Positions 1 to 64,000 of a stretch of DNA of 64,000 nucleotides are shown one piece after another. Below the pieces are notes generated by a model. The model worked only from the letters and a program-made list of their open reading frames with translations. It was not told the origin of the DNA and ran no database searches. The translations under genes and the position numbers were made by a program. This DNA comes from Okamejei kenojei (Eukaryota). Numbering within the stretch: position 1 is the stretch's first letter; every line of letters begins with the position of its first letter. The stretch is from contig CM069162.1 in the NCBI GenBank assembly GCA_035221665.1, positions 22,692,001 through 22,756,000 of the forward strand, in the 5' to 3' direction.

Positions 1-1685
1 AGTGTCAAACATTTTCTCTTATAATCTTAGAAAATTACCATTGGAGAAGAACTGAAATATTGAGAGAGTGGTTGAATTGCCAGTGATCCCAGTCTCCTAT
101 TCTTTCTTTGTCTGCTTGTTTGAATATTAAAGAAGTGAAGAGGAGGGGTAGCATTTCACATGCAACTCTTGAAAGGTTCCCCATTCAGAGCATTGTGTTA
201 GGACTGTGATGTTGCCAGGTTTCTGCATGGCTTTCCAGAGCGATGCCTTAAGAGACCAGTTTAATGTCTAGGCTTGGATTTAACTGTTTCCTGATTTGAA
301 CAGCGAAATATTAGCAGCAAACAACCTATGTGTTTGCAGACACTAAAACTCTTCCAGATGCACAATCTAATAACACAATTTTTAAAATGTATTTATCATG
401 GAATTTTATCACGTACCATTATTCAGTTTGCTTTGCAGATTAGATTCTAGAAATTGCTATGATCTTTCATGAAAAATATCAGGTTATTTCAATTTTCATG
501 CCATGAAAGTAATTCATACTCATTGTACATTAAGGTCTAGGAGAAATGGTAGACCACAACATCTGATGCAACCCAAGTTATATTTTAAACTATGTTACAG
601 GAACAAAAAAGGAGCATACCATAGAGATTAATGAAGACTTGGAATATAGGATAACCTGACTGAAAGTCCATTTGTGAAGTATCGACCCCACTGCCATATA
701 GAATGGAAACAAAATCAGGGTTCTTATTGTCTTCTTATGGTTCTCATCCCATTTAGTGCAACACGGCTCATGAGCCGAGTGAAGATGGTCATGACTGTTT
801 TCGTAGAGAATTATGCTTGGAGAGCCCGCAGAGCCTGGTGCTGGGTGACAACTTTTAAAAGGCTTGGTATCATATAATTATGAGTGATTATAAACTATAT
901 TGTATTAAAAGATAACCTAAAGGAACATGTGATGGTCCATTGCCATAGTCAGTAATGGCTTACTTTACTTTAATTACCTGACTTGGTTTAATGACTGGGT
1001 TGGAGATGGTTAACAGAGAAAATTACTTGTAACCCATCCCCCATCACTTACTTATTTACTTGTAGGTAGCTGGAGGGAAGGGGGTGGTTGTAGTAAGACT
1101 TTGGTTGGCTAGAATAATGATTGTTGTGTATCAGCTGTGTAGATTTATGAGTGTTTTGAGTCTGACTAAATATTGTGATGGCATTGTTCATTTAAGAAGT
1201 GGGATCATTTATATAATGATTTACAGACTTTTTTATAGGGGGAGGGATGTAGGAAATTATAAATGTAAAAAATGGTTAATGAAGTTTTACTATAAATTTG
1301 ATGCTCAGCTACCATTATATGTACCATATCTTATGATTTCTCTCTTATACCCAGTATAATAACCTACTAAAACATAATTTCACTATTTTTAAAATTAGCA
1401 CATGAAGTTCTATAAATTCTATGATGCAGTTGTATGTTTAATTGCATTCTGTATTAGTGGAATAAAGCTTTTAGTTTCCTATGATATGTTTTTCTAGAAG
1501 AGCCTGGGAGGACCCAACTATATTTTCAAATTTGATATCAAAAAAGTTCCCAGACTTGACTTTGGTTTGAGTCAGATCATAATTTTATATGCAAATAGAT
1601 TCCTACTTCTTGGAATTAGTGGGTGATTTTCTTTCTCCGCCCATTACATTTTCAATTAGTCACGCCAAAACTCAGTGTGACTAGT

Positions 1686-1759
1686 AGTCTGAAGAAGGGC
1701 CTCGACCCGAGACATCCCCAGATGCTGCCTGACCCGCTGAGTTCCTCCAGCACTTTGTG
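1686..1759 (+). mobile_element. Short Penelope-terminus element with degenerate hammerhead motif, interrupted by the larger Penelope insertion
   Basis: CTGAAGAAGGGCCTCGACCCGAGACATC...AGATGCTGCCTGACCCGCTGAGTTCCTCCAGCACTTTGTG matches the 3' terminus of the Penelope copies at 1757-3417 and 33681-34312; its tail (TTTGTGTTTTGC) resumes at about 3419. Confidence 0.75.
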
Positions 1760-3417
1760 CTGGAGAAACTCAACGGGCGCAGCAGCATCTATGGAGAGCA
1801 TCTATGGAGCGAAGGAAATAGGCAACGTTTCGGGCCGAAACCCTTCTTCAGATTGATGTAGGGTGTAGGGGTGGGGGGGGGGGGGGGGGGGGGGAGAAGA
1901 AAGGAGAAAGGAAGAGGAGGAGCCTGAGGGCTGAAGGAGAGCTGGGAAGGGGAGGAGACAGCAAGGGGTACCAGAAATTGGAGAAGTCAATGTTTATGCC
2001 GCTAGGGTGCAAACTGCCCAAGCGGAATATGAGGTGCTGCTCCTCCAATTTCCCCTGGGCCTCCTCCATGGCCAGGGTGGTGCTCACTCTGGCCATGGAG
2101 GAGGCCCAGGACAGAAAGGTCGGATTCGGAATGCGAGGGGGAGTTGAAGTGCTGAGCCACAGGGAGATCAGGTTGGTTAATGCGGACCGAGCGGAGGTGT
2201 TCGGCAAAACGTTTGCCAAGCCTACGCTTGGTCTCACCGATGTAGATCAGCTGACATCTAGAGCAGCGGATGCAATAGATGAGGTTGGAGGAGATGTAGG
2301 TGAACCTCTGTCGCACCTGGAACGACTGCTTGGGTCCTTGAATGGAGTAGAGGGGGGAGGTAAAGTGACAAGTGTAGCATCTCCTGCGGTTGCAAGCAAA
2401 ATTGCCTGGGGAGGGGGTGGTGCGAGAGGGAAGGGAAGAATTGACCAGGGAATCACGGAGGGAGCGGTCTTTGCGGAAAGCAGACGGGGGGGAGATGGGA
2501 AGATGTGGCGAGTGGTGGGGTCACATTTGAGATGACGGAGGACTATTTGTTGTACGTGACGGCTAGTGGGGTGAAAGGTGAGGACTAGGGGGACTCTGCC
2601 CTTGTTACGAGTGGGGGGATGGGGAGAGAGAGCAGTGTTATGGGGTATTGAAGAGACCCTGGTTAGAGCCTCATCTATAGTAGGGGAGGGGAAACCCCGT
2701 TCCCTGAAGAATGAGGACATTTCCGATGCCCTGCTGTGGAACACCTCATCCTGGGAGCAGATGCGGCATAGACGGAGGAATTGGGAGTAGGGAATGGAGT
2801 TCTTACAGGAAGCAGGGTGGGAAGAAGTGTAGTCTAGATAGCCATGGGAGTCAGTGGGTTTATAGTGGATGTTGATCAGAAGTCTATCATCTGCGATGGA
2901 GATAGTGAGGTCAAGAAATGGTAGGGATGTCGGAAATGATCCAGGTGTATTTGAGTGCCGGATGGAAGTTAGTGGTGAAGCGGATGAAGTCAGTCAGTTG
3001 TGTGTGGGTGCAGGAGGTAGCACCAAAGCAATTGTCGATGTAGCGGAGGTAGAGGTCGGAGATGGGGCCCTGGCACGCCTCGAACAAGGGTTGTTCGATG
3101 TACACTACAAAGGGGCAGGCATAGCTGGGGCCCATGCACCTGCCCATAGCTGCACCTTGTATTTGGAGGAAATGGGAGTAGTCAAACGAGAAGTTATTAA
3201 GGGTAAGGACCAGCTCCACTAGGCGGAGGAGAGTATCTGTAGACGGGGATTGGTTGGTTCTCCTGTTGAGGAAGAACCGGAGGGCTTTGAGACCCTCCTG
3301 GTGGGGGATAGAGGTGTAGAGTGGACGTCCATGGTGAAGATGAGGGGATGTGGGCCTAGAGAATGGAATGCCCGGAGAGGACAGAGAGTGTCTGAGGTGT
3401 CTTGAACATAGGTAAGG
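1757..3417 (-). mobile_element. Penelope-like retroelement, 5'-truncated and frameshifted (RT + GIY-YIG endonuclease + 3' UTR)
   Basis: Minus-strand ORF pieces encode RT motifs (QIQGAAMGRCMGPSYA, YLRYIDN), the linker RVPLVLTFHP and GIY-YIG (LIYCIRCSRCQLIYIGETKRRLGKRFAEHLR...VAQHFN), followed by a C-rich 3' UTR and the conserved terminus. Confidence 0.93.
1821..1854 (-). ncRNA. Putative minimal type I hammerhead ribozyme in the Penelope 3' region
   Basis: Minus strand reads CUGAAGA-A-GGGU-UUCG-GCCC-GAAA-CGUU-GCC: both conserved core boxes, a 4-bp stem II and a palindromic AACGUU stem III; stem I pairing is weak in this copy. Confidence 0.55.
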
Positions 3418-4720
3418 TTTTGTGTTTTGCAGTGTGACTAACTACTTGAATCATATACTACCTTACCTCCTAATAAAGAACTACCTGGCGGGCACTCAGA
3501 CTCTGCGGTAAATCTTGCTTGCACGAGGTAATTTAGTGGTTGGGGAGATTGATGTTGAACTAGCAAATATTTTTGTGCATTTGGGCGTCATTTGACGCAA
3601 CTTAACCCCTTGGTGTATAAGTGAAATAACTAAATTAATAAAATTTGGTATTGGACAATCAGACACACTACCCTGTACCAGTTAGATTTTTTAATTAATT
3701 ATGAGGCTCGGGATATAAAGTGGTATACCTGCTAGGCCTTGGCTCTGTTCTCAGCTAGGACTTTCTTAGTAACTGCGATCACAGAAGCAAGAGTACTGGT
3801 AAGTTTATAATATTTGCCTCAGCTCAACAAATGAAATTGACAAGGAGCATTTTAAGAATGAAAAAGGAAAATGGTATAGTAAGAAAGAAAACAAATCCAT
3901 TTGCAGGTATAAAGAAATAAAGGAGGTACAGACCTTTAAAGGGATAGTAGACAGATGGGGAAGGAATATGAATATAAGATGGGGGAGGTCAGTCTACCAG
4001 CCGTATTTAGTGAATAGAGGGGGAAATGCAAGCAGAAAACAAAAGCTGACAGGCAGCCTTCAACCCCAGCCTAACAAGAGTGTATGCATGAAAGATCAAG
4101 CCTATTCAGAGTTTTGAAGGGAAATCTCTGGAGGACCACCTGAAAGATTTGGAGAGGACATTATCTGCAGCTGGGATTTGAATTTAAAAAAACAGTTTAG
4201 AAAGAAATGCCTAAATTAGGAGTGAGAACAAGAGGATTACAGTTCATTGATGCACAGCTACTTTAGGGATGTGTTTACATATACCAGAAATGACATTTGC
4301 AAATGTCTTGGGCAAGATTTTTAAAGCAAAAATAAACAAGATATTTTTCTAATTCATCTGTGAGGGTTAAGTGACTACCTGGAACAACAGAATGGTATTT
4401 ATTTTTTATCTTTGTTATTTGGTGTTTAAAAGGACCCATGCAACAATTTTGAAAAACGAGACAGCTACCATACATATGAATTATTTCAAGAAGGGGATTT
4501 TTTGACTTTCCAGAAAATTTAGATCAAAATATGAGATTTGGATAAACTTTGTGGATGTTTTTAAAGGACTGAAAATTGCCAACAAGTCTTCACCGGGATG
4601 TGTATGTTTAAAAGAAACTTCTGGTTATGGAGAACACATTTGAGTTTTCCAGATGTCTTTTTGCAGCTATTAAATATTAGATCACGGTCATTCCTGTTGC
4701 ATTAACTTATAACGTGGATT

Positions 4721-5129
4721 CCTTTTTTTAAATTTTATTAGAAGTAAAAAAGTACTAGAATATGGCACCAAGGTGCCTAATATATATTGACATATTACAT
4801 TTTATGTACAGCTTCTTCTTATTTTTTTGTTTTAATAATGAAAAAGAAAAAGAGAGAATAGATAATAAAAGATAAAGAAACGTGTGATATACAGTGTGTG
4901 AGAAAGAAAAACGTGTGAAAGAAGAAAGTTGAAAAAAAAAGAAAGAAAAAGAGTAGAAAGTAAGAGATTAAGGAGATCGTTGTCTATATTCTTGACCATC
5001 CCTCACCCAATCCTGCAACAGCTTCTACGGTTTTGTTACACCATATGTTTCCAAAAAATCGACAAATGGAGACCAACTCGTTAAGAATTGGTCTGATTTA
5101 TCTATTAGGAGGAATCGCATTTCCTCAAG
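4721..5129 (-). mobile_element. L1/Tx1-clade LINE 3' end (ORF2 C-terminus, 3' UTR, short A tail)
   Basis: Flanked by the 10-bp direct repeat AACGTGGATT (4711-4720, 5130-5139); minus strand encodes LEEMRFLLIDKSDQFLTSWSPFVDFL, resembling fish L1 ORF2 ends, then a pyrimidine-rich UTR, AATAAA and an A run. Confidence 0.75.
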
Positions 5130-7920
5130 AACGTGGATTTCTAAGAGATGTTGCACCTTTTTACAAATGTACAGTCCATCGATGTCATAAATTGATTTAA
5201 TATGTCCTTTTTATTTCTTGTCAATCAATAAACTTTGCTCCACGTATGCCCTTTTTAAAGAGAACAGGAAAAGAAGGGTAATTACTAAATAACCTTTTTA
5301 CAGACTACTGTGTTTATAAAATTATTTTGGCTCATTTGCAAATTGATTAGCTAAGAAGAATACTGCCAAGGCAAATTGGATTGGTTTGTGAAATTTAGTT
5401 GAACCGGGTAAATTTCTGTTTCTATGAGTAAATGCTCGTCAGCCAAAAAAGGCAGTGCTGCCCATAAATTACAGAGAATGTGACCAAATAATTCTTAATC
5501 TGTTGAATATTTAATCTTGCAGAAAGGAAAATACAATTATCACTTTGTTTTTTGTCAAACTTACTTTTGAAATGATTGCTGGGCATTTCAAGACATGTAT
5601 ATTCTGGTATTGGTTTATTATTGTCATGAATATTGTGAGACAGTGAACAACTTTGTTTCACGAGTTATCCAGGCACATCATATCATATGTGAGTTCTTTA
5701 GTTGAACTAAGGAATTGTGAGATGCCTCTTAACAGTATTTGTGAAGTAAATAGCAGATTTACTTTTCTCTCAAATTGGGATTCAGTCGGTGACCAGAAAG
5801 TAGAAGTACACTGCAAATTGCAAAGTGATTATGACCTTGCTTGGCGTATTCAGCTGCAAATTTGAGCAATATTTATATGTTGGGTGCCCTTAAAGCTGCT
5901 ATTAATTTTAGAACAGCCAAGTTTTACCAAAGCTAGATGATAATTTCATACAAAGTGTTAAGACATATCCTGTAACATTGCATAGAAAACTGAATTTGTG
6001 GTAATAAAAACTCTTTTTAAGGCAGCCTGCTGTTTGTTTTATTCACTCTGTTGTAGAAATTATCTTGGGTTTGTAGCAACTTGTTTTTTAAGTTTAACAT
6101 TTTGGAAGAATACCAGGGAACAATTTAATATGTGACAACTATTGAACTTGTATAGATCTGTTCGTGCATTGAAGCTTTTTTGGCTGGCTGTGCTGAAATT
6201 GAATTTTAAAATTGCAAGGTAAAAAGCATTTAATTATATCACAATCTTTTTTTTACTGTGATTTTGTAAATGGAATTTAGTATTTGCTGTGAAAATAGCT
6301 GTAAAATATCTTGGCCAATGTGTACAAGTTAAGTTAGCTCATTCCTTCTGACCATTTAAAATCTGTAGGCATGTCATTAATCCTAATAGAACATGATAGG
6401 GTTTCAGCTGTGTTTTTAAAGTGAATTTTAGCTTAATATTATTGAAACAATTTCTCCTCTGTCAATTCTATCATTTCTGTTACAAGTAGATACACTATTG
6501 ATACCTGGGGGAAAAATGCATTGTTGTGCCCAATAATAAAGTGTATCATCTTGTAGATTGTTTATTAAATAACTGCAACAAAGGTAAACCAATATGATAA
6601 GGCTTTAAATAAATATTATAAAACATATATTGCTGAAAAAAATCTGATTTGAAGAAAGGGTAATGAAATAAATGTATTTGTTGCAAAGTTGTTTTTAGCA
6701 TTTTTTTTTAAAGAGCTCAGTGATTTGGTTGGGTAATGCAGGAGGAGAGGCTGCTTGCTGTCCTTTCAGTACAAAGGGCACAATGTCTGTTTGCATTATT
6801 CATTACTCTGAAATATACACATCTTTGGCATCTTCTCGTTCTCTATATGGCCAGTCACACCGTCTGCGCTGTCTGACATTGGTCTAATCAAGCTATGGTG
6901 ATGAGGCTAGACACATGCAATATGATGCTGCAGTTATATTAAGATTTGTTGTAATCTAGACTTGGTCTGTTGAGCAAATACAAACAGTATAAGATGTTAT
7001 TTAAAAATAACGGCCTTGCAATGTGTTGTGTTAGACGGAATACTTCAATAAAAAGTGATAACCTGGTAGTTATAGTCGCTGATGGAAATTTTAACTTTTA
7101 CACAGGAAAGCAGTCCACTGCACAAGCAGCCCATCTGGTAGCAGTGATGGGAGGCCCAGACGATTTATAACTGCTGGTTCTCATTAATGAGCCCCTGACT
7201 GAGTTAGGCTGAGAAGTTAGCAGGAATCAGATGGCCCGGAGGCTGCCCATCAGGCTTTGGATAAATGTGCGGATGTGGATTCTGAGCAGCCAGGGATTCT
7301 GTAGGGGGTGGGAGCCAGGCAGGAGCCAACGCCCCTGGAGGACATGAAGGGGCACTCTTACTCCTAACCACACAAAGGTTTGATAGACTCACTAAGTTCT
7401 TGGTGTTTAGACTGCACAGATTGACGGGATAACTTACCTGCTCCATTCGTGGTATGCATATGGGTTTTTTGCGGAATGAGGGAAATTAACATGCCACAGA
7501 ATTTAACTTTCAAGGCTTTAACCTGAAGGAGCGCATTGGGCACACAGTAAGAGTGAACATCAGTAACTGGAGGAAGAAAATAAATAGAAATGCTGCAAGT
7601 TCGATAGGGAAAAGTAGCTTCAGGGCAGTAATGAAAAGGACTTGGACAAAAGCAGAATAAGCAATTTTATTACCAGTCCAATGCTCGGTTACATTGGTGT
7701 TTGGGGGAAGGTAATATTAATTTGAGTTTCCATTATCATCAGACATTTGAAGTAGCTTACCTTTCTTAATCTGTTTGCCAACCACATTCTTTTAGCAATA
7801 AGAATGTTGAAGCTTCATAGAGCACACGACCTGCAATTTTCTGATAGTTTGTCTTTTGAAAATTTTGTATAAAATTATATCCTTATGGTAGACAAAGTTT
7901 AAAGTTGGAGTGGTGCATGA

Positions 7921-8006
7921 TCATGGCCTATACAGTATGGAAACAGGCACTTCGACCCAACTTGTCCATGCCAACCACGATGTCCCATCTTCGCTAGTCC
8001 CATCTG
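7921..8006 (-). mobile_element. Degenerate CR1-type LINE 3' tail
   Basis: TACAGTATGGAAACAGGC...CTAGTCCCATCT resembles the tails at 40300 and 62680. Confidence 0.6.
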
Positions 8007-8107
8007 TTGAGCATCATTCTGTAAGCAAAACGTGTAATTGAAATGAATTGTGGTATTAAAATAGATGAAATAGTTTAAAAAAATTCAAAATATAGTTTCA
8101 GAAATAT

Positions 8108-8145
8108 ATTTTTAACTCCGAATTTTAAAATTCGGAGTTAAAAAT
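8108..8145. repeat. Perfect 38-bp palindrome
   Basis: ATTTTTAACTCCGAATTTT followed directly by its exact reverse complement AAAATTCGGAGTTAAAAAT. Confidence 0.95.
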
Positions 8146-9319
8146 CCAGAGAAACTGGATTTAATTGCTATTTTTAAAAATCCAATATTTGATTCTGTCA
8201 GAGGAATTATTGTTGGAAGTTACTTGGATTTCCTTTGTTTATTCTCTGGGTTTTTTAATAGATCTTGTAAAGTGCATAGTAAATATAGATAGAGACAGTA
8301 AAGAAAGAAGCAGGTCATGACTGTCAACCTAAGCAAAGGAAGGGGGTGGGGGGGGGGGAGAACTTTTGAAAGCTCTCAATGACAAAAGGAACCTTGTGTT
8401 GTTTTGAAACTGCTTTCAAGACACACAGTGATGTCTAATTGGTGTGGTCCAGCTCAGCAAAGAGACCTCTGTCTGCTCTGAGTAAAAGCAACACTGTTGA
8501 CAGCGTAACACCTGGCTGTGCTCCAGAATCAGTCCTGGCCTTGGAAATGGGAGCACATTTTATCGCTTGATTTTCTGCTGCATCGTAAGTATTTGAGCCT
8601 TGTGAATGGCTTATGATTATTCCTCAATGCCAAGTGACTGCTGGAGTTCAAGTGTAGAACAGAATGTACAGAGCAACAATCGATATACTAAGTAATCACC
8701 CAACACTGGGGAAAGGGGTGGTGGTGTTTTTGTAGGTTACAGTGAACTTTGTAACATGACCCTGCTGTTTTATCAGTAATGCACTTGTAAACATTCCACA
8801 AATATACAAGGAAAACACAAAATTAGTTGATTTTGTACACTGGCTAGAAAGTGAAGTGAAAAGTAATATTCTGAAAATTCTGTATGTGGTTGTATTTGAG
8901 CGTTGAAGAAGTTTTAAACGTATTGTAGGCAATATGATATTTGCAGCATTATTCTCTGTGGTTTCTTTGTTTCAAAATATGTCAATGTTTTGGACAGTGT
9001 TGTCACTTTTCCTTTGTTTTGGTTGGTTTAATGTACAATTAAAAGCAATGAGCATTCTTTGGAAACTTTAAAAAAAAAGCAAAATGGTAAGAGTGAATAA
9101 AGCAATGGAAAAATGCAATCTATAGAATTCATTAGTATTTTTTGTGAAATTAATAGAGGCTTGGGATAGATTAGTTCACACTGAACCATTTAACGTTTTC
9201 CTCTTTTTGTAAAATTTGTTTTGTTGTTTGAAGTTTCCGACAGAAAGATTAACCCTGCTACTTTATAAATAATTTTGAATTTTGTTTGATTTCATTACTT
9301 CTGCTGAGTTTTCTGTTAG

Positions 9320-9346
9320 TCTCATTTTGAATGCTACTTTGAGCAG
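9320..9346 (+). other. Candidate 27-nt microexon
   Basis: TTTTCTGTTAG acceptor, 27 nt, then a consensus CAG|GTAAGT donor; open in two of three phases. No homology recognised. Confidence 0.2.
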
Positions 9347-9841
9347 GTAAGTACTGATGAGGAAATGGAACAAAGTACAGTGCTTAACATTCTAGAATTC
9401 CCAAAATTCTCTAAGGATCTGAAGAAATTATTGAAAGCCCCAAATTGTACAACACTTAGAAATTAGTGATGTAAATTAATCTAGAATAATAAGTCACAAT
9501 TTTATTGTTAACCATTATACAGGTTTGAATCAATCTATACAGGTATAGTGTTTTGTGTCTTTACACTACATCCTCTGTTGCATGAAATCATGGGTTTGAT
9601 TAGTTCATTGTCATATATGTGAATGTGCAATGAATTCCTTGTTCACACAGTAAGCAATATACTAATGATAAAATAGCAATAAGTAATTGACAAGTGAAAA
9701 TCACCAGAATGTAGTGTAAAATCCAATGAATGCAAACAATTATTGAAGTGCAATAATCGAATAACTGAATGAGGTCAAGTTAACTGTAAGCATATGTGAC
9801 ATACCTCCAGGAATGAGGTGCGAAAGAGGTGATTGGTTCAG

Positions 9842-10210
9842 GAGACACAAGGAACTGCACATGCTGGAATCTCAAGCAAAAAACACAAAGTGCTGGAGTA
9901 GCTCAGTAAGTCAGGCAGCATCTCTAGAGAACATGGATAGATGATATTTTGGGTCAGGACCCTTCTTCAGCCTGATTGTAGGAGGTGCAAAAAAGCTGGA
10001 AGAGTGCTGGCTGCAAGACAAAATCACCACTCTGCTGTTGGAGATAGATCCGTGTCTTCTGTGTCCTTTAGTTGTGCTCTCACTCTTCCCCCTGACAGAA
10101 TGGAACGGAACAATGGTAGAATTCTCCTGGTCCTTATCTTTCACCCTACCAGCTATCTCCACAACTCTATGGTTCACTCATCCATTCCCAGCCAAACCAA
10201 CTCTTAGCCA
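9842..10210. mobile_element. Rearranged Penelope remnant: minus-strand terminus joined to a plus-strand coding fragment
   Basis: 9842-10030 is the reverse complement of the Penelope terminus; about 10070-10200 encodes GRILLVLIFHPTS, like RVPLVLTFHPTS in the 1757-3417 copy. Confidence 0.75.
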
Positions 10211-10519
10211 GGTCCTGTCAGTACAGAACTGAACAGAGCAAGCTTCATTTGTTTTATTGAATCACTGAGGAGGCCCTAGAAAGCTGAGTTTAAAACAATT
10301 TTGGTCCAGCCAAGAAAAAAAAGGATGTTCTTCTCTTCATGTTTTTTTTTAAAATTAATTTATTCATTCATGGATGTGGACATTTTTGGAAATGTTGACA
10401 TTTATTAACTATCCCTAATTGTTCCTGATCTGAGGAGACAGTTAATGCTCAACCTGATAGTTCTGGGATCCCATATGGGCCAGATTGGGTAAAGACAGTA
10501 GATTTCCTCTTCTGCAGGT

Positions 10520-10628
10520 CATGGGTAAACCTGGTATTTTTGCAACTGTCCAGTAGACTTCCTTTAAAAAAGACATGGGTAAACCTGGTATTTTTGCAAC
10601 TGTCCAGGAGACTTCTTTTTAAAAAAAT
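10520..10628 (+). repeat. 54-bp tandem duplication
   Basis: CATGGGTAAACCTGGTATTTTTGCAACTGTCCAG(T/G)AGACTTC(C/T)TTT... starts at 10520 and again at 10574. Confidence 0.92.
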
Positions 10629-10844
10629 GGCTGCAAGAACAATAATTTAACCACAATTGGCCAGATTGCAATTTTTGTCTCACATAAATAATCTGTCCTC
10701 AGACCTCACCAGAAATTCGACTTGTGTCTTCCTAACTCTTTACTATTATGGTACCCAAGACAAATGGGTTTTACCAGAATAATTACAGGAATCAAGAATT
10801 TCAATTATGGGGTTCGGCTGATAACTGGGGTTAGTTGTTTACAT

Positions 10845-11090
10845 TGGAAGAGGATCTGACAGGGTTATTAAAAGGATATTGACAGGGTCGATGAAGAGAA
10901 ACAATCCCAATGAGGTTATTATCTAGGGGACATGAAATGAAGGTGATTAGTAAAAGAATCAAAACTAACATGAAAGACCTGTTGCATACAGCAAGTGGGT
11001 GTGGTCGGGGTTGTCTCCACTACTCTCTCTTTGCTAGAGAGAGTAGTGGAGACAAGCTTAAATGTGACCATTCAGAAGTGAGCTGAGTGG
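10845..11090 (+). mobile_element. Highly degenerate CR1 3' fragment containing a 20-bp perfect hairpin (11011-11055)
   Basis: Residual similarity to the CR1 ORF2 end (AGAGGATCTGA...TAGGGGACATGA...GTAGTGGAGACAAG); hairpin arms are exact reverse complements. Confidence 0.5.
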
Positions 11091-14000
11091 ATGAGATAAT
11101 TGGTGCTCTCTGGTTGAATATCCAGTAGTTAACTTAGGATATCTTGTACTTCTGGATTCATTCATCAGAGTGAATTTTTTTTGTTTTTGTTTTCTAAGAT
11201 TTTATTTTGCTTGAAGTAGTGTGGGAATGGGCATGGATGTGGGATCATAAAATTAATCATAACCTGTATGGGACATTGCATACCTCAATACTAAATAGGA
11301 TATGGCTTTTATTTTCCTGTTATTAATTTTCAGACTTTTAGATCATATATCTTGCATCTGCTAATACCTTTTATATAGGTTCACCCACTAGGAAAGGAGA
11401 TGAGATTCTAAAAGGCAATGGATACTCGTGGAATCTATACACTAGTGGAAGTCAACATCATTAACAGAGGATGAGAGAGAAAATCATCAAAAGCGTTCTC
11501 AGTGTATCAAAGAGCCTCCTTCACAACTGATTTACATTCATTGAGATTTAATCCATTGCAGGAATGCAGACAATAGGGATTTCCTAGCCTGATAAAGTTG
11601 TCCTGATAAAGAAAATCGCTGTCTTTTAAATGAAGAAGTTCTGTTGTTTTCTGTTTTCAACATGTAAACATTTCCTGTTTAGTTTTCATTTTGCATTTGA
11701 CCAATTTGAACCAAAGCTAGCAAGTCTGACAGTATGGACATAAAGATACGAGTTCTCGTGACCAGCAGTTTGCACTTTGGCCACAGTCATCAATCTAGGT
11801 GTAGTTTACATCCGTAATAGCAATAATTTGGGGAGTTGTAACTTGTATGTAATTTAATATGTAACATATGTAACAAAGCAATGCAAATGGAAGGCTTTGA
11901 GGTGTAAATGGGGAAAAATATCTGGATTTTTAAATATACTTTTAAGAGTAACATTTTGGTACAGTTCGACGAGAAAGTGAGACCAATGCAAGAAAGAAGC
12001 TTCTAATCAGAATTTCTGTGAGTAACTTAAAGTTATCTTCACTATTTGAAACACTTTTTTTAAAGTATCTCCAATGGAAATTCCAGACACTCTTCAATTC
12101 TGTATTTTATTAACTTTGGATGACCTGGTTATTTTCATCATTTCACCGTTTTTGAATAGAAGAGACGCCAAAAAATACATATGTTAATTTGGTTTTAATT
12201 TAAAAGATCTATAAGAAAAAGTTCAGTGCATGTTACTTATATTGTATTGACTAAATCTGCCTTGGAGCGGTCTTTACCAGCAAACATGCCATTTTAAGAA
12301 TTCTGATGTCACCAATAAGGTTTTCATTGAGAGGAATAAAATAGGTATTGATAAACACTAATAACCTGGCAGTATAACATTTGGCATTTGTCCTTTTATT
12401 TAAATGGAACTAAAAGTTCCAACATTTTGTCAGCAACATTTAGAATTTTAGGAGTTCAATTTATGAGCCAGATGAATCATTCAACCAACCTAATCAAAGC
12501 AGATCAGATGGTTATGTATTGAAAGGTGGGAGTGTGCTGTATCATATGTGATTGCTGTATCTGGGCAAATAAATCATTATTTCTGGAAAGCTTAAGTTTG
12601 GAAAATGAAAACGATATAAATGCAAGTTCTTGTTTTTTTAATAATAATTTGTTCAAAAAATTGTATTTGCTAATGGTCATAAAGAATTTAGTAATGCAAT
12701 GCAAATAGGCAACATGGGCTTCATTGATTTGTGTGTTATAGACAGCATTCTGGTTCAAATTTAATGCATGTACAAAATTGAATGCACCTTTGACTGCCAT
12801 TTTAGTAAAGGACTCTAGATAGTTTTTATGCATCAATGGCCCATGCGATGTTAGGCCTGGACTTACCCAAGCTCATTGTGATAGATAAAGCACTGAAATA
12901 GGTCCTTCATCCCACCAAGATCGCATTGACTATCAGCTACTCATTTACCCATACCTAATACAGGTTTGGATGAAGTCTAGAGTCCTTTCTTCCCAGCATT
13001 GGATGGAAGATATCTACAGCCACACAAAGAGCATCTTCCAGCATTCAAGTGCCACAGCATGTAGCCCCATTTTTTAAAAATTCACCAAGCATTCGTACCC
13101 AATATTCTACCACTTTCCTATACACTAAGAGCAAATTACTGTGGCCAGTTAATCTACCAATCCCTTCTGCTCACCTGTAGGCCTGCCAAGGCATCAGAGG
13201 TTCAACTGTGCATGCACATCCATCCCCTTCTATGGCTGCCTCATTACGCTTGACTCGTGTCTTGGCTGCAGGCCACATGCGGCCAGTTACTTGACAATGG
13301 AGATCCTATCCATATAAATCTTTGGAGGAAGAAAGGTGTTAATCAGGGCTGGTTATTTCAGGTGACTGTGTCATCGCAGCTATTTCACTCCTTGGTTGCC
13401 ACCACCTGGAATAAGGTGTAATTCTTGTCCATGTTTTGTTCACGTTCAGGAAAGTGGTGGAAGACAAATGAGACCAATGTACTTGTGTACTCTGTGGTTT
13501 CCTTTGTGTAAATTGCATGACATTTGAGTGTAGATGTAGGGAATGGATGAAATTTGAGCATTCTTTCATCATCTCAGCTTTTCAGCTTGTCACACACATC
13601 GTTGTAATGAGTTGCATTCCTTGGGGTCAACAATTGTCATACTAGTTCACAACTGATTATCTGCCACAAGTGCCATTTTGAAAATAAATGTAATTTTGCA
13701 TTATGGAAGCCTTGTTGCCAAATGCTAGTATTGATGGTGCATATCTAATTGTCCTTGAGGAAATGGTGCTGATCTGCTGCCTGGAGATGCTGCATTCTGC
13801 CTGAACCCATTGCCAACTTTGTATCTTCTGTCGCTAAAAGGGAGTACCTTTTGATATGTTTGAATGTTGTGTCTGTCTTATTGGGTGTTCAAGTTGAAAG
13901 GTTGAAGCTTGGCATATTGGTATATGTACGTAGTATATTGGTATGAATGTGCACTTGAACATTTGGTCAGAAACCGCAGATAATTTATGCATGGCAGCTG

Positions 14001-14289
14001 AGGAGGAAATTTGCTGGCCTCTTCTTGTTTTGGCTCCTGTCAGTTGCCTTTTGAAATCCAATCAGCAAAAGTCTGGACAGGTGATGCCAGTTCCAAGGTG
14101 CCACATATTTTGGAGCATTACAAGGACAAGCTAATCTGCATGATCCCATGACTGCCAATTATTGTCAACACTTGGGAAGACAACGACAGCACAACGGTAC
14201 AGTTCAGTAGAGATAGTCAGAGAATGGGTGACCAGGGTCAGTAAAGAGGTGGGGAGGGAAAAGCAAAACAAATGGGATGCAGTGTTTCT

Positions 14290-14782
14290 TAGAATTAGAC
14301 TATTCAATGTTCATACCAAGCGGATTATGAGGCACTGTACCTCCAGTTTGTGTGTATCCTCACTTTGGCAATGGAGGAGGCCCAGGATGGAAAGATAGTT
14401 AGCAACTGGGAAATCCAGTATGCCTTGGCAGACCAAGCCCGAGTGTTTGGTGCAACAATCGCATACTCTGCACTAAAGAGGGAAGATGATTAGATTTTAC
14501 TGCCTTCTATCACAGTGAAGCATGTGGAATCTGCGTGGTGGATGTTTATGTTAGCTTTTATGTAGTTGTGTGTTTTGTTGCTTTTTTCTGGTAAATCAAA
14601 TTTCACTGTACCTTAAATGGTACACGTGACAATAAAGGACTGTTGAACCGTTGGTCTCGCCAATGTAGAGGAGGACACATTGGGAGTACCGTGTGCAGTA
14701 GATGAGGTTGGAGGAGATGAACGTGAACCACTGCCTCACCTGGAAGCACTGCTGTGGTCCCTGAGCTGAGGAAGGAGGTGTA
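14290..14782 (-). mobile_element. Degenerate Penelope GIY-YIG fragment split by an insertion at 14474-14650
   Basis: CCAAGCGGATTATGAGG, ATGGAGGAGGCCCAGG, TTGGTCTCGCCAATGTAG and TAGATGAGGTTGGAGGAG align in order with 1990-2340. Confidence 0.8.
14474..14650 (+). mobile_element. Short retro-insert with Rex1/Babar-like 3' tail
   Basis: Ends in TTTCACTGTACCT...GGTACACGTGACAATAAA, like the tail of the LINE at 44967-45712, and interrupts collinear Penelope sequence. Confidence 0.6.
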
Positions 14783-15138
14783 CCTTAGTAGAGCTGTTGC
14801 TTTCACTGCCATGGTCTGGTTTACCTAGAATAACATAATTTGTTGGAAATTGTTATGCATTGCATTTAATGTGCCTGCAAAGCTGTCGCAAATAAGAATT
14901 TAATTGTCCTGGTTCATACAACATTTGAACAGCTTGATGACTTGACTAAGTATGATCAAATAAGATATTTTATAGCACTGGTATTTGCTGTGCAATGCAA
15001 GTTCCAGCTTTGGAACAGTAGAACAGCTTGTAACTTATGAAATTTGCTGGTAATTTTCTTTTGACTTTCCCCTCCACTCTGACACCACACTTCAATGTCA
15101 TTCTAAAACCTTCCCTTGAGTAGATAGTCTTAAATTTT

Positions 15139-15785
15139 AGGTGTGGTTGCCACGGAGTCAGCGATGTCCAGCCACAGCTGCCTTCCGCCCCGTCTCCCTC
15201 TGTGTGGCGGCCGCACTGTGACAGGCTGTGGGTCGGCAGCACTCACACACTGGGCTGGGTGGAGCGGGGCCGTAGCTCAGGGCAGGGGACACACGGGGCC
15301 ATAAACCCGGCAACGTCCCCATCAACTGCAGCAGAGTTGGGGACAGTCTGGTCCCTCCGCCCGCCCAGAGTCATTGAATGTGCTGCACCGCCATCGGATC
15401 CTGACCCCCACACTGGGGTGATTCACCCACCGATTCACCCCCCCCCCCCCCCGTTCCCCACCATCACACGGGGTGATTCACCCCCCCCTCCCCCGGACCC
15501 TGACCCACACACGGGGTGATTCAGCCCCCGGATGCCGGGCGTTTCAGCCACCAAACATCGGCCACGGGGACAGATGGCCCGGGGTCCGCGAGTGTGGAAC
15601 CAGTCAGCGTGGAGTCCAGATGCTGGGACAGAAGAAGTGCACGCTGTACTGGCAGCCATAGTAAGTGCTTACCTGACATTCACCGCTTGTTCTCCAGAAG
15701 GCGTTGCGTGGCAACAGTACTTGTCACAGGTCGTGACCTCGACTGCCGTGCAACCTCCCTATTCAGGCTGCTTTGCTGGTAGAGG
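15139..15785. promoter_or_regulatory. CpG-island-like GC-rich block with a small internal repeat; origin unknown
   Basis: Sharp GC/CpG rise (roughly 35 CpGs in about 650 bp by eye) against AT-rich flanks; three copies of GGGGTGATTCA; X-box-like GTTGCGTGGCAAC at 15703-15715. Confidence 0.4.
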
Positions 15786-18700
15786 TCTTATCAAGTTTAA
15801 AATTTAAAACCTATCTGATCACAGTCAGTCCTAACCAACTCCCAGCCCAAGGACATGTAGAATAGGTTCAAGACTGGACCCAAAAGCATTTCCAGAGAAA
15901 ATGCTAAAAAGAGTCACCATACGGCATGTACATTGCTGTATATGTCATTGATCAAAAACTCTACCATTATACTGAGCATAACTCTGATCTGAATGAAGCT
16001 CTGAGCTGCACTGAACCTAGATGTTTTATCAGAAAAGATGCTTGGCGGGAGTCACATCAGACACAGGGCGTGCAGCCAGGTTCTAATTCCTTGCATGTGC
16101 AGACTGGCTGTGGTCGTTCCACAAGTTCTGGAGTTGCAGCAATGTTAGGTAATGCTATTACTAGTAAATGCTCTTTTGTTGAGGGAACAGCATTGTTACT
16201 GCTCCCAGGATGCTGGGAGGACCTGGTTTAAATAAAGTTATTTTGGATTACAGACTTTAAAATATTCTGTTTTATATAGCTAGGTGTAGAAGATGTTCAT
16301 CTCAGAAACTAATAGAACAAGAGGTGTATACAACCATCAGTAAAAAAAGCACAATCTTATTTTACCGCAATACACTTTCTAACAGAAATATTAAGGGTAT
16401 AATATCAGCTTTTTTGTATTCTTTGCCTTGTGCGGTGGGGTTATAATCGCAGTTCCAACCTAGCTGAAAACAGAAACTGAACAAGATGGGCATCCTGATT
16501 GGGCGCTTCTGTTTGTGTGACATGATTCAATTGAAGTCTGTAAGCTCAGACCTTACAAAGTCATTCACTAGTATTTTCCCTTTTCAAATTGAACAATGTT
16601 AGCATTATCGTTAATAATGTTATGCTATTTGAGCCCCAGGTGTCAATCATCTAAAATTTAAGTATATGTATCATTAGTAAACTCATCCTTTTCTTACAAG
16701 GGTTAAAAATTCTCCATATGTTTTAGACTTGAAATAGTGCTTGCCTTTCTTGGTCATTTTTGCTGGAATAATGGCTCCTTATTCTAAATAAAAACTTTGG
16801 AAACCCCACATGCCCAGAAATGTCTCCACTCGCATTGGCAGAATCTTTGTATTATTTGCTCCAGATTTGCTCCACATTTTTCCAGCTTGCTCCAAATTAA
16901 TTAAATATTGATTCAACTTTAAAATCCATTGCTTATTACATATTTATCTTAACTTATTTATGCATGTACAAAGGTGGAAATATTCTCTCCACGAACTCAT
17001 CACGAATAAACAACGTACCTTTTTGTAAGTCATAAAAATGTTCACTGTATGACAGTCATACTACATAACTGGCATTTCCAAAGCATGCAACTCAAGAAAT
17101 GCAAACAGTTACATTAAAGTGTTAATATACAGACCTGCACAAGCATTTATGAAACCAATATGTTTTGTTTTCCTGTCTGAGGTTTTATTAGTAACAGGAT
17201 GTGGGCAGTTGAAGGCCACATGAGGGTCAGAGGAACAAGATTATTACATTGGGTGTTTGAGAGGAACCTATTGGTACTGTTTTGATTAGCACAGGAATGC
17301 ATTCAGGATTACGCCCTGTTTCAAGAAAAACAGTAGATGGTTTCACTTGAAGTGCAGAATCCAGTGTACACAGATCCTAAGAAATTGGATCCATTTGCGT
17401 GGAGTTTTTTTTTGTGTGCAAATCATGACTCCTTTTACCACGGCTGACATTTGCTTGGCGTCAGTCAGCTAATAATGTCATAGGTCGCCTAGCACACATT
17501 TCCTCCACTGCCGGCAGAAATTGAATTTTTGAGGGGGAAACCTATGACCTTCACTGTTCACTCACTAAAAAAGGAACACCAGAGTGTGATGGCAGTTAAA
17601 GGTTGTGCATTGTTGCATCAAACTCTGGTACACAGTGTTTCTCAGACTCATTTTTCAATGGTCAGCATTCTACTACAGAATTCACTGGAGCTGTGATGAC
17701 TGCCTCATTCTTCAGCTGACAGTGGCGGAGGATCAGTCACAATATGATAGTTGATAGGACAGTATAGTATCTCATGGGGGGCTGGGGGAAGAGGCCCCAG
17801 ATACACCCCCAGTTCTGTGTCTACCCTTAATCCACAAACCACAAATTTCTTTGGAAGTCTTTTCCCTGCCTGCCATGTGGAGAGTTCTTTTTAAATGCTT
17901 CACAGTCAGTTTGACAATAATCAGCAGCTGCAAACGTGCATGCTAAATGCACTCTTGCTGAATGTTATCTTTTTGTTTAATAAAGGAACTAGAGTGTGCA
18001 CGCGCTATACATTCTAAAACACCAGACTCCATGTCGTCGCAAAATATTTTCATTTCTCTCGTTGGTTTTTAGCCTGCGTGCATTTTACCTTTGAATTGAA
18101 TGGAATGCAAAATTGGATCAGAATTTTGAAAATGATAGGTATTCAGTAATAATACCCATGAAATAATAACATGTTAGCAATATGAATCTATCAAAGAAAA
18201 GGTACGAAGTACTTTTAAATTATGCTAAATTAATGACCACATTTCACTAATGCTGCAGGAGGAAGTATTAAGACGTCGTGTAGTCACATAGTGAGTATAA
18301 GGTGGTGTGGCTAAAAGTAATAGGGATAATGTTTTTAATAATGGTCCACTGTTGATGAACTTTACAATTGCTCTGCTGTTTTAATCTTAATTGACAATGT
18401 GTGTTGCTCCTAACAGGTTGGGAATATCTTCACAGTTTTACTTCTTGTATCCTGCAAATTCTTATCTCTGGAATAATGTAATTGTTGTGCAGTAGTGAAT
18501 TGTCCATCCAGATTTTTTTTACCTTAAATGTACATTTTGACTTCTTGATTTGGCATAAAGTTCAAACTTAGAATTTATATTCATATACTGCAGGGATCAT
18601 TACAAGGATCTCCCAGACTGTTAACAGCAAGTACCAAGCAGGACCCCTGCAGGGTCTCAGTAGTACCAGCCTGTCCGTGTCCCCAAAGTCCCTCTTTTCT

Positions 18701-21700
18701 CTTTGCTGCAGCATCCTTTCAGTGGCAACTGTCCTGCAGTGGGAAGAGTGTTGATGTGTTGTGGTATATCTCTGTATATTGTTTCGGGTCAGGTAGGGAC
18801 CTACTAGCCTACATGCTTGCAGATGACAAAAGCTGTTCTGTGAAGTTCATAATTGCAGTTATTTTTATGTTGCTTTTATAAACCTGGTGCCAGAGTAAGC
18901 CACAATGCTGTTTTAATGTTAAAAAACAGGCAAATAATAATTTTGAGCCAATTGTCTTTAAACATGTCCATGAAGATTAGTTCAGTTGAATGAAGCACTG
19001 TAAGATTACTGAAATGGGGAAGGGGTGGTTGGGGTCCAGATGCAAGTATACTGCAGGAATGAAGACAGACTTGCTATTGTAGAGACATTTTGTTGAAGAA
19101 AGTGGTATACTATTCCACCAACAACTTACTATTTTGGCAGTGTTATCTGTGGTTCTTTCATCTGCCAAACCACTGATCAGATTTAATACCGTCATATTCA
19201 AGATGGGACAGTATATTTGTTGTTAAAACTAGATTGTATGAATCTTTTAGTGTCGAATGGTTTTCTCTTGATTTGAAGTTGAGTTGTTAAGTAAGCAATC
19301 AATTGTTTTTAAACTTCTGTTTGTTTTTTCTTATTTGGAAAGAATAAAAAATTAAAATTGAAACAGTATTAATACTGAATTCTCCAATTGTATGTAACCC
19401 CCTAACAACCCCCCCCCCCTTTTATTTTTCCCCCACAACCCCCTCTCTTTCCTCCCTCTCCCCCTATCCTTTCCAGGGCCCCACCGGGACTCCCACCTGA
19501 TTCTCCCCTCCAACCCTTCTCCATACCACTATTTTCCTCCCCCTGGCGACACAATCCGCAATTCTTCAACCTGTTTCACACCTATTGTTCTTATCTCTGG
19601 CCTTTGTTCCAACCATTTAATTGATGGGAATGCAAGGTGATACATTTGTGATCTTTGGGAATTGAATCTAATTGGTTGTATTAGGAGTACATATTCTGAT
19701 GTAACACTTGAACTGGATTAAATTTTTTGATGTCTTCCATTGTTGCCTTGTAACTAGGTAACAAATGTTTACTCAGTTTTTGCAAACGCCTGCAGAACTT
19801 TGCAAACCATGGCACTCTGCACCCCTTAATCTCAGCCTGAACAGATTACTTTGAAATACTGGCAGCTTATCCAGGAGTAGTTTTTAAAACACCTAATTGA
19901 AAATTGTCATGAGGAATTCATCATGAGGAATTAATGTTTTGTTGGGAAATGCAGCAAATTTTACTTATTGTCAGAGTGTTGTAGTGTGGTTGGAGCTAGC
20001 CATGAAAAAGTGGAAAATAAAACTGCTGAATGGTTATACGATAAATTGTTTGGTCCAGATGCACCCAGAACAGGTTATTCTGGGCTTGGATTGCTGTTGT
20101 ATGCTGAATTACCTGATCATGTAGTCATTTATGGCAAAGAAGGCATCTATACCGCCAAAAAAGAGCTGTTGAGCAAATCTCACTTTCCAGCTCTTGTACT
20201 TGTTTCATGGCTGCCCCTACCATTCCTTAGGTGAAAGCAAAATTGCTCAATGTCCCCTTCTAAATTTTTTGTGCCCTCGTTAAGTAATAGATCTCAGCTG
20301 GTACTATGAGATGACAAAGAGGGCAGATTATGACAGCCCTCCGTGACTGCAGAATAACATTGGGCATAGTGGGCACCTTGCCACCACTTAGACCATCATC
20401 CTTGGTTTCAAGTTGAATAGCTAAAGACTTGCTTCTTTTTCCACAGATGTTGCCTGACCGGCTGAGAATCTCCAGCAATTTTTGTTTTTAATCCAGTTCC
20501 AAGTGTTGTTGAAGACAGGTTTTCGCTTACCTAAGCAAAAACAGCTGGAGGAAGCCAACCTGATGCATCGATTATCCCCTGGCTTCCACCAATGCTGCCT
20601 GACCTGCTGCTGTCTGGCAGTTTCCTGTACCAGATTACTGCTTGTGCAATCTCTTTTGCCCCTGTTTAGCTAAAAATGGTCCAACCTTTTACACAGCTCA
20701 TCATGGGTCACTTTTGAAACCTCACTGGAAAGTTGGGCAGTGTACAAATGGGCTGTGATTGTGCTCGAACACAAAGGAGAAACTTAGGGAAGTGTGTTTT
20801 GAAACAAAATTTTGGTCAATCGATTGTTTTCATGTTAAATAATTTGATATAATATTTATTGTACTTATTTTAATAAGTATTGCATTTGTTCATCTTGGGG
20901 GGTGGAATAGAGTAGGATGTTGATTGTGTTGGAGGTAAACAAGAGGATGTAGAAACTCTTCTGTTTACCAGATGTGATGAGTAAAATGGCAGAAAACCAT
21001 TTGAGCAAGGAATTTACTGCTGGGCTTAGGCGGATTTATAGTGACCCTGATAGAAGCCTTTGTAGAAGTGGTAGAGCAGTGTGGGGGAGGGAACTGGTGA
21101 AGAATGAAAGATAACACATTCAGATTTTGTGGCGGTTTTATGAAAAACCCAGGGAGCTTAGCTGTTGGGTCCCTTTGATTTATTAGCCATACTACAGGGG
21201 CTGTTAGCCAGATCTCCCTTCATTTAACTCTGTTCTGCCTCTGTTTAGGATAAAGTAAAATAAAAATATTGTTATGTTATTTGTCCAATGGTTGTCGTGA
21301 CGGTATCCCGTGTTGATTTTGTCACATTCGAATTCTGATTTAATTATCAAAAATATCATCGAAAAAGAGAAAGGAAGTAGACGTAAAGTCTAGTATGGCT
21401 GTAGTAAAAAAATGTTTTGACAACTTGCATTTACAAGTTCAAGTTTAACACTAACTGGTGTAAAGACTACTTTTTTGAAAGTGAAAACAACTTTAGGTTG
21501 TCAATACAAACACCAGTGTTGGTAAGTTTATAGAACTAATTAGATTTAAAAAGTATATCTTAAACAGGAATCAGAGTAAAGACTTTGTCTACCTCAGAAT
21601 GAGATTTGATATAAGGCAGGTTAGTATAAGAAAGATTCCTAACAGCACTATACAATGCAAACGGCTGTGGATTTAAAACCGGTTTCGCCCCCTTGATGAC

Positions 21701-23499
21701 CCTACTTTTAGTACAGTTTAAGAGTTTGGAAGCAGTCATCTGCCAACCAACTCTCAATCCCCTCCTCCTCCCGCCCCCTTCAGGGTCGTGTTAAATTCTC
21801 TGCTTTCTGGTCATCACAAAAACACTGTGACTGTAATCATTAAGGGGCATTCAGGGCAATTAAAGCTAACCATTCCTGATGATCACTTTTCAAGATGGCA
21901 ATTAAAGCTTGAACGAATTATAAAAAAGGGGCCAGACAGGATTTTTACAGCTGCATGGTGACTTTCTTTAATTTCTTCTCCCTTCACAGCTGGGGGGCAG
22001 ATATTTGGATTTTCTTTTGTGCTTCTTTGGGGTTGGTTGTGAAGTTATAAAGTTGCCAGTAAAAGTTTAATAGGTAGATTTAGAATTATTTTCTACTTTA
22101 GTTCAAACATTGAATCTTAGATGTATCATGAATTTGGAAAGCATTGTTAGATTGTTTAAGATGGTTGTCTTTATGCCTATTACATGCATGCTAAGTGTAG
22201 TAAGGTCGCTAGCTACTTTTAACAGCTTCTTTTAAATTGCCATGATATAATGAAAGCAATGTGTGGGTTACATTTTTTTATTTTAGCGAAAGAAAACTAT
22301 GATTCCCAATATACATGCAGAAATTAAAAATCCATCCTTTATTTTGATAACTGAGTGAGTGAAGTACTGTGCTTTCATGTTTAAAACAGGGAGAGAAAAA
22401 TTTGTGTTTCATGGTCTTTGTGGCTATGTGCTGGGTTTATTTTTTCCCATCGGAGTACTGATAATGTACTGCCAGTTACCTTATGGGGTCATGAGGTCGG
22501 ATTCAGAAGTTAGAAAGTCCGCAGTCACTAGGGACTTTACCATCTGGTGGTCATAAAACAGGTAATGGTCAAAGTTTCTTTTTTTGGAAGGGGGAGGAGG
22601 CGGGGAAGGAAGACATGGTCCAGACTGTTGAAATGAGGCCGTGCCCTGAAGCAGACAGTGTTATGGCCATACTTTTTTCTGCTTGTGTGTCTGTTGAAGG
22701 GTCAAAAGTTCAGCCTGTCCAATTTGGAGATAGGAGCAGGCAGGAGGGCTGGAATGCAATGCTGTAAAACTGCTTCTCCTCCTTTCCCTTATGACCCGCC
22801 TCTCTGCCTCCACATGCTGTGAGGAGGATCAACTCTTCGGCTGGCTATGTGTAACGAAGACTGCCATTGTCTCTCTCTGCCAGTCCTGATTATCCTTTCC
22901 ATTGAGAGGTTAAAACCCCTAGTGGGGGGGCTTTTATATATGCCGCTACTAGTAAAAAAAACTTTTCCTGGATCTGAGTATTCTGTTTTTTAAATAACAA
23001 TTAGTCATCTATGTACAATAAAATCCACTACATACAGTAGTAAACATTATTGGATTCTCAATTTGATCCAATTATCCGCATTGGATTTCTACTGCAAAGT
23101 GGAATTCATTTGCTGTTATAGCAGCAACACAGTGATGTGTAGTGATGTAGTAAAGTGTGTGGTGTTGCTTTTAATTTTTATCTTTAAAGCCTTTGTTTTC
23201 TTCCACGATAATACATTTATTTTAGAGTTATTGCTATGTTCATCGACAAGCCTGCACAAGAAAACCGTGGCTAAATACAAAGTTTCCTCCGATAACAAGT
23301 TTAGATTTTGGTGTTCAAGAAGAAAGAAACAGTTTGAGAAAAAAGTTTGTTGGGAATGTTTACAGCATCTGCAATTTTTTATTTTTACTAACACAATGAT
23401 ACTCTTACTCAGTAATCCCTTACTCGGTTATAGTGGACAATCGGCAATAATGGACATAGTTTCTCCCCCCCCCCCCCATGGTCCATTGTAACAAAGGTT

Positions 23500-23720
23500 T
23501 GCCGTATGGGCCAGTCCTCCAACTCAAAGCAGATGCAAAGGGTCTTGTATGTTTCCTCAGACCAGTATTGCATGACTTTCTGTACCAGACCCTCCTGCTT
23601 TAATTTCTGATTGTAAGCGGGCCGTAGAAGCTCAGCCAACTCATCAGATTTACCAAAGTGCGGTCAAAAGATGGTAGTAGGCGTCTTTGATGGATGTGTA
23701 GAGTTCTAACAATATTTTGG
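23500..23720 (-). mobile_element. Rex1/Babar-type LINE internal fragment (end of the endonuclease domain)
   Basis: Minus strand encodes HFGKSD then LLRPAYNQKLKQEGLVQKVMQYWSEE...CFELEDW, typical of this LINE group. Confidence 0.7.
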
Positions 23721-25832
23721 GAGGGTGGAACAACTGATGTGTTTAACAAAATATTATGCGATTGGTTTCTTTCTTAATTGACTTGGCATTATCCAATGGT
23801 CCAAACTGACTGTCCAATGTAGTTCCTCTCTGATTAAAAATCACTAGTTTTATATAGAGCAGGGATTCTGTTCTGCCGCTCCTATATTGAAGGATTACTT
23901 GTGTTTGTAATGAAGTTTTCTGTGAAATGCGGTTGAAAATTAAGGACCCCTCATCAGATGCATGCCATCTCCTCTGACACCTGTAGGTAAATAATAGATG
24001 ACTTGACTGCTGTAAATTGTCCCTGTTGTGTAATTGAGTGGTAGAATTTGTGAAGAGTTAATGGGCATTTGGGAGAAATGGTTACAAAGAAAATTAGTCA
24101 GTGAGCCTGCTTAATTCAAAGGTATGAAGTGTTTTCCTATGTTGTAAGGAAATATCAAAATAAAATGTAAAGGGTAGGATGTTGAAATGCCACTTGCAAA
24201 TGGTTCTGGAATTCTACCCTCTAAACGTTTTATTCTAAAGGGCAGGGAATTGCTTGGTAAAAAGTTACCTAGTGAGAGGGGAGTCAATTCATGATGTTGA
24301 CTTGTGAGATCCTGGCAAGTTGAATTTAAATCATATGGATGAAAGGCAGTGGCTATGGGGATTTGACTGCGGACTCCATCCTTTTAAGTCTGCCCTCTGA
24401 AATTAAGAAGTTTGTGAGGTGGATAGAATTTCTGCTCATCTTGGGATTCAGGAGAAATTCAACTCATGCTGTTCTGAACAAGGAACCAAGCATTACTGAG
24501 TCACTGGGTGAGCTTCATCCATCACTTTACTCCCTGCTCCATCGCACGCAGCCCCTGAAGAAATGTTAGCTTTTGACTTCATTTCCTTTTTAGCTTTCAT
24601 CGCTGCTTTCCTGTCCCTGCACCATCTAATATTCAAGTCTCCATTGTGCTAGCTCTCTGTTGAAACATTCAATAAGGATATCACACTTCAGCCCGGAAAC
24701 TTAAGTGAGTCCATTGAAAAGAAGTGTAGGAGCACCCTGATTAGAACTGCTCTAAATATCATTTCCCCATGAAGAAATGTGTATAATTGGGGCAGACATT
24801 TTGAATTTAGGATACGTGAAATAGATTTAGGTGATTTTTGCTCGTTTGCCGCTATTATAATTTGTGGATTTTTGAGTTCCCTTTGATCAATCATTTAATA
24901 TATATCCATCAATGAGTTCCATACATTGTTTAATGTAACAGAGTAATGATGCTGGTTGATTACCACAAAGTTCAAATGATTAAGCAATTCAGTAAATTAG
25001 TTAAGTTATTATTGAGGATAAGACACTTACTCAAGTTGTTATCTGTTCTCATGTGAAATGAGGCAGAGTCCACTGGTTCAAAAGGTCATAACCTTTTCTC
25101 TGCTGGTCACTGCAGATTCTTGGAGCTCAGATGTGGAGGTGGGAGTAGAATAGTATTAGCAACAATGGAAGTGTATATCACTTTCAGAGCAGCAATGACG
25201 TTATAGCCCTTTTACCTACTGTACTTGTACCTATTTCTAAGCATCAGGCATAACAAAGCTTTTGGAACTACAGAATGAATGCAAATTTAATTAGATTTTT
25301 CTTTCTTGGGAATTGTGTTCTGATCTGTCAGTTTTACTGGCCCTGAGGTTTCAGCCAGTGCTGAGCACCTTCCTTAGGGTGATAATTGTGGCACTGCTCC
25401 ATGCAGTCTACATCTTCAAAGTGTTTACATGAGAAACATCAAAAAGTTGCAAGGGCAAAAAATATGGGATTCTTTTCACACCTAATTTGGCCTGGGAACA
25501 AATATATTTTACTGGGCCAATTTTGAGGAAAGTAATGCCACAATTTATGTTGCACGACTACAGTGTTTATTAATATAAACCCTATACTGTAGTTTGCACA
25601 CATCTCATTGAATCTGTAAATTTTTAAATGGCTAGGTTACATTTTCATCTATATCCTCTCAAAACATCCTGCGCACATGCTGATTGTGCGCAAAAAAACT
25701 GTATGACAGAAAAACGCCTTGCTTTTTATACTTTAGGTGAATTAGATAATATGTTTTGAAAGTAGTTTGAATTTATTAGCTTGATGTCTATTGTATATAC
25801 CTACATGTGGGAAATTGGTAATATTGATTAGA

Positions 25833-26335
25833 ACCAGACTGATTTCTGGGATGACCAGACTGATTCCTGGGATGGCACGACTTCCATATGAAGAAAGACT
25901 GGATAGACTCGGCTTGTACTTGCTGGAATTTAGAAGATTGAGGGGCGATCTCATAGAGACTTACAAAATTCTTAAGGGGTTGGACAGGCTAGATGCAGGA
26001 AGATTGTTCCCGATGTTGGGGAAGTCCAGGACAAGGGGTCACAGTTTAAGGATAAGGGGGAAGTCTTTTAGGACCGAGATGAGAAAATTGTTTTTCACAC
26101 AGAGAGTGGTGAATCTGTGGAATTCTCTGCCACAGAAGGTAGTTGAGGCCAGTTCGTTGGCCATATTTAAGAGGGAGTTGGATGTGGCCCTTGTGGCTGA
26201 AGGGATCAGGGGATATGGAGAGAAGGCAGGTACAGGATACTGAGTTGGATGATCAGCCATGATCATATTGAATGGCGGTGTAGGCTCGAAGGGCCAAATG
26301 GCCTGCTCCTGCACCTAATTTCTATGTTTCTATGT
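25833..26335 (+). mobile_element. Young CR1 (HER1-like) LINE 3' end
   Basis: ORF encodes TRLIPGMARLPYEERLDRLGLY...RRLRGDLIETYKIL...TRGHSLRI...FFTQRVVNLWNSLP; ends in a TTTCTATG-type repeat tail; 21-bp tandem duplication at the 5' junction. Confidence 0.95.
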
Positions 26336-27542
26336 GAGCAGGTTCTGTTGCAGCATCTTCCACATCCTGCGGTATGAATGAAGTGCAAATTGCCACAGCT
26401 TATAGGGTGGATATTTACTGTACAGTTAGTTGCTTTATGTTAAGAATAAAAAACGATGTGGAGAATATGCCACAGGAGCACAATACATCATGCTAACTTT
26501 TGGTACCTGGTTTCATGATCGTAGATGGCTTTCTGCTAAGCTGATTTATTTTCTTCTTGAACCTTTGAAGACTATACGAGAAGTGAAAAGTAGGACATCA
26601 AAGATATAATACAAAATGGTAGAGGACACCTGCAAAAATTAAGCAATTCTCTGGCATGACCATCCTTAGTCATGCATGGGTTTAACTATCAACTGCACTA
26701 AGGAGGATTTAACCACTCATCTCAGTATCTCAATAATTCTGTTTAATATCTGGGAAGATATGCAAAGAGAAATATAGTTAAGAGAACTGTTCATGCATGT
26801 TGACATACTTTCTTTAAATAGGTTTGATTTTTTTTTTAAACGTGCATGTTAAAATAAAGCCATATAAATTCAAGGTTGTATATTAAATGGCCTTGCACAG
26901 TAATTTACAGGAGTTGTTTCTCTTCACACACTGTATTAAACACTATGGCATTTTGGAAAGCATGTTTTATGCGAGTGTATATTTTGCTAGCTGTGACACA
27001 GTATTGAGAAGCCTACCTGTGGTTCAATGAAGCCTTTGTCTATCAATCTCCAAAACAACATAACATTTTCTTTCTTTAAAGGTTGGGTAGATGCTTTCCA
27101 ACGCTGTCTAATATTTGTGTCCAATGTCTGAATGAAGGAATGTTTGATAACAAACTTGTTAACCTTGTTTTATTCAAATTATTGATGAACACTGTAATAA
27201 ACATTAAACATTTATTTTTGTGGATTGGTTTTGAGCATTATATTGTTAAACATCTGAAGCATGATAATATGTAGGAAAATAAATTGGCATGTTTCAAACC
27301 AAGATAGAAGAACAAGCAGATGTGGCAATTCATGCTGTCTTTGTTATTATACTGATACAGCTGATCCACAACTTGTTTAGAAAGCTACAATCTGAATCGT
27401 TGGAGTTGAAACTGAATAGGAAATGACAAATTGGTGGTTGCCTGACCTGATCTGTCAATCTAAATGCAGATGCCTGGTCCTTATCCGCTGCTCTAATACT
27501 AACGCCCCTTTGTAAGAACCGTGTATACTTTTATTAACACAG

Positions 27543-27619
27543 TTTCAGAAAAGTAACTAATAGTGCAATTTCCTTCCCTTCCATGTGCTGTCAATGTCTC
27601 CTTTGGTGGATGTTCTCAG
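27543..27619 (+). other. Candidate small non-coding exon
   Basis: Perfect branch-point TACTAAC at 27497-27503, AG acceptors at 27516, 27542 and 27548, and a CAG|GTAAGG donor at 27619/27620. Confidence 0.2.
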
Positions 27620-27850
27620 GTAAGGGTTTCAGTTTGTTCTGCATGTTATTTCACAAAAGGAACCAGATTTCATGTAGCAGTAGTAATGTAAACTCAGTAT
27701 TGAAGATATGGAGTTCAGTAGTTTTCATTTAAAGAAATCGTTCACAACTGTAATCAGCCGTGCAACATTCCTGTACAAACCGTACAATTTCTATCTACTT
27801 GATTTTGCAGAATGTTCATCTTTCAGGACTTGAAATTAGTAATATTCTAT

Positions 27851-28035
27851 GTAGACACAAAGAACTGCAGATGCTGGTTGAAAAAAGATATAGTGCAGGA
27901 GTAACTCAATGGGTCAGGCAGCATCTCTGGAGAACATGGATAGGTGATGTTTTGGGCGGGAATCTTCCTGAAAAACCACCCAGACATGATCTCCAGGAAT
28001 GCTATCTGACCCACTGAATTATTCCAGCACTTTTT
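27851..28035. mobile_element. Head-to-head pair of Penelope termini
   Basis: Minus-oriented terminus (GAACTGCAGATGCTGG...GGGTCAGGCAGCATCTCTGGAG) followed by a plus-oriented one (CTCCAGGAATGCTATCTGACCCACTGAATTATTCCAGCAC). Confidence 0.75.
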
Positions 28036-28273
28036 ATAGAAACATAGAAATTAGGTGCAGGAGCAGGCCATTCGGCCCTTCGAGCCTGCACCGCCATTCA
28101 ATATGATCATGGCTGATCATCCAACTCAGTATCCTGTACCTGCCTTCTCTCCATACCCCCTGATCCCTTCAGCCACAAGGGCCACATCCAACTCCCTCTT
28201 AAATATGGCCAACGAACTGGCCTCAACTACCTTCTGTGGCAGAGAATTCCACAGATTCACCATTCTCTGTGAA
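28036..28273 (-). mobile_element. Young CR1 LINE 3' end, inverted near-identical partner of 26098-26333
   Basis: By manual alignment, the reverse complement differs from the plus copy at 4 positions in about 236 bp. Confidence 0.95.
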
Positions 28274-28546
28274 GATCTTATAATCTATGTAATTACGTAT
28301 TTGCATCAAGAAGCAATTTGAAACTTAACCAAGCATGGGAAAAGGTTTCACAACTGCAATAGTATCTAGAAATTGTATTAATATGTTTTCTCTTTTATAT
28401 GTACCGATGGAGGCCAAATTTGTTTTTTGGTACTTTGTGTTTTGTTGTGTATGGTATTGTGAATTGAGCATCATGTCTCTTAGGGGCTGAAATGGAAGTT
28501 GGTTTGTGATCATTTAGAAAAAGTCGGAGAAACACTGCTATCTCAA

Positions 28547-28700
28547 GGGCCTGTCCCACTTTCCCGAGTTACTCACGAGTTTTCCCCTTGATTCAAACTC
28601 GGAGAATGTCCGTAGGAGTCCGTAGATATATCGTAGCAGCTCGTTATGGCAGCCATAGGTACTCGGGGCATCAGGTAAGTTGGGACGTTTTTTCCGCCTC
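28547..28700 (+). mobile_element. One end of a Harbinger/PIF-like non-autonomous DNA transposon
   Basis: Starts GGGCCTGTCCCACT; shares TGATTCAAACTCGGAGAAT and TAGGTACT blocks with the reverse complement of the element nested in the Tc1 at 51762-52056; CpG-rich. Superfamily call rests on the terminal motif only. Confidence 0.6.
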
Positions 28701-30654
28701 TGTCCATAGGAGCAGTACATTGATTTCTCCTGCTAATGTGGTGTAGTGCCCACTCTGCAGTTGTGGATAGCATTGCACAGTGAGGGGTAAGAGAACATTT
28801 AAACATAGGAGGAAATTCTAAGGATTGTTATTACTTTTTTCCTCCTTTGCATCAGTGGGAAATGGGGACTTAGGTCATGAAGGAATTGCATTAAGACTTT
28901 AGCCAGTCACATTGGATGCCATCTCCTGCCCTGCTCCCTCCTCCCACCTTCTACATTGTAATGGGGGAAAACTCCCAGCACTGGTGAATGCAACCACTTA
29001 CCGGCAGGAAAATGAAACTCCAAATGTACCACTGCCTTCAAACAAGTGTTGCAAGCTCTTCTAGAAGTAAGAGCTAAGACCGTGGTCTGTGGTCTCTGGT
29101 TTTCGATGAAACCATTACTGGTGGTGTCTGGTTTTAATATGGTCGACTTGTCTCCCACAGTATTGTAATGGCTGTCTTTGGGTTTACCACTAGGATATTT
29201 TTCACCTCTGCGCACTCTCAATACAGTTTTTCTTTTTGAGATAATTGAAGCCTGCTAATGCAAGTTAATTAAACTAAATTGTCATTTTTAATTTCATCTA
29301 TTATGAACAAAGATAATATGTGTATTGTGCATAATTTACTTTGATTTGGATAAACCTTTGCGTCGTCATTTGGTTCTGATAATGCCTAGTCATTGTTTTA
29401 AAATAAAAGATCTGAAGTACTTGGTTCTAGAATTAAACTCCAATCTTATAGCTAACATGTCTGCATCCAAAGTGATCGGAGCTTATTCACTTCAAAGCAT
29501 TGTGCATGCTGTCAGAAAGGAAGCCTGAGCGGGGATAACTCAGTGTGATGGAGGTTTGAACTGAGCTATTTTCAGCATTGCATGTCTTCTCAGTCTGTTG
29601 TCAGAGTTAGCAGTATTCCTTTGCACCAAGTTGTGACTTGGAAAGCACAGAGGAAATGCACAGTCATTTAGGTCTAACTCCCTTTTCATTAGAAATGGAG
29701 TATCAATTGTTGTTGACTTTCACAGTGAAATTACCTAGCCATCAAAAGTAGAACCTCTCACCAAATCAGAACAGAAAAAAAATCTACAAAACCAAAAGGC
29801 AAGTTTGACCCTTTTTCTAGGCTGAGTAACTGCCCCACACTTCCTGATCACACTTCCCCTGCTGTTAAGAGAAAATATATGCCAAGAATTCTATCCTGAG
29901 ATTCGCATCCACAATGCTGTGTAGTGAGAATGTGGGCTTAGCCATCCATGTTCAGGAGGAAATCCTTCCAGTTTGCTCCTCACTGTGGTTTATATGTAAT
30001 TATAGCTACCGAGACGATAGCTGTGTTATAGCTATTTAAACATCGATTTGTGAAGAGTTCACAATTTATTCTAAGAAGTGTAGAAATTCCTTTTTTAAAG
30101 CATGTCTATTTTTACACTGTCATTTTAACATTTTGTCATTTCAATAGTTGTATCTCAAATTAAGACTCAAATATGTTTTCCCATTTAATTAGTTAAATTA
30201 TTGGAAATTTGAAGATTTTTCATACTATATACACGTCTACCCATCATTTACTTAAGGCACCGTTGTTTAACTCAATCGTGGGAAAAATAAAATTGTTCGG
30301 AGTGGAGTGGCTGCAGCTGTTTAAACTTGTTTTATAAATCTTTTTTAAATACATAATCTGCTTATCAGGAGTGATAACAATTTTAGGTAATTAAATGACT
30401 AGCCATGTCTCATGATATAAATGTGGAGTTTAATTGTTTCCTCGTTCTATAAACAAATAGATAGGCTATAAATTGAACTGTCACTGCAAACCTTACATAT
30501 CCACTGCCACTTTGATTCCTGTGCCCCTCATTGTAATGAGTTAGGGACTTCCAAGAGATACTTAGCCTTCATTTGTGTTTTTTTCGTCAAGATTCAAAAC
30601 CCCTTCCATAGAAATTGGGACATCACAGGTTTTTTTTACCCACATGCTGAATTG

Positions 30655-30965
30655 TTTTGGAGCCCATTTTTAGGCCTAACCAATGTTTCACGCAGCTGCA
30701 ACGTCTTGCCAACTTTTATTCTCGATGCCTCCACCAATGAAGGCAAGTACGCCGTATTCCTTCTTTACCCCCCAATCTATTTGTATTGCCACTTTTAAGG
30801 AATTATGAACGAGCACCCCAAATTCCCTTTTTACATCAATGCTTCTAAAGATCATGTCATTTACTTCATACCTCGTACATATGACTTCCCAAAGTGGAAC
30901 ATAGGATCATATAGTATAGAAACCGGCCCTATAGCCCTTGTCTATGCTGACTAATTAATCATAGG
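30655..30965 (-). mobile_element. Degenerate CR1 fragments
   Basis: GGCCTAACCAATGTTT...ATGAAGGCAAG...TTCTTTACC...GCCACTTTTAAGGA parallels 63210-63360. Confidence 0.65.
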
Positions 30966-31728
30966 ATTTCAGCAACAAGGAACGTTTAAAAAAAAAGTAT
31001 CAGGATGTGAGTTGGCTGCACAGTCATGGGGTACAGAGAGAGTGTCCGTGAGGAAGTGTAGAGATGACACAGGTTCCTCCAGAACTTTGATTTTTGCTCA
31101 AGAATCCATATCTGTTTGCTGCTTTATTCATTCAAATCGTCCGTTACAAAATCTGTTCACAGCATGATTCCTCAAATAGGATTTCAAAATGTGCTGCACA
31201 GATGATCAGCCTCCATACAATATGTGAAGCAAGTATTCATAACAGAAGGGAGCTGTAGAAACGGGATTAAATCTTGTACAATGAGCTTTTGTAATCAAGT
31301 GATTCTTGGTGGCTTGGATACGATGAATCATTGCTTACCTGCTTGTGCGGAAAAACTCAAAAAGTCCTATTTGAAGGCATTCTCTTCTACCTTTGACTGG
31401 AATAGTTACCTTTTAATGCATGTCCTTGAGCTGGATTGTATGGGCAGGAAAGCAGTTTTACACTTGGTCTTTATTAGATTTACTTGGACATTTAACTTAT
31501 TTGTGGAAATAAAAATCAACCTTTGTTTTAAACAATCACTGAAGCGATGCATTGATATACTGAATCAATATGGTTGAAGTTTTTTAATACAAGTCTAATC
31601 TGTAGGGTGCATTGACACATCAGAACATTGTTAGCTATCTTCTCAAACAGATGTATTATATTGTAGCGTTTGTCCATTTACTAATCTTTGTAGACTTCCT
31701 CCATGGGATTGTTTTTATACAATGTGCA

Positions 31729-31960
31729 TGAAGGTGTATAAAATCATGAGGGGAATAATGTGAATGCACAAAGTCTATTGCCCAGTGTAGGGGAATCAAG
31801 ATCCTGAGGGGCAACGTTTCCACACAGACGTGGTGGGTATATGGTATGAGCTGCCAGAGAAGGCAGCTACTACAACAACATTTAAAGGACATTTGGAAAG
31901 GTACATGGATATGAAGGAAAGGTTTAGAGGGATATGCTCCAATTGTGGGCAGGTGGGCTG
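31729..31960 (+). mobile_element. Degenerate CR1 3' fragment
   Basis: GTGTATAAAATCATGAGGGG...; encodes VVGIWYELPEK...TTFKGHLERYMD. Confidence 0.75.
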
Positions 31961-33109
31961 CTGGAAAATGGAAGAAAAGTATTTGATGGCTAAGCTCATG
32001 CAGAGTTCTGTTCACCGTTCTAGCAGAGAGTGCCTATAATCAATTAGATTTTCTGGAAGAGGACTATGCATGATGAAAGGGCACTAGAAGGTGCGTGGGA
32101 CCCTAGGACTTTTGAATAGAAGGCATGCCATGACCTTCACTGGACTTAACAGAAATCCTGGCTCCTTAAATCAATGAACATGACGGTCATAATACTTCAA
32201 GTGTCTACAGACTTTAAATTAAGGCTAGCCATTCCTGGAGTAGCAAATACTGTCTTTGAAAATTTATCAGTGTTTGGAAACAACATTCTCCTTGGCTGAA
32301 CATTTTGAAAACCATGTCCTGTGAGATGATCTAGTGTGCAATGGCGTCTCCATCAATTGTGGTATTCAGTTTCTAAGTAGCACTGCACAGATCTCTACTT
32401 CTGCTTAATGGTCAAGGTGTATTAGAGGGATAAGTTGTAAAAGGACAGAGAAAAGGAAGTGCAAACAGTAGCAGTAGTTATGAGCATGCTGTAATAATAA
32501 TAGGTTATGTCTACCTTGTACTTCAGAGCTGAAGCTGACAGAGAGAAAGATTTCTCCTCAATCTGACAGTGCAGTGCTCTGGTCGCTATTAGATGGTGCC
32601 CCAGTTGCTTTATGGGATTGATTTCCGAGGATGGGCAATTGTACAACTGGTAACTTTTCATATGCTGTTTCCTGTCCAGTACTTTTAAACTGGTCTGGGG
32701 AGGAGGCTGCTGTTTTTGCAAATGCACAGATCAGCTCGTGTCCTTGTGTAAAGCATTGGATGAATGCTATTATTTTGATTGAGTATAAAAAAATAAGATT
32801 TATATTGATTTGATTCATTTAATGTATTTTTAAATGATGACGATTGAGGAGAGAAGTAGAATGTCCAAAGGAGATGTGAATTGAATTTACCTGGTAATTT
32901 GTGAATCGTGTTTAAAGCTAACCTGCAAAAATGTCTTCTTTAGCTATTATTGGTCTGGTAATTTGTGATTGATTGATTGTTCTTGGAAGCTGTACTTTCG
33001 AAGTTTATTATGGTTCAGTGTTTTTGGTGGTATTTGTGCTTGTGATGAAACCAAACTTTAGTTTATTGGCACGTGTACTGAGGTGGCGGAATAAGGAACA
33101 TTTATTATG

Positions 33110-33242
33110 TTTCAGAGGCATGTAGATAGTATTTGAATAGGCAGAGCACAGAAGGATACAGTCCTAATGTGGGCAAATGGTACCAGTGGCAGAAAGGTCA
33201 GCATGGACAAGCTGGGCCAAGGGGCCTGTTTCTGCTGTGTAA
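33110..33242 (+). mobile_element. Degenerate CR1 3' tail
   Basis: GCATGGACAAGCTGGGCCAAGGGGCCTGTTTCTGCTGT matches CR1 3' ends elsewhere in the window. Confidence 0.65.
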
Positions 33243-33680
33243 CAATGTCTGTGCCTTTGCAATTATTTAACTATTTATGAAGTTGTGCTCTTTTTTTCTC
33301 AAAATTATTCATAATTTTTAATATTCTACCTCTCATTTTGGATATTCTACGTCTCCCTTGAAACATCATTATTTTAAAATACATTAAATCAATAACATCA
33401 TTGCACATTTTATTTTTCAATGCTTGATTATAACACAGCATTCATCCAATATTTTACAAGGACATGAACAGATTTGAACATTTGCAAAAGCGGCAGCCTC
33501 TTCTCCAGACTAATTTAGTAGAAACAAAATCAGGATTTGATGGTTGGTGGATTTTTGTGTTGATGACCCTTTATCAAAACATTTAAAGTCGCAAAGAAAA
33601 GGAGGTGCACAAGGGATAATTATGTGAAATATCCAAACCACCATTTCAGAGAGTACAGTTATATTGGTTTTGTAGATATA

Positions 33681-34312
33681 GATTTACTGTATTCGTTGTT
33701 CAAGATGTGGATTGTTATACATCGGTGAGACCAACCGTAGACTGGCCGATCGTTTCGCTGAACACCTTCGCTCAGTCTGCCTGGATCTACCTGATCTCCT
33801 GATTACCAAATACTTTAATTCCCCTTGCCATTCCCACACTGACCTTTCTGGCCTAGGCCTCCTCCATTGTCAGAGTGAGGCTAATCACAGATTGGAAGAA
33901 CAGCATCTTGTATTTCGCTTGGGCAACTTACAACCCAGCGGTAACAATATTGATTTTTCTAACTTCAAGTAAACCCTGCATTCACTCTCCCCTCCTCCCC
34001 CCCCCCCCCCCCCCCAACACACCAGTCACACCAGGTACGCACAGATCGCACCAGGTTCTCATTCTCACCTAGCAAACAGCTAACAATGGCCTGTTTCCTT
34101 TATCATCGTTACTTTTTTGCATATCTTTCATTCATTTGTTCTATATCACTGCCTATATCTCTTGTTTCCCTTTCTCCTGACTACTCTAAAGAAGGATCTC
34201 GACCCGAAACATCACCCATTCCATCTCTCCAGAGATGCTGCCTGAACCCCTGAGTTACTCCAGCATTTTGTGTCTATCTTTGGTTTAAACCAGCATCTAC
34301 AGTTCCTTCCTA
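33681..34312 (+). mobile_element. Penelope-like element 3' part (GIY-YIG C-terminus, 3' UTR, terminus)
   Basis: IYCIRCSRCGLLYIGETNRRLADRFAEHLRSV...RLEEQHLVFRLGNLQPSGNNIDFSNFK*, poly-C UTR, degenerate hammerhead at about 34186-34215. Confidence 0.92.
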
Positions 34313-35141
34313 TTCTAGATCTGATAGTCTGAGTTCCAGTAAATATCACACAGACTGTAAAATAAATAAATACAGGTTTGGATGTAGACCCCAAAATTAA
34401 ACCGGTCTCATTAGGTCTTGGAAATGTACTGCTTCGACCACAGCCAATGACTGAAGGCATCGTGTTACTTTGATTATAAGCTGTTTGGATAAAGGTGTTG
34501 CATGGCTGCCATTCAGAGACTGTCACTATGACAACATTCTTGCCTGTTCCCAGGCTTTGCTTGTCAATTATAGTCATCCTGTAATCAGCCTGTGACATGA
34601 GAATCTACTAGGCCTGATTTAAAAAGCCATTTGAAGTATAAAGCGCCCTTTGGTTGGTTGAGTGGAAGCTGGCAAATTCTGTGTCAGTTTAATGTGAATA
34701 CTACAACTTGTGAAAGGTTTTGCGCAACCATTGTTTTGTAAAAAAAAAATCAAAGCGCATCAATTCTGTTTTCAGCAAACAAAAATAAAAAAGTTAATGT
34801 CTTCTCTGACCATGTGTTGTTTAAAGTGTTGGAGTAAAAGCAACCAGATGGTGCAAAGAAAGTAAAATGATGTGTTTAGCAAAAGCTGTCCCTAATTAAC
34901 AGCTTTGTTGTAATAAGCGTCGCTGTTTTAGGTATATTGGCATATTGCTTTTAAGTCCACATCTTAAGCGCTCCTTGAAAAGTGAGGGCAAAAACATTTC
35001 TGAAGTGTGAGCCCCTGTCGCAGATCATAAAGAACACTTGGCAACGATCGTGCATTCTCCCACACGGAGAGAAAAAAACAGAAGATGCTGGATCATTGAG
35101 GTGCACTCAATGTCCCTCATTGAGATGAAGGATTACACCTA

Positions 35142-35240
35142 GAAATAGACACAAAAAGCTGGAGTAACTCAGCGGGACAGGCAGCATCTCTGGATAGAAG
35201 GAATGGGTGACGTTTCGGGTCGAGACCCTTCTTCAGACCT
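35142..35240 (-). mobile_element. Short Penelope-terminus element
   Basis: Reverse complement reads GGTCTGAAGAAGGGTCTCGACCCGAAACGTCACCCATTCC...AGATGCTGCCTGTCCCGCTGAGTTACTCCAGC. Confidence 0.85.
35205..35239 (-). ncRNA. Putative minimal type I hammerhead ribozyme (best-preserved copy)
   Basis: GGU-CUGAAGA-A-GGGU-CUCG-ACCC-GAAA-C-GUC/ACC: 3-bp stem I (GGU/ACC), 4-bp stem II, palindromic ACGU stem III, GUC triplet with predicted cut between 35209 and 35208. Confidence 0.7.
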
Positions 35241-35944
35241 TGTACCTTGAACCTGAACTTGCCTCTGCTCACTGGATATGATCACGGACATCCTTGGTTT
35301 TTCTTTTCCAAGAAAGAAGCTTGGATTTTGAGTAAAGCTAATAAAAAAGTTTATTGTACTGGTACAGTGAAAAGCTTGTTGTTGCGTATTATCCAGTCAG
35401 TGGAATACATGATCACAGTCGAGCATCCACAGTGTACAGATGCACGATAAACGGATCAACCATTGGTGCAAGAGAAAGTCCGATTATAGATAGTCCTAGG
35501 ACCTTCAATTAGGTAGATGATAGCTCAGGATCGCTCTCTAGTTATTGTGTGGCTTGGATATACAATGGAAATATGGATGGGTTAAAAACAAAAATGTAAT
35601 TTGAAACTTTGTAAAATGTGTTATGAGCACTGTACATATAAGTAGCACCAGCTTGCAGACCTCTGTGTGCTTCCTGTTTCGTTCTAGTTGAAGTTGTTTA
35701 GCCATCAACTGTGAAACGAGAACGTTTTTTAAATTGGCAAAGCGGCATCACTTTTTAACATTGAAGGTTTATCGCGACAGGTTATTTATTTAGAGGAGAG
35801 CTTTTTGATGTTTGTTACTATGTAAAAGATTTTGTATCATTTTCTTTATGTTAGTTCCACAACAAAAACAATGATATTCCTTTTCTGGTGAAATTAAGTG
35901 GAGTGTAATAGACTTTTATTTATTAAATATATGCTGTTATTACA

Positions 35945-36828
35945 AGGAAGACGCAAGAAACTAGAAGACGCAAAATGCTGAATTCTTGAGTAAACAAAAC
36001 AAAGGGCTAGAGGAACTCAGTGGGTCAGGCATCATCAGTGGAGGGAAATGGGCAGACAGAGTTTCGGGTTGGAATCCTTTTTCATGATCAGAGTGGAGGG
36101 GTGATAGCTGGTAGAAAAAGGTGATGGGAAGGAGTGGGGCAAGAGCTGCAAGTCATCGCATGCGATAATCACCAATCATGTGTCCGCCAGGGCCAGCTGG
36201 AGCTCCCAGTTGCCAACCACTTCAATTTGCTTTCCCTCACCAATCTGTCTGACCTCTGCCTCTTCTATTACCGGCGTGAGATCACACGCAAACTGGACGA
36301 ACAGCACCTCAGATTCCACTTGTGTAGCCTATAACTCTCCTGATCTATCCAGGCATCTCATGCACACCTCCACCCATTGTTCAGCACCCACCCCTGCCCT
36401 CTCAGCTCCTCTATTTCTCCCTCCCTCCTATTCGCGTCTACTCACCATGCCTCCCTCTTGTTCTATATTTCACTTGCAGGAAAGGTTTTCAGTATACCTG
36501 TACCTCATTGTACTTGTGCATCTGACAATAAACTTGACTACTTGATTTTTCTTTCTTATCAAATTCCACTTCAACAGCCCTTGAATCTTCTCCATTTATC
36601 ACCTCTAGCTTTTGTGATGATCTTCACTCTCCTGTTCACTCCCTGACACATCTGCTAATCACCCCTCACCTCTTTCTAGCAGCTATCTTATTTGTACTCC
36701 AATCTTGATGAAGGAATCTCACTTTAAACATCGTCCATTTCCTTTCTCAGATGTTGCCTGACACACTGAGTTTCTCCAGTTTTTTTTTTGCACTGGATTC
36801 CCAGATCAGCAGTCTCTCGTGTCTCCAT
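35945..36828. mobile_element. Older Penelope element with inverted 5' terminus (minus 35945-36150, plus about 36170-36828)
   Basis: Encodes ELPVANHFN...RKLDEQHLRFHL; terminus copies face outward at both ends; a Rex1-like tail is embedded at about 36480-36545. Confidence 0.75.
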
Positions 36829-39800
36829 TTCACTGCTGAAAATTATTATGTTTTCCTCACCAGTGCCTCTATCTCTAAACTATTGGCGGGTGTCCATGCC
36901 CTTTCAATGTGACCTTGCCTGGAAATAGAACAGAGGAATTTTCAAACTGGATGCCCGTTGTGTGCTCTGTACAGGCCTCCCTTTGCTTCAGATTTGCATG
37001 GATGAAGTGCCTTTGCCCTAGGGTAATAAAACTGGAAAGAAAAAAAAAAGTAGTTATGTAAAAACATTTGTAATTAAAACTTGTTTTTCCAGTCTCTTAT
37101 CATTGTTTATGTCCACTGGAGTCTACTCCTTGAAGTTGCATTTTCAGAAGCCTCCTTTTGCAATTAAAGTAATTGTTCACTGAAGATTTTTATCTGTGTG
37201 GTATTGGGGTATTGTGTGGGGTTGTGGATTTTGCATAAAGGTTATGTGGAAAAGCTGAACAGAAAGAACTGGTAGACTGAAGTCCCATACAACCATTACG
37301 CAATAAGATTCTGCAATAATTGTGGTTCTTAATACATCCCAATGACTATAGAGCTAGAAATGCTGCATAATGTTTACCAAACTTTCCAAAAATGACCTTT
37401 TACAACAGTAAAGAACATTTTATTTAGGAATGAAAGTAGAAATTATGCAGTGACTCTCAGTGTACTAAGGTGCAGTTAATCCCACTGTGATGTGATCATT
37501 CTATATGAATTCTGTATATTTAATTTCACTTGACAATGTTTCTCCCTCAGTTATACTGTGCTTATTTTTAAAAATTGAAATGTTAACCCTGTAGATTTTC
37601 TACAATTCAATTTATTAATCTCATGTTAATCCTACTGCACTTTATTCCACATACTTTAATTATTATCCAGCCTCATTTTAGCAAGATGTTCTAGCAATGG
37701 CATACAACTGACACCCTTTAAAGTGCTGTGTCGCCATATTGTGCATTCTGTTGATGAAACAGATGGTTTGCCTTCAGCTGGGCCATGTTCTGAACAAGCA
37801 GGCATTGGGCAGGAGAAAGAAAGGCAGACGACTTAAAACAGGATAGGTGATAGGAAGGTGTTGCTTCCACTGCGCAGTCCAACCTGGCTGCCACCTGCTT
37901 CTGAAGCTGGAATCGATGCCTGCTATTGTTTTTCCTTCTGCTGTCTACTTGGCCTCCAACAGGTATGGGACAAGGGCAAAACAATGATTTATTTGAGCAT
38001 AAAGGATGCAGAAAGTGGAGTGTTGGCAGGTGATAGTGCAAGTTAAATATTGTACTTTTAAGGAAAACGTGTCTTATACAAATGACACTGTGTCTGGCAG
38101 TACCCCCTTAAAAAGAACTTTTGGTCATTTGAGTTATTTCTCAATAGGGTTATTTCTCTGATTGTATATTGAGGGCATGTGAGATCTTAAATCAGAAGAA
38201 CAGCAGTTTTAGCAATTGATCTAAACATGAAATACATCCTTTAAGTGAACTTTTTTTACAATGAGCTTCGATGTTTCTTTCCATACTTAAGTTTCTCAAT
38301 TTCTCAATTTATTTTCCCTCCTTTAATTTGTCTCCTCAAAAACCGGCTCCTATGATCTTTTCCAAAACCCCCTCAGGTGATTTGGTTTGATAACTTGGTT
38401 GCCAGTCTCCTGTGAAATGCCTTGGAATGTTTTGCTTTGTTGGAGGCAATACTTGTAGATTGTTCTTGTAGTTAGGTTCCCTTTGAGAGTGTAAGACCCA
38501 ACATGCGGTCACTGCACATTCATGAGCTGTCCTCTTGAGATGATGTTGGTGAGTGGATTAATCAAGGGGAGACTATGGGGAAAACGGGAGGTGAGGAGAA
38601 GGTAACAGTGCATGCGTCTTACCAGTGCAACAATGTGGGCTGATTAAAACCCAATGCTACTGTGCCCCCAAACTTTGCGATCCCCAATCAAGGAAATTGG
38701 AGCAGGAATAGGTCACCAAGCCCTTGGAGCATGCCCCATCTTTCGATCTGATTTGTGCTGGCCTCAAATTCTGTTCAGGCTGATGGACCAAGCGGTCAGC
38801 TGATCACAGACTCTTCTGTCCTTGCGGGAGGCTTCTGCCAGCGATTTTGTTCCTGATTAAATTTTTACTAGCCACTTTAATTTTAAACATGTAAAAATGA
38901 CATCCCTGGGGAAACATTTTAATTCACGAATATTTCACTAGTTTTGGCATGATGTATATTGTTTTCTGGCAAATTGTTTGGGAAGATCATAAGTCATGAC
39001 CTTTTAATTCAATTTTTGCTGTTGAATAATAAAACAAGATGTCAGCACAAGAGGAAATGTGATGAGGAAATAAAAGCACCACAAGGATGAATCGTTACAG
39101 GAAGTGGCTGATCCACATTTTTCAATGAGAACTTCAACAGAAAATGGGTGTAAATGCTTGAAAATGGGCACAAAACGGTTTTCATGTGCAACTTGCATGC
39201 AAATGAAGGGACAACTGGGTCCATTTATTTAGGCATATATGAGGGGATTTGTTTTCTCTTAGAGCAGCTTTCTAATAATTCTAAGGAAGTGGTTAGTAGC
39301 TACTTGATAAGCAAGCTGTGAAAGGGTGCTGAGGTAGACAGTAATGCAGAATTGAGGATTTGGTCACACCAACACATCATAATAAATGACAAATATGATG
39401 GACTGAGTGGCCTAATATATATATATTCACATCGCAAATGCTGCTTGACCCGCTGAATTCCTTAGCAGCTCATTCTTTACTTCATACCAAGTTTGCCTCT
39501 TGGTGCTCAAGCACATGGAGTACGAGGCATAGGCTGAAGAGTTGGTGAGTCTTGTCCAGGCAGGAATTACAATGGCTTAATTTGGCCTAATTGGGAAGAG
39601 AGAATTTGTTTGGATTTCCACTCTTTGTTAATTATTGTTTGAATGCTGGGCCTACATATCAGATCAGGCTTGGATGTGAGGATCGGAATAGATGTAAATC
39701 TATAATAATGTGTACTGAAGGACCTTATTGTTACCTTTCACCTGGCAAAACTGCTTGATGGTCTCTGGTGGTAATCAGGGAGATATCCATTGCAGGCCCA

Positions 39801-39904
39801 GATGATATAGGCAAGGGTAAGAGTCACATCTACTCACTCTACGCAATTGTGTTCATCTCTATACATACAGTTATAGTGGAATCAAATCATGGGGGCAGGT
39901 ACAA

Positions 39905-40172
39905 TTACATAGAATAGTATAACACAGGAACAGGCCCCTCAGCCCATAATGCCTGTGCTGATCACAATGTTGGTTCTAACTAATCTCATCTGCCTGCACA
40001 TGGGCTGTATCCCTCCATTCCCTGTCTGTTCACATGCCTATCAAATACTGCTTATTTGCTATTCTATCTGTTTATGCCTGTGCTCCTGGCTGTGTATTCC
40101 AGGCACTTACACTCTGTAAAAAATACATGCCTCATAAATCTCCTTCAAACTTTCCCACTCTCACCTTAAAAT
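39905..40172 (-). mobile_element. Degenerate CR1 3' end
   Basis: ACACAGGAACAGGCCCCTCAGCCCA...ATTCCAGGCACTTACACTCTGTAAAAAA. Confidence 0.7.
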
Positions 40173-40291
40173 TTTACAGAAAATGGTCTCACGTTCATCT
40201 AGTGCAAGCAACTCGATGATTTTCTCACTTTAATTTTTCATAAAAAGAGGCCGCTGAAATTTCTATCATTTATATTACATCCTATTAGGGT

Positions 40292-41732
40292 CATAGTCAT
40301 AAAGCATGGAAACAGGCCCTTCAGCCTAACTTGCCCATACAGACCAAGACGCCCCATTTACACTAGTCTCACCTGCCTGTTTTTGACCCATATCCCTCTA
40401 AACCTTTCTGATCCATGTACCTGTTCAAAAGTATTTTAAATGGTGTTAAAATACCTACCTCAACTTCATCCTCTGGTAACTCATTCCATATACCTAACAT
40501 TTTAAAAAGTTTCTTTCTCACCTTGAACCTATGTCGTCAGGTTCTTGATTCCCCTGCTCTGGGTAAAATACTGGATTCACCCTATGTATTCCCCTCATGA
40601 TCATATAGACCTCAATGAGATCAGCCCTCATCCTCCTGTGCTCAAGGAATATAGTCCTTTCCTTATTGCTCAGGCCGTCAGGTCCTGGCCACATCCTTAT
40701 AAATCTACCATGCACTCTTTCTAGCTTAACAACATCCTTCCTATAGCAGGGTGACTAAAACTGATCACAATACTCCAAATGTGATCTCACCAATGTCTTG
40801 TTCAACTGTAACATAACATCCCAACTTCTATACTCAATACCCTGACTGATGAAGGCTAATGTACTGAACGCCTTATTGACCACCCCTAACTACATGTGAC
40901 ACATCTTTCAAGAAACTATGTAACTGCACTCCTAGATCCCTCTGCTCTACTACACTCCCCAGGACCCTGCCATTCACTGTGTAGGCACTGCCCTGGTTTG
41001 ACATCTCAAAATGCAACGCTTCGCTCTCATCTGCATTAAACTCAATCAATTAATCATTCCTCAGCACACTTGCCCAAGTGATCAACATCCTGCTGTAATT
41101 TCCAATAACCATCTTGTCTATCTATGATACCGCACTCTTTAGTGTCAAGAGTGTTTTATTGTAATATGTCCCAAAACGGAATAATGAAATCTTACTTCCA
41201 GATATGTAAGCATAGTACTCTGTAATATCCATAATAAACGACCAAAAAAAAGTTTGGCATATACAGGTTCACCACTGATTTTCCAGCACCCTTGGTTCCA
41301 GTGCCTGTTATTTGCAACAACTTACTATTCATGGATTCTACATTCTCATCCAAATCATTGATATAAACCACAAGCCGCAATGGGCCCAGCACCAATCCCT
41401 GAGGCACACCACTAGTCACAGACCTCCAGTGCGAAAAACAACCTTCTATCATCACCCTTTGCTTCTTTCAATGAAGCCAATTCTCTATACAGTCGGCTAA
41501 CTTTCCCTGGATCTCATGCAATCTGACTTTCTTGAGCAACCTACCATTCGGAACCTCATCGAAATGCCTTGCTGAAGTCCATATAGACAACATCGATGGT
41601 TCTGCCATCGTCAACTTTTTTAGTTACTTCTTCAAGAAGCTTTGAATGATACGATCTCCCACGTACAAGTCAATGCAGACTCTCCCTAATCAGCCCACGT
41701 CTATTCAAATACATTTATATCTTATCCTTCAG
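40292..41732 (-). mobile_element. CR1 LINE (RT and 3' end), degenerate, interrupted at about 41148-41309
   Basis: Encodes [16 protein letters not shown]...VYINDLDEN; collinear with 62655-64000; the insert falls within the F/YADD codons. Confidence 0.9.
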
Positions 41733-43034
41733 ATAAATTATAAAATATTATGAAATTTGCGCTATTTGGAATTATTTTTTTTAATTAAGTCAAGGGGCAT
41801 TAAGGGATAGATCAGATCATCAATGACTGAGGTTTGTGAGCTCATTGTCAAGACCTGGCAATGTAACCATACCTGAACCCTTATTTTGTGGTATCTTTTC
41901 CAAAAAAATGCAGAATAATGTTCTTTTATTTTTGGCACTTTGGATTTCAGCATTTGCAGTATTTTGTTTCTTGTTCCATGATTCAGCTTTTCTGTAGCTC
42001 TCTACTTTTTGTTAGCACATGGCTTTGTATCATCAACTCAAACAAGAAGAATTCCTAAAATGTTGCTATTTTAACTGTTAGGTTAAGAGTGCCGGTGTGA
42101 CTGTGCCAAGATTACTGGCTGCAGAGTCATTTGCTAAATTCTACTTGCACAAAGTGTGTTAAGCTGTTACTAAGCACTCTGCCAAGCACATACAATTGAA
42201 TCTATAATGACTAAAGTAGTTCACAGATAAAGAATGATTAATACTCTCAAAGGAATCGTATGACTGCCATTGAGCATAATTATCAATATCAATGTGAAAA
42301 TTGTCATTCTAAGAAGAAAGAAAACAAATGAGACAGGAAGGCGCTTCAGAGGGCTGAAACTGAAATTATAGCAAAATTCATGAGAAAAATCTTTTGGCTC
42401 AGAAATTGGATTGCATGGTTCTGGCTATTGCAACTCTGTTCAATGAATGATGTACTTTCCTCCAGACCATTCCTGAGTTGTCTTACATCAGTCTGGACAT
42501 TTTGCACTAAATGAGATTGTGCTTTTAATGCGATTTCTGCATTAGACCCACATCAAATAACTATTCACTGTTCAAATACTCCTGTGATGGTAGCCAGGGA
42601 ATTAAGCCTATATTGACTGAGGAGGAACATTATCGACTTCTTCTGCTTACCCCACCCTCCTCCCCTCCCCTGCTTTCCCCACACACCCCACCACAACAGT
42701 GCCAATATTTATTCCTGGCCCAAAATAATCTAATTCCTCCTACCTTCTCCCTCTCGCCCCTGTGAGCAGCCTGGACCCTGGCTCCAATCCTGATCATGAA
42801 CCCCATCTAAAATCTTAGACCACCCTACCCACGTGAACAATTTTACTTATTTTTTTCATCAAACTTGCAATCCAACCTGTGATCCAGACAGAACTTCTGG
42901 AGCATACAAGGATATGGTGCAATGGAGGTTCGGAACTGGCTGACTCTACTAGCTTGTAGTGCCATTGACCCCTGCCATGCCACCCGTGGATCCTGTACTG
43001 CCGCTGTGCCAGCATAATCTGTCTAGACCATTAT

Positions 43035-43205
43035 AACAAGAGTAATGGGCAAGTGGGCTGAGCACTGGCTAATGGAGATTAATGCAGATAAGTGTGAGGT
43101 GTTGCACTTTGGGAAATCAGAACCGGGAAGAACCTTCACAATGGATGGTAGCATCCTGGGTGATGCTAGATGAGTTGGGTCAAACGGCCTGTTTCCCTGA
43201 CTATG
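43035..43205 (+). mobile_element. Internally deleted CR1 remnant
   Basis: AAGTGGGCTGAG...ATGGAGATTAATGCAGATAAGTGTGAGGTGTTGCACTTTGG (KWAE...NADKCEVLHFG) fused to a CR1 tail. Confidence 0.7.
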
Positions 43206-44966
43206 TGAAAAAACCTTTGAGCTTTAAAAAAATCTGATCCATCATAGAAAGAGCTCCCAATTTTGATCACGCAGCTATGTTTATTTTTGCTTTTAAATGA
43301 TCAGATATGCATTCATGTAATTTGTTTGTAAGATGTTCACATGATGTATGGATTTTAAAATCTGCACTGTCTGTTTGTATGTTCCCTTCATAATTGCCTT
43401 TAAATTGGTACAAATCCATTTAAATTAAAGTGTCTCAAATACACTTCCTCAAAATCATGTGGAAATGTATTTATTGCAACACTTAATTGCTGGTCTGAAT
43501 TTCATTTGAGTTGCTTAATTGTAGTCTGAAATAATATGTCTGTTTCAGTGCAACCTGGTGAGACATAGATTACCACAAAAACACAAATTCTTCTGAACTA
43601 ACCCTAAGTTACGAAAAATTGTCTTGTTAGCTGCTTTGATCTGGCCTAATGACAATGGTGGAGCTGAAACCACAGCAGTATAAGGTTGCATGTTACACAT
43701 TGCCTCTGAAGTCTGCAGGCCTTTATTCATCTAAGCATTGAGTTTTGGCTTCCAATCAAGATTATCTTACAGTCCATCCCTTTAGCATGCCAAGAATGTA
43801 CAAAAAACTCAAAGAGAGGAAATGCCTCCTCTTTTAACAGCTTTCCCAGCTGCAGAGAGGGGAGGAGGGACCTCGGGGAGGTAAATTCATCTTTTGCATG
43901 AATGAAAATGAACCTCTGCCAGCGTGGCATTAATATCTTGTGAACTGCTGCTCTGTTTTATTTTCAAATTCTATTCTTGATATTGTAACTTTCTTGGGCA
44001 GTGTTCAGGCCACAGCCAGTTAACCTATTATGTGAACACTGCCCAGTGAATGCCAGCAGACTGTGGGACTACAGGTGGCATTGCTGCCAAGACTCTTCCA
44101 GACTTGTGTGAGCGGAAGCACGACTGTGTTCTGTACCTTCCTTGCTTCCCTTCTGTCCCATACATGTACAAAAACATCGCCACTGCCCGGCCCATTTTCA
44201 TTTTCTAATAATAGATAGTTAAGAACAAAAGGGCCCTTACTTCAATGTTTTCATACAGTGTTGTTCACAACAACTGAAATCTCATCATGTATCTATATAC
44301 CAGCATATCTAATTTGGATACTTGAAAGGATTTCTAGAATAATGTAAATTCCTGACTAGTAAGTTGGGTAAATAGAATTATGGTGCAGATAAGCCATCAT
44401 CTAATTAAATTGTGGAATGTATCTTGTTTTATTTCCGCATCCTGATCTACTATTTTTAACGTTTTCTCTATGTATTTGCTTCTTCTCTTTTTGCTCTGTG
44501 AACAAAGCCTCCTCTTGTGCTGTCACTGCAATGATACTAGTCTGGTTTGGTTCTTGCCTGCTCAGTTGTGGACTGTAGGTGCTGATAAGTAACTGGTAGA
44601 GTGGAGGGACTATGATGGGTGCAGTATCTTGTTTGAAAGGCAATAATCTTTAATGTAAACGATGAAATGGGATATTTGAGAAAACGTATTAAATATTTTG
44701 GATACCTAGGCCCCAAACTGACTTTGAACTTGATAAACAACAGTGCACTGATGTGAGTTTAACTACCGCATATATTACACTGCAAATATTGGTTACAGTC
44801 TTTGGCAGATACATTTCATGTTGCCTTAGTAATTTTTGGGGGAAAAACAAAGGAACCACCATTATCGATCCAATTTGCAATTGGATGAATTAGCATCCAT
44901 TTTAAAATAGAAATAATGATTGAACCCTAGTCTAGGTAGTTATTAGGAAACCAAACACGTTCTTCA

Positions 44967-45712
44967 TTGCTGATGACACTGTGATGATGGGCCTGATCTC
45001 CGAAAACAATGAGAAGGCCTACCGGGAGGAGGTGGCTGATCTGGCACTCTGGCGCCAGGACAACAGCCTCCTCTTGAATGTCATAAAAACCAAGGAGCTG
45101 ATTGTGGACTTTAGAAGGCCACAACATCCAAGGACGTATACGCCCCTGGAGAAAAATGAGGCTACTGTGGACAGGGTGAGCTGCTTTAAATACCTGGGAG
45201 TCCACATCACAGAGGATCTGACATGGACATCACATGCTGCAGCACTGGTTTAGGAACTGCTCTGCCCAGGACAAGAAGGCTCTGCAGAGAGTAGTGCGTT
45301 CGGCTGAACGCACTATGGGAACTACACTCGTCGCCCTGCAGGACCTATACACCAGGAGGTGCAGATCCAGAGCCAGCAACATAATGAAGGACCCCTACCA
45401 CCCCAGCAACGGACTGTTCCAGCTGCTATGGTCAGGCAAACGCCTTCGCTGTCATGCTGTGAAAACAGAGAGGATGAGACGGAGTTTCTTCCCACAGGCC
45501 ATTAGGACTGTAAACTCTTATCTCACCAGGGACTAATTTACTGTACCAATTTACTGTTGTGTTGTGTCTTTTTTTAATTGCTGTTTTTTCCCCTAATATG
45601 TAAATACTGATTCTGTTCTAGTTTTTTGCACAATCCACAGGCATTGCCACTTTCATTTCACTGCACATCTTGTATGTGTACGTGACAAATAAACTTGACT
45701 TGACTTGACTTG
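44967..45712 (+). mobile_element. Rex1/Babar-type LINE, 5'-truncated with an internal deletion near 45250
   Basis: ADDTVMMGLISENNEKAYREEV...LNVIKTKELIVDFRR...FKYLGVHITEDLTW, then DPYHPSNGLFQLL...SFFPQAIR; tail CGTGACAAATAAA(CTTGA)n. Confidence 0.92.
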
Positions 45713-46301
45713 CAGCATGATGTTTCCCTGGTGCCAAGGCCGCGCATCTCCTGTCATCCCTGTGTATGTAGTGTTCATTTCTGTTTTTAGCCAAGTGAAT
45801 TGGAACTCCAGCACATAAAGAGCAAGGCAACCTTTTCACAACCTTTTCATCTCCTGTGGGCTCAGGACAATTGTAGGTGTTCTATATTTAGAGTGTTACC
45901 CATAACTAGACACAACTGAACTGTACATACCTTTTGTTATCTGAATGTGTGGACCACCCCCTGAGTCAATCTGTGTGTGAGGTTAGCCTATTGAATGGAA
46001 GTGGCTGCCATATTCCAGAGAGTGAGTTCAGTGTGGAACAGTGAACAGTTATCGTTTGTGCTCACATTTATCTGTAAATGGATTTATTCAAATTAATGCT
46101 ATCAGCAATTTAGTTAAAAATCTTTTTGGATCAACCCATTATAATGGCCAACGTAGATTATGAAAAAGGTAATGTTTTATGGTTAATTTTATTACAAATT
46201 AGACAACATTTCAACGTTTTTTTTCAGAAATCTAAAAATAGATCAGATTGACAATAGAGAACAGTTAAATTATTTTTTATTTCAAAAGAAAGTTGATTTA
46301 T

Positions 46302-46427
46302 AGAAACACGGAACTGCAGATGCTGGTTTACACAAAAGGACACAAAGTGCTCAAATAACTCAGTGAGTCAATCAGCATCTCTGGAGAACATGGATAGGTG
46401 ACATTTTGGGTCGGTACCCTTCTTCAG
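46302..46427 (-). mobile_element. Short Penelope-terminus element starting at the CUGAAGA box
   Basis: Minus strand CTGAAGAAGGGTACCGACCCAAAATGTCACC...; possible decayed TSD AGTTGATTTAT/AGTTAACTTAT. Confidence 0.8.
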
Positions 46428-49279
46428 TTAACTTATGTTTGCTTAATAATGGGGTTTTTTAATGTTCAATAGATTTCTGTCACTTCAAAGGAAAGCAATT
46501 TCCATTAGTACAAACATTTGCTGCAGTCCTCCTTATGCAGGTTTTGTTGATTGTTCAGTGCTAAGAGAATTCTGCAAAAGCAGATTTTGCATTGAGTTTG
46601 CACTCATCGGCAGTGTAATGATCAGTGTTGCCGCTGGTGAAGTATAGACCTGTTGCAGGAACACATTGCAGTTATGCAGCTGATCAGTGTAACAATACAT
46701 CAGTGTCACACTACTGTAGAAATCTGACCATGTAAAAGGATGATAAAATCCTCTAATCTTGTGCAATATCAGGCAACTGGGAGGACAATTAATATCATAG
46801 TAGCCATGTTTTATTGGAAAATGGTTGGCTGACAAGTAGTTTTGAAATTATTAGCCGTTTTAAGGGTTTCAGATAGTGTGATGAGCAAGATTCAACCAGA
46901 TAGTTAGAATGCTCTGAGTGCTTAATCAAATCTTAGTGCTGAATTATACTCAATATTAATATCCTCCATCTAGTGAATATGTAGGTTTGTTTACTAATGT
47001 CGTTTATTGGTTTGTATATAACAATTGTAGATCTGGTAAATACTGCTTTAAATGAACTGGAGGAGACACCTAAAACGTAAGAACTCTTTATTGAGGGCTA
47101 ACTGCAATACCATATGAGGTTATTTCAAATGTACACTTAAATATTTACATATTGTGCACACATTTGCATGTAAATTTGCTGTTTTCCCTCTGAAAGGAAT
47201 TTTCAAGCAATATCAGACTGGCTTTCCTGGAGCTTCATAGCTTTGTTTGGGTTTCTGGTGCTACAGTTGTTTCCTGATCCACAGACCTTGCCACTTTCCA
47301 ACTTAACTTGCTGTTAATCCATGTCTCCTCTTCAGTGGCTGCTCTTCTATCTATTTTTGGAATAATCTGTCATCACATATTTCTTCAATATGTCCTGGCA
47401 TGTCTCTCAAAGCAGCCGGTCAGCCAAAGTGGACATATCTGACTTTCCCTCCAATGTGAACAAGATATTGTTTAGTGCTGCAGATTTTGAATTATCTTGA
47501 CAACATCCCATTTCTGGGCCTGCGTTTGTTCAGTGGTCTATATACTTTCACTTTCTCTCAATGCTCCAATTCTTTCTCTTTACCTCTTCCCAACGACTTG
47601 TTAGAATCATGCCTTGCCTTGGTTTCAATTGCTGTATTCTCAGCGGGGCTGTAGTAAGTTTGAGCTTGTTTGCATCTGCAACATTTCAACATTTAGGGTT
47701 CTGAACAGAGCGGATGGACAAAAATAAATAGTATTTATTAATTTTTCTTCCTTCCATGATTCGGAATTAAAAAAATACAGACAAGGTAACAGTCCAAGCA
47801 GACAAAACACCCTCTGTAGTGGGATTTATTTTAAGCTGTCTTTTTTATGTTCTCCAAGCTGCCTGAATGCCAGCTGTTCTTGGACTGTGGGTTTTGTTTC
47901 ATAGGGTCATTGTTTTTGTTCCATGAAAGGAAAGCTTGCACTCGAGATGCAGAAAATGAGGGATGGGGACCAGTGGATGAGCTTAACTCCTTAGTTACCA
48001 GATCGCATCAAATGTAGGTTTTGGTTAAGAACTATGGAGGGACTTTGTTCCAGTAGAACTAAGGTAGCACGCATGTTTTGAAATTCCTACTTCAAAATAA
48101 AGCTGCATGAGTAAAATTTCAAGTGACAGGGTACCTTTTGCAGTTGAGGAGGTTTGAGGGGGTTACTTCGAGAGCCCTGAAATTGGGCACCGGAATCGGA
48201 GTACAATAAGCCACCGCACTCATTGAAATGCAGGTGGCCACCAATAGTATGCTGCCTACTAATTATAATGCTGTAGTGTCCAGCCAATGTTGAGCTTGAT
48301 GTTCATTGTCAGGGGAGCCATATTGTGCTGTCTGGCCAATCTGCATTGCTTACAGCTGGCCAGAACAGTTTCAAGGGTTATAAAGGCATTATAAAATGGA
48401 ACGGGTGCTGCCACCACTGAACCTGGCCCAGGAAATTCTCCAGAACAATATAATATGGGAGAGGCTGAAGCTTAGTGCATATGTGGAGAAAGGCAACCAT
48501 TTACAACCTCCTGCCACTTGAGTCCTGGGGGCTGGGGCTTGGTGTCGCCTGTTTGTTAATATGTAAAATAACCGGTTAAATATATTGCTGTTGGCATGTT
48601 GACATAATGTAAGTATTGTAAGGATATGTACTGATGTGCTTGTTATAATGAATTGAGACGTTGCAATATTCTATTGTTGCGTTATAATGCATGTTTCCAT
48701 AACACGCATTGGATATAATGCGATTGATGAATTTGGGAATGCTATCTGTATTACATGGGCCAAATTGGTAATAACACGATTACGATTGGGAATTAGCGAA
48801 CCACCTAAATATTACTTTGGAAATCGACAAGCAGGAAAAAAAAACTTTCTTGGGATGGGGGAGAGGGACGGAGTCTGGGGTAAAGAAACTGTTTCCATGT
48901 AACCTTCCTCAGACTCCATTATCAAGTGATAGTTTCACTACAGGCGGCCAAGGAAATTGATAAGCAATCACTTCTATTGACATGTATGTAATGATACTCT
49001 ATTAAACAATGTAACAATGACTTCACCAGAATGATGCTCTAATCTCCGCACTGCTCCATTTATCACCTTTGTCACACTCTTACCAGCTATCTATGACGGA
49101 ACTAATGTTCAACAATCATTTGCTCCACCGCATCTTCACACCCAGGTCTCACAGCTTACACCACTGCCTGAATACATATTGCTCTACTTTTCTGCAGGTC
49201 AAATATGTGCGCAAAGACTGTTACTCGGTAGTCACCCCTTAGCTTGCTGTGGACGCTCAATGTAGCTGGCACAAAATGA

Positions 49280-49720
49280 TTCTTTATTATCACATGTACT
49301 GATGTACAGTGAAATTCTTTTTTTGCATACAGTTCAGTAAACTATTGCCCAACCTAAGCACAATCCCCGATTAATACAAAGTACACAGAAATAATCCACT
49401 GAAACCGCATGCGTCGTCAGGCTTTGATGCTATTTTCAAAGTCCAGTCCAGGGTCTTCTGGAGAGGCCACGTTCCAAGCGAGCCCCAGGCTGCTGCAGGG
49501 CCTATAGACATCGCCTCCGTCCAGATCATCCAGCAAACCTTTACCCCTCTCCTCGCCTGGCCGCCTTTAGCCTTTGTGCCCCGGGCGTGCCTCCCGCAAC
49601 TGACCTTGAGGATGCAGAAGGTAAGACCCCGGTTCACTCTCTTATCAGACCTTTTGTCGGCTCCCTCCATCCTCCTCTCCGGTCATCAGAGGACGTGCAG
49701 GGGGCTGCTCGACAACTTCC
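49280..49720 (-). mobile_element. Non-autonomous retro-insert with GC-rich body and Rex1-like tail
   Basis: TTTATTATCACATGTACTGATGTACAGTGAAATT is the reverse complement of the Rex1-like tail; adjacent GC-rich non-coding body with an uncertain boundary. Confidence 0.4.
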
Positions 49721-50230
49721 CTCTACAGGAAGTGATTGGCAGCACTGAATACTGATTTCCACCACTCACTGCCAGCTGAATGTTGAGGCACTGCCAGCAG
49801 AGAATGAGGTTGACGGGCATTCTCTTCAATGGATGTAAGTGCAGTTAGTGGCATTCCAGCATCTTGAGAAGCTTGCAGTCCTCTCTGATTCCTGTGCTTG
49901 CTCTGCTGCTTGTTTGTGGCAAGGAATGATAAAAAGTTGTCAGCTCTCTCTGAATAGAGAGTCTCAGTGATATATTTAAGGGGGGGACATTTGATGCAGC
50001 ATTGAGCACCAAAATGGCTTCCCTGCCGATGTCCTCTGATGGGTGATTTGCACACTATGGAAGCTACACGTGAATGATGTTGCTGTGTGCCCTTATTTAC
50101 ATATTTGACAATTTTCCACCTGTAACCGTGTTAGCATGTCACAAATACAGTTTAAGACCCTACGTTCATTCCTGGCGCCAAAGAAAATATGGAAGACCAA
50201 GTCTCAGTTTGACCTGTAGAGCTCTTATAA

Positions 50231-50326
50231 CTGAAGAAGGGTCTCGACCTGAAATGTCACCCATTCCTTCGCTCCAAATACGCTGCCTGTCCCGCTGAGT
50301 TATTCCAGCAGTTTGTGTCTACCTCC
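50231..50326 (+). mobile_element. Penelope-terminus micro-element with 14-bp TSD
   Basis: GAGCTCTTATAACT at 50219-50232 and 50327-50340; the insert begins at the CTGAAGA box. Confidence 0.9.
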
Positions 50327-51443
50327 GAGCTCTTATAACTTTTCGCTATCTTAATTCTTGAGTTTTCTTTCCCATTTACGAAAAACAAATCTGCCAGTTG
50401 AAATAAAATGTGACCTTTAGGAAAATAAATACAACAAAAGTAAATGTTTTAGAATATATTTGCACAAATGTCATGATGAATGTTTAAAGTTCACGGTGAG
50501 TTCCGTGCTTAAAGCAAGCATATTGTGCAGCTTTACAGTGTGGTGTGATTTTGCAAGCTTCCCTGCGCTGTGTGGAATGAAAGTATAGACAATTATTACT
50601 AACGTGACTAATTAAAAGATCTGTTAACTTCCATCCCTTTATCTTAAGGAATGACAATGATGGAACTGTGGTCTCCTTCAGCTATTCCTCTGCAACACTA
50701 AATTATACATCAGAAAAAATGATGTTGGAAAGAATTAATCTTCAATTTAATTTTATTTACTTTTGCCCTAGTTTTTTCAATTATATCGAATGTGATGACA
50801 TTTTTGTCTGGTGTATTTTAATACTGTCTAGCCCCCTCACAACATTGGAGCTGTGTATATTGTGCATGGCAGTTTCCCGGTGACAACATCACTGCATTGT
50901 TTAAAAACTCAAATATTCTAAACCGCATCGATACAACAAACTCTTTCACCTGATTGATCTTTAAATGTTGGCAAGACTCCCTTCCTAAAAGCAGAAAGCT
51001 TATTGTGTGCAGTTGTTTGGTTAGTACAAGCTGGCAGAGATAAATCTTAACCGAAGTAGCATAAACATTTTAACAGGAGTAATCCTTACATACAGTGAGT
51101 GCCCTCCATAATGTTTGGGCCAAAGACCCATCATTTATTTATTTGCCTCTGTACTCCACAATTTGAGATTTCTAATAGAAAAAAATCAGATGTGGTTAAA
51201 GTGCACATTGTCAGATTTTATTAAAAGGTATTTTTATACATTTTGGTTTCAACATGTAGACATACAGCAGTGTTTATACATAGTTTCCCCATTTCAGGGC
51301 ACCATAATGTTTGGGACACATAGCTTCACAGATGTTTGTAATTGCTCAGGTGTGTTTAAATGCCTCCTTAATGCAGGTATAAGAGAGCTCTCAGCACCTA
51401 GTCTTTCCATCACCTTTGGAAACTTTTATTGCTATTTATTAAC

Positions 51444-52749
51444 ATGAGGACCAAAGTTGTGCCAATGAAAGTCAAAGAAGCCATTATGAAACTGAGAAAC
51501 AAGAATAAAACTGTCAGAGACATTAGCCAAACCGTAGGCTTACCCAAATCAACTGTTTAGAACATCATTAAGAAGAAAGAGAGCACTAATTGCAAAGGGA
51601 CTGGCAGGCCAAGGAAGACCTGATGACAGAAGAATTCTCTCTATAATAAAGAAAAATCCCTAAACACCTGTCCGACAGATCAGAAACACTTTTCAGGAGT
51701 CAGGTGTGGATTTGTCAATGACCACTGTCCCCAGAAGACTTCATGAATGGAAACACTGAATGAGCTAATTCAAGAGCTCTCTCGAGTTTAAAAAAATATA
51801 CTCGTGGTAAGCACGTAGAATGTACGTTACGGGTACGTCGGAGCTCGGAACGTCTCTTAGCAGCCCGGAACACTAACAGCAGATACTCGGGGAAACGCGG
51901 TAAGCTCATGAAGACGTGTGAAGATTTTTCAACATGTTGAATAATGTCCACGAGAGCCCCAAGTACCTACGAGCAGCCATTACCGTAATTCTCCGAGTTT
52001 GAATCAGGGGAAACTCGGGAGAACCCTTGAATTAGCTCGTACAGTGGGACAGCCCCATGAGGCTTACTTCAAGATGCAAACCACTGGTTAGCTGCAAAAA
52101 TAGGATGGCCGGGTTGCAGTTTGCCAAGAAGTACTTAAAGGAGCAGCCACAGTTCTGGAAAAATGTCTTGTGGACAGATGAGATGAAGATTAACTTATAT
52201 CAGAGTGATGGCAAGAGCAAAGTATGGCGGAGAGATGGAACTGCCCAAAATACAAAGCATACCACGTCATCTATGAAACACGCTGGTGGGAGTGTTATGG
52301 CCTGGGCATGTATTGCTGCTGAAGGTACAGGCTCGCTTATCTTCATTGAGGATACAACTGCTGATGGTAGTAGCATAATGAATTCTGAACACATCCTACC
52401 TGCTCAAGTTCAAACAAATGCCTCAAAACTCATTGGCCAGCAGTTCATTCTACAGCAACAATAATCCCAAACATAGTGCTAAAGCAACAAAGGAGTTTTT
52501 CAAAGCTAAAAAATTATCAATTCTTGAGTGACCAAGTCAAATGCCCGATCTGAACCCAATTGAGCATGCCTTTTATATGCTGACGAGAAACTGAAGAGGA
52601 CCAGCCCCCAAAACAAGCATAAGTTAAAGATGGCTGCAATACAGGCCTGGCAGAGCATCACCAGAGAAGACACCCAGCAACTGGTGATGTCCATGAATCA
52701 CAGACTTCAAGCAGTCATTGCATGCTAAGGATATGCAACAAAATACTAA
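51444..52749 (+). pseudogene. Tc1 DD34E transposase pseudogene
   Basis: MRTKVVPMKVKEAIMKL...GLPKSTV*, GRPRKT, VLWTDEMKINLY, frameshifted QQ(D)NNPKH, then 34 residues to PDLNPIE, ending GYATKY*; several stops and frameshifts plus a nested insertion. Confidence 0.93.
51762..52056. mobile_element. Harbinger/PIF-like MITE nested in the Tc1 transposase
   Basis: Inverted ends GAGCTAATTCAAG...GAGTTT and AAACTC...CTTGAATTAGCTCGTACAGTGGGACAGCCCC; the left TIR lacks its outer part; related to 28547-28700. Confidence 0.75.
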
Positions 52750-53334
52750 ACATGACTACGTTCATTTACATGACATTGCTGTGTCCCAAACATTATGGTG
52801 CTCTGAAATGGGGGTACTATATATAAACACTGCTGTAATTTCTACATGGTGAAACCAAAATGTATAAAAATTGACTTTATTAAAATCTGACAATGTGCAC
52901 TTTAACCACATGTGATTTTTTACTATTACAAATCTCAAATTGCGGAGTACAGAGGCAAAAAAATAAATGATGGGTCTTTGTCCCAAACATTATGGAGGGC
53001 ACTGTATGTCTACAGTGCAAAGAACTGATGTCCTCTGTTGTGTTAGTCATAAAATATTTAAGCTCTGAGATATGTCTCTTGGAATTTAAAAATAATCCAG
53101 GACAGATGCATTAAATGATTTCTGTAACCAAGTATGTACCTTTAAAATTGCTCCTGCTCAAACATTTATGAGTTGGTGGTGTACAAGGTAAGCACGTGAG
53201 TGGGTGGTTAGGGGAGTGTGCGATGTTGAAATGTGCTGACAGCTGAGCTAGTGGAAGCTTCTTCATGAGGTGGACTCCTAGTGCATTCACTGGTGATCAA
53301 AAAGATCCAGAAGTCAAACACTAGATTAAAAAAA

Positions 53335-53660
53335 ACATGCTGGAACTAATCAGCGGGTCAGGTAGCATTTGTGGAGAGAGAGTTAACTTTTTAGGTTGAG
53401 ATCTTTATGTTTTGATCAAGATTTCAGCATCTGCAATTCTTTGTGGCTCCATATTACAGCTGTGTTTTATATCGTCGCGATGATCTGTCATGATCAAGCA
53501 AAAATAAACTGCTGGAGGAAGTCACAGGGTCAAGCAGCATCTGTGGAGGTAGAACGCACTTTCTTGATGCAGGTCTTGTCCTTAAATGCCAAATGTCCAT
53601 TTTTCTCCACAGATACTGTCTGACCCATTGAGTTCCTCCAGTTTATTTGTCTTCTGCAGC
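53335..53660. mobile_element. Two adjacent degenerate head-to-head Penelope-terminus pairs
   Basis: Inverted arms AAATAAACTGCTGGAGGAA...GGGTCAAGCAGCATCTGTGGAG and CTCCACAGATACTGTCTGACCC...TTCCTCCAGTTTATTT; a similar remnant lies at 53335-53450. Confidence 0.65.
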
Positions 53661-54223
53661 TTCCAGTGACTCCAGAATTAGATATCACGTCTGTCTTACT
53701 CGTGATGAGCAAGCTGAAAATCCACCACTGGAAACAGTTGATTTTGGCTAATCTTAATATGTATAGTCTTTTCTTTGACTTGTTAGCATGCAAACAAAAA
53801 CCTTTTCACTGTACCTCGGTATACATGACAATAATAAACTAACCTAAACTGATGACATTTCTTAACAAATATGACATTATTGGTATTGGTTTATTATTGT
53901 CATGTGTGATAATGTTGGAAGAATGCCACACTACTGGGTTAGCAGTGGCAACGTGCTGGAACCACTTGAGAATATGCTTCTGTATGAAACTGTACCTCTT
54001 TAGACAGTAGTCAGCCCAGATTCAGTACAACTAAAGACGGGAGTAAAGCCCATGTTCAGTTTGCTGTGTGCCCTCCATGATAACACAATGCTTGGGGTGA
54101 TTCCAAAGGGCTGCGTGAAGAGGATTAGGATGGCTGCACTGTACCACTTTCTGTCCTTGCTCCGGCCTGAGTTTGAGATTTCAAGCCTCTGCTTGGCAGA
54201 GCCAGCTCACGTGGACATTTTGT

Positions 54224-54326
54224 TTAAGAAGGGACAACAGATGCTTGAAAATCAAAGGTAGACAAAAGTGCTGGAGAAACTCAGCAGTTGCGGCAGCATC
54301 TATGGAGCGAAGGAAATAGGCAACGT
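54224..54326 (-). mobile_element. Penelope-terminus micro-element with 12-bp TSD
   Basis: TGGACATTTTGT at 54212-54223 and 54327-54338; the insert matches the terminus subtype of the 1757-3417 element (GCAGCATCTATGGAGCGAAGGAAATAGGCAACGT). Confidence 0.9.
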
Positions 54327-55861
54327 TGGACATTTTGTAAGTTTTCCACGACTGTTACAGGCTGTCAGTATAACTCTTGGGATCCTAAAACAAAAGAAGA
54401 TTTTGTGGCCTGGAAGATGAGCATGTTTTAATTTGCAATGTTAAAATTTAATCTCATAGAAAACTTAAGCAATTCTTGCAGAAAAACGCATTGCTATCGT
54501 CAATATATTTCCAATCAAATATGGTACAATTAATGTTCAAAATTTACACCTAGGAGGCTGTTGGACCTCAGGAATTTGGTTAGATGGGAGTGGCATTGTA
54601 CAGTATCCTCCGAGCAGGTCTGCATTGTCTTACCACGCCTATGTAATTCTCCTGAACCTTGCAATGCATTGTTGAGAACAAACACCTGGTTACAAATAGT
54701 TCATTCTGCTGGAAGATCAATGTCTCCAGTGACTCTGACAGACTGCAGAGTCACTTTCACTGAGTGAGTCTTCTGGAAGCCGGTGATTCTATACTTCCAG
54801 TTTAAAAGTTGAGCAATGGCCATCATGCTGTGACCTTGGTTCACAGCCCTGATGCTAATGGAGCTGCAGACTGTGTTGATGCCTGTGCTATATGCCACAC
54901 CTCTGCAAAGCTGCTGCCGCCACTCAGAGCAACTACTACTTTCCTACTTTTCCTGGACCTGCATGGGAGGTGCTCTCTCAATTATCAGTCAATGAAGCTA
55001 CAGGCCAGTTACAAAGCCACTTTGCAATGGGTGCACTCCACCCTTGCATGGGTGCTTTCAGTAGGACTGGGATTGTTCCACATCCAAATTAGATTCTTTC
55101 CTGGATACAGTGATCGGCACACTGATTTGCAAGCACTGGAGGCAAGCTGGCCTGAGGCATTCAAACATGGGCATTTTAAAGTGGAGATTCTGGATGAGGT
55201 GGCTCTTTGTACCTGCACGGATTAAACGACTCTTACAAACACCACAAACAGGAGGGAGTGGCTTCAGCAAATATGCTGCTGAGAGCCAGCCCATAAAGAC
55301 CCTACCAATGTAACTGCTTTGGAATGACTGCCTGCTTTATGTCGAAGCCACATAAAATGGTTTAACTGCAGCCTTTTGTTTTACTTAACTATTTCTGTTT
55401 TAAAGCATAACTTTATGCAATGTACCCAAGCATGGTTTGAATGCCCGGGAATGGTTATCTATTTAAACTTGATTGTATATGGGGTTTCTTTTCTTGGGAC
55501 ATGGGATACTGTCTAGCTATATTGCTGTAATAAATCTCACTAGGACTTTTTTCACCTGGTGTAGTACCATCGTTTAATCACAAGCTGCATGGGCTCCATC
55601 TGAGACACACGCAATTAATGTTCTGCATTAGATTTCAAAATGCGCAAATAGCTCGTTTAAAACAATATTATTTGTGGAGGGGAAATTGGGTTATGGAGAT
55701 ATCAATATTGCAAACAAATTTATTTTCTATACTATTTTTAATAATGGCAGTTAAAATGAAATATAAACTTCAGCGTGCCTGATCTACAAACTGCGCTGTT
55801 GCTTACTGAACTGGTGCTGATGTTGGGAGCAAGAGCTCCCATTGCCACCATTGTCAAATTG

Positions 55862-55941
55862 GGTCTGAAGCGTCACCCATTCGTTCTCTCCAGAGATGCT
55901 GCCTGTCCTGCTGAATTATACCAGCATTTTGTGTTTCCAAA
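55862..55941 (+). mobile_element. Penelope-terminus micro-element with 10-bp TSD, hammerhead stem II deleted
   Basis: TGTCAAATTG at 55852-55861 and 55942-55951; insert GGTCTGAAG-CGTCACCCATTC... Confidence 0.88.
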
Positions 55942-56024
55942 TGTCAAATTGTCAGGCAATTTCCGCTCTCCTAATTTCAAGTTCCAATCTGGATTTGTGT
56001 ATCCCATGTTTGCAGCCAATCTTT

Positions 56025-56182
56025 GATTTGAACTTTTCATACATTTCATTAATTTATCCTTTGTACCTCTAGTTTCCCTCTCCCCCAAGTCTCAGTCCGA
56101 AGTAGTCCACCCGAAGCATCACCTATTTCTTTTCTCCAGAGATGCTGCCTGTCCCGCTGAGTTACTCCAGCACTTTGTGTCA
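56025..56182 (+). mobile_element. Penelope 3' UTR and terminus fragment
   Basis: Similar to 34110-34275. Confidence 0.75.
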
Positions 56183-56489
56183 CACCTGAGGCAGTTCACA
56201 GTGACTTTACCAGTGGAATGCACCAACATGTTGAGGCAACAGAGGAAAATCAGGACTTAATACATTCCCATCAGAAGATGGCATCTCTATAGACTTCCAT
56301 AATTAAGTGGCATATCATATTTTGATAAATAGATCTGTGGCAGTATTAAAAGAAGGGTTGTGATTATGCTTAAGTGGATAGTTTTGACCCAATCATTGCT
56401 TCTTTATGGAATGCTCAGAATCTGCTAGTCACTGGCTCATTTCAGACACGTGAAAACAGATCATAGTGTTGAAATTGGGAACTGCAGAT

Positions 56490-56710
56490 TGGCCTTTGTT
56501 CCAACTGTCTGCCTATCATAAATTCTCCACACCTATGTTGACCTATTATCTGCCATGCTTCGTCCTGCCTCTCCTCTTTTCCAGCTTTCTTCTCCCCCGC
56601 TATAATCAGTCTGAAGAAGGGTATCGACCCGAAACATCTCCTATTCATGTTCTCCAGAGATGCTGCCTGCCCTGCTGAGTTACTCCAGCACTTTGTGTTC
56701 TTTTGTGACT
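56490..56710 (+). mobile_element. Penelope 3' UTR and terminus fragment with near-intact hammerhead core
   Basis: CAGTCTGAAGAAGGGTATCGACCCGAAACATC at about 56607-56638, followed by the AGATGCTG...CCAGCAC terminus. Confidence 0.8.
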
Positions 56711-59110
56711 ATGTACATATACTTGGAATTCATCCGTTCTATGGCTCCCATTGAAAACTGGACTGGCGCCATCATCTTTGCTGTCTGACCAGTGGAATTC
56801 ATCAGCTGGCAATGGGAGTTGTGATATTTTGGTACTGTCCCACCAATTAGGGATTGAAGTTCATTATCACCTTTGATAATAATTTTGCTGAAGGTCTTTT
56901 TGAAGTGGTTAAAGTGTTCAACAGATCAGAAAATGGCCCTTTTTACACCAGACTTAGAATTATTTCAGTTAGATTAGCTTTTAGGAGACTTTGCAATATC
57001 GCAATATGTTCTCATGTTAAATACAATTGTGTGGGCATTTCTTCCCGCCCCCCCCCTCCCCCCACCCCCGAAGGAATGTTTGGCTAAGCCATTGGGAATG
57101 ACTGTTAGCAATGGCCTCTTTTTAATATAGACTGGATGAGGGGGAGGGATGGGGAGGTTGTGGGAAGGAATTACAAAAAAGTGTTTGTGTTATTTTTGCA
57201 ATGCAGCAGGAGTTCTTTCAGGATTTAAAAGAACAAAGTTCTTTTCAAGCTCAGTGAGCTGGCAATCTTAGGGCAGTTCCTTTTATATATTGCTCAAAAA
57301 AAATCCCAAATCATCTGCTACTGGGCGATGTGCACTATTTGTCTGGCTACACTTTGGCCCAGACCCACTGTTATGTCGGTTGCTATGGTGAGAAACATTT
57401 CAAGTGCCAGATTAAGAAAGAAACTGAACTGAAATGGGCAGAAATATGATCTGTGTTCGAGGGTGTGAATCAGAACACTACTTCAGGATTGGGTTGGCTG
57501 TATTAAACACTTTCTTTTCACCCCCACCACCACAAAAATAAAGTATTGACTGACACCTTCCTGTTCCTTTCAACCAGAATTCAGGTTTCAGACCTTTATA
57601 GGGTCTGTTTACAGATCAGTCAAAAAAGCAGCTGTACATTCAAAGCGGGTTTCATATCGGAATGTGTGTTTTCCTGCCTGCCTGCCGGCCTCGGGCATTG
57701 CCAAGTGTTGGCTGTTACAGTGGTTGTGTTTGCTCAACACATCTCAGACAGGCTGGCAATATGATAGTCTGACAGCATGAAAGCATTACACTCAGTTTGA
57801 CCTAATAAGGACGTAAAAGTTTAAGAAGGAAAATAAAAGCTGCCTTCAGTTGGATAGTGCTCTTTCATTTTTAAAGATAGGAAAAGAGAAAAGCTCAATT
57901 CAAACTTAATTTTGAATTAAAAACCGGGCAAGAGGCCGATTTAATAAAACGGTGTGTATCATGTTGAAGTATTGAACAGTTCTTAATGGCATTGCCAATA
58001 ATATTTCAGAGAGTTTTAGATGATTAACAAAAAATTGTGCTATTTAAATATTGCAGTCACATTCTAACTAAGATACATGTTGTAAAATTATGTAATAATG
58101 AATTGCATTGTATGATTCCTACTGATCACCTACCATTTGGTTTGCAGTCTTGACAAGAAAACTCACTTGTTTTTATTTCAAGAGAAAGTGTCTCTAAAAA
58201 AATATTTTCTTGCAAAATAAACATAGAAGAATATAAATTGAATCTTTTGCGAGGCGTTTGAAATGTTCAGTATTGCTAGAGGTCTTTCTATTAAGCCTTG
58301 AAAAGTACTATCTCATCCCAAAATAGTTCTGACCCTTTAATCTAGTAACCTTAAGGGACTTGGATATATTTTCAGGTTGGTGTCAATCACCACTTCATTT
58401 AATCCTGATGGCATTGTATATTAAATGCAATTGATAAAGAATTAAAATAAGGCCAAATGCTGTAAATATTGGATATCTGAAAAATGTCAGGTTTCTTTCT
58501 GTCCAGATTAGGCAGCATCTGAGGGCAGTCACACTCTATCCTGACTTGGAAATGTTGCTCTCTTCCAGTGAAAGGGCTATACTCATGTGCTGTGTTCAAT
58601 AAGAACTTCAGCAGCTGGCTGTAGATTTTTTGAAAATGATAAAGATACTTGTGTGTAAAGACCATTTTACTTGAAAAACTAATAGGAATAGCACTGCTAA
58701 GAAATGGACAAAGCGCTATGGTTTATTCACACAGGTTTTTCTTTGATTGTGCATGGTGCCTTTTGGCCTCGTTCAGTAGAATATTACTACTTGGGGCAGC
58801 TCAGCACAAAGTCTTTGAACAATTTGTTTGGACACTGAAGAATTTCTAAGTTTTGATGTCAGTTTGATAAGGAGTTTGGCAGAATTTAATTCGGTTTTTG
58901 AAGAAATTGAAAATGCTTGCATTCATTAATGTGTGTTCTTGGGCATTAATAATAGATTTGAACACTGGATGAAATACCTCCTGTTGATAACTTTCCTGGG
59001 AGAGCAGCCAGCAGTACTGCAGTCCAGTTTGTGTATCATTATACAAGCAAAAGTGTAACTTTCAATCTCTGAGTTGTGGGAAATTTGCAACCTGCAAAAT
59101 GTAAGATGTA

Positions 59111-59236
59111 GACCCTTCTCTCGACCCGAAACGTCGCCTATCTCCTTCGTTCCTTAGATGATGCTGCACCCGCTGAGTTTCTCCAGCCTTTTGTGTACCC
59201 TCAATTCTCCAGCATCTGCAGTTCCTTCTTTAACAC
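59111..59236 (+). mobile_element. Penelope-terminus micro-element with 14-bp TSD and 9-nt 5' inversion
   Basis: AAATGTAAGATGTA at 59097-59110 and 59237-59250; begins GACCCTTCT (reverse complement of AGAAGGGTC), then CTCGACCCGAAACGTCGCC. Confidence 0.9.
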
Positions 59237-60156
59237 AAATGTAAGATGTATCTGCATATATATATTCCTTTTTTAAATGGGAAATGGTAGTATATAGTCC
59301 AAAAAGTCAATCTCAGCTTTGTGATGTACAATGCCTCTGATCTTGACTGTGCTAATGTTTATAATGGGTATATCTCTTGACATTTAGCCATTGAGTGCAT
59401 TTGAAGTACAGTCACTGCTCACAGGACGCTCTGTCCACAGCAGTATACAGATAAGCTATTGAGTAATCCTCCTCCCACTCTCTCGGCCCTTTGTGTGACA
59501 TTAACTGCAGAGTACACGCTTCTTAGTGATTGGATTTTGAAACATGAAAGAACGGAGTCAATTTCCTGGAAAGTGAATTCCGTGAATACTGTGACAGTGC
59601 CATACTCAGAATTGTTGCTTTCTGAGCGACATATATCTCTTTCATACATTAAGGTAAATATGCAGTCCACATTTTTTTTCCTTAGCCAGCAGGCTCCTTC
59701 CAATTAACACCTATAATGGGCTGTCTGAAGTTTGACAATGGACATACAGTCTGCCACTTAAACCCATAGCTAACAAGTGGAACTTTTTTGTTTGTTTCCA
59801 GATATACCCATAAAAACATATTACTCCATCATATCATCCTGAAAATCCGACATTCTTCTTCTAATGTGAGAGTTTAGATAGGCATCTGTTAGCCCACTTT
59901 CACTGTCTGATTCTTTGTAGCATCTCCAAAAGGTCATTGGGGACCAGCCTCTACTTAAGTGCAAAATGGGGAACTCCAAGATGGAGTAGGATGCTTGATT
60001 GGTTCTGCTTCTCTGTGGCTATTAAACCTGTCCATGATACTTCCTTATCAATGAGCCCCACATGTACCATTTTCAGGCAGTGTTGTTCTCCACATGTGCC
60101 CTGCCTGGTACTAACTCTCATTAGAATTTCTCCAGATGTTTCTGTTACTGCTGTAT

Positions 60157-60461
60157 TTTAGTTTAGTTTAGAGATACAGCACGGAAACAGATGCCCCACC
60201 GAATCCACGTCGACCAGCGATCGCCGTACATTAGCATTATCTTACACACTTGAGATAATTAAACAATGTTACCGAATACAATTAACCTACCAACCTGTAC
60301 GTCTTTGGAGTGTGGGAGGAAACCGGAGCACCCGGAGGAAAAGCCACACAGTCACAGGGAGACGAAACAAACTCTGTACAGACAGCACCTATAGTCATGG
60401 TTGAACCTGGGCCCTTAGCACTGTAAGGCAGCAACTCTACCGCTGCGCCACTATGTCGCCC
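60157..60461 (-). mobile_element. tRNA-derived SINE (HE1/V-SINE-like), full length
   Basis: Minus strand starts GGGCGACATAGTGGCGCAGCGGTAG (A box), then GGTTCAACC (B-box-like), a central CCGGTTTCCTCCCACA domain, a CR1-like tail and a (CTAAA)n end. Confidence 0.9.
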
Positions 60462-62654
60462 CTCCAATTTTTTTCCTCCAACGCTATCTCGCGTTTGACA
60501 GTTCATCCTCAAGAGACAGCATATCGATCTTTGGAGGGGCATTTGCTTCCTGATTCACCCAATGTTCCCTAAACACAGTACAACCAAGCAACTGGCTACG
60601 AGACTTATTTCCTTACAATTGACCCAGTCATGTGCAGCCCAAAGATCACTTTCTTTACTTTCCCATTGCTAATATGCACTTCTCTCTTAGTTCATCCTTC
60701 ACTGTATTATTTGGTTCAGTATTCTAGGTGTGTCCTGCATGCACACTTCCAGGACCACTTCAACTATGCCATTACGACCCAGCAATTTCCCACAATCACA
60801 TGCACTGTCATTGTCACATCTCAGATGCACAAAGGTGAATTGCATCTAATGTGTCTGATTGAATTTCTGGAGCAGCCTAATCTTTCTATCTAGAAATGGT
60901 GGAAATTCATTCTTCTTCAAGATTAAAAAAAATATGCATAGTGTGGAAGGTAACAATGCTACTCATCCAAATGTTTATGCCATGATGTTTTCTTTTTACC
61001 ACTTTAGTTGTTCTGTGCTTCTGAACCGTTTCCACAGCCATGGAAATTTAAACTCTATGTTGAACAATTCTCATAGATTTTTATTGTTATTTTGGAAGCA
61101 TTTTAAATTGGAGATGTGTCCTTCGTGGGTTTGAATATTATAATATAGATTTTTTTAAAAAGGCAATGTCACTGTTGAACAATTCCGGTGACAAGCAGAG
61201 ATGGAGCTGTCTAGACTTGTACATTGGCCATGTTTTGCTAGAGAATGTCTCCCCTACTGTTACTAGCAGTAGTAACCAGATATGCCGAACAATTTAAGTT
61301 TTATAGTCGAGTATTGTAAAAAGCATGGAAATATTAGTGGGAATTTGGATACATGTGAATCCAATATTCAAAGTATTCTCGGTGTTCGGTTACTAGGAAT
61401 AAACAAGCCCAGACAACCTCATCTTCAATCTTTGTCATATTAGCTAATCAATTATTACATTGTTGGAGAACATCAATGGGTGCTTCTAGATTAGAATCAG
61501 AACCACTGAACAAATAAATGCACAGTAGTTTTCCTGTAAGTGTTAACTGTAGGCCATTTTTAAATTGCTTCTGATCACCGTTTATCGGGTGGGAAGGAAA
61601 GTAACACACAATGAGCACAAATGAAACACCTACAAGGCAGAAACTTTCATTACACCATCGAGTGCCGCCAATTCCTAGCCCCTTCCAATGTAATGGCCAA
61701 TTTTGCGCCCAATGATTTCAATAATTGCCTTTTAAATGAAACATCTGTGGCATTGAAATTTTAGGAAATGATAAAGTTCACTCAGAAATTGGCTGAAGAT
61801 TTAAGAGCAAAACATGCTAATAACAAAAAAATTCTGCACGTTATCAAATTGATAGGGTAATTTTCTTCTCCATTCTCTCCCCTCCCCATGGACGGAATCT
61901 CATTAGGGTTTGTTTTGTTGATGCTGATTGTGCTTCACCAGCTGGCTTCATTCAACGGTGAACCTTGTCAGTGAGTGTTGGCAGGCTGTCAGATGTGGGG
62001 ACATTACAGATGCGTCCAGTTCTGTTAGTTGGTACTGCCTCAATAACAATCAGGAGCCCTGGTCAGCTTTTCTTTTTCCCTAACCCAAAGCTGTTAATGC
62101 AGCAGCTCTGGCTAAAATCAGTGAATCAGTACCGACCAACGCTTAGTTCCTGATCTTCAATGATTTGAGCTGGGAGTGGGCATAATTTCCTTAAAATAAA
62201 AAAAAATATTAAGATCAAAAGCCTTTTGTGTAGCGTATTGCTTGCCCCTGTAGAAATTTAGTGAAGGTAAGAAAGGAACAGGCAGTTTGTTGCACATTTT
62301 AAAGATTTGTAGGTGGGAGGGAAACGTCTTTAATTTGGTCTGGGAGGACGATGAGTTTGAGCATGAAAACTCCAGTACTTCTCTCTGGAGAAAGCTATTC
62401 CTGCTGAATGTTTATGGGATTTATTTGAGAGCACACTCGGGGAATAACTTAATTCCTATAACCGCTATTTATAAGCTGCATTAAATGGTCAAACTCACTG
62501 TTAAACACTGTGCTGGTGTTTAACCAGTGATTTAGTCAGTGGAGTTTCAGTATATGCAGAATAAAATACCAATAGTTTATTATCTAAAAAATGTCAGTGA
62601 CAAAGCTGCAATCCTAGCGCCAGAGTGATGAGTTAGGGGATGCGCCATAAGCAG

Positions 62655-64000
62655 ATAACCATATAACCATATAACAATTACAGCACGGAAACAGGCCCTC
62701 TCGGCCCTTCCAGTCCGTGCCGACCATTTGTTTTCCCCTAGTCCCATCTACCTGCACTCAGACCATACCCCTCCATTCCCTTCACGTCCATATACCTATC
62801 CACTTTACTCTTAAATGTTAAAATCGATCCTGCCTCCACCACTTCTGCTGGAAGCTCATTCCACACAGCCACCACCCTCTGAGTAAAGAAGTTCCCCCTC
62901 ACGTTACCCCGAAACCTCTGTCCCTTAATTCTCATGTCATGCCCTCTTGTTTGAATCTTCCCTACCCTCAATGGGAAAAACGTATCCACGTCAACTCTGT
63001 CTATCCCTTTCATCATTTTAAAGACCTCAATCAAGTCCCCCCTTAACCTTCTGCGCTCCAAAGAATAAAGACCTTACTTGTTCAACCTTTCTCTGTAACA
63101 TAGTTGCTGGCACCCTGGCAACATTCTAGTAAATCTCCTCTGTACTCTCTCTATTTTGTTGATATCCTTCCTATAACTAGGCGACCAAAATTGTACACCA
63201 TACTCCAGAATTGGTCTTACCAATGCCTTGTACAATTTTAACATTACTTCCCTACTCCTATATTCAATGCTCTGATTTATAAAGGCCAGCACACCAAAGG
63301 CTTTCTTTACCACCCTATCTACATGCGATTCCACCTTCAGGGAATTATGCACAGTTATTCCTAGATCCCTCTGTTCCACAGCATTCCTCAATTCCCTACC
63401 ATTTACCATGTACGTCCTATTTTGATTTGTCCTGCCAAGATGTAGCACTTCACACTTATCAGCATTAAACTCCATCTGCCATCTTTCAGCCCACTTTTCC
63501 AAATGGCCCAAATCTCTCTGTAGACTTTGAAAATGTACTTCATTATCCACAACACCACCTATCTTAGTATCATCTGCATACTTACTTATCCAATTTTTCC
63601 ACCCCATCATCCAGATCATTGATGTACATGACAAACAACAGTGGACCCAACACAGATCCCTGAGGCACCCCACTGGTCACCGGCTTCCAACCTGACAAAC
63701 AGCCATCCACCATTACTCTCTGACATCTCCCATTCAGCCACTGTTGAATCCATCTTGCTACTCCGCCATTAACACCCAAAGATTGAACCTTCTTAACCAA
63801 CCTTCCATGGGGAACCTTGTCAAAGGCCTTACTGAAATCCATATAGACAACATCCACTGCTTTACCCTCATCAATTTCCCTAGTTACCGCTTCAAAAAAT
63901 TCAAGAAGGTTTGTCAAACATGACCTTCCAGGCACAAATCCATGTTGACTGTTCCTGATCAGACCCTGTTTATCCAGATGCTTATATATATTATCTCTAA
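62655..64000 (-). mobile_element. Young CR1 (HER1-like) LINE, RT domain to 3' end, running off the window
   Basis: [11 protein letters not shown]...[14 protein letters not shown]...[14 protein letters not shown]...YADDTK...RRRLRGDLIEVFK; one +1 frameshift near 63597 and one in-frame stop at 63074-63076; 8-bp repeat tail (ATAACCAT)n. Confidence 0.97.

What the first reader, a model, noticed from the sequence alone, without database searches (positions are those of the whole stretch)
1686..59250. Dense family of hammerhead-bounded Penelope micro-elements alongside their RT/GIY-YIG parents
Seen: more than a dozen copies of one 80-130 bp terminus. It ends the Penelope-like elements (1757-3417, 33681-34312) and also occurs alone. 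Four solo copies have clean 10-14 bp TSDs (50219, 54212, 55852, 59097), so they inserted at this size and are not deletion remnants. Their 5' ends, and those at 1686, 35240 and 46427, all fall within the about 35-nt hammerhead motif. Established: Penelope-like elements carry minimal type I hammerheads, and non-autonomous retrozymes exist in other taxa. Inference: either a ribozyme-delimited, SINE-like unit without a Pol III promoter mobilised in trans by Penelope, or a strong RT stop or template-switch point at the ribozyme fold. I cannot tell whether this has been described in elasmobranchs.
Basis: partly seen in the sequence, partly recalled or inferred. Interest (0 to 1): 0.78.

Follow-up and report, generated by a model that had tools for sequence, protein, structure and literature searches.

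The report
Fixed-start Penelope retroelement end stubs
These short repeats are separately inserted 90-135-base end pieces of a known kind of jumping gene (a Penelope-like element) in a cartilaginous fish, and about half of them begin within a few bases of the front edge of its ribozyme-like motif rather than at its predicted cut site, likely because the copied RNA ends there.

Summary
The window has 22 copies of the terminus, all four cited TSDs are real, and evenly spaced genome samples imply about 1.2 million copies. The 5' ends are not smooth truncation. In a young subfamily 34 of 75 copies stop within 8 nt before the hammerhead core, a rate 25-70 times background. The peak is at the motif's front edge (AG|TCTGAAG), about 30 nt upstream of the predicted cut site, where only 1 of 96 copies starts. 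The SINE reading is not supported: short and long copies share the same variants, tail frequency and TSDs. In full-length tandem units the same segment is the leader before the ORF, and some stubs carry extra pieces from the ORF start, so the template was likely parent RNA. Best reading: reverse transcription starts internally (as shown for the anole element) and runs off an RNA end at the ribozyme's edge. Against this, 0 of 16 youngest long units stop there. The parent is Neptune-type. Solo PLE hammerheads are published; I found no paper on the fixed start. This scan has noted it many times in this and other genomes.

The parts
1673..1683 (+). left TSD (11 bp) of the old solo stub that begins at 1686; partner at 3430-3440
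1686..1757 (+). solo stub starting at position -4 (AGTCTGAAG); interrupted near its 3' end by the long element, remainder at about 3418-3429
   Evidence: nesting inferred from the TSD and the split 3' end
1757..3417 (-). 5'-truncated, frameshifted Neptune-type Penelope-like element: part of RT, CX4CxxC linker, GIY-YIG, 3' UTR, hammerhead motif and terminus
3430..3440 (+). right TSD of the 1686 stub
9842..10004 (-). short copy with tail, reaching about 35 nt upstream of the motif; no clear TSD
20403..20609 (+). two old decayed copies (20403-20489; weak 20548-20609)
27855..28037 (.). head-to-head pair joined inside the motif (minus copy with tail, plus copy)
33681..34312 (+). 5'-truncated Penelope-like element: GIY-YIG end (33682-33972), 3' UTR, hammerhead motif, terminus with tail
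35143..35238 (-). solo stub starting at -3; no TSD found
35992..36111 (-). older short copy reaching a little upstream of the motif
36705..36787 (+). old decayed short copy
39435..39470 (+). weak fragment of the terminus (19 bits)
46301..46427 (-). solo stub with tail starting at -1; only an imperfect 12-bp repeat, displaced from the 3' end
50219..50340 (+). solo stub (50231-50326, starts at -1, no tail) with 14-bp TSD
53329..53642 (.). three old copies: 53329-53406 minus, and a head-to-head pair 53498-53586 minus / 53566-53642 plus
54212..54338 (-). solo stub with tail (54224-54327, starts at about +21, 6 nt before the predicted cut site) with 12-bp TSD
55852..55951 (+). solo stub (55862-55941, starts at about -3, stem II missing) with 10-bp TSD
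56060..56181 (+). short copy reaching about 70 nt upstream of the motif
56560..56704 (+). short copy reaching about 120 nt upstream of the motif
59097..59250 (+). young-subfamily solo stub with tail (59111-59236; 9-nt inverted piece, then from about +11) with 14-bp TSD

Best explanation
The micro-elements are separately inserted copies of the 90-135-nt hammerhead-plus-terminus segment of a Neptune-type Penelope-like element, likely made when the element's reverse transcriptase starts inside the parent RNA's leader and runs off an RNA end that is inferred to lie at the front edge of the hammerhead motif. Shown here: own TSDs; two preferred 3' ends (with and without a roughly 38-nt tail); a sharp 5' boundary at -5 to -1 that trails downstream into the motif; the same segment lies in front of the ORF in full-length tandem units; short and long copies share variants. 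Taken from PMC11167929 (anole element, in vitro): RT starts at two internal sites that match the tail, both target strands are cut and extended, and ribozyme cleavage is not needed. Inferred: the two 3' ends here are those start sites; head-to-head pairs are two such cDNAs; the 5' boundary is a physical RNA end, either a Pol II start at the initiator-like YCAGTC (consensus recalled) or a trimmed, protein-protected end. Long and partial-tandem copies would come from longer read-through RNAs. The stubs would be dead-end products, not a self-renewing family.
For: Peak: 34 of 75 young copies end at 0 to -8 (0.065 per nt vs 0.0009-0.0027 beyond -20). In evenly spaced stretches 42 of 68 at risk end there (0.097 per nt; mode -4). 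Genome-wide exact counts fall from 23,031 (45-nt core) to 11,119 with 12 more upstream bases, then only to 8,668 with 19 more. Apparent ends at -4, -3 and -2 number 3,580, 4,073 and 1,888. The boundary is sequence-fixed, not a ruler: 14 of 35 short copies have the tail and start at the same place. Template is parent leader: in tandem units (period about 3.96 kb) the segment runs on into the ORF start. 4 of 112 short copies carry inverted pieces from +151 to +221, beyond both 3' ends. Of 20 unselected copies holding the ORF start, 15 leave the ORF at +186 to +331, and 13 of those join more element sequence (my reading of the printed junctions). 8 of the 10 that reach the motif stop again at -5 to +5. 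No short-copy subfamily. TSD >=9 bp in 14 of 24 short and 12 of 23 long non-inverted young copies.
Against: 0 of 16 youngest long units that reach the upstream motif stop there; about 12 of them are independent. A start site at -4 should have left some full-length copies ending at -4, so either those come from another RNA class or -4 is not the main promoter. No dominant extra G (cap mark) before AGTC: A 42, G 36, T 22 in the first 100 listed (hand count). The internal-start mechanism was shown for a Poseidon-clade element, not for this one. In D. virilis Penelope the start site lies upstream of an intron that ends at the hammerhead (PMC2377424 passages; PMC4209133), which argues for a start further upstream.
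Confidence: 0.6

Rival explanations
1. The RNA continues upstream, but the RT is blocked or released at the front edge of the hammerhead by the fold or by the element's protein bound there, and then joins the target or switches template.
For: The peak sits at a structured, probably protein-bound motif (the anole hammerhead is protein-assisted, PMC11167929). Stop rates are already raised inside the motif (0.022 per nt at +10 to +1, 0.006 at +30 to +11). 199 of 470 copies have an inverted copy within 450 nt upstream, often joined at the motif.
Against: The RT would have passed stem II before stopping. No stable stem ends at -3, and the region folds no better than shuffles (z 0.04). The identical sequence is read through in 16 of 16 young long units.
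Confidence: 0.22
2. The stubs are a self-propagating, SINE-like family: solo copies are transcribed, processed by the ribozyme and re-mobilised in trans.
For: Very high copy number (70 of 96 young-like copies are short), own TSDs and fixed ends. Non-LTR retrozymes derived from pLTRs exist, also in one chondrichthyan (bioRxiv 10.64898/2026.07.22.740005).
Against: 5' ends are not at the cut site: 1 of 96 lies within +24 to +30. No variant is enriched in short copies (0 of 65 columns at Fisher p<0.02; concordance p 0.51). Extra pieces come from the parent's ORF start. Copies are dispersed monomers or inverted pairs, not head-to-tail arrays. The test region is only 65 nt, so a small hidden subfamily is not excluded.
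Confidence: 0.07
3. The boundary reflects a splice acceptor (pyrimidine tract, CAG|TCTG) at the front edge of helix I, as in D. virilis Penelope, and the stubs are copies of spliced or splice-processed RNA.
For: All subfamilies keep a pyrimidine-rich run and CAG just before TCTGAAG. In D. virilis the intron ends at the 5' end of helix I (PMC4209133).
Against: No short copy carries an upstream exon of the element: 5 sense matches in 112, all local duplications or 10-nt chance hits. The 5-mer before 21 candidate donors matches 5 of 116 junctions, all at far-upstream sites. TSDs mostly abut the junction within 0-8 nt. No GT..AG joint to this site among the 15 joints shown (61 not shown).
Confidence: 0.06
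4. Ordinary random 5' truncation, with the peak an artefact of subfamilies differing upstream of the conserved motif.
For: Upstream UTRs do differ between subfamilies, and the first all-against-all estimate was blurred by this.
Against: The peak appears with TSD-defined ends that use no reference, within one near-identical subfamily and in genome-wide exact counts.
Confidence: 0.02

Closest known systems
Minimal type I hammerheads in pLTRs of metazoan PLEs (Cervera and De la Pena 2014, PMC4209133; main text parts 1-2 of 4 read)
   Same: CUGANGA core, one unpaired base before stem II, G10.1-C11.1, palindromic C-G in place of helix III. The paper says most motifs occur as single elements probably related to truncated PLEs, with some opposite-strand pairs.
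   Different: Stem II is 5 bp and helix I only 2 bp here. The parts read do not map 5' ends, report TSDs for solos or cover a cartilaginous fish; its supplements were not seen.
EN+ Penelope-like elements, Neptune clade (Craig et al. 2021, PMC8557442; passages read)
   Same: RT followed by GIY-YIG with a CX2-5CxxC linker, partial tandems forming pLTRs, inverted 5' copy, optional 30-40-bp tail, heavy 5' truncation.
   Different: Truncation is described as frequent, not as peaked at one site. Neptune versus Nematis was not separated by a tree here.
Poseidon element of the green anole, PAc (Frangieh et al. 2024, PMC11167929; main text parts 1-2 of 4 read)
   Same: Two internal RT start sites matching the tail near the ORF start, both target strands extended, hammerhead upstream of the start sites and not needed for insertion.
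   Different: Other clade. In PAc the ORF starts inside the hammerhead; here the first ATG in frame lies about 160 nt after it. The parts read do not discuss a fixed 5' stop; its figure S2 could not be seen.
Non-LTR retrozymes (bioRxiv 10.64898/2026.07.22.740005; parts 1-3 of 5 read, supplements closed)
   Same: Non-coding, hammerhead-bearing, pLTR-related, dependent on PLE enzymes; monomers occur.
   Different: Defined as head-to-tail repeats with a hammerhead in each unit. The copies here are monomers or inverted pairs with no lineage of their own.
Solo and inverted pLTRs of Adineta vaga Penelope (PMC3846280; passages read)
   Same: Inverted pLTR pairs with 8-10-bp TSDs, optional tail, initiator-like motif in the pLTR.
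   Different: Several solo pLTRs there lacked TSDs and were put down to recombination or deletion; here solos have TSDs and number in the hundreds of thousands.

Membership tests
EN+ Penelope-like element (parent) | RT followed by C-terminal GIY-YIG endonuclease | tested here: met
   Pfam GIY-YIG on both window elements; the upstream frame matches proteins carrying RT domain PF00078; the window's RT pieces did not hit Pfam on their own
EN+ Penelope-like element (parent) | tandem or partial-tandem units forming pLTRs | tested here: met
   head-to-tail units of about 3.96 kb, terminus at both ends
EN+ Penelope-like element (parent) | optional 30-40-nt tail and inverted 5' copies | tested here: met
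   3' ends bimodal at +84 to +99 and +126 to +136; inverted upstream copy in 199 of 470
Neptune/Nematis clade | CX2-5CxxC motif in the RT-EN linker | tested here: met
   CX4CxxC upstream of the GIY-YIG core in ORF 2002-2520; definition from PMC8557442
Neptune/Nematis clade | placement by RT phylogeny | not tested
   no named reference RTs were available
Minimal type I hammerhead | core CUGANGA / GAAA / NUH with stem II and palindromic 15.2-16.2 | tested here: met
   49 of 89 motif-complete copies keep a 5-bp stem II; commonest form in 18; no Rfam match
Minimal type I hammerhead | helix I of 4-5 bp (2 bp in D. virilis) | tested here: inconclusive
   2 contiguous pairs in the 3 representatives located correctly; the script stopped after 5 of 8
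Minimal type I hammerhead | self-cleavage | not testable with these tools
   needs an assay; genomic 5' ends do not mark the cut site
Non-LTR retrozyme | head-to-tail repeats with a hammerhead in each unit | tested here: not met
   of 470 sampled copies 218 had no neighbour, 199 an inverted upstream one, 71 a direct upstream neighbour within 450 nt (38 of them also inverted); no regular array in the window
Non-LTR retrozyme | circular RNA | not testable with these tools
   only assembled contigs available
SINE-like non-autonomous family | own lineage with diagnostic changes, apart from the autonomous parent | tested here: not met
   short and long copies interleaved; power limited by a 65-nt region
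SINE-like non-autonomous family | fixed ends and own TSDs | tested here: met

The most novel reading that the evidence does not exclude
The element's transcript begins inside helix I of its hammerhead, so the motif marks the RNA's start rather than acting as a cutter there. The RT makes a short run-off cDNA of the leader, like retroviral strong-stop DNA, inserts it alone in about half of all events, and often re-primes near the ORF start. A million stubs would then be a fossil map of the PLE replication intermediate.
Probability: 0.3. Interest if true: 0.7.

Novelty: new member of a known kind. Interest (0 to 1): 0.45.

Why it matters
How Penelope-like elements copy themselves, and what their hammerhead does, is still open. 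This genome holds tens of thousands of near-identical young insertions whose ends can be read to the base. They say that insertion uses uncut RNA and that copying stops at one site in front of the ribozyme motif, a prediction that 5' RACE or an in vitro reaction can test directly. It also shows that PLE stubs can reach SINE-like density (about one per 2.2 kb) without being a SINE, which matters for repeat annotation in sharks and rays.

Tried and rejected
Rfam scan: no hammerhead family at E<=5; 6 weak miRNA, snoRNA and lncRNA hits taken as chance. All-against-all 5' mapping overshot the boundary by several bases and was replaced by TSD-based and subfamily-matched mapping. Ribozyme cleavage as the 5' boundary: rejected, 1 of 96 near +27. 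Cap-G signature: not clear. Upstream exon spliced to the AG: not found. Fold-back on the short CAG-T-CTG palindrome: too weak to be stable (inference), and the predicted fold does not support a stem there. Strong-stop plus a jump with the same chance at every pass: disfavoured by 0 of 16 in young long units. RNA evidence: 24 runs listed, all contigs; 4 laid, no starts or ends reported, RNA status a guess; uninformative. A tree was built but not read, since 65 columns carry too little signal; the nearest-neighbour test was used. Print searches (listings only unless named) found no paper on PLE stubs in elasmobranchs or on a fixed 5' stop. PMC5499810 and 10.1101/2025.06.08.657570 contain no 'Penelope' or 'hammerhead' in the main text. 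Dfam and Repbase were not available, and subscription journals are largely missing, so a prior entry is quite possible.
Full report
Numbering: position 0 is the T of TGAAG in the hammerhead core CTGAAGA; the predicted cut falls before +27.

Observation. A profile of the terminus finds 22 hits in the window. It ends two 5'-truncated elements whose frames hit Pfam GIY-YIG. The frame upstream matches shark and ray proteins, several with an RT domain. A CX4CxxC motif before the endonuclease marks the Neptune/Nematis type as defined in PMC8557442 (passages). The four cited TSDs are exact. A fifth (11 bp) shows that the 1686 copy is a solo into whose 3' end the long element inserted (nesting inferred). 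Rfam has no match. The motif fits the published minimal hammerhead: 49 of 89 motif-complete sampled copies keep a 5-bp stem II, and helix I is only 2 bp.

Abundance. In 120 evenly spaced 10-kb stretches (1.1985 Mb without N) there are 538 hits, about one per 2.2 kb, or roughly 1.2 million genome-wide by extrapolation. Of 470 copies, 199 have an inverted copy within 450 nt upstream.

The 5' peak is real. Without any reference, 39 of 207 solo copies have a flanking repeat of score >=10 (14.6 expected). 16 of these put the 5' end in a 20-nt window at the motif's front edge (0.6 expected). In a young subfamily I examined 75 copies with an exact 45-nt core, taken in chromosome order from the first 7 Mb of one contig. 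34 end at 0 to -8, a rate of 0.065 per nt against 0.0009-0.0027 beyond -20. Among 96 sampled copies at least 90% like an endonuclease-linked copy (older copies were left out), the mode is -4. 42 of 68 at risk end at 0 to -8, 28 end inside the motif or just past it (+1 to +30), and 1 lies within +24 to +30. Whole-genome exact counts agree: 23,031, then 11,119 with 12 upstream bases, then 8,668 with 31. With a 30-nt core, apparent ends at -4, -3 and -2 number 3,580, 4,073 and 1,888; these include some point mutants of long copies. The 3' ends are bimodal, about 38 nt apart. TSDs are mostly 9-16 bp.

Not a separate family. Short and long young copies share the same variants and similar divergence, and the tail is present in 14 of 35 and 11 of 40. 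All five motif-defined subfamilies hold both short and endonuclease-linked copies. Nearest-neighbour label concordance is 0.606 against 0.602+-0.056 shuffled, and no column of 65 separates the groups. The region is short, so power is limited.

Where the segment sits in the parent. Full-length young units occur head to tail with a period of about 3.96 kb. There the segment continues about 30 nt past the tail into the ORF start. It is thus both the 3' end of insertions and the leader of the next unit. Only 723 exact copies of the ORF start exist. Among 112 short copies (a set enriched and holding some duplicates), 34 have inverted element sequence at the junction against 7 of 111 controls, and 4 of these pieces come from +151 to +221. 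Among the first 20 ORF-start copies listed, 15 leave the ORF at +186 to +331. 13 of those join further element sequence (my reading), and 8 of the 10 that reach the motif stop at -5 to +5. I infer that the template ran into the ORF start and that copying re-primes there and stops again at the same place.

Result against the simplest version. Among the 30 best matches to an N-terminal ORF piece, 16 reach the upstream motif and none stops there. Four share one junction and two are tandem neighbours, so about 12 are independent. The stop therefore depends on the template class, not on local sequence alone. That argues against an intrinsic roadblock, but also against a start site at -4 being the source of full-length copies. 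There is no clear cap mark, no spliced exon and no usable RNA data.

Mechanism. For the anole element, RT starts at two internal sites matching the tail, needs the first part of the ORF, extends both target strands and uses uncut RNA (PMC11167929, parts 1-2 of 4; supplements searched without hits, figures not held). Applied here by inference: starting at one of two sites 90 or 128 nt into the leader, the RT copies to the RNA's end at the motif's edge and the short cDNA is sealed in with a TSD. Priming on both strands gives head-to-head pairs, and longer read-through RNAs give long copies. I put this at 0.6, a protein or fold roadblock at 0.22, a self-propagating SINE at 0.07, a splice-related end at 0.06 and an artefact at 0.02. 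Whether the RNA end is a start site (the initiator consensus is recalled, not from a call) or a trimmed end is unresolved.

What is known. Solo minimal hammerheads from truncated PLEs are published (PMC4209133, parts 1-2 of 4). Tails, inverted copies and partial tandems are standard (PMC8557442, PMC3846280, PMC2377424; passages). Retrozymes derived from pLTRs are tandem arrays (bioRxiv 10.64898/2026.07.22.740005, parts 1-3 of 5; its closed supplements list chondrichthyan families that may overlap). Eight searches showed no paper on the fixed start or on these stubs in elasmobranchs; Dfam and Repbase were not checked. Earlier notes of this scan report the same peak in this genome and others. 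I had reached the reading before seeing them, and they are not independent support.

Verdict. A real and very abundant product of a known class, with one sharp mechanistic footprint that can be tested. Interest 0.45.

Noticed in passing
window 26098-28271: 236-nt inverted arms, 98% complementary, 1.7 kb apart: looks like a young DNA-transposon-type element; a head-to-head stub pair lies just inside its right arm
   Followed up: no
window 51098-53003: inverted arms of 166 + 58 nt around a frame that looks like a Tc1/mariner transposase remnant (family name recalled)
   Followed up: no
window 14316-14764: a further endonuclease-region fragment of the Penelope-like element (matches 2083-2341 and 33844-33922) with no terminus hit nearby
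   Followed up: no
window 25785-26243, 40684-41638, 62738-63898: LINE remnants of CR1/L2 type (names recalled)
   Followed up: no
window 1757 and 3417: the long element sits inside an older stub near that stub's 3' end; insertion into the element's own terminus may be preferred
   Followed up: partly
L285, L287, L291, L299, L300, L057: the same composite (inverted tail plus stub, same 10-bp TSD and flank) at several loci: likely a passenger inside another repeat that amplified later; L272, L275, L277 are a second such set
   Followed up: no
young long copies (L254, L232, L251, L266, L202): 5 of 40 longer copies end at -240 to -266, near the ORF stop codon: a possible second, weaker boundary
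   Followed up: no
L178 about +150 to +165 from the motif: a splice-donor-like AAG|GTATG overlaps the ORF's first ATG; with the acceptor-like site at the motif it could bound a small exon or circle; no support found
   Followed up: partly
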